DNA of 64,000 nucleotides from Jatrophihabitans sp. (lineage in GTDB: Bacteria > Actinomycetota > Actinomycetes > Mycobacteriales > Jatrophihabitantaceae): contig NZ_DASYFV010000070.1 of assembly GCF_036000465.1 (NCBI RefSeq), positions 614 to 64,613 of the forward strand, in the 5' to 3' direction. The notes under the pieces were generated by a model. That model was not told the origin of the DNA and ran no database searches. It was given only the letters and a program-made list of their open reading frames with translations. Below, piece after piece: positions 1 through 64,000 of this stretch; position 1 is the stretch's first letter, and every line of letters begins with the position of its first letter. The translations under genes and the position numbers were made by a program.

Positions 1-456
1 GCGCACGATCTGGGTCGAGCCCTCGAAGCCGATGCGGTCGTTGCCGAACGGGTCCTTGGCCGCGCCCTGGAACTCGAGCGGGATGGTCACGGACTTCGTG
101 ACGTCCTTGATGGTGAGGTCGCCGGTGACCTGGAAGTCGTTGCCGCCGTCGTGCGCGATCGAGGTCGAGACGAAGGAGATGGTGGGGAACTTCTCGACGT
201 CGAGGAAGTCGTTGGTGCGCAGGTGGTCGTCGCGCATCGAGTTGCGGGTGTCGATGCTGGCGACCTGCGCGGTGACGCTGACGCTGGACTTGCTCGGGTC
301 CGTGCCGTCGATCGTGGTCGCGCCCTCGAACTCGTTGAAGTTGCCACGCACCTTGGTGACCATCGCGTGGCGGGCGACGAAGCCGAGCCGCGAGTGGGCC
401 GGGTCGAGGGTGTAGGTGCCGGTGAGAGTGGTGAAGTCGGTGCTGGTGGCCGTCAT
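1..456 (-). CDS. yceI: YceI family lipid/polyisoprenoid-binding protein (3' end runs off window)
   Basis: Manual translation MTATSTDFTTLTGTYTLDPAHSRLGFVARHAMVTKVRGNF is a typical YceI N-terminus. AAAGGAG RBS upstream. Absent from the ORF track because there is no stop in the window. Confidence 0.9.
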   Translation of the reverse strand, partial: MTATSTDFTTLTGTYTLDPAHSRLGFVARHAMVTKVRGNFNEFEGATTIDGTDPSKSSVSVTAQVASIDTRNSMRDDHLRTNDFLDVEKFPTISFVSTSIAHDGGNDFQVTGDLTIKDVTKSVTIPLEFQGAAKDPFGNDRIGFEGSTQIVR

Positions 457-476
457 GGTGACTCCTTTGAAGATGT

Positions 477-496
477 TTGGTTGAACCGTCAACCAA
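477..496. promoter_or_regulatory. Inverted repeat TTGGTTGA-N4-TCAACCAA, probable MarR operator
   Basis: Perfect 8-bp arms between divergent yceI and marR; a degenerate copy (GATGA-TGTG-TCAAC) lies at ~514-527. Confidence 0.65.
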
Positions 497-545
497 CACG
501 GTAGGACGATTTAGATGATGTGTCAACCTGCTGTATGCTGGACGT

Positions 546-1091
546 ATGTCACAGGACGAAGCCCTGGCCGAGCCGCGCTGGCTCGACGACCGCGAACAGG
601 CGGCGTGGCGGGCGTACCTGGACATGAACGCCCGCCTGAACGCGCGACTCAACCGCGAGATGCAGGACGAGTGCGGCATGTCGATCGCCGACTTCTCCGT
701 TCTCGTCCAGCTCAGCGAGCACGAGGGCGCGCGGATGCGGGTGCTCGAACTCGCCCGGGCGCTGCGGTGGGAGAAGAGCCGGCTGTCGCACCAGCTCACC
801 CGCATGGGGCAGCGCGGGCTCATCGAGCGCTCCAACTGCACCGAGGACCGCCGGGGCGCCTTCGTGGTGCTGACCGACCCCGGCCGCGACGCCGTCGAGA
901 GCGCCGCGCCGCGCCACGTCGAGTCGGTACGGCGCTACCTCTTCGACGGCCTGTCGACCGAACAGGTCGACGCGCTGGCCTCGATCTCCAGCGGCGTCAT
1001 CTCCCGGCTCGACGACGCCTGCGGCGAGCAGATCGATGTCTGCGACACCGCGGGCGATCCGGGTGCGGCCCCGTCCGACTCCTGCGATTGA
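546..1091 (+). CDS. MarR family transcriptional regulator
   Basis: wHTH pattern (FSVLVQL...LARALRWEKSRLSHQLTRM..RGLIER, DRRG). TATGCT -10 lies 6 nt before ATG, so probably leaderless. Confidence 0.92.
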   Translation: MSQDEALAEPRWLDDREQAAWRAYLDMNARLNARLNREMQDECGMSIADFSVLVQLSEHEGARMRVLELARALRWEKSRLSHQLTRMGQRGLIERSNCTEDRRGAFVVLTDPGRDAVESAAPRHVESVRRYLFDGLSTEQVDALASISSGVISRLDDACGEQIDVCDTAGDPGAAPSDSCD

Positions 1092-1164
1092 CCCCCGCGG
1101 GCCGTAGAGTCTGCACACCCCGGCCGGGACACAACCGGCCGTTCGGCGGTCAGGAGGGCGACGG

Positions 1165-2337
1165 ATGAGCTTCGTCGAGCCGGCGACCGCCGACGCGCTC
1201 GTGACCGTCCTGCTCGTCGAGGACGACCACGGCGACGCCGTCCTGGTGCAGGAGAGCCTGCGCGAGATGGGGCTCCCCTACGACTCGGTGAGCTGGGTCC
1301 GCAGCCTGAGCGATGCGCTCGCGGCGCTGCCGACCGTCCGCCCGCGCTGCATCCTGCTCGACCTCGGCCTGCCCGACACCGTCGGGTTCAGCGGTGTCCA
1401 CGACCTCGTCGGGGCCGTCCCGGACACGGCCGTCATCGTGCTCACCGGCCGCCAGGAGCGCGACGGATCCGGCGCGCTCGGCGCCGGAGCCGAGGACTAC
1501 CTGGTCAAGGACGCGATCACCCCGGCGATCCTGGAGCGGTCTATCCGCTACTCCCTCGAACGCAAGCGGGCCCAGGCCGCCCAGCAGCAACTGCTGGAGT
1601 TGAGCCTCGGCGCGGCCGAGCAGGCCCGCCTCGAGCGAGGGCTGCTGCCGCGCCCGCTGTTGCGCTCGGGCCGCATCGAGTGCGCGACCTACTACCGACC
1701 GGGGCGCGGCGACGCGGTTCTCGGGGGCGACTTCTACGACATCGTCGAGATCGAGGACGGCACCGTCCGCGCCGTCATCGGCGACGTCATGGGGCACGGA
1801 CCCGACGAGGCCGCGCTGGGGATCCACCTGCGCGTGGCCTGGCGGGCGATGCTGCTGGCCGGCGTCCCCGACGAGCTGATCCTGCCTACCCTGGGCCGGT
1901 TGCTCGAGGCCGAGGAGGCCGAGCACCCCCGATTCGTCACGGTCTGCGACGTGACGATCGCCCCCGGCGCCCCGATGGCGGTCCGGCTGGCCGGTCATCC
2001 CGGACCGATCGTCTGCGACCGGTCCGGGGCGCGCTACCTCGAGCTCACCGTCGGCCCGCCGCTCGGGGTCCGGGTGCCCGGGACGCCGGAGTGGCCGCTC
2101 AGCCGGGCCGACGTGCCGGTCGGCTCCTCCGTCGTCCTCTACAGCGACGGCCTGCTCGAGGCCTACTCGTCCGACCCGGCCTCGGACGGCCTCGGCATCC
2201 CCGAACTCGTCGACGCCGTCGGGCGCGGCGCCGCAGACGGCCGGCCCGCCACGAGCTGGATCCAGACCCTCGTCACCGGCGCCCCGGTCGCGTCGGTCGA
2301 CGACACGGCCGCCCTCGTGCTGACCCGGCGCGCGTGA
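1165..2337 (+). CDS. Response-regulator receiver fused to PP2C/SpoIIE phosphatase (RsbU-like)
   Basis: Receiver motifs VEDD, LLDLGLPD, YLVK; PP2C motifs GGDFYD, GDVMGHG, SDGL, DDTA. AGGAGG RBS. Confidence 0.92.
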   Translation: MSFVEPATADALVTVLLVEDDHGDAVLVQESLREMGLPYDSVSWVRSLSDALAALPTVRPRCILLDLGLPDTVGFSGVHDLVGAVPDTAVIVLTGRQERDGSGALGAGAEDYLVKDAITPAILERSIRYSLERKRAQAAQQQLLELSLGAAEQARLERGLLPRPLLRSGRIECATYYRPGRGDAVLGGDFYDIVEIEDGTVRAVIGDVMGHGPDEAALGIHLRVAWRAMLLAGVPDELILPTLGRLLEAEEAEHPRFVTVCDVTIAPGAPMAVRLAGHPGPIVCDRSGARYLELTVGPPLGVRVPGTPEWPLSRADVPVGSSVVLYSDGLLEAYSSDPASDGLGIPELVDAVGRGAADGRPATSWIQTLVTGAPVASVDDTAALVLTRRA

Positions 2338-3896
2338 CCCCGGACGTGCCGGCCCCCCGGCCCGGTTGGACGCTGCGGCGCGGCATCGGGCGGACCTTCG
2401 TGATCCTGGCCGTCGTGCTCGGCGCGCTCGCGACCGTCCTGATCGTCTCGACCGTCTCGTTCGCGACCGCCGGGAACAGCGTCATCTACCGCTGGCAACC
2501 GGCGGCGGCCGCGGGCCAGCGCCTGCTCGCCGACCTGGTGAACCAGGAGACCGGGGTGCGGGGCTACCTGCTCTCCCGCCAGCCCGACGCGCTCCGGCCC
2601 TACACCGACTACCTCGCCGCCGAGCGGGTCGACCGCGTCACCCTGACCGGCCTCGTCCGAGGTGACGCCGCCGCCATGAGCGCCCTGGCCGACGTCGAGG
2701 GCGCCGCTGCCGTCTGGCAGCGCGAGATCGCCCGGCCCCTCGTCAGCCAGGTGCAGAGCGGCCGGCGGCCCGACAGCAGCGCGCTCGACGCCGGCCGGTC
2801 GCGCTTCGACGACATCCGGACGGCGAGTGCCGTGCTGTCGCGCGTCGTCGCCGGGCGCACCACGGAAGCCCGCGACGCCCGCTCCCGCGACGGCTCCTAC
2901 GCCGGCGTCGCGCTCGGATTGTTCCTCGCCATCGTCGTCGCGGCCGCCGTCGCCCTGTGGCGCGGCCTGCACCGGTGGGTGCTGCGCCCGATCGACTCCC
3001 TCGGCGAGCAGACGCGGCACGTCGCCCGGGGCGAACTGGCACGGCCGATCACCCCGAGCGGGCCTCGCGAACTCACCGAACTGGGTTCGGACGTGGAGGA
3101 CATGCGGGCCCAGATCGTGGCTCAGCTCGATCGCCTCAGCGAGGCCTTCGACGACCTGCAGCGACAGGGCGACGAGCTCGAACGGTCCAACGCCGACCTG
3201 CAGCAGTTCGCGTACGTCGCCTCGCACGACCTGTCCGAGCCGCTACGCAAGGTCGCCAACTTCTGCCAGCTGCTCGAGCGGCAGTACGGCCCGCAGCTCG
3301 ACGACCGCGCCCGCCAGTACATCGACTTCGCCGTCGACGGGGCCAAGCGCATGCAGGTGCTCATCGGCGACCTGCTCGCCCTCTCGCGGGTCGGGCGCAG
3401 TACCGAGGAGTTCCGTCCGCTCGACCTCGGCGCGATCCTCGACCAGGCGGTCGAGACGCTGTCGGATCGCATCGCCGCCGAGGGGGCGACCGTCGAGCGC
3501 CCGGACCGGTTGCCGACGGTGGACGGCGACCGCGCGCTGCTCACCTCGCTCTGGCAGAACCTCGTCGGGAACGCGGTGAAGTACCACCGAGACGGCGTGC
3601 CGCCGGTCATCACCGTCTCGGTCGAGCACGACGCCGACGAGCAGCGGTGGACGTTCACGGTGGCCGACAACGGCATCGGCATCGACCCGCAGTACGCCGA
3701 GCGCATCTTCGCGGTGTTCCAGCGCCTGCACCTGCGCGACCAGTACGGCGGCACCGGCATCGGGCTGGCCCTGTGCCGCAAGATCGTCGAGTTCCACGGC
3801 GGGACCATCTGGCTCGATCACGTAGAGTCCCGCCCAGGTGCGATCTTCCGATTCACCCTTCCGGAAGGCGGATCAGGTGCCCGGCACTCTCTCTGA
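2334..3896 (+). CDS. Membrane sensor histidine kinase (CHASE3-like, HAMP, HisKA, HATPase)
   Basis: Start placed at the GTGA overlap with the upstream stop. Two TM segments, H-box ASHDLSEPLRK, N-box QNLVGNAVKY, G-boxes DNGIG and GTGIGL. Confidence 0.9.
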   Translation: MTPDVPAPRPGWTLRRGIGRTFVILAVVLGALATVLIVSTVSFATAGNSVIYRWQPAAAAGQRLLADLVNQETGVRGYLLSRQPDALRPYTDYLAAERVDRVTLTGLVRGDAAAMSALADVEGAAAVWQREIARPLVSQVQSGRRPDSSALDAGRSRFDDIRTASAVLSRVVAGRTTEARDARSRDGSYAGVALGLFLAIVVAAAVALWRGLHRWVLRPIDSLGEQTRHVARGELARPITPSGPRELTELGSDVEDMRAQIVAQLDRLSEAFDDLQRQGDELERSNADLQQFAYVASHDLSEPLRKVANFCQLLERQYGPQLDDRARQYIDFAVDGAKRMQVLIGDLLALSRVGRSTEEFRPLDLGAILDQAVETLSDRIAAEGATVERPDRLPTVDGDRALLTSLWQNLVGNAVKYHRDGVPPVITVSVEHDADEQRWTFTVADNGIGIDPQYAERIFAVFQRLHLRDQYGGTGIGLALCRKIVEFHGGTIWLDHVESRPGAIFRFTLPEGGSGARHSL

Positions 3897-4335
3897 CGGT
3901 CCCCGTCGCCAGCTCGGCGTCCTTCTCGTCGAGGACGATCCGGGCGATGTGCTCATCGCCCAGGAGGCGCTGGCCGCCGGCGACGTCGTCTCCCGGCTCG
4001 ATGTCGTGTCCGACGGTGTCGAGGCGATGGCCTTCCTGCGCAACGAGGACGACTATGCCGACGCGGCGCGTCCGGATCTCATCCTGCTCGACCTCAACCT
4101 GCCGCGGATGTCCGGGCACGAGGTGCTCGAGGCGGTCAAGAACGACCCGACGCTGCGCAAGATCCCGATCGTCGTGCTCACGACCTCCGGCGCGATCGAG
4201 GACGTCACCCGCAGCTACGACAACCACGCCAACATCTACGTCACCAAGCCGGTCGATTTCGACCGGTTCACCGAGGTCGTCAAGCAGATCGACGAGTTCT
4301 TCGTGCGCGTGGCCGAGCTGCCGCCGGCGAACTGA
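3877..4335 (+). CDS. Single-domain response regulator
   Basis: LVEDD, LILLDLNLP, VVLTTS, YVTKP; GTG start in frame after GGAAGG. Confidence 0.9.
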   Translation: MPGTLSDGPRRQLGVLLVEDDPGDVLIAQEALAAGDVVSRLDVVSDGVEAMAFLRNEDDYADAARPDLILLDLNLPRMSGHEVLEAVKNDPTLRKIPIVVLTTSGAIEDVTRSYDNHANIYVTKPVDFDRFTEVVKQIDEFFVRVAELPPAN

Positions 4336-4391
4336 AGATCAGGGCCGATCCGCGCCCCGATCGAACACCGGAATCTTCTTGGGATCGGTGA

Positions 4392-4417
4392 GTTAGAGCA
4401 CCGAATGCCTCGGGAAT
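4392..4417 (+). promoter_or_regulatory. Putative SigB/SigF-type promoter GTTA-N16-GGGAAT
   Basis: Matches the GTTT-N14..17-GGGWAW type consensus and ends 9 nt before ATG 4427. Confidence 0.45.
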
Positions 4418-4426
4418 GGTGCTGCC

Positions 4427-4690
4427 ATGACAGCGCGAGTGGGGACCATGTCCGTCGACGGCACGCCGATCTCCCGGGCCGACCTGGCCCGCATCGAGGC
4501 CGAGGAACGACTGCACGCCGAGCAGCAGAAGAGTGCCGTCCGGGTCGTCGCCGCCGCGGCGACCGACGCCGACGAGTGCCGCATGCTGCTGTCGATGCTG
4601 GGGCTCACCCCCGACGTCGTGTCGGCCGCTCGCGGAGACATGACCTCCCCGGCCGTCAAGCGCCCGCGCAAGCGCCGCGCCGCCGCCTGA
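4427..4690 (+). CDS. Small hypothetical protein (87 aa, basic C-tail)
   Basis: High-GC3 codon usage, fills the intergenic gap, own candidate promoter; alternative ATG at 4448. Confidence 0.7.
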   Translation: MTARVGTMSVDGTPISRADLARIEAEERLHAEQQKSAVRVVAAAATDADECRMLLSMLGLTPDVVSAARGDMTSPAVKRPRKRRAAA

Positions 4691-4708
4691 TCGTCAGATC
4701 TCCCCCTA

Positions 4709-4728
4709 GCGCCCAATATTCTGGGCGC
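4709..4728. terminator. Hairpin GCGCCCA-N6-TGGGCGC
   Basis: Perfect 7-bp stem just after the small gene; no U-tract. Confidence 0.35.
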
Positions 4729-4732
4729 GACC

Positions 4733-4771
4733 GGTTTGCCTGCTCGCGTTTCGGGCACGCTCCCCGGGGAC
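4733..4771 (+). promoter_or_regulatory. Two overlapping SigB/SigF-like promoters
   Basis: GGTTT-N15-GGGCAC (4733-4758) and GTTT-N14-GGGGAC (4748-4771) upstream of the anti-sigma-like gene. Confidence 0.45.
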
Positions 4772-4793
4772 AGCTCCACCGACCCATGGGACG

Positions 4794-5711
4794 TTGACGA
4801 CGATGCAGGACCTCTTCCAGCACGAGGCGCTGCCCTACGCGGGCCGCGCCGATTTCGTGCCGTCCTGCGTGTCGCTGGTCCGCGACGGGCTGGCGCGTGA
4901 CGAGCGACTGATCATCCTCGCGGCCGGCGAGAAGCTCGACGACGTCCGGGACGAGTTGGGTGCCGAGGCCGAGGACGTCACCTTCGTCTCGACCGATCAG
5001 CATGGTCGCAACCCGTGCCGGATCACCACCATGCTGCACAGCTTCCAGGCCGCCGGCGACGGCCGGCACTCGCTCGGCCTCAACGAGACCGTCTTCCGGG
5101 GACGCAGCCCCGCCGCGCACGCCGAGGCCCAGCTGTCGGACTTCGTGCTCAACGACCCGTCGCTGCGCACCTGGCCGCTGTCGGTCGTGTGCCTCTACGA
5201 CTCCGCCACGCTGGACGCGGACAGCCTGCAGACGATGCGCCGCAGCCATTCCGTGATCCGCGGCGAGGGGGCCAACGCGGACTTCCAGCCCGACCTCGGC
5301 GCCTCGCTGTACTCCACGATGCCCGACGCCGTCCCCCCGGCCGCGGCCCACTTCGTCATCGACACCCCCGAGCTCGGTGAGGTGCGGTCCTTCGTGCGCA
5401 CCGCCGCCAACGCGGCCGGAGTCTCGCCCGAGCGCGTCGACGACCTCGTGCTGGCGGTGAACGAGATCGTCACCAACAGCCTGCGTCACGGCGGTGGCCG
5501 CGCGTCGATGGCGGTGTGGGTGCAGGACGACGCCGTCGTGTGCGAGGTGCGCGACCGTGGCTACATCCAGGACCCGCTCGCCGGTCGCTTCGCCCCGCCG
5601 CCGGCGGCCACCAGCGGGCGCGGGCTGTGGCTCGCCAACCATCTGTGCGACCTCGTCCAGGTCCGCTCGTCCCCCGCCGGCACGGTCGTGCGGATGTACG
5701 TCGACCTCTGA
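4794..5711 (+). CDS. MEDS domain + RsbW-like HATPase (anti-sigma factor kinase, PrsR-like)
   Basis: N-terminal HEALPY...VVCLYD MEDS-like pattern; C-terminal LAVNEIVTNSLRHG, VRDRG, SGRGLWL. Confidence 0.85.
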   Translation: MTTMQDLFQHEALPYAGRADFVPSCVSLVRDGLARDERLIILAAGEKLDDVRDELGAEAEDVTFVSTDQHGRNPCRITTMLHSFQAAGDGRHSLGLNETVFRGRSPAAHAEAQLSDFVLNDPSLRTWPLSVVCLYDSATLDADSLQTMRRSHSVIRGEGANADFQPDLGASLYSTMPDAVPPAAAHFVIDTPELGEVRSFVRTAANAAGVSPERVDDLVLAVNEIVTNSLRHGGGRASMAVWVQDDAVVCEVRDRGYIQDPLAGRFAPPPAATSGRGLWLANHLCDLVQVRSSPAGTVVRMYVDL

Positions 5712-5736
5712 TCCGGCCACTGGGTATTTTCGGCGG

Positions 5737-6588
5737 GTGAGCGAACCCATCGCGCGGACGGTCCTGGCCGGTGGCCACGCGATCGCCTACGTCGAAGCGG
5801 GGCCGATCGACGGCCCGGTGGTCGTGCTGCTGCACGGGCTCGCCTCGGACAGCAACACCTGGGACCGCACCATCGTCCCGCTCGCCGCGCACGGGGCGCG
5901 CGTGCTGGCCGTCGACCTCATCGGGCACGGCCGCTCGGACAAGCCGGCACGCTCCTACCTGCTCGACGACTTCGCCGACTCGCTGCGCGACGTGCTGGAC
6001 GCGCTGGGCATCGACACCGTCACCATCTGCGGGCACTCCCTCGGCGGCGCGATCGCCGTCCACTTCGGGGGCAGCCACCCCGAACGGCTGGAACGGCTCG
6101 TGCTGGTGTCGGCCGGCGGGCTGGGCCGCGAGGTGCACCCGCTGCTGCGGGCCGCGGCGCTGCCGGTGGCGCCGGCCGTGCTGCGGGTCGCGACGACGCA
6201 GCGGATGCGCCGCGTCTACGCCCATCCGCGGCTGCACCGCACGCTGCGGCTCACGAGCGACAATGTCACCAACCTGCGCCGGGCCGGCCGCGCGCTGGGC
6301 ACCGCCGAGGGGCAGGCGGCATTCTTCGCCGCGCTGCGGGGGGTCATCGAGCCGGCGGGTCAGCGGGGCAACTTCATGGACATGGGGACGCTCAGCGAGA
6401 AGGTGCCGACCCTGCTCATCTGGAACGAGCGCGACCCGGTTATCCCGGTGGCGCACGCGCATGCGGCGCAGCGACACCTGCCGTCGAGCCGGCTCGTCGT
6501 GTTCGCCGGTGCCGGCCACGAGCCGCACCGCCGCGAGCCGCAACGGTTCGCCGACGAGGTCGCCCGATTCTTGGGTCTCATTAAATAA
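5737..6588 (+). CDS. Alpha/beta-fold hydrolase
   Basis: LLHG, DLIGHGRS, nucleophile GHSLGG, GHEPH. Confidence 0.9.
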   Translation: MSEPIARTVLAGGHAIAYVEAGPIDGPVVVLLHGLASDSNTWDRTIVPLAAHGARVLAVDLIGHGRSDKPARSYLLDDFADSLRDVLDALGIDTVTICGHSLGGAIAVHFGGSHPERLERLVLVSAGGLGREVHPLLRAAALPVAPAVLRVATTQRMRRVYAHPRLHRTLRLTSDNVTNLRRAGRALGTAEGQAAFFAALRGVIEPAGQRGNFMDMGTLSEKVPTLLIWNERDPVIPVAHAHAAQRHLPSSRLVVFAGAGHEPHRREPQRFADEVARFLGLIK

Positions 6589-6624
6589 GATGCTCGTCTC
6601 TACTAGTGGGACGAGGTCTATGCT
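6575..6624 (+). promoter_or_regulatory. Tandem GTCTC-N7-RRGAY sites and TATGCT -10 of the MFS gene
   Basis: Sites at 6575-6591 and 6596-6612, 21 bp apart; -10 at 6619-6624, 6 nt before GTG. Confidence 0.45.
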
Positions 6625-6630
6625 CGCCGG

Positions 6631-7833
6631 GTGAGCGACAGTCGGCGGTGGACGATCCTCGCCGTCGGCACGGCGGCCCAGGCCGCGACCTGCTGCTTCC
6701 TGTACGGCATCCCGATGCTGGTGCCGGCGCTGCGGGCCGCGGGGCTCAGCCTCTTCGCCGCGAGCCTCGTCGTGTCGGCCCCGATGGCCGGGCTGCTGGT
6801 CACCCTGATCGCGTGGGGTGCCGCGGCCGACCGGCACGGCGAGCGGGTCGTCATCGCCACCGGAGTCGGCATCGCCGCCGGACTGCTGGCCCTGGCCGCG
6901 GTCGTGCCGTCGGTCTGGGCCCTCGGCCTGTTGCTGGCCCTGGCCGGGGCGTTCGGGGCGTCGGTCAACGCGGCGAGCGGGCGGGTCGTGATGGGCTGGT
7001 TCCCGCCGTCGGAACGGGGCCTGGCGATGGGCGCCCGGCAGACCGCCCAGCCGCTCGGGGTGGCCCTGGCCGCGCTCGCCCTGCCGCCGCTGGCCCATGC
7101 GCACGGGGCGCACGTGGCCCTGCTCTTCCCCGCCCTGCTCTGCCTGGTCGCCGCCGCGGCCGTCGTCGCGCTCGTGGCCGACCCGCCCCGTCCGCAGCGG
7201 GTGCCCGGGGCAGCGCCGGTCGGCTCGCCCTACCGTGGCTCGCGGCAGCTGGCCCGCATCCACCTGGCCAGCTCGATGCTGGTCGTCCCGCAGTTCGCCG
7301 TCGCCACGTTCACCCTCGTCTACCTCGTCGGGCAGCGGCACTGGGATCCCGCCGTCGCCGGTCGGCTGATCTTCGGCTTCCAGGCGGCGGGCGCGGCCGG
7401 TCGGGTGGTGTCGGGTGTCTGGTCGGATCGCGTGCGCAGCCGCCTGCGGCCCATGCGCCAGCTCGCGGTGGCGAGCGCGACGCTGATGCTCGTCATCGCC
7501 CTCGGCGCGGCGACCGGGCTCTGGTTCGTCATCGCCGGATTCGGGTTGGGTGCGCTGATCACCGTCGCCGACAACGGGCTGGCCTACACCGCGGTGGCCG
7601 AGCTCGCCGGGCCCGAGTGGGCCGGCCGCGCGCTCGGGGTGCAGAACACGGTGCAGAACGTGGCCGCGGTGGCGACCGCGCCGGTGCTGGCCGCGGTGAT
7701 CGGCGAGGGGCGGTACGCGCTGGGTTTCGCGCTCGTCGCGGTCTTCCCGCTGCTCGCGGTCCCGCTCACGCCGGTACGGGCCGAGCGCCGGGCAGTGGTC
7801 CAGGACGTCGCTCGGCTGGATTCGGTCAGGTAG
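6631..7833 (+). CDS. MFS transporter
   Basis: About 12 hydrophobic segments; motif-A-like WGAAADRHGER and GVWSDRVRSR. Confidence 0.92.
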   Translation: MSDSRRWTILAVGTAAQAATCCFLYGIPMLVPALRAAGLSLFAASLVVSAPMAGLLVTLIAWGAAADRHGERVVIATGVGIAAGLLALAAVVPSVWALGLLLALAGAFGASVNAASGRVVMGWFPPSERGLAMGARQTAQPLGVALAALALPPLAHAHGAHVALLFPALLCLVAAAAVVALVADPPRPQRVPGAAPVGSPYRGSRQLARIHLASSMLVVPQFAVATFTLVYLVGQRHWDPAVAGRLIFGFQAAGAAGRVVSGVWSDRVRSRLRPMRQLAVASATLMLVIALGAATGLWFVIAGFGLGALITVADNGLAYTAVAELAGPEWAGRALGVQNTVQNVAAVATAPVLAAVIGEGRYALGFALVAVFPLLAVPLTPVRAERRAVVQDVARLDSVR

Positions 7834-7850
7834 GAGCAGCGGGAGCGCGA

Positions 7851-7880
7851 ACGGCCCGGCGCCCGATGGCGCCGGGCCGT
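7851..7880. terminator. Bidirectional intrinsic terminator
   Basis: Perfect 13-bp stem ACGGCCCGGCGCC-CGAT-GGCGCCGGGCCGT between the convergent MFS gene and tRNA-Ser. Confidence 0.8.
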
Positions 7881-7890
7881 CACGTTCGGC

Positions 7891-7978
7891 TGGCGGAGGA
7901 TATGGGATTTGAACCCATGAGGGGTTGCCCCCAACCCGCGTTCCAGGCGAGCGCCATAGGCCACTAGGCGAATCCTCC
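7891..7978 (-). tRNA. tRNA-Ser(GGA)
   Basis: GGAGGAT...ATCCTCC-GCCA acceptor stem, anticodon loop CT-GGA-AC, long variable arm, GTTCAAATCC T-loop, encoded CCA. Confidence 0.97.
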
Positions 7979-8042
7979 GTCGATGAGGATACGGGGCGGG
8001 CCCGGGCGGCCCCAACACCGGATGGCCGTAGAGTGAGCGGTC

Positions 8043-8130
8043 GACCCCCCGTGCGGCGTTCATCCTGCGAACCTCCCCAGGGCCGGAAGGCAGCAAGGAT
8101 AAGCAGGCTCTGACGGGTGCGCGGGGGGTC
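8043..8130 (+). ncRNA. ffs: SRP (4.5S) RNA
   Basis: CAGGGCCGGAAGGCAGCAAGG helix-8 motif with GGAA tetraloop; terminal stem GACCCCCCGTGC/GCGCGGGGGGTC; TAGAGT -10 at 8029-8034; usual position before dnaX. Confidence 0.95.
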
Positions 8131-8171
8131 CCTTTCATTGGTGGCGACGGGCAACCGGGCGGCGTGACGGC

Positions 8172-8193
8172 TGTCGGTGGTGCTGGTTAGGGT
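8172..8193 (+). promoter_or_regulatory. RecA-NDp/PafBC-type promoter of dnaX
   Basis: TGTCGG-N10-TA-N3-T exact match; GTG start 6 nt downstream. Confidence 0.75.
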
Positions 8194-8199
8194 CGACGC

Positions 8200-10110
8200 G
8201 TGACAGAGGTCAGCCCGGGGGCGAGCAATCTCGCGCTGTACCGCAAGTACCGCTCGGCCACCTTCGCCGAGGTCATCGGCCAGGAGCACGTCACCGACCC
8301 GCTGCGGGCCGCGCTGGCGGCCAGGCGCATCAACCACGCTTACCTGTTCAGCGGCCCGCGCGGCTGTGGCAAGACCTCGAGCGCGCGCATCCTCGCCCGC
8401 AGCCTGAACTGCCTGCAGGGCCCGACGCCCGATCCGTGCGGGGTCTGCGACTCGTGCCGCGAGCTCGCGCCCAACGGCCCCGGTTCGATCGACGTCATCG
8501 AGATCGACGCCGCCAGCCACAACGGCGTCGACGACGCGCGCGACCTGCGCGAGCGGGCCTTCTTCGCGCCGGTGCGCGACCGCTACAAGGTCTACATCAT
8601 CGACGAGGCCCACATGGTCACGACGGCGGCGTTCAACGCGCTGCTGAAGCTCGTCGAGGAGCCGCCGGACTTCCTGGTGTTCGTCTTCGCGACGACCGAG
8701 CCCGACAAGGTGCTGACCACGATCCGGTCGCGCACTCACCACTACCCGTTCCGGCTGATCCCGCCGCAGGCGCTGCGGGCGCACCTGGACACCATCGTCA
8801 CGGCCGAGGGCATCGCGGTCGAGCCGGCCGTGCTGCCGCTCGTCGTGCGCGCCGGCGGCGGTTCGGCGCGTGACTCGCTGTCGATCCTCGACCAGCTGCT
8901 CGCCGGCGCCGGGCCCGACGGCGTCACCTACGCCCGCGCGGTGGCGCTGCTCGGCGTCACCGACGGCGCGCTGCTCGACGACATGGTCGACGCCCTCGCG
9001 GCCGGTGACGCCGCGGGCGTCTACGGCACGGTCGACCGCGTCGTCGAGGCCGGGCACGACCCGCGCCGGTTCTCGATCGACCTGCTCGACCGCTTCCGCG
9101 ACCTCATCCTGCTCGACGCCGTGCCCGATGCCGGCGAGCGCGGGTTGATCGACGTCCCGCAGGACCAGCTCGAGCAGATGGCCGATCAGGCCGTGCGGCT
9201 CGGCGGGGCCACCCTCACCCGCTTCGCCGAGATCGTGCACACCGCGCTCATCGAGATGCGGGGGACGACCTCGCCGCGGCTGGTTCTCGAACTGCTCTGC
9301 GCCCGGATGATGCTGCCCGACGCCACCGCCGATGCCGCCGCGGTGCTGCAGCGGCTCGAACGGCTCGAGCGGCGGATGACCGCGTCGGGTGGCAGCGCGC
9401 CCGCCGAGGCACCGCCGAAGGCCGGGCCCGTGACGTCCCCGCCCGCCAAGGTGGCACCAGAGAAACCCGCGCCCGAGAAGCCCGCACCTGCCCAGGCCGC
9501 GCCGGTGAAGGCCGCGGCCCCGGAGCGTCCGGCCGAGCGTTCGCCGGCCCGCAGCCCGGAGACCGCGACAATCCAGCCCGAGAGCGAACGTCCGGCAGCC
9601 ACCGTCGCGGCCGCGCGACCCGAGCCCGAGCCGGCGCCGCCCGCGGCCGACGGTGCGCTCGACGCGAACGCGCTGCGCCGGCTCTGGCCCGAGATCCTCG
9701 AGGTCGTCAAGCAGTCGAGCCGGCGCACCCGGGCGCTGCTCGACAACGCCCAGATCGCCGAGGTCGACGGCGAGCTGGTCCGGCTCTCGGCGCCGAACGC
9801 GCTGGCCAAGATGATCGCCGAGGACAGCAACACCAACGTCCTCAAGGCGGCGTTGACCAGCGTGGTCGGCGGTTCGTGGCGCATCGGGGTGGCCGGGGGC
9901 GCGACGACGTCGGCCGCGTCCACACCCGAGCCGGCGCGAGGTGGGGGCGGGCGTCCGGCCGCGCCGCCACCCGAGCCCGACCCGCGCGACGACGACCCCG
10001 AACCACCCGACGACGACGAGGGTGCGCCGCCCCCGCCGGTCATCGACCCCGAGGTCGAGGCGCTGAAGCTGCTGCGCGATCGCCTGGGCGCGCGACCGCT
10101 CGAGAGCTGA
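8200..10110 (+). CDS. dnaX: DNA polymerase III subunit gamma/tau
   Basis: LYRKYR, GQEHV, GPRGCGKT, IEIDAAS, IIDEAHM, SARDS. Confidence 0.98.
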   Translation: MTEVSPGASNLALYRKYRSATFAEVIGQEHVTDPLRAALAARRINHAYLFSGPRGCGKTSSARILARSLNCLQGPTPDPCGVCDSCRELAPNGPGSIDVIEIDAASHNGVDDARDLRERAFFAPVRDRYKVYIIDEAHMVTTAAFNALLKLVEEPPDFLVFVFATTEPDKVLTTIRSRTHHYPFRLIPPQALRAHLDTIVTAEGIAVEPAVLPLVVRAGGGSARDSLSILDQLLAGAGPDGVTYARAVALLGVTDGALLDDMVDALAAGDAAGVYGTVDRVVEAGHDPRRFSIDLLDRFRDLILLDAVPDAGERGLIDVPQDQLEQMADQAVRLGGATLTRFAEIVHTALIEMRGTTSPRLVLELLCARMMLPDATADAAAVLQRLERLERRMTASGGSAPAEAPPKAGPVTSPPAKVAPEKPAPEKPAPAQAAPVKAAAPERPAERSPARSPETATIQPESERPAATVAAARPEPEPAPPAADGALDANALRRLWPEILEVVKQSSRRTRALLDNAQIAEVDGELVRLSAPNALAKMIAEDSNTNVLKAALTSVVGGSWRIGVAGGATTSAASTPEPARGGGGRPAAPPPEPDPRDDDPEPPDDDEGAPPPPVIDPEVEALKLLRDRLGARPLES

Positions 10111-10207
10111 GTCGCCTCTCACCCGGTCGAACCGTTCGGCAGTTTGACGAGAAGGACACGAACCTGCGTGTCTGCGGGTTTGCCCGCGCTGAACAGCGGT
10201 GCCCGGG

Positions 10208-11131
10208 TCAGCCGTTGAGGTAGGCGAGAATCCCGGCGGCCACGGCACGGGCGATCTGCTCGCGGCCCGACGCCGACGACAGCTGGGCCGCGTCACCCGA
10301 GTTGCGCATGTTGCCGAGCTCCAGGAACGTCGCCGGACGCCGCGCGAGGTTCAGCCCGGCCAGGTCGCTGCGGTAGTAGTAGCCGTTCTGGCCGATGTAG
10401 GTCGACGGCACGAGCCCCGACGAGGCGACGAGCGCGTCGTGGATCGCGTGGCCGAGCCGGTCGGACTTCGCGACGGTGGCCTGCGTCGCGCCGTCGGGGG
10501 TGCGGCTGTCCTGGTTGACGTGGAAGCCGTGCCCGGCCGAGGGAGCGCCGTCGGCGTGGATCGAGACGACGGCGACGACGTTCGACGCGTTGCCGATCGC
10601 GGCCCGCTCGTCGACGCACGGCCCGACGCCGGTGTCGTCATAGCGAGTCATGACCACGCGCACGCCGTGCGCGCGCAGGATGCTGCGCACGCGCAGCGAG
10701 ACGTCGAAGGTGAACGCGTGCTCCGGGTAGCCGGCGTCGGTGTTCGTGCCGGTCGTGTCGCAGGCCTTGTAGGCACCGAAGCCGGCGGGCACCTGCCGAT
10801 TGATCTCGGCGGTGTGGGTGGCGTTGCCGCCGTTGTGACCCGGGTTGAGGACGACGGTCGGCACCCCGCTGACCGTCGGCAGGGGCGGCACCGGCCGGGT
10901 GGACCTGGACGGCGGGGCCGCGGGCCCGGTGGGCCTCGCCGGGGCCGTGGTCGTCCGGCGCGCGCTGGTCGACGGCTTCGCTGTCGTGCTCGGCGCCGCG
11001 GGCCGCGACGAGGTCGACGGCGCGGCGCTGGTCGTCGGGGTGGTCGACGCCGCCGAGGGGTGACCGCTCGTGGTGGCCGAACTGCAGGCGGCGAGCGACG
11101 CCACGGCGGCAATCATCAGGAACCGGCGCAT
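10208..11131 (-). CDS. N-acetylmuramoyl-L-alanine amidase (Amidase_3 lipoprotein, Rv3717/Ami1-like)
   Basis: Lipobox LAAC, Ser/Thr/Pro linker, LNPGHNG, EH, SIHADG, FLELGNM. Confidence 0.92.
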
Positions 11132-11197
11132 CGCTCCAGCCTCGCACGTCGCCTCGAGGCGGCGGGTCGGACGGGCCGGTTACCCTTGGGGCGATCT

Positions 11198-11245
11198 CAG
11201 CGAACACGACAGACAGCGCACACGACAGTCAGCGCACACGACAGA
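11198..11245 (+). repeat. Three tandem 16-bp direct repeats
   Basis: CAGCGAACACGACAGA / CAGCGCACACGACAGT / CAGCGCACACGACAGA. Confidence 0.9.
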
Positions 11246-11260
11246 ACGTGGGGACGGACC

Positions 11261-11635
11261 TTGAGCCAGCGTGGCGGAGGATTCAGCGGCGGCGGCCAGC
11301 CGAACATGCAGCAGCTGATGAAGCAGGCGCAGAAGATGCAGCAGCAGCTCGAGGCCGCGCAGGCCGAGCTCGCGGCGGCCGAGGTCACCGGCACGGCCGG
11401 TGGCGGGCTCGTTTCGGCCACCGTCACCGGGGCCGGCGAACTGCTCTCGCTGACCATCGACCCGAAGGCGGTCGACCCCGACGACGTCGAGACGCTTCAG
11501 GACCTCGTGGTCGCCGCGATCCGCGACGCCAACCGCGCCGTCGCCGACCTCGCGGCCGAGAAGATGGGTCCGGTCACCGGGGGCATGGGCGGCCTCGGCG
11601 GCGGGCTCGGTGGCCTCGGGCTGCCGGGTCTCTAA
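11261..11635 (+). CDS. ybaB: YbaB/EbfC nucleoid-associated protein
   Basis: [40 protein letters not shown]. Start is TTG 11261 or ATG 11306. Confidence 0.93.
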
Positions 11636-11656
11636 GCCTCCCGACCGGGTCCGACC

Positions 11657-12253
11657 ATGTACGAGGGTGCCGTCCAGGACCTCATCGACGAGCTCGGCCG
11701 GTTGCCGGGGGTGGGGCCGAAGAGCGCCCAGCGCATCGCGTTCCACCTGCTGGCGACCGAGGCCGTCGACGTCGAACGGCTCGCGCACACGCTGCTGCGG
11801 GTGAAGAACGAGGTCAAGTTCTGCGCCATCTGCGGCAACGTCGCGCAGGCCGAGGTGTGCCGCATCTGCAACGACCCGCGTCGCGACCTCACGGTCATCT
11901 GCGTCGTCGAGGAGCCGAAGGACGTCGTCGCCATCGAGCGGACGCGGGAGTTCCGGGGCCGCTACCACGTGCTCGGCGGCGCGATCAGCCCCATCGACGG
12001 TGTCGGCCCCGACGACCTGCGCATCCGCGAGCTGCTGACCCGGCTGCGCGACGGCGTGGTCACCGAGCTGATCCTGGCCACCGACCCGAACCTCGAGGGC
12101 GAGGCCACCGCCACCTACCTGGCCCGGCTGCTCATGCCGATGGGGCTCACCGTCACCCGGCTGGCCAGTGGGCTCCCCGTCGGCGGCGACCTCGAGTACG
12201 CCGACGAGGTCACCCTCGGGCGAGCCTTCTCCGGCCGCCGCCGGGTGGAGTAG
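11657..12253 (+). CDS. recR: Recombination mediator RecR
   Basis: [12 protein letters not shown]4 zinc finger, Toprim VEEPKD, EGEATA. Confidence 0.98.
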
Positions 12254-12259
12254 CCACCC

Positions 12260-13222
12260 ATGAGTTCCGCGCCGGCGCCGCGCCGGCACCCGCGGGCGTA
12301 CTGGTCGGCGGTCCTGCTCACGGTCGCCCTGATCGTGGGCGGCACGCTCGTCGCGATCCGGTCCTACCTCGACTCGAGCGGCCCCGACGGCGTCGTCGCC
12401 CGTTACTTCGCCGCGCTCGCCGCGGGCGATGCCCCGGCCGCGCTCGCCCTCGGACCGGTCCCCGATGCGCCGCACACGTTCCTCACCTCGACCGTGCTGC
12501 GCGACCAGCTCGGCCTCGCCCCGATCCGCGACATCACCGTCGACCGGGTCGAGCAGCACGGGGCGACCGCGACCGTGCGGGTCGAGTACGCCCTCGCGTT
12601 CCGCAGCGGCTCGGTGCCGGTGCACGACGCCGTCCCGACCCGGCTCGTCGGCGGCACGTGGCAGCTGGCGCGCTCGGCCGCGGCGACCCAGCTGCAGGTC
12701 GTGCGCGGGGCCGATCGGGCGACGATCGCCGGCGGCCCGATCCCGGACGGCACCGTGGGCCTCTTCCCGGGGGCGGTGCCGATCCGGTTCGACACCGGCT
12801 ACCTCGAACTCGACCCGGAACACTCGGCGGTGACCTTCGCCGGCGACCCGACCACCCAGGTGTTTCCCCGGGTCTCGGACGCCGGCGAACGGGCCGTCGT
12901 CGCCGCCGTGGCCACCGCGCTGCGGCGTTGCCTCGCCGGAGCCGCCGATCTGCGCTGCCCGCTGCCCGACGGCGGGCGGGCCGTGCCGGGCAGCGTCCGC
13001 GGCCGGCTCGCCTCCGACCTGACCCAGGGTGTCTCCGTCGATCTCGCCGACGGTGCGGCCGGGGCGCTCAAGGTGACCGGTGACGTGAAGGTGCACGGAA
13101 GCTACCGCACGCTCTCCTTCCGCAACGTCACGACGACCACGACCGGCATATTCACCCTGCCGGTGCTGGCCACGACGTACGCGCGCGCACCGGTCGTGAC
13201 CAGCTGGGACCCGCCGCTGTGA
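12260..13222 (+). CDS. Membrane-anchored extracytoplasmic hypothetical protein (NTF2-like N-terminus)
   Basis: N-terminal TM helix, VVARYFAALAAGD pattern, one Cys pair; stop overlaps the next start. Confidence 0.75.
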   Translation: MSSAPAPRRHPRAYWSAVLLTVALIVGGTLVAIRSYLDSSGPDGVVARYFAALAAGDAPAALALGPVPDAPHTFLTSTVLRDQLGLAPIRDITVDRVEQHGATATVRVEYALAFRSGSVPVHDAVPTRLVGGTWQLARSAAATQLQVVRGADRATIAGGPIPDGTVGLFPGAVPIRFDTGYLELDPEHSAVTFAGDPTTQVFPRVSDAGERAVVAAVATALRRCLAGAADLRCPLPDGGRAVPGSVRGRLASDLTQGVSVDLADGAAGALKVTGDVKVHGSYRTLSFRNVTTTTTGIFTLPVLATTYARAPVVTSWDPPL

Positions 13223-14553
13223 GAGTCCGGAGGGTGGTGCCTGCGCTGGCGGCGGCGCTCGTGCTCGTTGCCTCCGTGCCGGCTGCGGCCGCGCCCGGGC
13301 CCACCGGGGCGCCGGAGTACTGGTTCGACGCCTGGCAGGTCGAGCGGCTGTGGGCCGACGGTGCGCACGGCCAGGGCGTCACCATCGCCGAGATCGACAC
13401 CGGCGTCAACGCCGCCCTGCCCGAACTCGCCGGGCGCATCCTCTCCGGAACCGATCTCGGGGCGGGGGGCAACGGCCAGACCGACCGCGAGATCGACCAA
13501 TTCGGGCACGGCACGGCGATGGCGTCGATCATGGTCGCCCGCCCGGGCACGCTCGACATCACCGGGCTCGCGCCGGACGCGAAGGTGCTGCCCGTCGCCG
13601 TCCCGCTCGACGGCACGACCGACGCCGGCCGACCCGACCGCCTCGACGACGCCGTCCGCTACGCCGCCGACCACGGCGCCAAGATCATCAGTATGTCGGT
13701 GGGCGGCAAGCGCCTGCCCAGCGACGGCGCGCCGTGCTCGCCCGAGGAGCAGGCGGCGGTGTTCCACGCGCTCGCCAAGGGCGCGATCGTCATCGCGGCC
13801 GTCGGGAACACCGGACCGACGCAGAACACGGTCGAGGAGCCGGCGTCGTGCCTGGGCGTCGTCTCGGTCGGCGCGGTCGACCGCTCCGGCTCGGTCGCCC
13901 GCTTCTCGGGGCGGCAGCCCTACCTGTCGATGGTCGCGCCCGGGGTGAACATCCCCTCGCTCGGACGGGTGCCGGGGCAGGCCTATTCGGGTGACGGCAC
14001 GAGCCAGGCCACCGCGCTCGTGTCGGCCGCGGCGGCGCTGGTGTGGTCGAAGTACCCGACGCTCTCGGGCCGGCAGGTCGTCACCCGGCTGCTGCAGACC
14101 CTTGACGACCGGCGCAGCCCGCCCGGCCCCGACTACGGCTACGGACGTCTCAACGCCTACGCCGCGGTCACCGCCGCCGTGCCGGCGAACGCCCCGAACC
14201 CGGTCTACGACCGCTCGGGCCCGTTCCAGCAGCGGGCCGACTCGTTCGCGAAGGGGTCCGGTCTGACGGCGCCCGCGCCCGCGGCCCGCGGGGCCGGCGA
14301 CACCGGCGACTACCGCGTCGGCGCCGCCCCCGGCCTGAACCGGGCGGCGTACCTCGGCGCGGGCGCCGCCGTGATCGGCGTCGCCGCCCTCGTGGTGCTG
14401 TGGACGGTCGGCGTCCGCCGCCGGCGGGCCCGAAGAGCGTTTGCCGCTGCCGGACCCTGGGCGGTCGGCTGGCCGCCGCCCCCGCCGGCGGTCGCGCCGA
14501 CGGGGGAGCGGCCCCGGCCCCGTCCGGGCCCGGTACCGCCGCCCGTCGAGTGA
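13219..14553 (+). CDS. S8 subtilisin-like serine protease (mycosin-like) with C-terminal TM anchor
   Basis: Signal peptide; triad IDTG, GHGT, GTSQAT; YGYG; TM helix followed by RRRRARR. Confidence 0.92.
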   Translation: MRVRRVVPALAAALVLVASVPAAAAPGPTGAPEYWFDAWQVERLWADGAHGQGVTIAEIDTGVNAALPELAGRILSGTDLGAGGNGQTDREIDQFGHGTAMASIMVARPGTLDITGLAPDAKVLPVAVPLDGTTDAGRPDRLDDAVRYAADHGAKIISMSVGGKRLPSDGAPCSPEEQAAVFHALAKGAIVIAAVGNTGPTQNTVEEPASCLGVVSVGAVDRSGSVARFSGRQPYLSMVAPGVNIPSLGRVPGQAYSGDGTSQATALVSAAAALVWSKYPTLSGRQVVTRLLQTLDDRRSPPGPDYGYGRLNAYAAVTAAVPANAPNPVYDRSGPFQQRADSFAKGSGLTAPAPAARGAGDTGDYRVGAAPGLNRAAYLGAGAAVIGVAALVVLWTVGVRRRRARRAFAAAGPWAVGWPPPPPAVAPTGERPRPRPGPVPPPVE

Positions 14554-14559
14554 CGCCGG

Positions 14560-16441
<1,882 letters not shown>

Positions 16442-16507
16442 GGTGCAGTCAGGCTAACCCACCGGGGGCCACCGATACACTCCCGCCACCGCGCGAAGGA
16501 GGCGTCT

Positions 16508-17491
16508 GTGCCGAGAGCACTGATCACCGGTATCACCGGGCAGGACGGGCTGTACCTGTCCGAGTTGCTGCTGGACAAGGGCTACGAGGTCTACGGACTC
16601 ATCCGGGGGCAGAACAACCCGAAGGCCGACCTGGTCGCGCGGACGGTGCCGGGGGTCGAGGTGCTGACCGGCGACCTCACCGACATGTCGAGCCTCCTGC
16701 GCGCGCTGCGCGTCGCGGCCCCCGACGAGGTCTACAACCTCGGCGCGGTCAGCTTCGTCGCCTACTCCTGGGAGCAGGCCTCGCTCACGACCGAGGTCAC
16801 GGCCAAGGGTGTGCTGAACCTGCTCGAGGCGGTCCGCCTCTACTCGGGCGACGACGCCGGGAAGGTGCGCTTCTACCAGGCGTCCAGCTCGGAGATGTTC
16901 GGCAAGGTGCAGCAGGTCCCGCAGAACGAGGGCACCCTGCTGTGGCCGCGCTCGCCCTACGGGGTGGCGAAGGTCTTCGGCCACTACATCACCATCAACT
17001 ACCGCGAGTCCTACGGCATGCACGCGTCGAGCGGCATCCTGTTCAACCACGAGTCGCCCCGGCGCGGACCCGAGTTCGTCACCCGCAAGGTCTCGACGGC
17101 GGTGGCGTCGATCGAGCTCGGGCGGCAGGACAAGATCGTCATGGGCAACCTCGACGCCCGTCGCGACTGGGGTTTCGCCGGCGACTACGTCGACGCGATG
17201 TGGCGCATGCTGCAGCAGCCCGAGGGCGGTGAGTTCGTCGTGTCGACCGGCGAGACGCACTCCATCCGTGACCTGCTGACCGCCGCGTTCGCCGTCGTCG
17301 GCATCGACGACTGGGAGCGTTACGTCGAGCAGGACAAACGCTTCTTCCGCCCGGCCGAGGTCGACCTGCTGGTCGGTGACGCGACCCGGGCCCGCGAGGT
17401 GCTCGGGTGGAAGCCGACGGTCGACTTCGCCGGGCTGGTGTCGATGATGGTGGAGGCCGACCTGCAGCGGCTGAAGCGCGGGGAACGCTGA
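16508..17491 (+). CDS. gmd: GDP-mannose 4,6-dehydratase
   Basis: GITGQDG, QASSSE, YGVAK, NHESPRR, RDWGFAGDY. Confidence 0.96.
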   Translation: MPRALITGITGQDGLYLSELLLDKGYEVYGLIRGQNNPKADLVARTVPGVEVLTGDLTDMSSLLRALRVAAPDEVYNLGAVSFVAYSWEQASLTTEVTAKGVLNLLEAVRLYSGDDAGKVRFYQASSSEMFGKVQQVPQNEGTLLWPRSPYGVAKVFGHYITINYRESYGMHASSGILFNHESPRRGPEFVTRKVSTAVASIELGRQDKIVMGNLDARRDWGFAGDYVDAMWRMLQQPEGGEFVVSTGETHSIRDLLTAAFAVVGIDDWERYVEQDKRFFRPAEVDLLVGDATRAREVLGWKPTVDFAGLVSMMVEADLQRLKRGER

Positions 17492-17496
17492 CCGGA

Positions 17497-18450
17497 GTGC
17501 GCGCGCTCATCACGGGCGTCACGGGTCAGGACGGCTGGTACCTGAGCGAGCTCCTCGTCGCCCAGGGGCACGAGGTGTTCGGACTGGTGGTCGACCTCGA
17601 CACCGCCCAGCTGCCGCCCGGCGTCCGCCCCCTGTCCGGAGACATGAGCGACACCGCGTCGCTGGCCGCGGCGCTCGACGACTGCCGGCCGGCCGAGCTG
17701 TACAACCTCGCCTCGATCTCGTCCGTCGCCCGGTCGTGGAACGACCCGGCCCTCGTCGCCGACGTGAACGGGGTCGGCGTGCTGCGGCTGCTCGACCAGC
17801 TCCGCCGCCGGGACTGGACGCACGTCCGGTTCGTCCAGGCCGGCAGCGCCGAGATCTTCGGCGACGCGGCCGCGCCGCAGAGTGAGGCGACCCCGCTGCG
17901 GCCGGTGACGCCCTACGGCGTGGCCAAGGCGCTGGCCCAGCACGCCGTGCTCGCCTACCGGACGTCCGGGCTGTGGGCGGCGTCGGTGATCCTCTACAAC
18001 CACGAGTCACCCCGCCGGCCGGTTGGTTTCGTGACCCGCAAGATCACCAAGGCGGTGGCCGGCATCGCGACCGGCGCGCGGGAGCCGCTCGTGCTCGGGA
18101 CGCTCGACGTGCGGCGCGACTGGGGATTCGCCGGTGACTACGCCGAGGCGATGACGCTCGTGGCGCGCCACGAGCGGCCGGACGACTTCGTCGTCAGCAG
18201 CGGCGTGAGCCACACGATCGCGGAATTCGTCGCCGCCGCTTTCGCCCACGTGGGCATCGACGACTGGCGTCCCTGGGTGCGGATCGACGCCGACCTCCGG
18301 CGGCCGGCCGACGCCGCGGAGCAGCGCGGAGATTCGCGGCACATCCGGGAAACCCTGGGCTGGCGCCCGCGGATCGACTTCCAGCAGCTGGTCGCCGCCA
18401 TGGTCGACGCCGACCTCGCCCGGATCGGCGCCACTGAATCAGTCGAATAA
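17497..18450 (+). CDS. gmd: Second GDP-mannose 4,6-dehydratase-like SDR
   Basis: GVTGQDG, QAGSAE, YGVAK, NHESPRR, RDWGF; more diverged than the first copy. Confidence 0.85.
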   Translation: MRALITGVTGQDGWYLSELLVAQGHEVFGLVVDLDTAQLPPGVRPLSGDMSDTASLAAALDDCRPAELYNLASISSVARSWNDPALVADVNGVGVLRLLDQLRRRDWTHVRFVQAGSAEIFGDAAAPQSEATPLRPVTPYGVAKALAQHAVLAYRTSGLWAASVILYNHESPRRPVGFVTRKITKAVAGIATGAREPLVLGTLDVRRDWGFAGDYAEAMTLVARHERPDDFVVSSGVSHTIAEFVAAAFAHVGIDDWRPWVRIDADLRRPADAAEQRGDSRHIRETLGWRPRIDFQQLVAAMVDADLARIGATESVE

Positions 18451-18540
18451 GTCGCGACATGGCGCGGATTTCGTTGTTGTGGGCGCCTCGGGCCGTGTGT
18501 AGCGTTCGAGTACCGCGCTGGAACAACGGAGGTACCCCTG

Positions 18541-19971
18541 ATGAGCCGAATCGTTGCGAACTTCGTCGACGGCAAGTCGACCGAAGCGTTGGACGGGCGG
18601 CGCAGCGATCTGATCGACCCGTCCACCGGTGAGGTGTTCGGCTCGGCCCCGGTGTCGGGCGCCGAGGACGTCGACGCGGCCTACCGCGCCGCCGCGACCG
18701 CCTTCGAGACCTGGCGCGACACCACGCCGAGCGAGCGGCAGCGGGCGCTGCTCAAGTTCGCCGACGCGATGGAGGAGCACGCCGAGGAGATCATCGCGGC
18801 CGAGTGCGAGAACACCGGCAAGCCGATCGAGCTGACCCGCTCGGAGGAGATCCCGCCGGCGGTCGACCAGATCCGCTTCTTCGCCGGCGCCGCGCGCACC
18901 CTCGAGGGCCGCAGTGCGGGCGAGTACATGGCCGGTTTCACGTCCTACGTCCGCCGCGAGCCGGTCGGCGTCGTGGGTCAGGTGACGCCGTGGAACTACC
19001 CGATGATGATGGCCGTCTGGAAGTTCGCCCCGGCGCTGGCCGCGGGCAACTGCGTCGTGCTCAAGCCGTCGGACACCACGCCGGTCACCACGGCGATGAT
19101 GGCCGAGATCGCCTCGGAGTTCTTCCCGCCCGGTGTCTTCAACGTCGTGTGCGGCGACCGCGACACCGGTCGCGCGATGACCGCGCACAAGATCCCGCAG
19201 ATGGTGTCGATCACCGGGTCGGTCCGGGCCGGCCTCGAGGTCGCGGGCGCCGCGGCGCAGGACCTCAAGCGGGTGCACCTCGAGCTGGGCGGCAAGGCCC
19301 CGGTGGTCGTGTTCGACGACGCCGACCTCGCCGACGCGGCCGAGAACATCGCGATCGCCGGCTACTTCAACGCCGGTCAGGACTGCACCGCGGCCACCCG
19401 CGTGCTCGCCGCCCCGGGCATCCACGACGAGTTCGTCGCGGCGCTCGCCGAGCAGGCCCGCAACACCAAGGTCGGCGCGCCGAGCGACGACGACATCCTT
19501 TTCGGCCCGCTCAACAACGCCGCCCAGCTCGAGCGGGTCGGCGGCATGCTCGAGCGCCTGCCCGATCACGCCGAGGTGCAGGCCGGCGGGGCGCGGCAGG
19601 GCGAGCGCGGGTACTTCTACCAGCCGACGGTCGTCAGCGGGCTGCACCAGGACGACGAGGTCATCCAGAACGAGATCTTCGGCCCGGTCATCACCGTGCA
19701 GCGCTTCACCGACGAGGACGAAGCGGTGCGCTGGGCCAACGGCGTCGACTACGGCCTGTCGTCCTCGGTCTGGACGAAGGACCACGGCCGGGCCATGCGG
19801 ATGACCCGGCGCCTGGACTTCGGGTGCGTCTGGGTCAACTGCCACATCCCGCTCGTGGCCGAGATGCCGCACGGGGGGTTCAAGCACTCGGGCTACGGCA
19901 AGGACCTCTCGATGTACGGCCTCGAGGACTACACCCGCATCAAGCACGTCATGCACAACATCGGGTCCTGA
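18541..19971 (+). CDS. patD: Gamma-aminobutyraldehyde dehydrogenase
   Basis: PWNYPMMMAVWK, ITGS, LELGGKAP, AGQDCTA, EIFGP, GGFKHSGYGKD. Confidence 0.85.
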   Translation: MSRIVANFVDGKSTEALDGRRSDLIDPSTGEVFGSAPVSGAEDVDAAYRAAATAFETWRDTTPSERQRALLKFADAMEEHAEEIIAAECENTGKPIELTRSEEIPPAVDQIRFFAGAARTLEGRSAGEYMAGFTSYVRREPVGVVGQVTPWNYPMMMAVWKFAPALAAGNCVVLKPSDTTPVTTAMMAEIASEFFPPGVFNVVCGDRDTGRAMTAHKIPQMVSITGSVRAGLEVAGAAAQDLKRVHLELGGKAPVVVFDDADLADAAENIAIAGYFNAGQDCTAATRVLAAPGIHDEFVAALAEQARNTKVGAPSDDDILFGPLNNAAQLERVGGMLERLPDHAEVQAGGARQGERGYFYQPTVVSGLHQDDEVIQNEIFGPVITVQRFTDEDEAVRWANGVDYGLSSSVWTKDHGRAMRMTRRLDFGCVWVNCHIPLVAEMPHGGFKHSGYGKDLSMYGLEDYTRIKHVMHNIGS

Positions 19972-19991
19972 TCCGGTGGCAAGCTGAGCGT

Positions 19992-20246
19992 ATGAACGCA
20001 GCCCTGACCCACGTGCTGGGTGCGGAGATGGTCGCGAACGTGCACTCCGTCGCCGTGCAGGTCGGCGACACCGTCGGGCCGAGCGACATGGTCGTGCTGC
20101 TCGAGTCGATGAAGATGGAGATCCCGGTGCTCGCCGAGGTCGACGGGGTGGTCGCCGAGATCGCCGTCGCCCCCGGGGACGCCATTCAGGAGGGCGACGT
20201 CATCGCCGTCATCACGGTCAGGGCAAGGAACGGAGCGGACGCATGA
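19992..20246 (+). CDS. Stand-alone biotin/lipoyl carrier protein (TB7.3/Rv3221c-like)
   Basis: LESMKMEIPV biotinylation motif; 84 aa; stop overlaps gabT start. Confidence 0.85.
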   Translation: MNAALTHVLGAEMVANVHSVAVQVGDTVGPSDMVVLLESMKMEIPVLAEVDGVVAEIAVAPGDAIQEGDVIAVITVRARNGADA

Positions 20247-21571
20247 CGGTCGAGCAGAAGCGCGTGCTGAACACGGCGATCCCGGGGCCGCGCTCGCAGG
20301 TGCTGCACGCGCGCAAGAGCGCGGCGGTGGCCAGCGGGGTCGGTACGACCCTGCCGGTGTACGTCGAGCGGGCCGGCGGCGGCATCGTCGTCGACGTCGA
20401 CGGCAACCAGCTCATCGACTTCGGCTCGGGCATCGCCGTCACCTCGGTCGGCAACGCCGCCCCGCGCGTGGTCGAGGCAGTGCAGCAACAGGTTGCCGAC
20501 TTCACGCACACCTGCTTCATGGTCACGCCGTACGAGGGCTACGTCGCCGTTGCCGAGAAGCTGAACGAGGTGACGCCGGGCGATCACGACAAGCGCAGCG
20601 CGCTGTTCAACTCGGGCGCCGAGGCGGTCGAGAACGCGGTCAAGATCGCCCGGCACCACACCGGCCGCTCGGCCGTCGTCGCGTTCGACCACGCCTACCA
20701 CGGGCGCACCAACCTGACGATGGCGCTGACCGCCAAGAACATGCCCTACAAGGACGGCTTCGGCCCCTTCGCCGGCGAGATCCACCGCGTGCCGATGGCC
20801 TACCCGTACCGCTGGCCGACCGGCCCGGAGAACTGCGCGGACGAAGCGTTCGAGACCTTCGTGTCGAACGTGCACGCCCAGGTCGGCGAGAAGCGCACAG
20901 CCGCCGTGCTCATCGAGCCGATCCAGGGCGAGGGCGGCTTCATCGTCCCGGCCCCCGGCTTCCTCGCCCGCGTCGCCGACTGGTGCACCGAGCACGGCAT
21001 CGTCTTCATCGCCGACGAGATCCAGACCGGCTTCTGCCGAACCGGTGACTGGTTCGCCTGCGAGTTCGAGGGGGTCGTCCCCGACCTGATCACCACGGCC
21101 AAGGGCATCGCCGGGGGATTGCCCCTGGCTGCGGTGACCGGGCGCGCCGAGATGATGGACGCCGTGCACACCGGCGGACTCGGCGGCACCTACGGGGGCA
21201 ACCCGGTGGCCTGCGCCGCCGCGCTCGGTTCGATCGAGACGATGGCGGCCGAGGATCTCGCCGGTTCGGCCAAGCGCATCGAGTCGATCATGCTGCCGCG
21301 GCTGTCCGCGCTCGCCGAGAAGTACGACACCATCGGCGACGTCCGCGGTCGGGGCGCGATGCTCGCCGTCGAACTGGTCGAAGGCGGGAGGAAGACGCCG
21401 AACCCGGCGCTGACCGCCGCCGTCTCCGCCACCTGCCACCGCAGCGGCCTGATCACGCTCACCGCCGGCACGTTCGGCAACGTGCTGCGCTTCCTGCCGC
21501 CGCTCGTGATCGGCGACGACCTCCTGCACGAGGGCCTCGACCTGCTGGAGGCGGCGTTCGCGGAGAACTGA
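20243..21571 (+). CDS. gabT: 4-aminobutyrate aminotransferase
   Basis: FNSGAEAVENAVK, HGRT, EPIQGEGG, DEIQTG, TAKG, GGTYGGNP. Confidence 0.95.
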   Translation: MTVEQKRVLNTAIPGPRSQVLHARKSAAVASGVGTTLPVYVERAGGGIVVDVDGNQLIDFGSGIAVTSVGNAAPRVVEAVQQQVADFTHTCFMVTPYEGYVAVAEKLNEVTPGDHDKRSALFNSGAEAVENAVKIARHHTGRSAVVAFDHAYHGRTNLTMALTAKNMPYKDGFGPFAGEIHRVPMAYPYRWPTGPENCADEAFETFVSNVHAQVGEKRTAAVLIEPIQGEGGFIVPAPGFLARVADWCTEHGIVFIADEIQTGFCRTGDWFACEFEGVVPDLITTAKGIAGGLPLAAVTGRAEMMDAVHTGGLGGTYGGNPVACAAALGSIETMAAEDLAGSAKRIESIMLPRLSALAEKYDTIGDVRGRGAMLAVELVEGGRKTPNPALTAAVSATCHRSGLITLTAGTFGNVLRFLPPLVIGDDLLHEGLDLLEAAFAEN

Positions 21572-21673
21572 GCCGCACGTCCGGTCGCCCGCGGCGTACC
21601 GCACCGGCGGCTTCCTCGTTGTCCTCGGTGGGCGCGCGATCCGGCCGCGTCACCCGACCCGGGAGGACGACCC

Positions 21674-22237
21674 GTGATCCGGCTCGCGCGACGTCGCTAC
21701 AAGCCTGTCCTGGCAGGCCTGGTGGTGGTGCTGTTCGTCTTGCTGCTCGCGCACTACGTCAACGGGCCTGACGCCGCCTCGATCAGCCTGCCGGCGCAGT
21801 CGGGGCCGGCCCTGCCGAACGGCTTCCCCCACCCGCCGGCCTCGCCGTCGCGGGCTTCCTCGGCCGGCGCGACACCGGCCGCGCGTCCCGGTGCGAGCCT
21901 GGCCGCGCAGCTGGTCCCCGACCTGCCGCAGTCGACGTCGCTGGACGCCGCCGGCGCCCCGGCCCGCGCGGTGACGATGGTCGTCCGTTCCGACGCCGCC
22001 ATCGTCCAGATGGGCTACATCGTGCGTGGCGGCGATCCCGACCGCTACGCCAAACGCAACGTCCAGTCGCCCGCGATCATCCACACCGTGGCCCACGGGT
22101 ACGGCGTGGTGGCCGAGATCGGCGCGCAGGCATCCCCGTACGCGACCTATGTGACCTGCACGCTCATGGTCGACGGCCGCGTGCAGTCCAGCCATACCTC
22201 GAAAGGACCGTGGGCCGTGACGGTGTGCGTCGGATGA
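21674..22237 (+). CDS. Membrane-anchored protein with MmpS-like C-terminal Cys pair
   Basis: N-terminal TM, Pro/Ala linker, C-terminal [11 protein letters not shown]...VC. Confidence 0.65.
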
Positions 22238-22265
22238 AGACCGTGACGACCAGGAGGACACCCGC

Positions 22266-23258
22266 ATGACCTACGCACCGGACCCCGCGGCGCTCGTCGA
22301 CCTCCGCCCGCGCCGCGTAATGGTGACCGGCGGCGCCGGGTTCATCGGATCGCACCTCACCCGTCGCCTGCTCGAGCTCGGTCACGAGGTGCTGGTGGTG
22401 GACAACTTCTACTCGGGCACCCGGCAGAACATCGAGGACCTGCTGGAACACAAGCGGTTCGAGCTGATGCGCCACGACGTCACCTTCCCGCTGTACGTCG
22501 AGGTCGACGAGATCTACCACCTCGCCTGCCCGGCGTCGCCGGTCTTCTACCAGCGCGACCCGGTGCAGACGACGAAGACCTGCGTGCACGGTTCGATCAA
22601 CATGCTCGGTCTGGCCAAGCGCACCGGCGCGAAGATCCTGCTGGCATCGACGTCGGAGGTGTACGGCGACCCGGCGGTGCACCCGCAGGAGGAGAGCTAC
22701 TGGGGCAACGTGAACCCGGTCGGCATCCGCTCCTGCTACGACGAGGGCAAGCGCTGCGCCGAGACGCTGTTCTTCGACTACTACCGCCAGCACCGGCTGC
22801 GCATCAAGGTCGCGCGGATCTTCAACACCTACGGCCCGCGGATGCTGCCCAACGACGGCCGGGTCGTCTCGAGCTTCATCGTGCAGGCGTTGATGGGTCA
22901 GCCGTTGTCGATCTTCGGTGACGGGCAGCAGACCCGTTCGTTCTGCTACGTCGACGACCTGGTCGAGGGCCTGATCCGGCTCATGGACTCGCCCGACGAC
23001 GTCACGGGCCCGATCAACCTCGGCAATCCGGGCGAGTTCACGATGGAGGAGCTGGCCCGCAAGGTCGTGGCCCTGACGAACGGGTCCGGCGGTCTGACCC
23101 ACCACCCGCTGCCGGCCGACGACCCCACGCGGCGGCGTCCCGACACCACGCGGGCGGAGGAGATTCTGGGCTGGACGCCCGGGGTCGACCTGGACAAGGG
23201 CCTTTCGCTGACCGTCGACTACTTCCGGGAGCTGCTCGCGGACGCAGCGTCGGCGTAA
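22266..23258 (+). CDS. uxs: UDP-glucuronate decarboxylase (UDP-xylose synthase)
   Basis: [38 protein letters not shown]. Confidence 0.92.
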
Positions 23259-23282
23259 ACGGCGGACGCGGGGCCCGGTATC

Positions 23283-23391
23283 CTGGAGGCTCCGCCGCGT
23301 CGTTCGAGGGGTAGCTGTCTGTGAGTCTCGCGTGCGAGCGAACAATGGGCCTGGGGCTCCGCCGCGCGGTCCGAGCGAAGCGAGGTCGGGC

Positions 23392-23407
<16 letters not shown>
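23283..23407 (+). repeat. Degenerate tandem duplication containing a 24-codon minicistron (23321-23395) coupled to ask
   Basis: GTGAGTCTCG at 23321 and 23392; GGCTCCGCCGCG at 23288 and 23355; the TGA overlaps the ask GTG. Confidence 0.7.
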
Positions 23408-25673
<2,266 letters not shown>

Positions 25674-25696
25674 TCCGACCGGGGCGTCGAAGATCG

Positions 25697-25716
25697 ACAT
25701 AACGCGGAGTTTATGT
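25697..25716. promoter_or_regulatory. AT-rich inverted repeat ACATAA-N8-TTATGT
   Basis: Perfect 6-bp arms upstream of the NlpC/P60 gene. Confidence 0.35.
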
Positions 25717-25760
25717 GAGACTGGGCGCCCCCCGCTGCTCGTCCGCTAGGAAATCCCCCG

Positions 25761-27164
25761 ATGACGCACGTCCGCGCACTGCTGTGCGCCCTTCTCACGC
25801 TCACCCTGCTCGCCGCCGGCGCCGCCACCCCGGCCGACGCGGCCGCCCGGCCCGTCGTGACCGGCCTGTCCGCGCATCACGGCGTGTACTGGGGCGGTGA
25901 CCGCCTCACCGTCCGCGGCCGGAACCTCTCCGATGTCCGCGCGGTGCGTTTCGGGCGCACCGACGCCGGCCCCGTGCACCTGGTGTCGGACTCGACCCTC
26001 ACCGTGTGGGTGCCGTTCCACGAGTACGCGACCGTGCACGTGCAGGTCGTGACCGGCGTCGGCACCTCGACCGGCACGAACGCCGACAAGTTCGTCTTCA
26101 GCCGGCCGGCGATGACGACCCCGATCTACGGCGGCCTCTCGGCCCGCCAGGAGCAGTCGATCTCGGCCCGGGTGCGGGCGTCCCACCATCGGGTGGCGAC
26201 CGCCCGTGCCGGCCGCGGCTGGACCGCCGCGATGGGCGCCACCGCGCTGCGCCGGGCCGAGTCGTGGCTCGGCCTGCCGTACTCGTGGGCCGGCGGCAAC
26301 GGCACCGCCCCGACGGCCGGCGTCTGCGCGCACAACGGCGGCGACCTGGACTGCCACGTCATCGGCTTCGACTGCTCGGGCCTGACCCTGAACGCCTGGG
26401 CGCCTTACCGCAGCATGGCCCACTACGCCGGCACGCAGTACCGGCGGGCCGGTGGCTTCCACCCGTCGATCGGGCAGCTCATGCCCGGCGACCTCGTGTT
26501 CTTCTCCGCCTACATCGCGAACGGCATCGGGCATGTCGCCGTCTATGCCGGACACGGGACCGTCGTGCAGGCTGAGCAGAGCGGCACGCGGATCATGCGC
26601 TCGGCGCTCGCCGACGTGATCGCGAGCAGCGGCAGCTTCCGCGGAGCCACCCGTCCCACCTCGACCGGACGCCAGGCCGCCGGACCCCTCGTGACCTCGA
26701 CGACCTCGCTGCGGACGACGGGCGGCTACGTCACGATCACCGGCAGCCGGCTGGACCAGGCCACCACGGTGACCATCGGCGGGACGACGATCTACGACTT
26801 CGCGCAGCGCACGGCGTCGCGCCTGGTCGTGCGGCTGCCCGCGCACGGTTCCGGTGCCGCCTCGATCGCGGTGTCGAACCCGTGGGGCACGGCGCGCTCG
26901 ACGGTCACCTACATCGGGGCTCCGCTGCTCTCCGGGCTCGCCCCGTGGTCCGGCCCGGCGCAGGGCGGCGACCGCGTCGTCGTCACCGGCCGCGATCTGG
27001 CCGGGGTCACCGCCGTGCTGGTCGACGGCCGGTCCGCGACGTTCGAGTCGCTCGGCGCCACCGGGCTGGCCGTGACCATGCCGGCGCACGACGCCGGGAC
27101 AGCGGTGCTCACCGCAACGTCGGCGTCAGGCCGGTCCAACCCGATGCACTACCTGTACCGCTAG
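25761..27164 (+). CDS. Secreted NlpC/P60 peptidase with IPT/TIG domains
   Basis: Signal peptide; DCSGL and GHVAVY; IPT/TIG-like repeats (GGDRLTVRGRNL, GGYVTITGSRL, GGDRVVVTGRDL). Confidence 0.88.
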   Translation: MTHVRALLCALLTLTLLAAGAATPADAAARPVVTGLSAHHGVYWGGDRLTVRGRNLSDVRAVRFGRTDAGPVHLVSDSTLTVWVPFHEYATVHVQVVTGVGTSTGTNADKFVFSRPAMTTPIYGGLSARQEQSISARVRASHHRVATARAGRGWTAAMGATALRRAESWLGLPYSWAGGNGTAPTAGVCAHNGGDLDCHVIGFDCSGLTLNAWAPYRSMAHYAGTQYRRAGGFHPSIGQLMPGDLVFFSAYIANGIGHVAVYAGHGTVVQAEQSGTRIMRSALADVIASSGSFRGATRPTSTGRQAAGPLVTSTTSLRTTGGYVTITGSRLDQATTVTIGGTTIYDFAQRTASRLVVRLPAHGSGAASIAVSNPWGTARSTVTYIGAPLLSGLAPWSGPAQGGDRVVVTGRDLAGVTAVLVDGRSATFESLGATGLAVTMPAHDAGTAVLTATSASGRSNPMHYLYR

Positions 27165-27175
27165 GCGCGGCGGCG

Positions 27176-27901
27176 TCAGCGGCGCCGCGCGTAGATCACC
27201 AGCGTCATCTGCAGCGCCTTCGGCAGGCGCGGCTCGACGGCCATGACCGTGCGGGCCACTCGCGGCCACCGCAGGAGGTACTGCTCGAGACCGACCCGGT
27301 GCAGGACCACCAGCTCGAAGTCGGCGTCGAAGAGCTCGTGCAGGCGCCGCTCGGTGTTCATCCGGTACTCGGTGGGGAACACGTCGCGTTCCTTGCGACG
27401 CGGCTGCAGCACGCGCAACCACCGGGCGTGCCGGTCGTTCGGCACGGTCCGGGCGACGGCGGACAGCGGCGAGTAGCGGCTGACCGTGCGGGCGACGAAC
27501 GCCCCACCGGGACGCAGCGTGCGCGTGAGCTCGGCGACGAAGGCCGGACCGTCCGCGACGTGTTCGAGCACGAAGTCGCTGACGCCGAGATCGACCGAGG
27601 CGTCGTCGAGCGGCCAGCGTCCGTCCTCGCCGATCGGGCGGAACTCGTCGATCAGCGGGTTCTGCTCGCCAACCGGGTCGAGGTCGATGCCGATGACCCG
27701 ACGCTGCGGGCCGCGCAGGTCGTGGAACACCTCGTCCGGCGAGTCGTCGGCCATCGACCCGCGCCCGCACCCGACGTCGACGATGGTCGTCGCCTGGGCC
27801 GCGAGCATCTGCGCGACGCCGAGGTACGGGACGATGCTGTCCCACCCCGACTTCTCCTGGTCGAAGACCTCGTTCCAGCCGAGCTGCTGAGCGGACTGCA
27901 T
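27176..27901 (-). CDS. Class I SAM-dependent methyltransferase
   Basis: VDVGCGRG, IGID, FVLEHV, RTLRPGG. Confidence 0.9.
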   Translation of the reverse strand: MQSAQQLGWNEVFDQEKSGWDSIVPYLGVAQMLAAQATTIVDVGCGRGSMADDSPDEVFHDLRGPQRRVIGIDLDPVGEQNPLIDEFRPIGEDGRWPLDDASVDLGVSDFVLEHVADGPAFVAELTRTLRPGGAFVARTVSRYSPLSAVARTVPNDRHARWLRVLQPRRKERDVFPTEYRMNTERRLHELFDADFELVVLHRVGLEQYLLRWPRVARTVMAVEPRLPKALQMTLVIYARRR

Positions 27902-27945
27902 CGCGCGGTGTTCTCCTGTCGCGGGTCGGGCCGAGGACCGTCCGG

Positions 27946-28476
27946 TCACCGAGCGTCGTCGTGAGCCTGGTTCCACTCGAAGGGCTCCATCTCGCGCAGC
28001 ACCCGTCGCCGGCGGTTGCGCGGCAGGTGGTCGATGTAGAGGACGCCTTTCAGGTGGTCGGTCTCGTGTTGCAGGCAGCGCGCGAAGTACCCCTCGCCAC
28101 TGACCTCGATCGGGTTGTTGTCCTTGTCAACGCCGCGGACCGTCGCATGGGTACGCCGGCCCAGCTCGTGATACGGACCGGGGACCGACAGGCACCCCTC
28201 GTCCTGGACGTCGAGGTCGCCGCTGGTCTCGATGCTCGGGTTGACGACGTGCCCGCGGGCCGAGGTGTCCGGGCCGGTGGGGCAGTCGTAGACGAACACG
28301 GCGAGGTCGACGCCGATCTGCGGCGCGGCCAGGCCGACGCCCTCGGCGACCGCCAGCGCGGCGAACATGTCCTCGATCAGCGTCGCGAGGTTCTGGTCGA
28401 ACTCCTCGACCGGACGCGTCGGCGTGGCGAGGACCGGATCGCCGACGACGCGGATCTTCGGGGGGAGGTCGGTCAT
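27946..28476 (-). CDS. def: Peptide deformylase
   Basis: GVGLAAPQIG, EGCLS, HETDH all intact. Confidence 0.95.
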   Translation of the reverse strand: MTDLPPKIRVVGDPVLATPTRPVEEFDQNLATLIEDMFAALAVAEGVGLAAPQIGVDLAVFVYDCPTGPDTSARGHVVNPSIETSGDLDVQDEGCLSVPGPYHELGRRTHATVRGVDKDNNPIEVSGEGYFARCLQHETDHLKGVLYIDHLPRNRRRRVLREMEPFEWNQAHDDAR

Positions 28477-28478
28477 GA

Positions 28479-29102
28479 TCAACTCCGATGGGGACGGGGG
28501 CGGCGGGGTGCCGCCCGGGCCGGCTGCGGTCGACGGCCGGCCGGCGAGGGGCGGGGGCGCTGCTCGGGCAGCAGCGACAGGACGTACAGCGTCGCGTGCA
28601 CGGTGTCGCTGACCTCCTGCGCGATCGGGCGGGTCTGCGCGACGCCGGTGCCGAACGGGTCGGCCACCTCGTCGTCGTGGCGCGGGCGCGGGCTCTCCGT
28701 CCCGCGGGCCCGCGCCGCGAGCTCGACGACCGCGCGCGGTTCGCCGGGTTCGTTCCGGCGGGCCAGCCGGGCGAACTCCTTCATCGTGAACGTGCGCCGG
28801 AAGGCGCTCGGGGCCGCCGTCATCACCGTGTCGCGGTGCCCGACCTCGGCGGTGAGGACGAGATCGGCGCCCAGCGCCATCGCGGGCTCGAACTGGCGGC
28901 CGCGATGCCGGGTCGGATCCAGGCCGAGCCGGGTCAGGATCGACGCCGACGAATGGTCGATCGGTGCCCCGACCAGGGCCGCGGTGCCCGCGCTCGTCAC
29001 GACGACATCGGCGTCCGGCGACGTCCACGATCGGAACAGCAGCTCGGCCATCGGCGACCGGCAGACGTTGCCGGTGCACACGTAGAGGACGTGGAACGGC
29101 AC
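28479..29102 (-). CDS. Low-molecular-weight protein-tyrosine phosphatase (Wzb-like)
   Basis: VCTGNVCRSPMAE, SAGT, DPF. Confidence 0.93.
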   Translation of the reverse strand: MPFHVLYVCTGNVCRSPMAELLFRSWTSPDADVVVTSAGTAALVGAPIDHSSASILTRLGLDPTRHRGRQFEPAMALGADLVLTAEVGHRDTVMTAAPSAFRRTFTMKEFARLARRNEPGEPRAVVELAARARGTESPRPRHDDEVADPFGTGVAQTRPIAQEVSDTVHATLYVLSLLPEQRPRPSPAGRRPQPARAAPRRPRPHRS

Positions 29103-29237
29103 GCCACGAGTATCGGCTACGAGCCTCCGCGGACAGCACTCGCGTCGGTGGACGGTCACATTGTCCCGTAAAGTCCGTGTTTCAGATTCCGGTGTGAACG
29201 ACCGCATCCTCCATTCTTCGTACTCGTTGGTAGGGGC

Positions 29238-30512
29238 ATGCGGTTGAACGTGCACGACTTCAGCGGCCACCCCTTCCAGGTCCAGCTGTCCCGTGAGCTC
29301 GCGGGGCGTGGTCATCACGTCCGGCACACGTACAGCACCCAGTTCGTCACCGGTCGGGGTCGGCTCGAGGTCGAGGCCGCGGACCCCGCGACGCTGCGGA
29401 TCGAGGGCGTGACGTGCCGCCGCCCGATGGTGAAGTACTCGCCCGTCGGGCGCACCCGCTTCGAGCTGGACTACGCCTCGACCTGGCGCGCCTCGTTCGA
29501 GCGCGAGCCGGCCGACGTCGTCGTGGCCTGCAACGTGCCGCTGTTCGCGCTGTCGCGGATGAAGCGGCACTTCGCCCGCACCGGTCAGCCCTGGGTGCTC
29601 TGGCACCAGGATCTCTACAGCCTCGGCGTCGGCGCCGAGGCCGCGCGGAAGCTCCCCGGCCCGCTCGCCGACCTCGCCCGCTCGGCCGTCGAACGCCTCG
29701 AGCGGGCGCAGGTGCACGCCGCGTCGAGCGTCGTGGCCATCAGCGAGGCCATGGTGCACCAGTACCACCGCTGGGGCGTCACCCGCGACGACGTGCAGGT
29801 CATCCCGAACTGGGCCCCGCTCGACGACATCACGCCGGGCGCGCGGGACAACGCCTGGGCCCGGGCGCACCACCTGCCGGAGAAGGCCGTCCGGCTGATG
29901 TACGCCGGCACGCTCGGACGCAAGCACAACGCGCTGCTGCTGCTGGACATCCTCGACGCGGCGAAGGCCCGCGGGATCGACGCGCACCTCGTCGTCGCCT
30001 CGGAGGGGGTCGGGGCCGACGACCTGGCGGCGGCTGCGGGCTCGCGCCCGGACGTGCAGATCGTCGGCTACCAGCCGGCCGCCGAGCTCTCCGACATGCT
30101 GGCCAGCGCCGATGTCGTCCTCGCCCTGCTCGAGCCGGACGCCGCCTACTTCTCGGTGCCCAGCAAGGTGCTCACCTATCTCGCCGCCGGCCGCCCCATC
30201 GCCGCGCTCGTGCCGGTCGGCAATCCGGCGGCCCAGGACGTCGCCCGGATCGGCGGCTTCGTCGGTGCCCCGACAGCGCAGGGCGCGGCCGACGCCGCCG
30301 AGTGGCTGCGTCACGCGGTCGACCGGCCGCACGGCCTCGCCACCATCGGGCAGGCGGCTCGCGACCTGGCCGAGACCCGCTTCGCGATCGCCCGGATCGG
30401 TGACTCGTTCGAGCAGGTGCTGCACACCGCGCTGGGCCGGAAGGGCTCCGGGCTGACCCCCATGCCGGCCCGGGTGGAGGACCCCACCGCCGCCGACCGA
30501 ATCGCCTCATGA
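29238..30512 (+). CDS. GT4 glycosyltransferase (WcaI-like)
   Basis: WHQDLY, VIPNWA, MYAGTLGRKH, VPSKVLTYLAAG. Confidence 0.9.
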   Translation: MRLNVHDFSGHPFQVQLSRELAGRGHHVRHTYSTQFVTGRGRLEVEAADPATLRIEGVTCRRPMVKYSPVGRTRFELDYASTWRASFEREPADVVVACNVPLFALSRMKRHFARTGQPWVLWHQDLYSLGVGAEAARKLPGPLADLARSAVERLERAQVHAASSVVAISEAMVHQYHRWGVTRDDVQVIPNWAPLDDITPGARDNAWARAHHLPEKAVRLMYAGTLGRKHNALLLLDILDAAKARGIDAHLVVASEGVGADDLAAAAGSRPDVQIVGYQPAAELSDMLASADVVLALLEPDAAYFSVPSKVLTYLAAGRPIAALVPVGNPAAQDVARIGGFVGAPTAQGAADAAEWLRHAVDRPHGLATIGQAARDLAETRFAIARIGDSFEQVLHTALGRKGSGLTPMPARVEDPTAADRIAS

Positions 30513-32080
30513 CCGGCACCCTCTTCGGTGCCGGCTCCGAGGACTACGTACTCGAGCAGGTCCCCCTCGACACGCCGACCCCGACCGCCGGCCCGCGCTC
30601 GCGCCAGGCGGGGATCGAAGCGGCTCGGCGCCGGGCGGCGACCGCGTCGCTCACCCCGCGCCCGCCCATCCGGCAGTGGACCCGCCGCTACGTGACGATG
30701 CTGGTCGTCGGCGACGTGTTGAGCGCGCTCACCGCGACCTCGATCGGGTACTCGATCCGCTTCGGCGTGCTCACCGGGCTCCCGACCCGGGGCGACCTGG
30801 TCAGCCTCCTGCTGCTCAGCCTCGTGATCACCGCGGGCTGGCTGTTCTGCCTGCAGCTGGTCGGGGCCTACGTGCTCCGCCAGGTCTCGACCGGCGCGCG
30901 CGAGGTGCAACGCGTGCTGCGGGCCGCGCTCAACCTCGCCGGCTCGTCGGCCATCGTCGCCTACTTCTCGCACATGCTGGTGGCCCGCACCTTCATCGCC
31001 ATCGTCATCCCGCTCGGGGTGGTGCTGCAGGCGCTCACCCGCTACTGCGTCCGGCGGGGCGTGAACCAGCGACGCGCCCGCGGTGAGTGGACGAGCGCGA
31101 TCCTCGCCGTCGGCACCAGCGAATCCGTGCGGCACCTCATCGACGCCACCCGGCGCAACCCGAGCGCCGGCCTCGTCGTGATCGGCGCCTGCGTCGAGGA
31201 CGTGGCCACCGCTGAAGAGGTGGCCCCCGGCGTCCCGGTGCTGGGCGATGTCGCGCACGCCGCCGCGCTGGCCGAGGAGGTCGGCGCCGATGTCGTCGCC
31301 GTCGCCGGTTCGGGGCTCGGCCCGCGCCGCATCCGTGAGCTCGGCTGGGCCCTGGAGGGCACCGGGCGCGCGATGGTCATGGCGCCGGGCCTGACCGAGG
31401 TCGCCGGTCCTCGCGTGCACGTCAGCCCGGTCGAGGGCCTGCCGCTGATGTGGGTCGACCAGCCGCAGTTCACCGGTCTCGCCCGCGTCGCCAAGCGGGC
31501 GGTCGACGTGATCGGCGCCGGCGTCATGGTGCTGCTGGTCGCCCCTCTGCTGCTGGTGGTCTGGGCGTCGGTCCGGGTGACGAGTCGCGGGCCGGGCTTC
31601 TACCGCAGCACCCGGATGGGCATCCACGGCCGCGAGATCACGGTCTGGAAGTTCCGCTCGATGTACTCCGACGCCGCCGAGCGCCGGGCCGCACTGCTCG
31701 CCGACAACGAGGTCCAGGGCGGCGTGCTGTTCAAGATGCGCCAGGACCCGCGGGTCACCCCGGTCGGGCGGTTCATCCGCAAGTTCTCGATCGACGAGCT
31801 GCCGCAGCTGCTCAACGTCCTCGGCGGGTCGATGTCGCTGGTCGGTCCGCGCCCGCCACTGCCCGACGAGGTCGAGAAGTACCACACCGACGTCCGCCGC
31901 CGGCTGCTGGTGAAACCAGGTATGACGGGTCTGTGGCAGATCAGCGGGCGCAGCGACCTGCCCTGGGACGAAGCGGTGCGCCTCGACCTCTACTACGTGG
32001 AGAACTGGTCGCTCGGGTTCGACATCGCCATCGTGCTGCGCACGGTGTGGGCGGTCCTGCGGTCGCGGGGTGCGTACTGA
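30509..32080 (+). CDS. Polyprenyl glycosylphosphotransferase (WcaJ/WbaP-type priming transferase)
   Basis: KRAVD, WKFRSM, DPRVTPVG, DELPQL, VGPRP, KPGMTGLWQ, DLYYVENWS. Confidence 0.95.
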   Translation: MTGTLFGAGSEDYVLEQVPLDTPTPTAGPRSRQAGIEAARRRAATASLTPRPPIRQWTRRYVTMLVVGDVLSALTATSIGYSIRFGVLTGLPTRGDLVSLLLLSLVITAGWLFCLQLVGAYVLRQVSTGAREVQRVLRAALNLAGSSAIVAYFSHMLVARTFIAIVIPLGVVLQALTRYCVRRGVNQRRARGEWTSAILAVGTSESVRHLIDATRRNPSAGLVVIGACVEDVATAEEVAPGVPVLGDVAHAAALAEEVGADVVAVAGSGLGPRRIRELGWALEGTGRAMVMAPGLTEVAGPRVHVSPVEGLPLMWVDQPQFTGLARVAKRAVDVIGAGVMVLLVAPLLLVVWASVRVTSRGPGFYRSTRMGIHGREITVWKFRSMYSDAAERRAALLADNEVQGGVLFKMRQDPRVTPVGRFIRKFSIDELPQLLNVLGGSMSLVGPRPPLPDEVEKYHTDVRRRLLVKPGMTGLWQISGRSDLPWDEAVRLDLYYVENWSLGFDIAIVLRTVWAVLRSRGAY

Positions 32081-32102
32081 TCGATCCGGTGCGGTGGTCG
32101 GC

Positions 32103-33176
32103 ATGAGGCTCGTCGTCGACGCCATCGCCGTGCAGCAGGGCAGCGCCGCGATCGTCGTCGGGAACGTCCTGGCCGGCTGGGTCGCCGGGTGGCCGGACGA
32201 CGAGATCGTCGTGCTCGCCGGGCGGTCGCCGGAGTTTCCGGTACCGGCGGGCGTCACGGTCGAGACCACCGAGCGCCGGCTCGACTCCACGCTCGGCCGC
32301 CTGGCCGCGCAGTCGGTCGACGTGCGCCGGGCCTGCCGACGGCTCGGCGCCGACGCCCTGCTGTCCGGCGTCACCGCCAGCGCGTTCCTGGGGGCGCCGT
32401 GCCCGCACGCGGTCATCGTCTACGACTTCCGGCACGAGCTGCGGCCCGAGCAGTTCTCGCCCGCGCGGCGCCTCGCCCGCCGGCTGCTCTACGGCTGGTC
32501 GTTCCGGCGCGCGGACGCGCTCGCCTGCATCTCCGAGCGCACCCGCCACGACCTCGTCCGGCGGCGGCCGCGGTGGGCCGAGAAGTCGTTCGCCGCCTTG
32601 CTGGGCGCCGATCACGCGGACGGCTGGCGCGGAGGCGGGTCGGCTGCCTCGCGCCGCTACGTGCTCGCGTTCGGGCACTTCGCGAACAAGAACGTCGACG
32701 GCGTGCTGCGGGCCTGGGCCGAGCACGCCGGCGGTGCCGATGATGCGGTGGTGCTGCGCATCTGCGGTCTCGGCGGCACGGCGCGGGACGCCGCCCAGGA
32801 CCTCGTCCGCACGCTCGGCATCGACGAGCGGGTCGAACTCATGCCGTGGCTCGACGACGCGGAGTTCGCCGCCCTCTTCGCCGGGGCGAGCGCGATCCTG
32901 TTCCCGTCCGACTTCGAGGGGTTCGGCCTGCCGGCGGTGGAGGCGCTCCGGCTGGGGATCCCGGTCGTCATCTCCTCCGACCCGGCACTGCTCGAGGTGA
33001 CCGGCGGCCATGCGGTCGTGGCCGCCGGGACGTCGCCCGCAGACCTCGCCGCGGCGATCGATCGCGCGCTCGCGCGGCCGGCCGAGGCCGTCGCGGCCGG
33101 CGTCGAGCACGCGCGCGCCTTCACCTGGCAGCGCACCGCCGGCGCGATCCGCTCCCGGCTCGTCGCCGGGACGTGA
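32103..33176 (+). CDS. GT4 glycosyltransferase
   Basis: FPSDFEGFGLPAVEA, FTWQRTA. Confidence 0.9.
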   Translation: MRLVVDAIAVQQGSAAIVVGNVLAGWVAGWPDDEIVVLAGRSPEFPVPAGVTVETTERRLDSTLGRLAAQSVDVRRACRRLGADALLSGVTASAFLGAPCPHAVIVYDFRHELRPEQFSPARRLARRLLYGWSFRRADALACISERTRHDLVRRRPRWAEKSFAALLGADHADGWRGGGSAASRRYVLAFGHFANKNVDGVLRAWAEHAGGADDAVVLRICGLGGTARDAAQDLVRTLGIDERVELMPWLDDAEFAALFAGASAILFPSDFEGFGLPAVEALRLGIPVVISSDPALLEVTGGHAVVAAGTSPADLAAAIDRALARPAEAVAAGVEHARAFTWQRTAGAIRSRLVAGT

Positions 33177-33185
33177 ACCGGGGCG

Positions 33186-34373
33186 TCAGCCCCACATTCC
33201 CGAGTCCTCGACGATCCGGCCGCGCAGGCGTTTCGTGACGCCGGGCAGCGCCCGCTTGACCGACTCGTACTCCTCGGGCAGCGCGCAGCGCACGCCCTTC
33301 GCGACGTCGGAGAGCATGAGTCGCGTGGCGAGCCGCCACGAGCTGCGGCGCCAGCGGGCGTACTCCGCGGCCTCGGCGGCGATGAACGGTGACGGCACGC
33401 CCTCGGGGTCGGCGAGGGCGGCCACGCGGTAGGCGTGCCGCATGCGGCGGGTGACCCGGCGACCGGTGGTGTCCATGCCGTAGCGGTACGGCGGCGGCGG
33501 CCCGACCTGGGCCTCCTTCTCGATCAGGATCGCGGCGTACTCCTTGCAGATCGCGTCGACCGCGCTGTTGTCCGCGCGCAGGTGGGCGGTGCTCGCGTCC
33601 ATCCGGGTCGAGAGCTCCTCGGGCCGGCTGGTGTCGAAGGCGTGGAAGTGGAACAGCCGCAGCCGGTCGTCGTTGGTGGCGATGTAGTAGCCGTCGGCGT
33701 CGGTCGTGATCGGCCGCTCGTGCAGGTTGGCCACGCTCACGTTGTAGCCGTAATGGCGAAGGGGGGTGGCGTCGAAGAGCACGCTGCCGACGTCGACCCA
33801 TTTCTGGTCGACGAACAACCCGGCGACCGGGTCGTGCAGGCACTCGACACTCAGGTGGCCCCACCACCAGGAGAGGAACGCGCGGGCCCGCCGATCGACC
33901 AGGCAGAAGCCGAGGTTGTACACGCCGACGGCGAGCAGGTGCCCCTCGGAGAAGTCACTGCCGGTCGGGGTCGGGTCCAGGTAGTGCGGCGTGAGCACGA
34001 TGCCCGAACCGGCGTCGAGGGCCGGTCCGAGCTCGAGCATCGGCGAGGTGACCCAGGTGTCCGGGTCGAGGTAGCCCGCCCGCGGGTGCTCGTCGAGCAA
34101 TGACATGAGGACGAGGGGTTTGACCGCCGTGGCGAACTCGACCAGGTCGTAGGACATCGCGAGGGCGAGGACGGTGCGCTCGGGCAGGTCGAGCGAGGAC
34201 GGCGTCATCCACCGGACGCCGTCGACCGGTGGCAGGTCGGTCTCGTCGGTCGCGTCGATGAGGAAGATCGTCAGCGGGATCGTGCTGCCGTGCCGGAGGA
34301 GGCTGTCGGCGAGGGTGAGGGCCTTGGGCAGGTAATTGGTCGCCAGGATCGTGCAGTACGCAGGTTCGGTCAT
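33186..34373 (-). CDS. Putative GT-A fold glycosyltransferase (unclassified)
   Basis: TILATNYL start, TAVKP, DxD motif YLDPD, YNLGF, DQKW, FHFH. Confidence 0.65.
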   Translation of the reverse strand: MTEPAYCTILATNYLPKALTLADSLLRHGSTIPLTIFLIDATDETDLPPVDGVRWMTPSSLDLPERTVLALAMSYDLVEFATAVKPLVLMSLLDEHPRAGYLDPDTWVTSPMLELGPALDAGSGIVLTPHYLDPTPTGSDFSEGHLLAVGVYNLGFCLVDRRARAFLSWWWGHLSVECLHDPVAGLFVDQKWVDVGSVLFDATPLRHYGYNVSVANLHERPITTDADGYYIATNDDRLRLFHFHAFDTSRPEELSTRMDASTAHLRADNSAVDAICKEYAAILIEKEAQVGPPPPYRYGMDTTGRRVTRRMRHAYRVAALADPEGVPSPFIAAEAAEYARWRRSSWRLATRLMLSDVAKGVRCALPEEYESVKRALPGVTKRLRGRIVEDSGMWG

Positions 34374-34547
34374 CGAGCGGATTTCCTGACTCGCAGGGGT
34401 GCCGGCGCACCGCGGACGACATGTCTCTCGCCTGGTTCAACGAGCGAATCCGGGTGTGGATTCGGCGTGGTTCACGCCGTGCCAGAAGGCTCACGTCGAC
34501 CTGTCCGACGAGTGGCTGGCCCCTCGATCTGCTGCTAACTTCGTCGC

Positions 34548-35408
34548 GTGACGACATCGGAAACTCGCACGGATTTCACGCGCGGTCTGTACCTGGACCT
34601 GCTGAAGCGAACCCTCACGGGCGCGGTCACCGAGGACAACGACTCGATCCTCGGCGGCGTGCGGACGCAGGGGTCGCCGTCGCGCAAGAAGGCGCTGGCC
34701 GACTACGTGGGGCGCGCGGCCGGCCGCTTCGGCTTCGAGCTCGCGTACAAGAAGCCGTACGACCCCTCGCTGCGTGAAGTGGGCCGCGACTGGCCGGCGC
34801 GCGCCGACTCGATGATCGGGCTGCGCCGGATGGAGAACATCCAGCACTGCGTCTCGACCGTCGTCACCGAGGAGATCCCGGGCGACCTCATCGAGACCGG
34901 CGTGTGGCGCGGCGGGGCGACGATCTTCATGCGCGGCGTGCTCAAGGCGTTCGACGACACGAGCCGCACGGTGTGGGTCGCCGACTCGTTCCAGGGGCTG
35001 CCGCCGCCGGACGCCGCCCGCTATCCCGCCGATGCCGGCGACCGCCTGCACAAGCAGACCGGCCTCGCCGTCGGCGTGGACATCGTCCGGCACAACTTCG
35101 AGCGCTACGGCCTGCTCGACGACCAGGTGAAGTTCCTGGTCGGGTGGTTCAAGGACACGCTGCCCACCGCTCCGGTCGAGAAGCTCGCGGTCATGCGCCT
35201 GGACGGCGACATGTACGAGTCGACGCAGCAGGCGATCGAGGCGCTGTACCCGAAGCTCTCCCCGGGTGGCTTCTGCATCGTCGACGACTACGGCAGCCAC
35301 GCCTCGCAGTGCGGCCGGGCGATCGACGACTACCGCGCCGCGCACGGCATCGCCGAGGAGATCGTCGACATCGACGGCTTCGGGGCCTACTGGCGCAAGT
35401 CGGCCTGA
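34548..35408 (+). CDS. TylF/MycF/NovP family sugar O-methyltransferase
   Basis: SMIGLRRM, IETGVWRGG, DSFQGLP, GWFKDTL, RLDGDMYEST, DDY. Confidence 0.95.
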   Translation: MTTSETRTDFTRGLYLDLLKRTLTGAVTEDNDSILGGVRTQGSPSRKKALADYVGRAAGRFGFELAYKKPYDPSLREVGRDWPARADSMIGLRRMENIQHCVSTVVTEEIPGDLIETGVWRGGATIFMRGVLKAFDDTSRTVWVADSFQGLPPPDAARYPADAGDRLHKQTGLAVGVDIVRHNFERYGLLDDQVKFLVGWFKDTLPTAPVEKLAVMRLDGDMYESTQQAIEALYPKLSPGGFCIVDDYGSHASQCGRAIDDYRAAHGIAEEIVDIDGFGAYWRKSA

Positions 35409-35416
35409 CGGCCCGC

Positions 35417-36253
35417 ATGACGGTGGACACGCACGCGCCGGCGGCGCACTACGACCGGGTCACGGCCGCCTGGGGTCTGCTCCTCGGCGAGGAACTGCAC
35501 TACGGACTGTTCCGCTCCGGCGACGAGGACCTCGCGACGGCAACCGCGCAGCTGACGGCACGGATGATCGAGGCCGCCGGGTTCGAGCCGGGGCAGCGCG
35601 TCCTCGACGTCGGGTGCGGCACCGGCGCGCCCGCGGCCCGGCTCGCGCGCGAGTTCGGCGTCGAGGTGCTGGGCATCACGACGAGCGCGGTGGGCGTGGC
35701 CGCGGCTACCGAACGGGCCCGGAACGAGGGACTGGCCACGGCAACGTTCGAGGTGCGCGACGGCACCGACAACGGCCTGCCGCCGGACAGCTTCGACCGC
35801 GTGTGGGTGATGGAGTCCTCCCACCTGATGCCCGACCGCCCGGGCCTGCTGCGCGAGTGCGCGCGGGTGCTGCGGCCGGGTGGTCGGCTCGTGCTCTGCG
35901 ACATCATCCGGCGCCGCCCGATCCCGTTCCAGGAGCTGCGGGAACGACGTCGCGAGTTCGCGGTGCTCCGTTCGGCCTTCGGGGCCGCGCGCATGGACGC
36001 CCTCGAGGAGTACCGCGCGTACGCCGAGGCGGCGGGGCTCGGCGATGTCCGGTGCGACGACATCACGCAGGAGACGCTGGCCACGTTCGACCGGTGGCAG
36101 GACAACGTCGACCGGCACCGCGACGAGGTCGAGGCGATCCTGGGCCGCCCGAGTGTGGACGACTTCGAGGAATCCCTGACGATCCTGCGGTCGCTGTGGC
36201 TCGAGGGCACGCTTGGATACGGCGTGCTGTCGGCGTCGTCTCCGGGCGAATGA
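35417..36253 (+). CDS. SAM-dependent methyltransferase (RebM/sterol-MT-like)
   Basis: LHYGLF, VLDVGCGTG, ESSHLMPD, RVLRPGG. Confidence 0.9.
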   Translation: MTVDTHAPAAHYDRVTAAWGLLLGEELHYGLFRSGDEDLATATAQLTARMIEAAGFEPGQRVLDVGCGTGAPAARLAREFGVEVLGITTSAVGVAAATERARNEGLATATFEVRDGTDNGLPPDSFDRVWVMESSHLMPDRPGLLRECARVLRPGGRLVLCDIIRRRPIPFQELRERRREFAVLRSAFGAARMDALEEYRAYAEAAGLGDVRCDDITQETLATFDRWQDNVDRHRDEVEAILGRPSVDDFEESLTILRSLWLEGTLGYGVLSASSPGE

Positions 36254-37593
36254 TCGAGCTGCTGAGACGGGCGGCCCGCGACGCGCCGGAGCATCCGGCG
36301 CTCGTCACCGCCGAGGGTGAAGTCACCTTCGGGCAACTGTGCGAGCGGGCCGAGACGGTGGCCGGGGCCCTGCGAGAGCGGGGCATCGAGCGGCTCGCGG
36401 TGCTGGTGGACGACCCGCTCGTCACGTGGGTCCTGCTCGCCGGGGCGTCCCTGGCCGGGGCCGAGGCGTGCTTGTACCCGGTCGCGGCGACCGACGAGAC
36501 GGTGCAGGGGCTGCGGGGGCAGTTGCGGCACGACCGGATCGTGACGTCGCGGCCGCTCGACACGGCCGGGGTCGTACCTCCCGACGAACTCGTGGGCGGA
36601 CCCCGGCTCGTCGACGAGCCGCCCGCATCGCGGCGCCTGCTCGTGCTGACGTCAGGCACGACGACGGGCACCCCGCAGGCCGCCCAGCACGAATGGTCAC
36701 GCCTGCTGCGGGTGGCGGAACGGATCGATCCGGCACCCGACCAACGGTGGTTGCTGGCGTACGGGCTGAACCAGTTCGCCGGCCTGCAGATGCTGATCCA
36801 CGTCGCGGCGGCGCAGGCCACCCTCGTCGTCGGGCGCTCCTTCCAGCCCCGGGACGGACTGGACGCGATGCGGCGCGCGCAGGTGACGCACGCCAGCGGA
36901 ACGCCGACCTTCTGGCGTTTCCTGCTGGCCGAGTTGCGGGCCGACGGTGGGAACGCGCCGTCGCTGGCCCAGATCACCCTCGGCGGCGAGGCCGTGCCGG
37001 CCGCGCTGATCGATCAGCTGCGGTCGACCTTCCCCGCTGCGCGCATCTCGCAGCTGTACGCGGCGACCGAGATGGGCCTCAGCGTCAGCGTGCGGGACGG
37101 CGAGGCCGGACTTCCGCTGAGCGTCCTCGACGGTGCGCGGGACGTCGAGTTCAAGATCGTCGACGGGGAGCTCTGGGTGCGCTCCGCGTCCTCGATGCTC
37201 GGCTACTTCGACCAGGAACCCCTGGCCGGCTCCGGCTGGCGCGCGTCCGGTGACCTGGTCGAGGTGATCGGGGACCGGATCCATTTCCAGGGCCGGAAGT
37301 CCGAGGTCATCAACGTCGGCGGGGTCAAGGTGCACCCGCTGCCGATCGAGGATCGCGTGAGCGCCGTGCCCGGTGTCGCCGTGGTGCGGGCCTTCGGCCG
37401 CGCCAATGCGATGGTGGGCCAGATCGTGGCGATCGAGGTCGTCCCGGTCGAGGGCGCCGACGAGGATGCGCTCCGCGACGCCATCGCCGCGGCGGTTGGC
37501 GACCTTCCCCCCGCCGCCCGACCGCGCAGCATCAGATTCGTTGCCACCATCGATGTCTCCGGCAACAAGCTCACTCGAGGAAGCAGATCATGA
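36250..37593 (+). CDS. AMP-forming acyl-CoA/acyl-ACP ligase
   Basis: TSGTTTGTP (atypical), [24 protein letters not shown]-terminal GNK; ATGA overlap with the upstream gene. Confidence 0.88.
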
Positions 37594-38333
37594 TCCAGAG
37601 CACACCCCGCGTTGTCGTCGTCACGGGCGGAAGTCGAGGGCTGGGCGCCGGGATCGTGCAGTCCTACCTGGACAGCGGCGACCTGGTCGCGACCTGCTCG
37701 CGCACCCGGACCCCCCAGGTCGACTCGTGGTGCGCCTCGCCCGACACGGCGGATCGCGTGCTGTTCCAGGAGGTGGACCTCAGCGACCGGACAGCGACCG
37801 ACGCCTTCGTCAAGGCCGTCATCGAACGGTGGGGCCGGGTCGACGTCCTGGTGAACAACGCCGGCGTCGCCCGGGACGGAGTGCTCGGCCTGGCCAGCGA
37901 CGACGACATCGACATCGTCATCGACCTGAACCTCAAGGGCACCCTGCACATCACCAAGCTCGTCTCCCGCCGGATGCTGGCGCGCCACTCGGGCAAGATC
38001 GTCAACATCTCCTCGATAGTCGGGCTGTCCGGCTATCGGGGCCTGGCCGTCTACAGCGCCACGAAGGCGGCGCTGGACGGCATGACCCGCGCCCTGGCCC
38101 GGGAGCTGGGGCCCCGCGGCATCACCGTCAACTCCGTCGCGCCCGGGTACCTGCGCACGGAGATGTCCCACGGGCTCGACGAGGCTCAGATGCAGCAGAT
38201 CACCCGGCGGACACCGGCGGGGCGCCTGGGTGAACCGGCCGATGTGGCGCGGGTGGTGCAGTTCCTGACGGCGCCCGACAACGACTACCTGACGGGCCAG
38301 GTGATCGTCGTCGACGGCGGTCTGACCGCCTGA
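37590..38333 (+). CDS. 3-oxoacyl-ACP reductase-like SDR
   Basis: [28 protein letters not shown]. Confidence 0.9.
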
Positions 38334-38336
38334 TCG

Positions 38337-38588
38337 TCAGACGCGCGACGCGACCTCGTAGAACGCCAGCACGTCCCCGACCGTCTCCGGCATGTCGCCG
38401 TCGGCCGAGAAGGGGTCGGAACCGAATTCGTCCTCGAGCAGCGCGGACAGTTCGGCCGCCTCGAGCGAGTCGAGCTGCAGGCCGTCGCCGTAGAGCGGGA
38501 TGTCGTCGGTCAGCTCGGCGTGCGCCTTCCCGGCGCGCTGCAGGAACGTGGCGATGATCTGCTGGGCCTTGGTGCGATCCACGCTCAA
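38337..38588 (-). CDS. Acyl carrier protein
   Basis: 83 aa acidic protein with LQLDSLE phosphopantetheine site and ETVGD; GAGGAAGAGG RBS. Confidence 0.88.
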   Translation of the reverse strand: MSVDRTKAQQIIATFLQRAGKAHAELTDDIPLYGDGLQLDSLEAAELSALLEDEFGSDPFSADGDMPETVGDVLAFYEVASRV

Positions 38589-38770
38589 GCTCGGGTCCTC
38601 TTCCTCAGGTGAACGACGTCGGCGCGGCGTCCTTCACTGGTGCCACGCGCCGTGCCGAGTATGACGCAGTGCGGAGGTCCTCGCAGGTCGAACGATCGGA
38701 CGCGACAGGCGACGGAGCGGCGCCTTGGCTACGCTGCGCCCAGATCCCCATCGACCAGCGGAGCGTTGTC

Positions 38771-39481
38771 TTGAGACTTGCCTGGGCCGCTCTCATGGTC
38801 GTGGTGCCGGCCTCGTTGAGGCGGCTGATCGCCACCCGGATCCTCGGCTGGGACGTGCACCCCTCGGCCTACATCGGGCGCAGCCTGATCGTTGTCCGAC
38901 ACGTCACGATGGGTCCGGATTCCGGCATCGGGCCGTTCAACGTGATCCGGCACCTGGACGAGTTGATCCTCGAGCGGGGCGCGTCGATCGCGACCCGCAA
39001 CCGGATCGAGGCGCACCCGCTGGCGGCGGTGGTCTTCGCGCACATGAAGAACCGTCGCGCCACGCTGGCCCTGGGGCCGTTCGCGAAGATCACCGACGCG
39101 CACGAGATCGACTGCTCCGACGCCGTGACCCTCGGCAAGCACGCGACGATCGCCGGCTTCCGCACCCAGGTGCTCACCCACAGCCTCGATCTCGTCCGCG
39201 ACCGGCAGACCACGGGCCCGGTCGAGCTCGGGGATCGGTGTGCGGTGATGTCGGGCTGCATCCTGCTCAGCGGCACGCGGGTGCCGGCGCGCTCCATCGT
39301 GTCGGCCGGATCCGTCGTCACGACGAAGCTCACGAAGGAGCTCACCTTCTACCGCGGCAATCCGGCCGTCGAGATCCGCACGCTGCCCGAGACACTCAAG
39401 TACTTCCACCGCGAGGATCTGTCCGACACCGAGCGCTACTACCGCGCCGTCGAGGCGGCCGAAGCGCGGCGCGACGGCTGA
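38771..39481 (+). CDS. Hexapeptide-repeat (LbH) acyltransferase
   Basis: Hexapeptide repeats, ILLSGTRV, IVSAGSVV, YRGNPA. Start uncertain (TTG 38771 or ATG 38795). Confidence 0.8.
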   Translation: MRLAWAALMVVVPASLRRLIATRILGWDVHPSAYIGRSLIVVRHVTMGPDSGIGPFNVIRHLDELILERGASIATRNRIEAHPLAAVVFAHMKNRRATLALGPFAKITDAHEIDCSDAVTLGKHATIAGFRTQVLTHSLDLVRDRQTTGPVELGDRCAVMSGCILLSGTRVPARSIVSAGSVVTTKLTKELTFYRGNPAVEIRTLPETLKYFHREDLSDTERYYRAVEAAEARRDG

Positions 39482-39614
39482 CCTCGCCAGTATCCGACAG
39501 GCGGCGCGATCGTTGACCTATCTGACCGGTCGCCGACGCCGGGACCCGATCGCGGGTGCCGTCCGGGCGCGACACTCATGAGCCTGCGCTTCGCGCATCT
39601 CGACCCACGCGAGG

Positions 39615-40907
39615 ATGACGGTGACCCCCGACAAGCGATCCATGGGGCGTCAGCTGAGCGTCATCACGGTCGACCAGATCGTCGCCGGCGCGTCCAACGT
39701 GCTGATCGCTGTCCTGGCGGCGCGCCTCCTCGGGGTCGCATCCTTCGGCCTGTTCGGCATCGTGTTCCTCGTCTACGTGCTGCTGCAGGGGATCTCCCGG
39801 GCACTGGTGTCCGATCCGCTGCTGGTGCATCCGGAGGAGGCGCAGGACCGGCCGGGGGACGCGATCGGGACGAGCATCCTGATCGGCCTCGGCCTCGGTG
39901 TGGTGCTCTTCCTGGCATCGTTCGGAGCGGGGCTGTGGGAGGCCCGCCTCGGAGATGCCCTGCTGGTGCTGGCCGTGTGCACGCCGTTGCTCGTACTGCA
40001 GGATTTCGGTCGCTATCTGGGCTTCGCGCGGCAACGGCCGTCCTCGGCCATGGTGCTCGATACCGTCTGGCTGGTTCTCGTCTGCGTCGCCGTCGCCCTG
40101 CTGCTCGCGTTCGACGCGCGCACCCTCACCTGGTTCGTCGTCGCGTGGGCCGGGTCGGGCGCGGTGGCCGGAGTGCTGGTCTTCGTCCAGGTACCGGTGC
40201 GGGCGATCAGACTGGACCTGTCGTGGCTGCGGAGCACGTGGCCGTTCTCGTGGCGTTACCTCATCTCGTACACGACCACCCAGGGATCGGCGCTCGCGGC
40301 GTCGTCGGGCGTCGGCGGTATCGCCGGACCGCGGGCGTTGGGAGGCATGCAGGGGGCCGTGCTCCTCGTGCGCCCCTTCATGACCCTGCAGGTGGCGGCG
40401 GTGGCCGCCGGAGTGTCGAGCATCTCCCGGCTCCCCCGCGATGATGCGCGCATACGGACGCAGGGGATCAAGATCTCGGTCCTCGCCGTCGGCGTCGCGG
40501 CACTGAACACGATCGTGATGCTCGCCCTGCCCGATCGACTCGGCGTGCTCGTGCTCGGCGCGAGCTGGACCGCGGCCAAACCCCTGCTGCTGCCGACCGG
40601 TGTGCAGATCCTGCTGCTCGCCGTGATCACCGGGGCCCGGGCGGGACTGCTCGGCACCCGCGCGGTGAGCAAGGCAATGGTGCTCGACGTCGCCGCGACC
40701 GTTCTCGTCCTCGGGCTGGTCCTCGTCGGCGCGTTCGTCGGGGGAGTCTCCGGAGCGCTGTGGGCGGTAGCGGCCGGGCAGGGCGTGGCCGCGCTCGGCT
40801 GGTGGCTCACGATCTGGGGCCACACCCGGCCGTCGGTGCCGACACCCGGCGGCCGGCACCGACCCGAGTTCGTGGCGGCGCTGACCGGACCGGTCGCCAC
40901 GTCGTGA
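39615..40907 (+). CDS. Wzx-like oligosaccharide flippase
   Basis: Multi-TM protein, DQIVAGASN...LLG...FG N-terminal pattern, polysaccharide locus context. Confidence 0.75.
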   Translation: MTVTPDKRSMGRQLSVITVDQIVAGASNVLIAVLAARLLGVASFGLFGIVFLVYVLLQGISRALVSDPLLVHPEEAQDRPGDAIGTSILIGLGLGVVLFLASFGAGLWEARLGDALLVLAVCTPLLVLQDFGRYLGFARQRPSSAMVLDTVWLVLVCVAVALLLAFDARTLTWFVVAWAGSGAVAGVLVFVQVPVRAIRLDLSWLRSTWPFSWRYLISYTTTQGSALAASSGVGGIAGPRALGGMQGAVLLVRPFMTLQVAAVAAGVSSISRLPRDDARIRTQGIKISVLAVGVAALNTIVMLALPDRLGVLVLGASWTAAKPLLLPTGVQILLLAVITGARAGLLGTRAVSKAMVLDVAATVLVLGLVLVGAFVGGVSGALWAVAAGQGVAALGWWLTIWGHTRPSVPTPGGRHRPEFVAALTGPVATS

Positions 40908-40925
40908 CGGGTGACCCCTCGTGGG

Positions 40926-41549
40926 TCACGAACCCGAGCGGACGTTCCGCTTCGCCCGGGCGTGCTCGATGAAGGCGTCGATGTCCTGGGCGGCCAGCAG
41001 CGGCACCGCGGCGCGGACCTCGTCCTCGGGCCAGTCCCACCAGCCGATCTCGAGCAGCGCCGCTCGCTGCTCCTCCGTGTGGCGGTACCGGATGATCTTG
41101 GCCGGGGTGCCGCCGACCACGGCGAACGGCGGGACGTCCTTCGTGACCACGGCACCGGTCGCGACGACGGCACCGTGGCCGATCGTCACGCCGCTCATGA
41201 TCCAGCAGCCGTAGCCCGTCCACACGTCCGAGCCCAGGACGATGTCGCCGCGTGAGGCCGGGCTGCCGTCGGTGCCGGCGCCCTCCATCCCGAGGTTGAT
41301 CCGCATCGGGTAGGTCGTCACGTGATCGATCGCGTGCTGGCCGCCCAGCAGGTAGGTGCCGCCGATCGAGCACCAGTTGCCGACGATCAGGCGCGTCGCG
41401 TCGTGGTCGAACGTGTGAATCGTCGGCACGCCGTAGGTGCCGGTCCCGTAGGCGACGCGTCCCTGCCGCTGGAGGCGGCGGAGCACGCTCAGGTCGTTGC
41501 CCCACCATGCGTTGCGGAGCCGTCGCAGCTGGAATCCGATGGCGCTCAA
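40926..41549 (-). CDS. CatB/Vat-related O-acetyltransferase
   Basis: VTTYP, GSDVWTG, GVTIGHGAVVATGAVVTKDVPP, GGTPAK; TTGA overlap with the upstream gene. Confidence 0.9.
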   Translation of the reverse strand: MSAIGFQLRRLRNAWWGNDLSVLRRLQRQGRVAYGTGTYGVPTIHTFDHDATRLIVGNWCSIGGTYLLGGQHAIDHVTTYPMRINLGMEGAGTDGSPASRGDIVLGSDVWTGYGCWIMSGVTIGHGAVVATGAVVTKDVPPFAVVGGTPAKIIRYRHTEEQRAALLEIGWWDWPEDEVRAAVPLLAAQDIDAFIEHARAKRNVRSGS

Positions 41550-42877
41550 GCGCGTCCGTCCTCGATGGGGTCGGTGGTCGGGGGATCGCCGTCGGCGGAG
41601 AGCGCCGGCACGGCGCTCAGCGCGGCGCACAGCGCGAGAGGCACGTAGGCGAGCCGGTCGGTGAGGCTGTTCTCGAGCGACGCGAGCACGGCCCCCCCGA
41701 ACGCCGCCACGAACAGCGGCGGAGCGAGGGGATGCTCCCGCAGCAGGCGACCGCTGCGGACGAGCCCACCCACGGTGAAGATCAGCAGCCCGACCAGCAG
41801 CAGCAGCCCGCCGCTCGCCATCGCCTGGATGTAGACGTTGTGGGCCTCGGCCGCCACCTGCAGGCCCACGCCGTCGATCGGCGAGTGCTTGAAATCGCGG
41901 ATGCCCTGCGCACCGACCTCCGCGCGGACCTGGTCGCTGCCGGTCACCGACGAGTCCTCGCCGCCGAGCCGGACGGCCTTGAGGACAGCCCGGCCGAGGC
42001 CGGGCTGGGCCACGAACGCGAAGGCGGCCCCGAGGGCCAGCAGCAGGCTGACCGTCGGCAGGATCCGGCGGTACGCCGGGATCAGGACGAACGATCCGAG
42101 CGCCACGAGCACCATGATGGCCGCGCCGCCCCGCGAGCCCGACGAGTAGACGCCGACGAGCTGGGCAACCGCCAACGCGCTGCCGGTCAGCCGCTCGCGC
42201 AGCGTCGGTCGCGCCGCCAGCCACAGCGCCATCGGCAGCGCCATGACGCAGGTCGTCGCGAGGAAGTTCGGGTGCACCGTCAGGCCGGCGGACCGGTCGG
42301 TGGACACGAGGACGCCGGTGAGCGTGGTGGCCAGGTTGCTCACGCCGAGGACCTGCGCGACGGCGAGGCCGGCCGAGATCGCGCTGCCGGTCGCGAAGCC
42401 GATCATGCACCGCCGCAACGCGTTCGCGGTGTGCTGCTGGGCGAACATGAAGATGAGCGGCATCGCGACGATCGGCACGAGGAACTTGGCGCCCACTCCC
42501 AGGTTGGTCGCGATCTCGATGGTTCGCTGGCCGGCGGCGTCGACGACCACTCGCTGCGCGAGGAAGAGCGGATCGGTCGGGATGACCTCGTGGGCCACCG
42601 TCACGACGAGGATGGTCGTGCCGAAGGCCCACACCCACCCCGGCAGTCTCGGCCACGGGTTGCCGAGGTCGGTGCCGGCGAAGAGCAGGAGGGCGAGCAG
42701 CAGCAGGACGTCACCGAGCCGGAGACCACCGAACAGCCATCCGTTCCACGGCGTGGCGACGGCGGTCAGGTAGGTCGTCACGACCGCCGCTCGGGCCAAC
42801 CCGGTGTTGTGCGGTGCCGCCGGCGGCAAGGCCGGGCCGGACGGCGACCGGGGGTCGAGGATGGTCCTGCTGGTCAC
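41546..42877 (-). CDS. Wzy/O-antigen ligase family polymerase
   Basis: Multi-TM protein; HPNFL, SGSRGG, PIDGVG, HNVY. Confidence 0.85.
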   Translation of the reverse strand: MTSRTILDPRSPSGPALPPAAPHNTGLARAAVVTTYLTAVATPWNGWLFGGLRLGDVLLLLALLLFAGTDLGNPWPRLPGWVWAFGTTILVVTVAHEVIPTDPLFLAQRVVVDAAGQRTIEIATNLGVGAKFLVPIVAMPLIFMFAQQHTANALRRCMIGFATGSAISAGLAVAQVLGVSNLATTLTGVLVSTDRSAGLTVHPNFLATTCVMALPMALWLAARPTLRERLTGSALAVAQLVGVYSSGSRGGAAIMVLVALGSFVLIPAYRRILPTVSLLLALGAAFAFVAQPGLGRAVLKAVRLGGEDSSVTGSDQVRAEVGAQGIRDFKHSPIDGVGLQVAAEAHNVYIQAMASGGLLLLVGLLIFTVGGLVRSGRLLREHPLAPPLFVAAFGGAVLASLENSLTDRLAYVPLALCAALSAVPALSADGDPPTTDPIEDGRA

Positions 42878-43063
42878 CGAAGTCTGCTCGTCATCGAATG
42901 GGCCCCGCTCGGAGGTATCGGGCGGCCTGGTTCAGGCGGGCCGGCAGTCAGGCGGGCGGCCGGCGGCCCGCTCCTGGCGGTTCGACGGTACAGGCAATCC
43001 CGGCGGGTCGCGCGTTATCACATTCAGCAGGCCGAAGCCCGGCCTGTGTTGCATCATTGCCGG

Positions 43064-43858
43064 ATGCCGAGTCTCGCCCATCGTGTCCGCCGGATCGCGC
43101 AGACCCCCCGAACCTTCACCAACTGGCCGGCCGTCCTGCGCGGGCTGGCCGATCCGCGCGCGCGTCACGAGTCCCTGTCGTTCACGACGCGGAACGGGCT
43201 GACGATCTCCTGCCCGAACGTTCCGGGCGCGCGGGTTCCGGTGTACGAGGTGTTCGCCGAGGACTGCTACCGCATCGACACCTTCCTCGCCCCGTTCCTC
43301 GGCGAGCCGATCGGCGTCGTCGACATCGGCGCGCACATCGGCGCGTTCGCCTGCCAGCTGGCGGCGAAGGCGCCCAGGGCGCGGCTGCGGTGCTTCGAGC
43401 CGTCCCCGACGACGGCCGGTTTCCTGAGGCGCAACGTGTGGACGAACAACTTCGAGGATCGGGTGGTGGTGCACGAGCTGGCCGTGGGCGCGCGCACCGG
43501 TGCCGCGGTGCTGGCCGACAACGGCGGTGGCAGCGCCCTCAACAGCATCGTGGACCCTGACTCCGGCGGCAGCGGGGTGACCGTGCGCACCACCACGTTC
43601 GACGCGATCGTCGAGGAACTCGGCGGCGTCGCCGAGGTCGTCAAGATGGACTGCGAAGGAGGCGAGTACGAACTCGTCCTCGGTTCCTCGCCGGACAGTT
43701 GGGCCGGCGTGCAGCGCATCGTGCTCGAGTACCACCCGCACCCGGACCACACCTGGCCCGAGCTGCGGGCGTGGTTCGCCGAGCAGGGCCTCGTCGTGAC
43801 CGCGGAGGAGGTCGAGAACCCGGCCCAGGGGACGGCCTGGCTCGAGCGGCGGGGCTGA
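43064..43858 (+). CDS. FkbM family methyltransferase
   Basis: VDIGAHIG, FEPSP, VKMDCEGGE, LEYH. Confidence 0.92.
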   Translation: MPSLAHRVRRIAQTPRTFTNWPAVLRGLADPRARHESLSFTTRNGLTISCPNVPGARVPVYEVFAEDCYRIDTFLAPFLGEPIGVVDIGAHIGAFACQLAAKAPRARLRCFEPSPTTAGFLRRNVWTNNFEDRVVVHELAVGARTGAAVLADNGGGSALNSIVDPDSGGSGVTVRTTTFDAIVEELGGVAEVVKMDCEGGEYELVLGSSPDSWAGVQRIVLEYHPHPDHTWPELRAWFAEQGLVVTAEEVENPAQGTAWLERRG

Positions 43859-43864
43859 CCGACC

Positions 43865-45094
43865 TTGCCCCGACTCCCGCCGGCCCTGCGACCGTTCTGG
43901 CCCTACGGGAAACGCGCCTACACCCTCGCGACCCGCGGCGTCGCCGGCGCGTCGATGCGGCTCAGCCGCCGCCGTCACGGTCACCTGCCGCTGCGCTGCG
44001 CCGACACCGTTGCCGCGGCCGCGGCCGGGGACGCCTCGGTGCGCGTGCACGTGGTCGGGCCGGCGACCTCGGTCGACCGCCCGCCGCCGGCAGGCGTGCC
44101 GCAACCGCCGCCGCCCCTGCTCCGCGAGGCGCACGCGGACTTCGCGGAGCAGGTCGTCGTCGACCTGCCGGACGGCCGCGTGCTCGGCCCGCACCGAGCG
44201 GTGATCAGCGGTGACGGCACGTTCCTGCACGGGCTCGTGCGCTACTTCGGCACGACCCGCGCGCGCGAGCACCCGATGTTCCTGCACCCGCGCGTCGACG
44301 GCCCGCAGGTGCAGGACGACGTCGTGGCCGTCCTGGCGTCGCGCGGCGACGGCAACTACTACCACTTCCTGCACGACGTGATCGCGCGGTTGTCGGTGCT
44401 CGAGCGGTGGCGCGACGCCCCGGCGATCGACCGCTACTACCTGCCGCAGACCACCCGCTTCCAGCGGGATCTCGCCGCGCTCGCCGGCATCGACGGGGAC
44501 CGCATCATCGACAGCGATGCCGCACCGCACCTGCAGGCGCGACGGCTGGTCGTCCCGGCGCTGCCCGACCTGGACCTCGGTCACCCCGCGTGGGCCACCG
44601 ACGCGCTTCGCGAGCGGCTGCTGCCGGCCGAGGTCGCGGCCGTGCCCGGTCGCTGCATCTACGTGACCCGCGGCCGGCAACGTCACAACCGCATCGTCCT
44701 CAACGAGGACGAGGTCCTCGCGGCGCTGGCGGCGTACGACGTGCAGGTGGTCGACCCGTCCGCGCTGACCGTGGCCGAGCAGATCCGCACGTTCGCCGAG
44801 GCCGAGCTGATCGTCGCGCCCCACGGGGCCGCGCTGGCCAATCTCACCTTCGCCTCAGCCGGCGCCGCGGTCGTCGAACTCTTCGCGCCCGACTTCGTCC
44901 AGGGCTGTTACTGGAAGCTCGCCGCCACCGTGCCCGGATTGTCCTACCGCTATCTCGTGGGCGAGGGGCGCACGAGTCCGCGTCGCGCGGGACTCGGTGT
45001 TTCCTCGGACATCCTTCTCGACGTTCGCTCGTTGAAGCGTGTGGTTGACGGTGTCGCCCCCGCGGCGTCATCGGACCGTCGAGCGACGTCCTAG
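43865..45094 (+). CDS. GT61/DUF563 glycosyltransferase
   Basis: NYYHFLHD, IYVTR, RIVLNEDE, EQIRTF, APHGAALANLTF. Confidence 0.9.
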   Translation: MPRLPPALRPFWPYGKRAYTLATRGVAGASMRLSRRRHGHLPLRCADTVAAAAAGDASVRVHVVGPATSVDRPPPAGVPQPPPPLLREAHADFAEQVVVDLPDGRVLGPHRAVISGDGTFLHGLVRYFGTTRAREHPMFLHPRVDGPQVQDDVVAVLASRGDGNYYHFLHDVIARLSVLERWRDAPAIDRYYLPQTTRFQRDLAALAGIDGDRIIDSDAAPHLQARRLVVPALPDLDLGHPAWATDALRERLLPAEVAAVPGRCIYVTRGRQRHNRIVLNEDEVLAALAAYDVQVVDPSALTVAEQIRTFAEAELIVAPHGAALANLTFASAGAAVVELFAPDFVQGCYWKLAATVPGLSYRYLVGEGRTSPRRAGLGVSSDILLDVRSLKRVVDGVAPAASSDRRATS

Positions 45095-45154
45095 GCGGTT
45101 CTCGCGGTCCTCGGACTGTCGTCACGCCGCCGGGCGTACGAAGAAGGGCAACAC

Positions 45155-46573
45155 GTGACTCTCCGCTCGTACCAGCGCGCTCTTCGGGAGCGTTGGCGGT
45201 TGCTGGCCCTCGTCCTGCTGCTGTCGCTCGGGCTGGCCGTGCTCATCACCGCGGCGACGCCGAAGGTCTACCAGGCCGACGCGCAGATCTTCGTCACGTC
45301 GAACGGCGACCGGGCCTCGACCGGCCAGTACGACGAGCAGGCCGCGACGCAGGCGCAGGTCACCACCTTCTCCCAGCTGGTGAACATCCCGCAGATCGTC
45401 GACGCGGTGCGGACGAACCTGAACCTGGCGCTGAGCGAGCAGCAGCTGGCGGCCAAGATCAGCGCCACCGCACCCCCGCAGCAGACGCTCGTGATCATCC
45501 ACGTCCAGGACGGCTCGCCCGACACGGCCGCCGCGATCGCGAACCAGACGGCGACGGAGTTCATCCGGGTCATCGAGGACCTCAAGCGGCCGACCGACTC
45601 GGGCAAATCGGCCGTCCGGCTGTTCGTCACGGACCGGGCGGTGGCCCCGGCGGCGCCCATCTCGCCGAACCTCACGCTGAACGTCGCCCTCGGCGTCATC
45701 CTCGGTCTCCTCTTCGGGGTCGCGCTGGCCGTGGCCCGCGACGTCCTGGACAACCGGATCAAGGAGGCCGACCAGCTCGCGGCCGCCGCGGGCGTGCCCA
45801 CGATGGGCGTGATCGTCGACGACCAGAAGGCCGCGCGTCACCCGATCGCCACGCGGGCGGGTACCCGCAACATCCGGGCCGAGAACTTCCGCCAGCTCCG
45901 GGCCAACCTGCAGTTCGCGAACGTCGACGCGCACCCCCGGGTGATCGCCGTGACCAGCTCGATCCCGACCGAGGGCAAGACGATGGTCGCGATGAACCTG
46001 GCCTCGACCCTGGCCGAGGCCGGCTTCACAGTGTGCCTCGTCGACGCAGACCTGCGCCGCCCGACGGTGGCCAAGCTGCTCGGGCTACCCAGCCCGGTCG
46101 GCCTGACGAGCGTGCTGATCCACCAGCTCGACCTCGACGAGGCCCTGCAGAGCGCGGGGTCGAACCTGTACCTGCTGAGCTCGGGACCGACACCGCCGAA
46201 CCCGAGCGAGGTGCTGGCGTCGTCCTACGTGCGGACGGTGATCCGCTCGCTGCTCGACAAGGTCGACTACGTCATCATCGACACCGCGCCGCTGCTGCCG
46301 GTGGCCGACGGCTCCGAGGTCGCCGCCCTGGCCGACGGCACGTTGCTGGTCGCCCGGCACCGGCTGACCACCGACGGGCAGGTCAAGCGCGCGAAGGAAG
46401 CCCTCACCCGGGTCGATGCGAACCTGCTCGGCGTCGTGCTCAACCGCGTCCCGGGTGGCCGCGGCAGCGAGTACGGCTACACCTACTACCGCGCCGACAC
46501 CGAGAAGTCGGCCGCGCACTCCAAGCGCACCCCGGCTCGGCTGCGCGGCAAGAAGGAAACCGTCTCCTCCTGA
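45155..46573 (+). CDS. Polysaccharide co-polymerase/BY-kinase (Wzc/CpsCD)
   Basis: Wzz-type N-terminus, Walker A SSIPTEGKT, VDADLRRP, IIDTAP, Tyr-rich tail YGYTYY. Confidence 0.95.
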   Translation: MTLRSYQRALRERWRLLALVLLLSLGLAVLITAATPKVYQADAQIFVTSNGDRASTGQYDEQAATQAQVTTFSQLVNIPQIVDAVRTNLNLALSEQQLAAKISATAPPQQTLVIIHVQDGSPDTAAAIANQTATEFIRVIEDLKRPTDSGKSAVRLFVTDRAVAPAAPISPNLTLNVALGVILGLLFGVALAVARDVLDNRIKEADQLAAAAGVPTMGVIVDDQKAARHPIATRAGTRNIRAENFRQLRANLQFANVDAHPRVIAVTSSIPTEGKTMVAMNLASTLAEAGFTVCLVDADLRRPTVAKLLGLPSPVGLTSVLIHQLDLDEALQSAGSNLYLLSSGPTPPNPSEVLASSYVRTVIRSLLDKVDYVIIDTAPLLPVADGSEVAALADGTLLVARHRLTTDGQVKRAKEALTRVDANLLGVVLNRVPGGRGSEYGYTYYRADTEKSAAHSKRTPARLRGKKETVSS

Positions 46574-46624
46574 AGGCGGTTCCCCCCGGACCGTCCTCCT
46601 CCACCCCATCCCAAAGGAACTCAC

Positions 46625-47605
46625 GTGACCTCAGTCGACGCTCTCGTCACCGGTGCCGGTGGCTTCATCGGTGGCCATCTGGTCGGCGCGTTGTTGCGGG
46701 ACGGGCTGTCCGTGCGCGCGGTCGACATCAAGCCGGTCGACTTCTGGTACCAGGAGCACCCCGACGCCGAGAACCGGCGCGGCGACGTGTCGCTGCTGGA
46801 GACGGCGTGCCGCTCCGCCGAGGGTGCCCGTGTCGTCTACAACCTGGCCGCCGACATGGGGGGCATGGGCTTCATCGAGAACAACAAGGCCGCCTGCATG
46901 CTGTCGGTCCTGACCAGCACGCACGTCCTCCAGGCCGCCCGCGACGCCGGCGCCGAGCGCTACTTCTACGCGTCCTCGGCCTGCGTCTACGCGGCCGAGC
47001 ACCAGACCTCGCCCGACGTGACCGCGCTGCGCGAGTCGCACGCGTACCCGGCGATGCCCGAGGACGGCTACGGCTGGGAGAAGCTGTTCAGCGAGAGGAT
47101 GGCGCGCCACTTCCTCGAGGACTACGGCGTGCAGACGCGCGTCGCGCGCTACCACAACGTCTACGGCGAGCACGGCACGTGGGACGGCGGGCGGGAGAAG
47201 GCCCCCGCGGCCATCTGCCGCAAGATCGCCGTCGCCGCGATCACCGGCGAGCACCGGATCGAGATCTGGGGCGACGGCGAGCAGACCCGCACCTTCATGT
47301 ACATCGACGACTGCGTGCGCGGCACCCGCATGATCACGGCTGCCGACGACCCGACCCCGGTGAACCTGGGCAGCAGCGAACTCGTCTCGATCAACCAGAT
47401 GGTCGACATCGTGGAGAAGATCGCCGGCATCACGGTCGAGCGCAGTCACGACCTGAGCGCGCCGCAGGGCGTGCGCGGGCGCAGCAGCGACAACACCGAG
47501 ATCCTGCAGCGCTACGGCTGGGAGCCGTCGACCACTCTGGTCGACGGGCTCGAGCGCACCTACCGCTGGATCCACGACGAGGTCAAGGCCTCGCTGGCGC
47601 CGTAG
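46625..47605 (+). CDS. GDP-mannose 3,5-epimerase-like SDR
   Basis: NLAADMGGMGFI, YASSACVY, YGWEK, HNVYG, GGREKAPAA.CRK: the plant GME motifs including catalytic Cys and Lys. Confidence 0.85.
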   Translation: MTSVDALVTGAGGFIGGHLVGALLRDGLSVRAVDIKPVDFWYQEHPDAENRRGDVSLLETACRSAEGARVVYNLAADMGGMGFIENNKAACMLSVLTSTHVLQAARDAGAERYFYASSACVYAAEHQTSPDVTALRESHAYPAMPEDGYGWEKLFSERMARHFLEDYGVQTRVARYHNVYGEHGTWDGGREKAPAAICRKIAVAAITGEHRIEIWGDGEQTRTFMYIDDCVRGTRMITAADDPTPVNLGSSELVSINQMVDIVEKIAGITVERSHDLSAPQGVRGRSSDNTEILQRYGWEPSTTLVDGLERTYRWIHDEVKASLAP

Positions 47606-47630
47606 GTGTCGGCCCTGAGATGAGCCCCTC

Positions 47631-49460
47631 GTGTCCTCGGCGGTGAGCAGGGCCCGCCGTGCCCTGCGCCGCCGGTGGCGGCGGCTGCGCTACGACACGC
47701 GGGCCATGCAGCTCACCCGGAACCTCGCCAAGCTCGTCCTGCTCCTGGTCGGTCTGGGCCTGGCCTGGATCGTCGTCACGGGGTTGGTCGCGAAGCGGGA
47801 TCTCGCCCGGCTCGAGGGCCGAATCGCGGCGGTCCGCAACCTGGTCGCCGAGGGCCGGATCGCCGACGCGCGGGCGGTGGCCCGGTCGGTGCCCGCGGCT
47901 GCCGCGCACATCCGTCAGCTGACCTCGGGACCGGCCTGGTGGGTCGCCGCCCATGTGCCGGTGCTGGGCTCGCCCGCCGACGTGGTCCGCGGCACGACCG
48001 TCGCCGTCGATCGGGTCGGCAGCCAGGTCGTCCCCCAACTGCTCGACGTCGCGACGGAGGTCGATCCGGCGTCGCTGCGGTCGGCGGGAGACACCGTCCG
48101 GATCGACAATCTCGTGCGCTCGCGGCCGCGGCTGACGGCGGCAGCCGCGTCCCTCGCCCGCGTCAGCGACGAGGTCGGCCGGCTCCCCTCCCGGACCTGG
48201 CTCGGCGCCGTCGACGACTACCGGGTGCGCTTCACCCAGGAGCTGCGCGCCATTCGGGGTTACGTCGACGCCGCGGCGCGGGTGGCCGACGTCCTGCCGC
48301 CGATGCTCGGCCGCGACCATCCGCAACGGGTCTTCATCGGGCTGCAGAACGAGGCCGAGGCGCGGGGCACCGGCGGCCTGCCCGGCGCCTTCGCCATCGC
48401 CACGGTGAACCACGGGGTGATCCACTTCGACCGCTTCGAGAGCGACTCCGCGCTCATGCCGCCCAACCCGCTGCAGCAGATCAGGACCGGTCTCGATTTC
48501 GGGACGCAGTACGACGCGCTGTACGGACCCTCGCTGCCGACGACGACCTTCGCCGACTCGAACGTGAGCCCGGACTTCCGCTACGCGGCGCAGATCTGGG
48601 CGGCGATGTGGCAGCGGACGACCGGGCAGCACGTCGACAGCGTGATCGCGCTCGACCCGACCGCGCTGGCCAACTTCCTGGCCGTGACCGGTCCGGTGTC
48701 GATCGGTCCGGGCCGCGGAGTCGTCAGCGCCGACAACGTCGTGGCCCTCACCCAGCGCGACAACTACGCCCTCTTCGCCGACAACCTCGCGCGCAAGAAC
48801 TACCTGGTTGCGATCCTGCGGGCCGTGGCCCACCGGGTGACCAGCGGTGTCGGGAACCCCGTGCTGCTCGTGCGCGCGGCCAGCCTGTCGGCCGAGCAGC
48901 AGCGGCTGCTCGTCTGGAACCGGGACGACGGCATCGAGGCGCGCATCCGCGAGACCGGGTTCTCGGGGGCGCTGCCGGCGGGGGCCCCGCCGTTCTCCGG
49001 CGTCATCGTGAACAACGCGGCCGCGGGCAAGCTGGACTACTACCTGCAGCGGTCGGTGACCTACGCCCGTACCGGCTGCGGGCCGACGCGCGACGTCGTC
49101 GCCACCGTCCAGCTCACCAACGACGCTCCCGCGAGCGGGCTGCCCAGCTACGTGACCGACCGGTTGGACACCCCGCCACCGGGCGCCCGGCCCGGCGACA
49201 GTCACATCATCCTCGACTACTACGCGACCGAGGGCGCCCTGCTGCAGGGCGTCACGGTCGACCGGCAGCGCGCGACCGCCGCCGTCCAGGACGTCTCGGG
49301 CTTCACCGTGGCGCGGCTGGACGTGCAGCTGCCCCGCGGCCGCACCCGGCAGATCGTGCTGCACTTCACCGAGCCGCCCGGACAGGGGCCGCCGGTCGTG
49401 TGGCGGCAACCCGGCGTCACGCCGATCTCGGTGCAGACCTTCAGCCAGGCCTGTTCGTGA
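47631..49460 (+). CDS. DUF4012 domain membrane-anchored protein
   Basis: LQNEAEARGTGG, SNVSPDF, VIALDP, GKLDYYL; N-terminal TM. Confidence 0.85.
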   Translation: MSSAVSRARRALRRRWRRLRYDTRAMQLTRNLAKLVLLLVGLGLAWIVVTGLVAKRDLARLEGRIAAVRNLVAEGRIADARAVARSVPAAAAHIRQLTSGPAWWVAAHVPVLGSPADVVRGTTVAVDRVGSQVVPQLLDVATEVDPASLRSAGDTVRIDNLVRSRPRLTAAAASLARVSDEVGRLPSRTWLGAVDDYRVRFTQELRAIRGYVDAAARVADVLPPMLGRDHPQRVFIGLQNEAEARGTGGLPGAFAIATVNHGVIHFDRFESDSALMPPNPLQQIRTGLDFGTQYDALYGPSLPTTTFADSNVSPDFRYAAQIWAAMWQRTTGQHVDSVIALDPTALANFLAVTGPVSIGPGRGVVSADNVVALTQRDNYALFADNLARKNYLVAILRAVAHRVTSGVGNPVLLVRAASLSAEQQRLLVWNRDDGIEARIRETGFSGALPAGAPPFSGVIVNNAAAGKLDYYLQRSVTYARTGCGPTRDVVATVQLTNDAPASGLPSYVTDRLDTPPPGARPGDSHIILDYYATEGALLQGVTVDRQRATAAVQDVSGFTVARLDVQLPRGRTRQIVLHFTEPPGQGPPVVWRQPGVTPISVQTFSQACS

Positions 49461-49468
49461 GCCGGCGC

Positions 49469-51004
49469 TCACCCCGCCGATTCGACGACGACCTCTGCGG
49501 GCGCCGGCACCGCTGACTGGAACCGGGGGTCGGCCCGGTCGACGACCAGCAGCAGGTGATGCCCGCGCGCGACGGTCCAGGCCACCGGCGGCAGGGCGAG
49601 ATCGAGATCCCGCGGCCGGCCCGGCGTGAGTCCGGTCGCCGTCACGGGCTGCCAGGTCATCAGCCGTCCCGTCCCGCGCTCGTCGACGTCGTAGAGGTAG
49701 GCGTACACGCTGGCCGCGCCGGCGCTCGGGCTCTCGATCCGCATCCGCACCCGCACGCTTCCGGCGACGACGCTCGGGCGAGCGGTCGTCGGCCCCGTCC
49801 AGAGCGCCGCCCGGTCGGGCGTGAGCTCCCGCGTCGTGATCTGCGGCGGCACGTACGGGCGGAACGTGAAGAACTGCGTCGGGCCGCTCGTGGCGACGCT
49901 GTCCGATCCGGCGGCGAGCGTGGCGGGCAGATCGACCGGTCGGAGCGTCGCCGGGGACGTCGGCCACGTGCTGAACCGGTGGACCGCCCCGGTCACGACG
50001 TCGCGCAGCTCGATCGGGCTCGCCCCGTGCGCCCGGCCGGCCCGACCGCGCAGGTAGTGGTCGAGCCAGGCCCGGGCGTCGTCCATCGTGGTGTCGGGCC
50101 GGCCGAAGAGGGCCCCGAGTTCCGGCCCGGCGTGATCGCCCGGGGCGAGCTGTAACCGTTTGGGACCGGTGAGCCGGTTGAACAGGGTGACGAGCTGGCC
50201 CGGCCCGAACAGCGAATCCTCGTACGCGTTCGCCAGCAGGATCGCCGGCCGGTTGGCGTTCAGCTGGGCGACGTAGGTCAGCGGTGAGCGCGCGGGGGAC
50301 ATCGCGCGGATCACGTCGCCGACGGCGGCCGGGTCGTCGGCCAGGGTCTGGCGCAGGTGCTCGACCTCGGGGGCCAGTCGCAGCGTGCCCGGTGCTGCCC
50401 CGAGCAGCAGGCGCAGGCCGAGAACGCTCGGCGTCGACTGCGGATCGAACGACGCGGCGAGGTCGGACCACGTGCTGAGCGCGGCGACGGCGCGGATCCG
50501 TCGGTCGTGCGCGGCGGCCAGCAGCGAGATGCCGGCGCCGTAGGAGATGCCGAGCAGGCCGATGTGGCTCCGGTCGGCCGGGGTGTGGGCGAGGGCCCAG
50601 GTGATCACGGTGCTCGCGTCGCGCTGTGTGGCCGGGCCGGCGAAGTCGACCGCGCCCGTCGACGTCGCGAAGCCGCGCTGGGCGTAGGCCACGACCTGGT
50701 AGCCGCTCGACGCGAGCGCGCGGCCGACGGCGCGGTACTCGGTCGCGGGCTGCCCCCAGCTCGCCGGCATCACCACGAGCGGGTGCGCCCCGCGGCCCCG
50801 CGGCGTGATGATCTCGGCGGCGAGGCTGACGCCGCTGCCGACCGGGACGGTGGCCGGGCGGTCGGACGCGACCCCGCCGATCGACGGGCTCGATCCGGAG
50901 CCGGGCCCGATCATCGCCACGACGGCGATGGCGGCCACCAGCACGAGCGCGGCGACGGCGACGAGCAGCCGCCGGGTGGGCGACGTCAGGGATCCCACGT
51001 TCAT
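49469..51004 (-). CDS. CocE/NonD (S15-like) exported hydrolase
   Basis: N-terminal TM/signal, AQRGF, GISYGAG, GDH, C-terminal jelly-roll-like region. Confidence 0.82.
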   Translation of the reverse strand: MNVGSLTSPTRRLLVAVAALVLVAAIAVVAMIGPGSGSSPSIGGVASDRPATVPVGSGVSLAAEIITPRGRGAHPLVVMPASWGQPATEYRAVGRALASSGYQVVAYAQRGFATSTGAVDFAGPATQRDASTVITWALAHTPADRSHIGLLGISYGAGISLLAAAHDRRIRAVAALSTWSDLAASFDPQSTPSVLGLRLLLGAAPGTLRLAPEVEHLRQTLADDPAAVGDVIRAMSPARSPLTYVAQLNANRPAILLANAYEDSLFGPGQLVTLFNRLTGPKRLQLAPGDHAGPELGALFGRPDTTMDDARAWLDHYLRGRAGRAHGASPIELRDVVTGAVHRFSTWPTSPATLRPVDLPATLAAGSDSVATSGPTQFFTFRPYVPPQITTRELTPDRAALWTGPTTARPSVVAGSVRVRMRIESPSAGAASVYAYLYDVDERGTGRLMTWQPVTATGLTPGRPRDLDLALPPVAWTVARGHHLLLVVDRADPRFQSAVPAPAEVVVESAG

Positions 51005-51011
51005 GGGCGTC

Positions 51012-51620
51012 TCACGTCCCGTCCGGGTCGGTCCCGCCCGACGTGACCAGGATGTCGGCGAGCCCGCGAGGAGCGAATCGCCGGGCGAAGTCGCGCTCGT
51101 TCGGGCCCCACACGTCGGTCCACAGTTCGGTCTCGAGCACGCCGCGGGCCACCGCGCGGGCCACTCCGCGAGCTGTGGCGGTGTCGAGGTCGACGTCGAG
51201 CCAGATCGTGGTGTCCAGCAACGGCAGCAGTTCGGGGTGGAGCAGCCCGATGCCCTCGACGATCAGGCCGGACCCGACGGCCCGCGTGACCGGCTCGGTG
51301 CACCACGTCAGCCAGTCGTTGCAGCTGTCGTAGGTGATGCCGGTAGCGCCGCCGCGGACCGGCTCGAGGACCTGCGTGGCGAGCCGCTGCCGGTCGAGCC
51401 CGGACCAGTCCGGCGACCGGGTGATCGCTTCGGCAGTGGCGAACTCGTCGATGCCGACGACCGAGGTTCCCAGCATCTCGCCGAGCGCGTCGGCGAGGGT
51501 CGTCTTCCCGCTGCCGCCGTATCCCGAGATCGCCACCACGCCGGGGCGATCACGCGGGGCCCGCTGCCGGATCAGCGCCGCCAGCTCCGCCAACGAGGGG
51601 CGGTACGCGAAACGATCCAT
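51012..51620 (-). CDS. Uridine-kinase-like P-loop protein
   Basis: GYGGSGKTT, IVEG, IWLD; TAGGTT -10 lies 7 nt before ATG 51620. Confidence 0.8.
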   Translation of the reverse strand: MDRFAYRPSLAELAALIRQRAPRDRPGVVAISGYGGSGKTTLADALGEMLGTSVVGIDEFATAEAITRSPDWSGLDRQRLATQVLEPVRGGATGITYDSCNDWLTWCTEPVTRAVGSGLIVEGIGLLHPELLPLLDTTIWLDVDLDTATARGVARAVARGVLETELWTDVWGPNERDFARRFAPRGLADILVTSGGTDPDGT

Positions 51621-51644
51621 CCCGCTCAACCTACCGACGGGGCG

Positions 51645-52154
51645 TCAGTCGAACTCGGTGAGCACCAGCCAGGTCTTGCCGTCGATCAGCTCGCGGGCGG
51701 CGTCGAGGTGCCCGGCGTGGGTCGAGGTCTCGACGATGACGTGCAGCAGCAGATCGCGCGCGTTCTCGAGTCGCCAGTCGCCGAACAGCTCCCGCGGCCA
51801 CCACGCGGGCTCGGCGTCGAGATCGGTCGCGGCCACGGCCGCGTCGGAACGCTCGGCCGCCTCGCGGTACGCGGCGAGGATCGGCGCGGCCGCCGCATCG
51901 GCCGGCACGTGCCACACGCCGGTGTCGGTGCGCGAGTCGAGCTGCGCGATCGCCGCCGGCTCGCCGGTGAGTACGGCACCGAACCAGAAGCGCTCGACGT
52001 CGACGGTCAGGTGCTGGACGAGACCCAACGCGCTCCACCCGCTCGGCAGCACCGGCCGGTGCAGCGCGGCGTCGTCGAGGCCGTCCAGCGCGCCGAGCAC
52101 GTGGCGGCGCCCCGAGCGCAGGTGGTCGAGCAGCATGGCCCTTTCGTCGGTCAT
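51645..52154 (-). CDS. DinB/DUF664 family protein
   Basis: PSGWS.LGLVQHL, ETSTHAGHLDAARELIDG. Confidence 0.88.
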   Translation of the reverse strand: MTDERAMLLDHLRSGRRHVLGALDGLDDAALHRPVLPSGWSALGLVQHLTVDVERFWFGAVLTGEPAAIAQLDSRTDTGVWHVPADAAAAPILAAYREAAERSDAAVAATDLDAEPAWWPRELFGDWRLENARDLLLHVIVETSTHAGHLDAARELIDGKTWLVLTEFD

Positions 52155-52219
52155 GCCGCCATCGTTCCAGGTCGCGATCCGGAGCCGGCGGCGACCGTGC
52201 GCCGACCTACGGGTGAATC

Positions 52220-52271
52220 CTGCCCGAATTCGGGCAGATAGTTGCAACCAGACGGGCGGGACGGGCATCGT
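52220..52271 (+). promoter_or_regulatory. 18-bp perfect palindrome followed by TTGCAA-N18-CATCGT promoter
   Basis: CTGCCCGAATTCGGGCAG at 52220-52237; -35 at 52242; -10 at 52266, 6 nt before GTG. Confidence 0.6.
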
Positions 52272-52277
52272 GGCCGG

Positions 52278-52538
52278 GTGATCGATCGTCCGCTCGTCGA
52301 ACGCGTCGCCGCGTCGACCGGGCTCGCGCCGGGTGAGGCGGCCCGCGTCGTCGACGACGTCCTCGCCTGGTACCGCGAGAGCGTCGAGTCCTACGTGGTC
52401 CGCCGGCACGGCGAACTGCGCCTGCGCGGGCAGCACAACCCGGAGATCTTCCGGGCGATCGCGGCCGAGCTCGCCGAGCGGGTGGTGGCGGCGCCGTCCC
52501 TGACCGAACGCCAGCTCCGCCGCATCGTCTACGGCTGA
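52278..52538 (+). CDS. Small hypothetical protein upstream of glmS
   Basis: 86 aa helical-looking ORF with typical codon usage, ending RQLRRIVYG. Confidence 0.75.
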   Translation: MIDRPLVERVAASTGLAPGEAARVVDDVLAWYRESVESYVVRRHGELRLRGQHNPEIFRAIAAELAERVVAAPSLTERQLRRIVYG

Positions 52539-52584
52539 GCCCACCGAGCGAACAGAGCCCACCGAGAGAAATGAGAGCACCACC

Positions 52585-54405
52585 ATGTGCGGAATCGTCG
52601 GCTACGTCGGACGGCAGAACGCCGTCCCGATCGTCCTGGAGAGCCTGGCCCGGCTGGAGTACCGCGGCTACGACTCGGCCGGGATCGCGGTCGGCTCGGA
52701 GCGCGGGACGCGGATCTTCCGCCGCGTCGGACGGGTACGCGACCTCGAGGCGTCCCTGCCGAAACGGCTGTCCGGTCGCACCGGCATCGGGCACACCCGT
52801 TGGGCCACCCACGGCTCGGTGATCGAGGCGAACGCGCACCCGCAGACGAGCGCCGACGGACGCATCAGCGTGGTGCACAACGGCATGATCGACAACGCGG
52901 CGGCCTTACGGGCCGAACTCGAGGCCGCCGGCGTCGCGTTCGCCTCGGAGACCGACACCGAGGTGATCGCGCAGCTGATCGCCCGGGCCCGGGCGGACAC
53001 GCCGGAGGCCGCCGTTCTCGATGCGCTGGCCCGGGTCACCGGCACCTACGCGGTCGTCGTCCTCGACGCCCAGCACCCCGATCGCCTCGTCCTGGCCCGC
53101 AACGGGTCGCCGCTGATCATCGGCGTCGGCGATCACGAGATGTTCGTCGCCAGCGACCTGAGCGCGATCGTGCGGCACACGTCGTCCGTCGTCATGCTCG
53201 ACGACGGCGAACTGGCCACGGTGACCGCGGACTCGTTCCGCACCTTCACCCGCGAGGAGTCGGACACCGCCCGGACCCCGACCGACGTCGACCTCGCCGT
53301 CGAGGGCATCGAGCTCGGCGACCACGCGCACTTCATGCACAAGGAGATGCACGATCAGCCGGCCGCGGTCGAGAGCGTGCTGCGCGGGCGGCTCGACGAC
53401 CGGTTCGGCACCGCCCGCCTCGACGGCCTCAACCTGAGCGCGCGCGAGCTGCGCGAGTTCCGCCGGGTGAAGATCCTGGGCTGCGGCTCGGCGTACTACG
53501 TCGGCCAGCTCGGCGCCGGGCTCATCGAGGAACTCGCACGCGTCCCGGCCGACGCCGAGGCGGCGTCGGAGTTCCGCTACCGCAACCCGATCATCGAGCC
53601 CGACACGCTCTACATCGTGGTGAGCCAGTCGGGCGAGACCGCCGACACCGCCTTCGCGGTGCGCGAGATCAAGCGGAAGGGCGGACGCGTCGTCGGGTTG
53701 GTGAACGTCGCCGGATCCTCGATCGCCCGGGAGGTCGACGGCGGGCTGTACCTGCACGCCGGCCCCGAGGTCGCGGTCGCCTCGACCAAGGCGCTGACGA
53801 ACATGGCGGTCGCATTCGCGCTCGTCGCCCTGATGCTCGGCCGCGTGCGCGACCTCTCCTTCGCCGACGGCGGGCGCATCGTCGCCGGTCTGCGGGCCCT
53901 GCCGGAGCAGATCGGGCAGATCCTGGCCGAGGAGCAGCGGATCGCCGAGGTGGCCGCGGATCTCGCCGCCGCCTCGAGCCTGTTCTTCGTCGGGCGGGTG
54001 CAGGGCTACCCGGTCGCGCGGGAGGGAGCGCAGAAGTTCAAGGAGATCTCCTACCGGCACGCCGAGGCCTACCCGGCGAGCGAACTCAAGCACGGTCCGC
54101 TGGCCCTGATCGACGCCTCGCTGCCGACGGTCGCGATCCTGCCGGACGACGCGCTGCTGGACCGCAACCGCGCGGCCGTGCAGCAGATCGCCGCACGGGG
54201 CGGCCCGGTCGTGGCGGTCACCCACCCTGGGGTCGACGTCGGCATCGAGGGCGCGCCGACTGTGGTCGTGCCCAAGAGCGAGCCGGAACTCGATCCGATC
54301 CTGATGACGATCCCGCTGCAGCTACTCGCCTATCACGCCGCGGTCACCCTGGGCCTCGACGTGGACAAGCCGCGGAACCTCGCGAAGTCGGTGACGGTCG
54401 AGTAG
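52585..54405 (+). CDS. glmS: Glutamine--fructose-6-phosphate aminotransferase
   Basis: MCGIVGY, LEYRGYDSAG, GHTRWATHG, HNG, SQSGETAD, ELKHGP, PRNLAKSVTVE. Confidence 0.97.
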   Translation: MCGIVGYVGRQNAVPIVLESLARLEYRGYDSAGIAVGSERGTRIFRRVGRVRDLEASLPKRLSGRTGIGHTRWATHGSVIEANAHPQTSADGRISVVHNGMIDNAAALRAELEAAGVAFASETDTEVIAQLIARARADTPEAAVLDALARVTGTYAVVVLDAQHPDRLVLARNGSPLIIGVGDHEMFVASDLSAIVRHTSSVVMLDDGELATVTADSFRTFTREESDTARTPTDVDLAVEGIELGDHAHFMHKEMHDQPAAVESVLRGRLDDRFGTARLDGLNLSARELREFRRVKILGCGSAYYVGQLGAGLIEELARVPADAEAASEFRYRNPIIEPDTLYIVVSQSGETADTAFAVREIKRKGGRVVGLVNVAGSSIAREVDGGLYLHAGPEVAVASTKALTNMAVAFALVALMLGRVRDLSFADGGRIVAGLRALPEQIGQILAEEQRIAEVAADLAAASSLFFVGRVQGYPVAREGAQKFKEISYRHAEAYPASELKHGPLALIDASLPTVAILPDDALLDRNRAAVQQIAARGGPVVAVTHPGVDVGIEGAPTVVVPKSEPELDPILMTIPLQLLAYHAAVTLGLDVDKPRNLAKSVTVE

Positions 54406-54450
54406 CGCAGCCTTCCTCAAGATCGTCTCGAGGCAACCGATTCAAACCGC

Positions 54451-54756
54451 GTGACTGCCGACATGTCCGACATCCCGGGCCGCACGACCGTGACGGGGAG
54501 CGAGGCGCTCCACCAGATCGCGCAGGCCCGCTACGAACTGGAGCGGCCGCACCTCATGCTCGCAGCAGTGGGTCGACGCCCGCTGATCCCCTCCGACGTC
54601 CGGGCTCGCCTCGCCTCGCTCGCCGCCGAGCTGCCGACACCGTCGCCGGAGTCCGATCGTGGAGGTCTCGCCCGCGACGTCGAACAGGCCGGTGTGCTGC
54701 ATGCGGAGGGGCGCCGAGTGTTGTTCGGCTGGCTGAACAGCACCCGGAACGGCTGA
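54451..54756 (+). CDS. Hypothetical protein (101 aa)
   Basis: High-GC3 ORF filling the gap; no recognised motif. Confidence 0.6.
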   Translation: MTADMSDIPGRTTVTGSEALHQIAQARYELERPHLMLAAVGRRPLIPSDVRARLASLAAELPTPSPESDRGGLARDVEQAGVLHAEGRRVLFGWLNSTRNG

Positions 54757-54799
54757 CGGCACCAGGGCCCGATCGACGCATCGCGATCAGCGGAATCTG

Positions 54800-54873
54800 T
54801 CGGGGTGACAGGATTTGAACCTGCGGCCTCTTCGTCCCGAACGAAGCACGCTACCAAGCTGCGCCACACCCCG
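54800..54873 (-). tRNA. tRNA-Pro(CGG), CCA not encoded
   Basis: CGGGGTG...CACCCCG-A acceptor stem, anticodon arm CTTCG-TTCGGGA-CGAAG, GTTCAAATCC. Confidence 0.97.
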
Positions 54874-54913
54874 AAGTGCAACCGCTCCAGCATAACCGGT
54901 GCCCGGAACGGGT

Positions 54914-55810
54914 TCAGCCACGGCCTCCGCGCGGGACGAGGGTGAGCAGGGTGGCCTCGGGGCGACAGCAGAAGCGCACCGGCGCGTAGGGGTTGGTGCC
55001 CAGGCCGGAGCAGATGTGGAAGTACATGCCGCCGTCCCACTGGTGCAGCCAGCGGGCCCGGCGGCGATCGATGCCACAGTTCGTGACGATCGCCGGGCCG
55101 AACGGAACGCGGATCTGGCCGCCGTGGGTGTGCCCGGCCAGCAGCAGGTCGTAGCCGTCCCGGGCAAAGGCCTCCAGCAGCGCGGGCTCGGGGGAGTGCG
55201 TGACCCCGATGCGCACCCCGGCGGCGGGTTCGGCCGGCCCGGCGATGCGCTCGTAGCGGGCCTTGCGCAGATGCGGGTCGTCGGTGCCGGCGAAGGCCAC
55301 CTTGGTCGAGGCGGCCTCGAGCACGGTGCGGACATGGGTCAGGTCGGTCCAGCCCCCGGCCGCCATCGCGCGGGCCAGTTCGGGCCAGGGCAGCCGCTCG
55401 CCGTGCACCCGGTTCGACTCGGGAAAGAAGTAGCGCACCGGGTTCTTCGGCTTCGGCGCGTAGTAGTCGTTGTTGCCCGGCACGAACACGCCGGGAAAGG
55501 CGAGCAGCGGTTCGAGCGAGTGCATGACGGCCGGGATCGCGTCGGCGGCCGAGAGCGTGTCGCCGGTGTTGACGACGAGGTCGGGCTCGAGCCGGGCGAG
55601 GTCGCGGATCCAGGCGTGCTTGCGCGCCTGCCGCGCGGTGATGTGCAGGTCGGACACGTGCAGGATGCGCAGCGGCGCCGCGCCCTCGGCGAGCACCGGC
55701 ACGTCGAACTGGCGCAGCGTGAACGCATTGCGCTCGACGAGGCCGCCGTAGAGCAGGCAGCCGACGCCGGCGGCGCCGACGGTGGCGGTCAGGCGGCCGG
55801 CGGTGTTCAT
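54914..55810 (-). CDS. Metallophosphoesterase (Rv3683-like)
   Basis: SDLH, TGD, GNND, GHTHGGQ. Confidence 0.92.
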   Translation of the reverse strand: MNTAGRLTATVGAAGVGCLLYGGLVERNAFTLRQFDVPVLAEGAAPLRILHVSDLHITARQARKHAWIRDLARLEPDLVVNTGDTLSAADAIPAVMHSLEPLLAFPGVFVPGNNDYYAPKPKNPVRYFFPESNRVHGERLPWPELARAMAAGGWTDLTHVRTVLEAASTKVAFAGTDDPHLRKARYERIAGPAEPAAGVRIGVTHSPEPALLEAFARDGYDLLLAGHTHGGQIRVPFGPAIVTNCGIDRRRARWLHQWDGGMYFHICSGLGTNPYAPVRFCCRPEATLLTLVPRGGRG

Positions 55811-55897
55811 CCGGCCAGAGTACGTAACGACCGCACCCCGACGCGGCGGCGCTCAGCGGCGGCAATCCGTTGCCGTCGCGTCGGTACCGTTGCGACC

Positions 55898-56350
55898 ATG
55901 GCCGAACTGAAGGCGCGACTGCACGCCGACCTCACCACTGCGATGAAGGCTCGCGACGAGCTGACCACCGCAACGCTGCGCATGGTGCTCGCGGCCGTCA
56001 CGACCGAGGAGGTCGCGGGCAAGACCGCCCGCGAGCTCTCCGACGACGAGGTGCAGAAGGTCCTCGCCCGCGAGGGCAAGAAGCGCCGCGAGGCCGCCGA
56101 GGCGTTCGACGCCGCGCACCGCACCGAGCTGGCGGCCCGCGAACGGGCCGAGGGTGGCGTCCTCGAGCGCTACCTGCCGGCCCAGCTCGGCGACGACGAG
56201 CTCGTCGAACTGGTCCGCGCGGCGGTCGCCGAGACCGGTGCCTCCGGCCCGCAGGCCATGGGCTCGGTGATGAAGGTCGTGCAGCCGCGGGTGGCCGGCC
56301 GGGCCGACGGCAGGCGGGTCAGCGACGAGGTGCGCCGCCAGCTCGCCTGA
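55898..56350 (+). CDS. GatB/YqeY domain protein
   Basis: AMKARD..T.RM, KKRREAA, E..VLERYLP, MGSVMK. Confidence 0.93.
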   Translation: MAELKARLHADLTTAMKARDELTTATLRMVLAAVTTEEVAGKTARELSDDEVQKVLAREGKKRREAAEAFDAAHRTELAARERAEGGVLERYLPAQLGDDELVELVRAAVAETGASGPQAMGSVMKVVQPRVAGRADGRRVSDEVRRQLA

Positions 56351-56357
56351 CCGGCGA

Positions 56358-58817
56358 TCAGTGGCCCGGGCCGTGCGACTTCGTGCGGGTGGGCGGGGCC
56401 GGCAGGGACGGGCTCGGGTTCGGCACCGACGAGGAGCCATGCGGCGCCGGCCCCCTCGACCTCGGTGGCGGCGGCACGTAGACCGGCTTCGGGACGTACA
56501 CCGGCTGCGACTTGCCGGTGCTGAGGCAGACCGTGACCAGGGAGCCGGCCGGGGCGCGGGTCGGACCGTAGTAGCCGACGGTGTCGAGCGGCTGGTCGCT
56601 CGGGCAGAGGTCGGTGCTGCTGCCGGTGAGCAGACGCAGGCCGAAGTTCGCCTGCGCGAGCGTGCGCTTCGCGTCGTCGATCGTCTGGCCGAGGATGTAC
56701 GGGACGTCGTTCCCGGGCACGGAGTCGGGCGACTTCCAGCTCCAGGTCTGGTTCCCCAGCGTGGTGCCGAGCGCGTTCACCCAGATCGACGACGCGTACT
56801 TGCCGTACGCGGTGCCGTCCTTGATGCCGGGAAGACCGGTGGCGGCGCGGAACGGGTAGTCGAAGTTGATCAGAGCGCTGGTGGCGACGAGGTTCGGCGT
56901 CATGCCGACGAACCAGATCGAGGCGTTCTTGTCGCTCGGCCGCCCGCGGGAATCGACCGCACCGACCGTGCCGGTCTTGCCGGCGACGACGCTGTGGCCG
57001 TCGGAGTACCAGCTCTGGAACGCCTGGTACGACGTGCCGTCACCCTGGGTGTCACCGGTCAGGATGTCGACCGCCTGCCGCGCCACCTGCGGGGCGACGA
57101 CCTGGACGCCGGCGGTGCGCCGCACCGGCAGCGCCTGGCCGTTGCTGTCGGTGATGGACGAGACCGGCGCGGGGGCGTAGAAGCGGCCGTCGTTGGCGAT
57201 CGCGGCGTAGGCGCCGGCCATCTCCAGCGGGCTGGCCGGCACGCTGCCGAGCACGAAGCGCTGGGCCTGCTGCTGGGCGTTGATCTCCTGGCCCAGCGTG
57301 AGCTTCTGCAGGTCACCCGGCTGGCCCAGGCTGCTGATGCCGAGCTTCTGCGCCAGCGTGATCATCGGGTCCAGCTTGCAGCCGAGGAACTGGTCGGCGA
57401 AGCCGACGAAGAACGTGTTGGACGACTTGACCGTGGCCGAGCGGAGGGATTCGTTGAGGTTGTAGCTCTCGTCGGCGTCACCGTTGCTCGACTTGCTCTT
57501 CACCGCGCAGTTCTGCGTCGTGTAGCTGCCGCTGTTGCCGACGGTCTCGAGCTGCCACGTCGTCGGCACGCCCGTCTCGAGCGCGGTGAGCAGCGGGAAC
57601 AGCTTGAACGTCGACGCCGAGGGCGAGACGTGGCTGGTGAACACCGGCTGCTCGGTCTCGCCCGGGCCGGTGCCGTAGCGCTTGCTGGTGGCCATGGCCA
57701 GGATGTCGCCCGACCGCGGGTCGACCACCGGCAGCACCGAGGTCATCGGCGACTTCGCCGGGATCAACTTGTCGATCCGGGACTGCGCGCTGTTCTGGAT
57801 CGCCGGGTCGAGCGTGGTGACGATCTTCAGGCCACCGGTCTGCAGCTCGCTGTCGGAGATCTTGTTGACCGTCTCCAGCCAGTTGCGGGTGTATTCGCAG
57901 AAGAACGCGGCATTGAGGACGGTCGTGGACGCGTTGGCGCAGCCCTGCTTCACCTGCGGCGGGGCGTCGGTGGCGAGCTGGATCGGCAGCGCCATCTGGC
58001 GGTCGGCCTCGGCCTGGGGGAGCTTGCCGACGTCGACGAGGTTCTGCAGCACCTGGTCGCGGCGTTCCTTCGCGGCCGCGCGGTTCAGGAACGGGTCGTA
58101 GGCCGACGGCGCGCGCAGCATGCCGACCAGCAGGGCACCCTCGCCGAGGGTCAGGTTCTTGGCCGGCTTGTTGAAGTAGGTCTGGGCCGCGGTCTCGATG
58201 CCGTAGGCGTGCTCGCCGAAGAAGGCGATGTTGAGGTAGTTGGTGAGGATCGTGCCCTTGGACTCGTGCAGGGTGCCCTCGATGTAGAGGGCGCACTTCG
58301 CGTCCTCGATCTTGCGCTGCAGGTTCTGGTCGATGGCCGCCTGCTGCTTCGCCACGTTGTCGCCGGCCTGGTAGTACCGGATCTGCTTGACGTACTGCAT
58401 CGTCAGCGTCGACCCGCCCTGGGTGTCGCCGCTGCTGGTGCTGACGGCCGAGCGCAGCAGGCCGCGCATGTCGACGCCGTGGTGGCTGTAGAAGCGGCGG
58501 TCCTCGGTGGCGACCAGGGCGTCCTGCACCGACTGGGGGATGTCCTTCAGCGACACCGGCTGGCGGTCCTGGCTGAACAGGGTGGCGATCTGGGTCTTGC
58601 CGTCCTTCGCGTACAGGGTGGTGCGCTGCGGCGGCTTGCTCTCCTGCAGGTTGCATGCGGTGTCCCGGAACCGGTCGGCCTCGTGGCCGGCCACCAGGCC
58701 GAGCCCTCCGACGTAGGGCAGCGCGAGCCCGGCCACCAGCACGCCCGCTGCCACGAGGGCGGCCACGAGCTTGCCGAGCGTCAAGAACGGATTGGGGCTT
58801 CCCGGAATACCTGCCAC
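56358..58817 (-). CDS. ponA2: Class A penicillin-binding protein with PASTA domain
   Basis: EDRRF, GGSTLTMQ, YLN; transpeptidase STFK, SSN, KTG; PASTA-like VPYILGQT; Pro-rich tail. Confidence 0.93.
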   Translation of the reverse strand: MAGIPGSPNPFLTLGKLVAALVAAGVLVAGLALPYVGGLGLVAGHEADRFRDTACNLQESKPPQRTTLYAKDGKTQIATLFSQDRQPVSLKDIPQSVQDALVATEDRRFYSHHGVDMRGLLRSAVSTSSGDTQGGSTLTMQYVKQIRYYQAGDNVAKQQAAIDQNLQRKIEDAKCALYIEGTLHESKGTILTNYLNIAFFGEHAYGIETAAQTYFNKPAKNLTLGEGALLVGMLRAPSAYDPFLNRAAAKERRDQVLQNLVDVGKLPQAEADRQMALPIQLATDAPPQVKQGCANASTTVLNAAFFCEYTRNWLETVNKISDSELQTGGLKIVTTLDPAIQNSAQSRIDKLIPAKSPMTSVLPVVDPRSGDILAMATSKRYGTGPGETEQPVFTSHVSPSASTFKLFPLLTALETGVPTTWQLETVGNSGSYTTQNCAVKSKSSNGDADESYNLNESLRSATVKSSNTFFVGFADQFLGCKLDPMITLAQKLGISSLGQPGDLQKLTLGQEINAQQQAQRFVLGSVPASPLEMAGAYAAIANDGRFYAPAPVSSITDSNGQALPVRRTAGVQVVAPQVARQAVDILTGDTQGDGTSYQAFQSWYSDGHSVVAGKTGTVGAVDSRGRPSDKNASIWFVGMTPNLVATSALINFDYPFRAATGLPGIKDGTAYGKYASSIWVNALGTTLGNQTWSWKSPDSVPGNDVPYILGQTIDDAKRTLAQANFGLRLLTGSSTDLCPSDQPLDTVGYYGPTRAPAGSLVTVCLSTGKSQPVYVPKPVYVPPPPRSRGPAPHGSSSVPNPSPSLPAPPTRTKSHGPGH

Positions 58818-58915
58818 GAGGCATCAGGGTACGTGGGTATCGGGACATCCCGCCCCGATCCTCTGGTTCGGCTCAGTTGTGCGGACGCCCGAAACCGGCG
58901 GTGCGGCCCGGAACC

Positions 58916-60076
58916 TCAGGACCCGAGCAGGTCGCCGATGGTTCGCAGGCCGTCGAGGTCGTGGACGTCGGCAGGCAGCGCGGGGACCGAAACCAGCGGC
59001 ACGAGCGGATGGGCCGAGGAGAAGCGCTTGGTCATGCGGGCGTCGTGCTCGGCCGCGGTGGCGATCTCGGCGTGCACCCGCAGCGCCGCCTCGGCGAGCG
59101 CCTCGGCCGCGCCGCCGTCCTTCGCGGTCGAGGCCTTCGCGGCGGCGGTGTCGGCGGCGACCTCGGCCCGCGCCGCCGGCATCGGTTCGTCGTTCTCGAC
59201 CGCGGCGGCGCGCCGGACCCGGTTGACGATCACGCCCGACAACGGCATCTGCTCCTGCGACAGGCGCTCGACGAAGTAGGACGCCTCGCGCAGGGCGTCG
59301 GGCTCGGGGGCGGCGACCACGACGAAGGCCGTGCCGGGCTGCTTGAGCAGCTCGTAGGTCTGCTGGGCCCGCTCGCGGAAGCCGCCGAACATCGACTCCA
59401 GGGCGGTGACGAACGTGGACAGGTCGTTCAGCAGGTCGCCGCCGATCACCTTGGTGAAGACGCGGGCCACCATGCCCACCGAGACCGTGACGACCTTCAT
59501 GTAGGCCTTGCCGCCGGCCTTGGCCGGGGCGGTGAGCACCCGGATCATCCGGCCGTCGAGGAAGCGTCCCAACCGGTTCGGGGCGTCGAGGAAGTCCAGC
59601 GCCGAGCGCGACGGCGGAGTGTCGACGATGACGAGATCCCACTCGTTCGCCGCGACGAGCTGGCCCAGCTTCTCCATCGCCATGTACTCCTGCGTGCCGG
59701 CGAAGGACGAGGACAGCGATTGGTAGAAGGGGTTCTTGAAGATCTGCTCGGCCCGTTCCGGCGTCGAGTGCTCGAGCACGACGTCGTCGAACGTCCGCTT
59801 CATGTCGAGCATCATCGCGAAGAGCTGCCCGTTCGCGACGCCCTTGACCTCGCGCGGGGTGTTGTCGAGTTCGGTGAGCCCCATCGACTGCGCGAGCCGG
59901 CGGGCCGGGTCGATGGTGAGCACGACGGTGCGGCGGCCGGCCTCGGCGCCGATGAGCGCCATCGCCGCGGCCGTCGTCGTCTTGCCGACGCCGCCGCTGC
60001 CACAGGTGACGACGACCCGGGTGGCCGGGTCGCGGACGAGCGCGGCGACGTCGAACGGGGGGCTCGCCTTCTTCAC
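58916..60076 (-). CDS. ArsA/Get3-like ATPase (Rv3680-like)
   Basis: GSGGVGKTT, IDPARRL, DTPP. Confidence 0.93.
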   Translation of the reverse strand: MKKASPPFDVAALVRDPATRVVVTCGSGGVGKTTTAAAMALIGAEAGRRTVVLTIDPARRLAQSMGLTELDNTPREVKGVANGQLFAMMLDMKRTFDDVVLEHSTPERAEQIFKNPFYQSLSSSFAGTQEYMAMEKLGQLVAANEWDLVIVDTPPSRSALDFLDAPNRLGRFLDGRMIRVLTAPAKAGGKAYMKVVTVSVGMVARVFTKVIGGDLLNDLSTFVTALESMFGGFRERAQQTYELLKQPGTAFVVVAAPEPDALREASYFVERLSQEQMPLSGVIVNRVRRAAAVENDEPMPAARAEVAADTAAAKASTAKDGGAAEALAEAALRVHAEIATAAEHDARMTKRFSSAHPLVPLVSVPALPADVHDLDGLRTIGDLLGS

Positions 60077-61092
60077 GACTCGTCCTCGACGAAGCAGGCC
60101 GCGAGCTCGGTGAGTTCGCCGAGCTCGACGGGCGGGTTCAGGTCGGGGAGCTCGATACGCGGGAGGTCGAGGGCGTCGAGTCGCTCGGCGTTCTCCTCCT
60201 GCACCCGCTGGCGCTGTGCGTAGTCGGCCATCTCCTGGGCCAGCGCGGGAGCGTGCACGACCGCGACGCCGGCCTTGCGCAGGCCGGCCGCCAGCGCCTT
60301 GACGTCGACCGTGCCGTCGGCGCCGACCTGACCGGCGCCGATGAGCGCGGGCCGGGCCCGGTTGACGATCACGGCGCCCAGCCGGAAGCCGAGCGCGGCC
60401 AGCTCCCCGGCGGCGTCGATCGTCTCCTGCACCGGCATCTCCTCGAGCAGGGTGACGATGTGCACCGCCGTGCGCGAGCCGTGCAGCAGCTGGATGACGC
60501 CCTCGCTCTGCTTGTTGATCGGGCCGAACTTGGTCAGCTTCGCGACCTCTTGCGTCGCGTCGAGGAAGCGGCCGATGCGGCCGGTCGGGGGCGCGTCGAG
60601 CACGACCGCGTCGTAGGACGGCTTGCCGGCGGAGTCGACCCGGGTGACCGCCTCCTTGACCTTGCCGGTGAGCAGGACGTCGCGCAGGCCGGGCGCGAGC
60701 GTGGTCACGAAGTCGACGGCGCCCATCTTGCGGAGTCCGCGGGCCGAACGCTTGAGGCCGTAGAACATCTCGAGGTACTCGATCATCGCCTGCTCGGGGT
60801 CGATCGCGAGCCCGTACAGCTCACCCCGGTTCGCCATGGTCGTCAGCCGGACCTCTTCGTACGGCATCGGCGGGGTGTCGAAGAGCTGGGCGATGGCCTG
60901 GCGCGACTCGACCTCGACGAGCAGCACCTTCTTGCCGGTCGTCGCGAGCGCCAGGGCCAGGGCAGCGGCGGCGGTGGTCTTACCGGTGCCGCCCTTGCCG
61001 GTGACGACGTGCAGCCGGGCGCCGCTCGGGATGCCCGCGACCAGTGACGCGGGGGCGCTCGCGGGGCTCGCGGCGACGCGGGGGGCGGCCAT
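60073..61092 (-). CDS. ArsA/Get3-like ATPase (Rv3679-like)
   Basis: GKGGTGKTT, DAPPTG, EEMPVQE; stop overlaps the next start. Confidence 0.93.
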   Translation of the reverse strand: MAAPRVAASPASAPASLVAGIPSGARLHVVTGKGGTGKTTAAAALALALATTGKKVLLVEVESRQAIAQLFDTPPMPYEEVRLTTMANRGELYGLAIDPEQAMIEYLEMFYGLKRSARGLRKMGAVDFVTTLAPGLRDVLLTGKVKEAVTRVDSAGKPSYDAVVLDAPPTGRIGRFLDATQEVAKLTKFGPINKQSEGVIQLLHGSRTAVHIVTLLEEMPVQETIDAAGELAALGFRLGAVIVNRARPALIGAGQVGADGTVDVKALAAGLRKAGVAVVHAPALAQEMADYAQRQRVQEENAERLDALDLPRIELPDLNPPVELGELTELAACFVEDES

Positions 61093-61173
61093 GAAGTCAG
61101 CGTAGGAGATGGCGACACCCCTGGCTCGTCGGGAGCCGTCGCGTGTGACCGACGTAGCGGATACGGTCGCGAG

Positions 61174-61644
61174 ATGTCCTCTCCGCAGCCGTCCCCGCTC
61201 GCCCGCCTCGCCGAACTGGGCCTCACGCTGCCCACCGTCGTGCCGCCGCTCGCCTCCTACGTCCCCGCTCAGCGGTCGGGGTCGTTCGTCTTCACCGCGG
61301 GCCAGCTGCCGATGGTCGAGGGCAAGCTCCCGGCGACGGGCAAGGTCGGCGCCGAGATCGACGCGGACGCCGCGAACACCCTCGCCCGCACCGCCGCGCT
61401 CAACGGCCTGGCCGCCGTCGACGCGCTCGTCGGGCTCGACTCGGTCGTCCGCGTGGTGAAGGTCGTCGGGTACGTCGCCTGCGCGCCCGACTTCACCGGC
61501 CACCCGGCCGTGATCAACGGGGCGAGCGACCTGCTGGGCGAGGTGTTCGGTGCGGCCGGCCAGCACGCCCGTTCGGCCGTGGGGGTGGCCTCGCTGCCGC
61601 TCGACTCGCCGGTCGAGGTCGAGCTGATCGTCGAGGTCCGCTGA
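61174..61644 (+). CDS. RidA/YjgF family protein
   Basis: YVPA, TAGQLP, NGASDL, HARSAVG, VEVE. Confidence 0.93.
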   Translation: MSSPQPSPLARLAELGLTLPTVVPPLASYVPAQRSGSFVFTAGQLPMVEGKLPATGKVGAEIDADAANTLARTAALNGLAAVDALVGLDSVVRVVKVVGYVACAPDFTGHPAVINGASDLLGEVFGAAGQHARSAVGVASLPLDSPVEVELIVEVR

Positions 61645-62441
61645 TGACCGAGGCCGACGCCGCGGCCCGGCGCGAGGCGCGGGCCGACGTGCCGGTGCGC
61701 GACGCCGCCACGGTCGTGCTGGTCCGCGACGGCGCCACCGGCATCGAGGCCTGGATGCTCACCCGGGTGACGCAGATGGCGTTCGCCGCCGGCATGTCGG
61801 TGTTCCCGGGCGGGCGCGTCGACGACGAGGACGCCGCGCTCCCGGTCGTCGGGGCCGACCTGCCGAGCCTGGCCGCGCGCTTCGACTGCACCGAGGACCT
61901 GGCGCGCGCCCTCATCGGCGCCGCGGTGCGCGAGACGTTCGAGGAGACGGGCGTGCTGCTGACCGCGCCGTTCGCCGATCTCGCCGAGGCGCGCGAGGAC
62001 GTCGAGGCCGGCCGGGTGCCGTTCGGTGACCTGCTGCGCTCGCACGAGCTCGCCGCGGACGCGTCGGTGCTGCACCCGTGGTCGCGCTGGGTCACGCCGA
62101 AGGGGGAGAAGCGACGCTACGACGCGCGGTTCTTCCTCGCCGAGCTGCCGGCCGGGGCCGAGGCGTGCGATGTCACCAGCGAGTCGAGCACGGCGTCGTG
62201 GCTGCCGATCGGCGCGGCGATGGAGGAGGCGCAGCGGGGCGAGCGGCAGCTGCTGCCCCCGACCATGGCGACGCTGTCGTCGCTGCAGGCGTTCGGCACG
62301 GTGGCCGAGGCGGTGGCGTCGGCCCCGGCGCGCTCGCTCGCGCCGATCCGGCCGATGGTGAAGGTGGCCGACGACGGGACGGTGAGCATCGAACTTCCCG
62401 ACGGCACGATCGTCCCCATACCCCAAAGCATGTTCAAGTGA
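61644..62441 (+). CDS. NUDIX hydrolase
   Basis: RDAATVVL, FPGG, AVRETFEETG, WVTP, RRYDARFF. Confidence 0.92.
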   Translation: MTEADAAARREARADVPVRDAATVVLVRDGATGIEAWMLTRVTQMAFAAGMSVFPGGRVDDEDAALPVVGADLPSLAARFDCTEDLARALIGAAVRETFEETGVLLTAPFADLAEAREDVEAGRVPFGDLLRSHELAADASVLHPWSRWVTPKGEKRRYDARFFLAELPAGAEACDVTSESSTASWLPIGAAMEEAQRGERQLLPPTMATLSSLQAFGTVAEAVASAPARSLAPIRPMVKVADDGTVSIELPDGTIVPIPQSMFK

Positions 62442-63232
62442 CGCATCCGGCGTACGAGACGCTGCGGCGGGTCTCGCCGATCGCGTCGGTGCTGCTGCAG
62501 GACAACGCCGGACCGATGACCCTCGACGGCACGAACACCTGGCTGCTCCGGGCGCCGGACTCGTCGTCGGTGGTCGTGGTCGATCCCGGCCAGACCGACG
62601 ACGCCCACCTGGACAACCTGCTCGCCGTCGCGCCGGAGATCTCGCTGGTGCTGCTGACGCACGGGCACCACGACCACAGCGAGTCGGCCGCGGCGCTCCA
62701 CGAGCGCGCCGGCGTGGCCGTGCGGGCGATCGACCCGGCGCACTGTCACGGGGCCGGCGCCCTCGAGCACGGACAGACGTTCGAGGTCTCCGGGGTGCGG
62801 GTGTCGGTGCTGGCCACGCCCGGGCACACCGCCGACTCCGCGTCCTTCGTGCTCGACGGCGTCCCCGACGTCGGCGCCGCCGTGCTGACGGGTGACACGA
62901 TCCTCGGCCGCGGCACGACCGTCGTCGCGCACCCCGACGGGCAGCTCGGCGCCTACCTCGAGTCGCTGCAGCTGCTGCGCGGGCTCGGTGCCATTACCGT
63001 GCTGCCCGGCCACGGCCCGGAACTGCCCGCCGCCGAGCAGGTCGCCGGCTTCTACCTGGCCCACCGCCAGGAACGCCTGAACCAGGTGCGGACCGCGCTC
63101 GCATCACTGGGCCCGACCGCGACCGCCCGCCAGATCGTCGAAGTCGTCTACGCCGACGTCGACGAATCCGTCTGGTGGGCCGCCGACCTGTCAGTGGAAG
63201 CCCAGTTGAAATACCTGCGCGACGGCGTTTGA
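62438..63232 (+). CDS. MBL-fold metallo-hydrolase
   Basis: GTNTW, THGHHDH, TPGHT, TGD, PGHG. Confidence 0.92.
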   Translation: MTHPAYETLRRVSPIASVLLQDNAGPMTLDGTNTWLLRAPDSSSVVVVDPGQTDDAHLDNLLAVAPEISLVLLTHGHHDHSESAAALHERAGVAVRAIDPAHCHGAGALEHGQTFEVSGVRVSVLATPGHTADSASFVLDGVPDVGAAVLTGDTILGRGTTVVAHPDGQLGAYLESLQLLRGLGAITVLPGHGPELPAAEQVAGFYLAHRQERLNQVRTALASLGPTATARQIVEVVYADVDESVWWAADLSVEAQLKYLRDGV

Positions 63233-63296
63233 TCCCGTCTTCCCTGCGGGTGACCGCTTCGACATCCGAGACCGGTCCGCCGCGAGGAAGATCCGA

Positions 63297-63971
63297 TCAT
63301 CTCGCCCGGCGGGCGAGCCGCTCGCGGTCGAGGATCACCACGCTCTTGCCTTCCAGGCGCAGCCAGCCGCGGGAGGCGAAGTCGGCGAGGGCCTTGTTGA
63401 CCGTCTCGCGGGAGGCGCCGACGAGCTGGGCGAGCTCCTCCTGGGTGAGGTCGTGGGTGACCCGCAGCTGACCGCCGTCGATCGAGCCGAAGCGCTGGGC
63501 CAGCTGCAGCAGCTGCTTGGCCACGCGGCCGGGGACGTCGACGAAGATGAGGTCGGCCAGCATCGTGTTGGTGCGGCGCAGCCGGCGGGCCACGACGCGC
63601 AGCAGCTGCAGCGCGATCTGCGGCCGCTCGGTGGCCCACTTCTGCAGCGCCGCCTTCGGCAGCTTGGCCAGGCGGGCGTCGGTGACGACCGTGGCCGTGG
63701 CGGTGCGCGGGCCCGGGTCGAACAGCGACAGCTCGCCGAACTGGTCCGACGGCCCGTAGATCGCCACCAGGTTCTCCCGGCCGTCGGGCGAGCGCCGCCC
63801 GAGCTTCACCTTGCCGGCCAGCACGATGTAGAGGCTGTCGCCGGGCTCGCCCTCGTTGAAGAGGACAGCGCCGCGCGGCGCCTCGAAGATCTCGAACTCG
63901 CCCGACAGCGCCTCGACGTCGTCAGGGTCGACGCCCTGGAACAGCCCGGCCCGGCGCAGAATTTCGTCCAC
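63297..63971 (-). CDS. crp: Crp/Fnr family regulator (Rv3676/GlxR-type)
   Basis: [42 protein letters not shown]; GAGGAG RBS. Confidence 0.97.
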
Positions 63972-64000
63972 GTGTGCTCCTCGATCGCCCGCGAATGCGA

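Follow-up and report, generated by a model that had tools for sequence, protein, structure and literature searches.

We asked what a gene-dense stretch of ∼22 kb, positions 27,176 to 49,460 of a 64,000-nucleotide window (the whole stretch of DNA analyzed; 72% G+C) from a Jatrophihabitans-like soil actinobacterium, is built to make. Genes were called by third-position GC, and domains were assigned with Pfam, using PDB and NCBIfam as support. The stretch is filled by 21 tightly packed genes (intergenic gaps of −4 to 206 bp) and switches strand seven times, in line with the repeated strand changes described by an earlier sequence-only reading. That reading had proposed a heavily methylated and acylated glycan made by a Wzx/Wzy-type locus, and the gene content backs this core idea. 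All the machinery classes of such a locus are present and intact in domain, motif, and PDB comparisons, and ABC-transporter or synthase genes are absent from it. We consider it likely, with good confidence, that this is a Wzx/Wzy-type heteropolysaccharide cluster specifying a capsule, slime, or wall-linked glycan. All substrates, the sequence of the steps, and the chemistry of the acyl group are inferred from these genes. The genes for priming, polymerization, export, and control are the following:

30509..32080, + strand: priming polyprenyl-phosphate sugar-1-phosphate transferase, WbaP/CpsE type (Pfam Bac_transf, 218 bits, and CoA_binding_3)
39615..40907, + strand: Wzx-type flippase (Pfam Polysacc_synt_3, 33.7 bits, cut-off 23; 10 hydrophobic spans)
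41546..42877, − strand: Wzy-like polymerase, O-antigen ligase/Wzy_C superfamily (Pfam Wzy_C, 28.9 bits, under the cut-off of 31.7)
45155..46573, + strand: Wzc, polysaccharide co-polymerase fused to a bacterial tyrosine kinase (Pfam Wzz, GNVR, ParA/AAA_31)
28479..29102, − strand: low-molecular-weight (LMW) phosphotyrosine phosphatase (Pfam LMWPc, 74 bits; CX5RS motif at residue 9)
47631..49460, + strand: DUF4012 protein, conserved end marker of the locus (Pfam DUF4012, 129 bits)

The priming transferase, Wzx, Wzc, and phosphatase that had been claimed were thus all recovered by domain search. The priming transferase has three hydrophobic spans, and Wzc has two transmembrane spans, a GKT P-loop, and a C-terminal tyrosine cluster (SEYGYTYY); the phosphatase is likely its partner. 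The DUF4012 protein has one N-terminal transmembrane span and a large outer domain, and its orthologs (52%–60% identity) terminate the locus in genus relatives. For the claimed Wzy the outcome was mixed: a Wzy-like gene is there, encoding a protein with at least seven hydrophobic spans, and equivalently placed genes in related loci carry Wzy_C, but its own Pfam match falls below threshold. The Wzy_C family (PF04932) also takes in WaaL-type ligases and PglL-type O-oligosaccharyltransferases. Together with the subthreshold match, this breadth would fit an enzyme, either ligase or O-oligosaccharyltransferase, that hands a short, heavily tailored oligosaccharide, once flipped, to protein, lipid, or wall, yielding a glycoconjugate and not a long polymer. 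We regard this as unlikely given that the Wzc kinase is conserved in the genus and comes with its own phosphatase, a pairing typical of polymerizing capsule and EPS systems, and that no acceptor gene stands out.

The polymerizing reading places the locus beside Gram-positive Wzx/Wzy capsule and EPS loci such as that of Bifidobacterium longum 105-A, with which it has in common a priming transferase, several glycosyltransferases, a flippase, a polymerase, a Wzz/tyrosine-kinase regulator, and a DUF4012 gene, the last also included in the B. longum EPS locus (PMC5412050). As in such loci, the chromosomal site is fixed and the content varies between relatives (PMC5412050). The Jatrophihabitans locus is, however, far more tailored (four methyltransferases, two left-handed beta-helix, or LbH, acyltransferases, and an ACP-based acyl module) and adds a GDP-mannose 3,5-epimerase (GME), a GT61 enzyme, and a GT-A family without a Pfam model.

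A peptide deformylase gene, absent from the list given in the earlier reading, also lies inside the locus:

27946..28482, − strand: peptide deformylase (Pfam, 156 bits; GxGxAAxQ, EGC, and HExxH motifs)

It overlaps the phosphatase gene by 4 bp, an adjacency retained in four of five relatives, and is one of two deformylase copies in the genome, the second being on contig C53.

Four glycosyltransferases are encoded:

29238..30512, + strand: GT4a glycosyltransferase, part of the genus-conserved frame (Pfam Glyco_transf_4 and Glyco_trans_1_4)
32094..33176, + strand: GT4b glycosyltransferase, “GT4-conflict” subtype, module A (Pfam)
33186..34373, − strand: GTAx, GT8-like GT-A glycosyltransferase of 395 aa, divergently paired with the TylF gene (AlphaFold model and structure match)
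43865..45094, + strand: GT61 glycosyltransferase (Pfam Glyco_transf_61, 97 bits; PDB matches POMGNT2 and EOGT)

The two GT4 enzymes and the GT61 enzyme were as claimed, and the claimed GT-A enzyme corresponds to GTAx, for which Pfam gave no match, even with the threshold relaxed to E ≤ 10, and NCBIfam none either. Its AlphaFold model (pLDDT 79, pTM 0.81) had LARGE1, glycogenin, UGGT, and GlyE as top Foldseek matches (E 1e-6, probability 1.0), and on the strength of this model we assign GTAx as a GT8-like GT-A enzyme from a family that lacks a Pfam model. GTAx shares its predicted fold with the retaining GT8 enzymes glycogenin, GlyE, and LARGE1 (xylosyltransferase domain), as well as a DxD-like DPD motif and a C-terminal His motif (invariant residues D103-P-D105 and H242/H244). 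It differs in its TM-scores of just 0.3–0.6, the lack of a sequence match to any Pfam model, and an extra helical C-terminal region of ∼130 residues. There are at least 2638 GTAx homologs, none named, and 7082 representative clusters. Some giant proteins combine distant GTAx-like domains, by fusion, with GT4 domains of the GT4b subtype and with class I methyltransferase domains, which ties these three activities together.

All four claimed methyltransferases and both LbH acyltransferases were detected. The methyltransferases and one of the LbH proteins are as follows:

27176..27901, − strand: MT1, class I SAM methyltransferase (Pfam Methyltransf_11, 45 bits)
34548..35408, + strand: TylF-family sugar O-methyltransferase (Pfam TylF, 345 bits; PDB MycF and NovP, 264–284 bits)
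35417..36253, + strand: RebM/MitM-like class I methyltransferase (PDB MitM, RebM [3bus], and D-glucose O-methyltransferase [6uv6], ∼121 bits)
43064..43858, + strand: FkbM-family methyltransferase (Pfam Methyltransf_21, 51 bits, cut-off 22.7)
40926..41549, − strand: LbH2, CatB/Vat-like O-acetyltransferase, module A (NCBIfam CatB, 130 bits, under its cut-off)

MT1 closes a minus-strand operon with the phosphatase and deformylase genes and has orthologs at 78% identity in L004 and 56% in G010; the FkbM methyltransferase is found in genus relatives, often twice. TylF lies at most two genes from GTAx in all 17 related loci, and LbH2 has an ortholog (56%–75% identity) in each of the five loci sampled through GTAx. 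Among GTAx-bearing related loci, the RebM-like methyltransferase occurs only in those with the ACP module (it is missing from one, L013); given this restriction, its target may be an acyl group rather than a sugar.

That acyl group would come from four further genes:

36250..37593, + strand: adenylate-forming ligase (Pfam AMP-binding, 100 bits, and AMP-binding_C)
37590..38333, + strand: FabG-like 3-oxoacyl-ACP reductase, a short-chain dehydrogenase/reductase (SDR) (Pfam adh_short, 193 bits; NCBIfam 3-oxoacyl-ACP reductase, 239 bits)
38337..38588, − strand: stand-alone ACP (Pfam PP-binding, 25.7 bits, cut-off 20.8; LDSLE serine motif)
38609..39481, + strand: LbH1, WcaF-like left-handed beta-helix acyltransferase (Pfam Hexapep; NCBIfam WcaF family, E 1e-8; start codon uncertain, 38609 to 38795)

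The ligase has a divergent P-loop (10 residues) and a C-terminal GNK; its best PDB matches are 4-chlorobenzoate and o-succinylbenzoate CoA ligases, and against TIGR03098 it scores 90 bits, far under the cut-off. The LbH1 search led to 12 loci, and in each of them, as in L027, an ACP gene lies 0.05–1.8 kb from LbH1. Both LbH1 and the RebM-like methyltransferase are confined to related loci with ACP, ligase, and SDR genes, and the four GTAx loci without the ACP module have no LbH1 either. In genus relatives the module adjoins a different LbH protein, or none was detected. We propose that LbH1 may pass the ACP-borne acyl group to the glycan; it resembles WcaF enzymes, which use acetyl-CoA, a point against its use of acyl-ACP.

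Candidate analogs of this acyl module are the rfbK-O tetronate genes of Vibrio cholerae O1 and the ligase/ACP pair linked to exosortase A. The trio of ACP, 3-oxoacyl-ACP reductase, and AMP-dependent synthetase is also known from group II flagellar glycosylation islands of Aeromonas, where the three likewise occur as stand-alone proteins within a glycan locus (PMC7874193). Those islands have LuxC and LuxE in addition and serve pseudaminic-acid flagellin glycans (PMC7874193), whereas the Jatrophihabitans locus is of Wzy type and combines the trio with a RebM-like methyltransferase and an LbH acyltransferase.

Could the central block at 33.2–39.5 kb (GTAx, TylF, RebM-like methyltransferase, ligase, SDR, ACP, LbH1) instead be responsible for a small metabolite of its own, glycosylated or acylated, or for a glycolipid? 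The nearest solved relatives of its two methyltransferases tailor antibiotic sugars, and ligase/ACP pairs are typically seen in secondary metabolism. However, no PKS, NRPS, or other scaffold gene is present; in each of the 17 related loci the block is found together with genes for Wzx, Wzy, Wzz, GT61, and GT4; and the fusion of GTAx-like domains to GT4 involves a family common in polysaccharide loci. We judge this somewhat less probable even than the ligase explanation above, and retain the tailored polysaccharide as the product.

As to its sugars, GME, UDP-xylose synthase (UXS), and two Gmd genes had been claimed, and all are encoded in the window:

46625..47605, + strand: GDP-mannose 3,5-epimerase, GME (E 5e-85, ∼288 bits to plant GME structures)
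22266..23258, + strand: UDP-xylose synthase, UXS (full-length match, E 5e-119 to human UXS1)
16508..17491, + strand: Gmd (TIGR01472, 396 bits, cut-off 415)
17497..18450, + strand: Gmd paralog, 48% identical to Gmd (TIGR01472, 276 bits, cut-off 415)

Only GME is in the locus, however; UXS and the Gmd pair lie 4–10 kb outside it, upstream, beyond the housekeeping genes ask-asd, and we infer their connection to the polymer. GME conserves the equivalents of all eight catalytic residues (S143, C145, Y174, K178, N203, K217, R243, R306; criteria from PMC8787198), and its product would be GDP-L-galactose or GDP-L-gulose. Its signature residues are common to Arabidopsis GME and Methylacidiphilum GM35E (PMC6678494), from which it differs in a shorter N-terminus and its setting in an actinobacterial polysaccharide locus. 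UXS is present in 14 of 31 genus genomes and adjoins asd wherever it can be placed; Ugd is encoded elsewhere in the genome. The Gmd genes are 5 bp apart, and their products each retain S-x-E and YxxxK motifs. The second is by likeness a putative Gmd, with 261 bits to Gmd structures against 119 bits to Rmd. Describing these as “plant-type sugars” was an overstatement, as one bacterial GME has already been characterized (PMC6678494, PMC8787198) and GT61 (formerly DUF563) recurs among the sampled related bacterial loci.

A pathway can be proposed from these parts. The priming transferase would load a sugar-1-phosphate onto polyprenyl phosphate, and GT4a, GT4b, GTAx, and GT61 would assemble a repeat of five sugars at most. 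The in-locus GME probably supplies one of the donors, GDP-L-galactose or GDP-L-gulose; UDP-xylose (from UXS) and a GDP-6-deoxyhexose (from the Gmd pair) are possible others. While still on the cytoplasmic side, the repeat would receive O-methyl groups from the class I, TylF-type, and FkbM-type methyltransferases and an O-acetyl group from LbH2. For an unusual acyl group, the ligase would charge the dedicated ACP with a small carboxylic acid, the FabG-like reductase would reduce a keto group, the RebM-like enzyme may methylate either this acyl group or the sugar that carries it, and LbH1 would move the acyl group onto the glycan. Wzx would then flip the repeat unit and the Wzy-like protein polymerize it, with Wzc and the phosphatase setting chain length and output. 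The DUF4012 protein would be an accessory protein.

Comparison with five genus relatives provided a new observation: the locus occupies a fixed site, where asd and the DUF4012 gene bracket a polysaccharide locus of 20–29 kb. The shared frame comprises the deformylase, phosphatase, GT4a, priming transferase, Wzy, FkbM, GT61, Wzc, and GME genes (GT4a at 53%–63% identity), and the middle is variable. We distinguished a module A (GTAx, TylF, LbH2, GT4b, GT61), which recurs in the five loci sampled through GTAx as far as their flanks reach, and a module B (ACP, ligase, FabG-like reductase, RebM-like methyltransferase, LbH1). In small, unrooted trees, the window joins Solirubrobacterales for GTAx and TylF (support 100/99) and Nocardioides-type loci for the SDR and the RebM-like methyltransferase (100/100). 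Module A proteins are 58%–79% identical to those of Solirubrobacterales, compared with 53% for the housekeeping Asd and 42% for GlmS, and GT4b is 63%–64% identical to Solirubrobacterales loci against 38%–46% to Nocardioides-type loci. These sequence comparisons point to different histories for the two modules, also new here. Modular assembly had been suggested from the strand changes, and both the shuffled gene order in the 17 related loci and the conflicting trees support it. A mosaic history could also mean a silent or decaying product of recombination that makes nothing. This is very improbable: all 21 genes are full length compared with their homologs and have a strong coding GC3 bias, several are translationally coupled, and in none of the five relatives examined is the site empty. 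We conclude that this is a polysaccharide locus of an ordinary kind, whose main distinction is its assembly from two gene modules that it shares with distantly related soil Actinomycetota.

With a window G+C of 72%, spurious frames dominated a plain list of ORFs (105 in the region), which we dropped; the gene map was built from codon-position GC (GC3) scoring. On this map, positions 27176–49460 are filled by 21 genes in eight strand blocks, with gaps of −4 to 206 bp, and the coordinates proposed by the sequence-only reading are the first and last stop codons of the locus. Rfam found no RNA element within the locus, and its hits elsewhere, of which the first two lie just upstream of dnaX, are ordinary housekeeping genes:

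8040–8136, forward strand: SRP RNA
7894–7978, reverse strand: tRNA gene
54800–54873, reverse strand: tRNA gene

The reading frame of leuA is open in the window, while the LeuA matches from three other genomes (G445, G448 and G449) have one in-frame TGA each, which may be a frame-junction alignment artefact or a recurrent feature.

The locus encodes a priming transferase (PF02397, Bac_transf; 218 bits against a cut-off of 27), a Wzx flippase (PF13440; 33.7 bits against 23) with 10 hydrophobic spans, a Wzc protein with Wzz, GNVR and P-loop domains, two membrane spans and a C-terminal tyrosine cluster, and a low-molecular-weight phosphatase (LMW-PTP) carrying the CX5RS motif. Two GT4 genes were recovered by Pfam, NCBIfam and PDB sequence searches, and a GT61 enzyme scored 97.3 bits against PF04577 (cut-off 27), with POMGNT2 and EOGT as its only PDB matches. 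All of these, together with the methyltransferases and two LbH acyltransferases, had been named from sequence alone, and each was confirmed by Pfam, NCBIfam or PDB searches; the Wzy named with them is a Wzy_C-family membrane protein with at least seven spans and a score under the cut-off (PF04932; 28.9 bits against 31.7). Sequence cannot separate polymerase from ligase here, and the protein might instead be a ligase or an oligosaccharyltransferase; it is encoded alongside Wzc and its phosphatase, both conserved across the genus, and we consider a polymerase the likelier identity. An ABC-transporter or synthase route was rejected, there being no such genes in the locus, as was a natural-product cluster, the scaffold gene being absent. 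One further gene was missing from the sequence-only list:

27946–28482, reverse strand: peptide deformylase (Def), overlapping the LMW-PTP gene by 4 bp, translationally coupled, and in the same operon as a methyltransferase gene

A second def copy lies on another contig of the genome (C53). Four of five genus relatives (G001, G010, G020 and G023) likewise have Def and the phosphatase side by side.

The methyltransferases comprise a TylF enzyme (PF05711, 345 bits; MycF and NovP in the PDB, 264–284 bits), a RebM/MitM-like enzyme (∼121 bits to 3bus), FkbM and one further class I enzyme, and the acyltransferases are one WcaF-like (LbH1) and one CatB/Vat-like (LbH2) protein. The earlier interpretation of a Wzx/Wzy-type locus with methyl and acyl tailoring genes was largely right, but its "plant-type sugars" were overstated. 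The proposed GME-like epimerase (46625–47605) is borne out as a predicted GDP-mannose 3,5-epimerase: it matches the plant enzyme at E 5e-85, and an alignment to 2c59 shows conservation of eight out of eight signature residues (the S/Y/K triad, the Cys-Lys pair, the Cys-acidifying Arg and the equivalents of N203 and R243), by which a review (PMC8787198) distinguishes the enzyme from GDP-fucose synthase and GalE. The UXS and two Gmd genes that it had also counted are present in the window, but they are located upstream of the housekeeping genes ask-asd, and the Gmd scores fall under the cut-off (396 bits for copy 1 and 276 bits for copy 2, against an equivalog cut-off of 415). Both Gmd copies keep the S/T-x-E and YxxxK motifs, and copy 2 could be a 4-reductase instead. 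The UXS product is a predicted UDP-xylose synthase, similar over its full length to human UXS1 (E 5e-119, 400 bits, residues 15–324; next family, 148 bits). Among genus genomes, GME was found in 16 out of 31 and UXS in 14 out of 31; Ugd is on a different contig of this genome. Between the Gmd pair and UXS lie candidate feeders of the glycan, for example of an amino or acid substituent:

18541–22237, forward strand: four genes, encoding an aldehyde dehydrogenase, an 84-aa biotinyl/lipoyl carrier domain protein, a class III aminotransferase and a 187-aa protein without assigned function

The remaining glycosyltransferase, GTAx (395 aa; 33186–34373, reverse strand), had been called a GT-A enzyme. 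It had no Pfam or NCBIfam match, and the Pfam result stayed null even at E ≤ 10, GT8 (PF01501) included. An AlphaFold model (27 sequences, pLDDT 79, pTM 0.81) had as its best Foldseek matches the GT8 GT-A enzymes LARGE1, glycogenin, UGGT and GlyE (probability 1.0, TM-scores 0.3–0.6), and the GTAx alignment has an invariant DPD at residues 103–105 and an invariant His-x-His motif. The model and the DPD uphold the GT-A assignment at the level of fold, and GTAx is predicted to work in the manner of GT8, on a GT-A fold with a DxD metal site, while falling outside GT8 by sequence. Its homologues number at least 2638, all unnamed, and many, at 64%–76% identity, are from soil metagenomes or from MAGs labeled Pseudonocardiales or Solirubrobacterales; a profile search reached 7082 clusters (50% identity level), with E ≤ 1e-30 for 2629. 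Among 400 sampled Actinomycetota genomes, close orthologues were absent and distant ones numbered 15, so the close family is rare among species representatives, though common in soil metagenomes. Distant relatives were fused to GT4 domains in seven out of eight tested, six of the "GT4-conflict" subtype, and five of the fused proteins also end in a class I methyltransferase domain:

P0256, P0266, P0272, P0281 and P0283: giant fusion proteins of 1082–1621 aa, with GTAx-like, GT4 and C-terminal class I methyltransferase domains

These resemble glycan polymerases or terminators built as one chain. The separate neighbors of GTAx in the window and in related loci have the same activities as the fusions, and the domain fusion supports the view that the three activities work together.

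Asd of the window has its closest named matches in Jatrophihabitans MAGs. We compared the chromosomal site across the genus. The asd and DUF4012 genes bracket a locus of 20–29 kb in all five relatives fetched, with a common frame of Def, LMW-PTP, the first GT4 gene, the priming transferase, Wzy, FkbM, GT61, Wzc and GME. Genes for an acyl carrier protein (ACP), an AMP-ligase, a FabG-like reductase and the RebM-like methyltransferase are usually also present. GTAx, TylF, LbH1 and this type of Wzx were found, in the genus-level comparison, only in the window's own genome, in G013 and in a near-syntenic MAG (L004). By sequence comparison, the site between asd and DUF4012 is a fixed but variable glycan locus, resembling a serotype locus; the studied EPS locus of Bifidobacterium longum has a DUF4012 gene too. 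A silent locus is a less likely reading than an active one, and the site is occupied in every relative fetched. A second DUF4012 paralogue (42% identical; contig C44, 129996–131735) implies a second polysaccharide locus in this genome, and most genus relatives have at least two. Two genes adjoin the locus:

25761–27164, forward strand: gene for a secreted NlpC/P60 hydrolase that contains three TIG/IPT domains; it separates asd from the locus and is found there in none of the five genus relatives
52585–54405, forward strand: glmS, 68% identical to one of two Nocardioides halotolerans copies and 41%–45% identical to glmS of four other Actinomycetota

On these identities, the glycan locus appears to adjoin a second, divergent type of glmS.

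Related loci were sampled via LbH1 (12 genome loci from Nocardioides, Marmoricola, Solirubrobacterales and Acidimicrobiaceae) and via GTAx (five metagenome or genome loci). TylF lies at most two genes from GTAx in every sampled locus, and LbH2, the GT4-conflict gene and GT61 accompany GTAx wherever the flanks reach (module A). Of the loci that carry GTAx, none has LbH1 or the RebM-like methyltransferase unless it also has the ACP, ligase and reductase genes; this second set (module B) occurs in one of the five GTAx-sampled loci and in 12 out of 12 LbH1-sampled loci, one of which (L013) has no detectable methyltransferase copy. The related loci differ in the order and strand of their genes. In small, unrooted trees, GTAx and TylF of the window group with Solirubrobacterales (support 100 and 99), and the reductase and RebM-like methyltransferase group with Nocardioides-type loci (100 and 100). 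Module A proteins are 58%–79% identical to those of a Solirubrobacterales locus whose genome has Asd and GlmS at 53% and 42%; the pattern is reversed in Nocardioides halotolerans, with Asd at 77% and GTAx, the GT4-conflict enzyme and GT61 at 55%, 40% and 41%. The discordance of these small, unrooted trees and the contrast in identity between modules and housekeeping genes support the "modular assembly" that had been read from the changes of strand, and point to exchange of locus genes between classes. Searches for repeats and IS elements across 25–51 kb returned short, chance-level matches only, base composition showed no island in the window, and nothing pointed to carriage of either module on a mobile element. 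Three related metagenome loci (L016, L028 and L029) have, in the first 3 kb of each, a GT4 gene that lies next to Wzz and Wzy and is flanked by two glycoside hydrolase (GH16) genes; genes of this kind are absent from the window.

The ACP, ligase and reductase trio of module B lies inside the locus and was absent from the sequence-only list. The ACP has a PP-binding domain that scores 25.7 bits (cut-off 20.8) and contains LDSLE, the motif for attachment at serine. The ligase has a divergent P-loop and no informative solved relative; its PDB search returned aryl-acid ligases at 61–69 bits, revealing no substrate. LbH1 had no informative PDB match. The ligase would charge the ACP with a small keto acid, which the FabG-like reductase would reduce, the co-varying RebM-like methyltransferase may modify the acyl group, and LbH1 would transfer it from ACP to the glycan. 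The central block might instead make a separate metabolite; it has no PKS, NRPS or other scaffold gene and accompanies Wzx, Wzy, Wzz, GT61 and GT4 genes throughout the 17 related loci, and we consider this the less likely reading. Vibrio cholerae tetronate is, we presume, an analogue of this acyl module; our literature searches found no precedent for ACP-linked 3-hydroxybutanoyl or tetronate groups. Flagellar glycosylation islands of Aeromonas carry a matching ACP, reductase and synthetase trio, to which the paper on them assigns no chemistry (PMC7874193).

Taken as a Wzx/Wzy-type pathway, the locus would assemble a repeat of up to five sugars on a polyprenyl carrier. The cytoplasmic location of SAM, acetyl-CoA and acyl-ACP would place methylation and acylation in that compartment; the repeat would then be flipped and polymerized, with Wzc and the phosphatase in regulatory roles. 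A fuller reading, possible though doubtful, is of a recurrent, undescribed glycan of soil Actinomycetota, its core built by a triad of GT4, GT8-like glycosyltransferase and methyltransferase (separate genes here, giant fused enzymes in relatives), which would bear O-methylated L-galactose or xylose and, optionally, a hydroxy- or methoxy-acyl ester delivered by the ACP, its genes being exchanged between Actinomycetes, Thermoleophilia and Acidimicrobiia. If so, GTAx would define a new glycosyltransferase family, and LbH1 would be a sugar acyltransferase that depends on acyl-ACP.

Jatrophihabitans and its neighbors are abundant in soil and barely cultured. We know of no surface glycan from them, and our literature searches on Jatrophihabitans polysaccharides found nothing. 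The locus is a further case of a well-known kind, to which it adds a Pfam-less GT-A family, an ACP-linked acyl module and a mosaic origin; the current view of polysaccharide synthesis is not overturned. The locus family offers gene candidates for O-methyl sugars and L-galactose in actinobacterial polymers, candidate genes for ACP-dependent polysaccharide acylation, and an entry to a large glycosyltransferase family without a Pfam model, whose cluster representatives number at least 7000. The locus also illustrates clearly how polysaccharide genes can be put together from modules with different donors.
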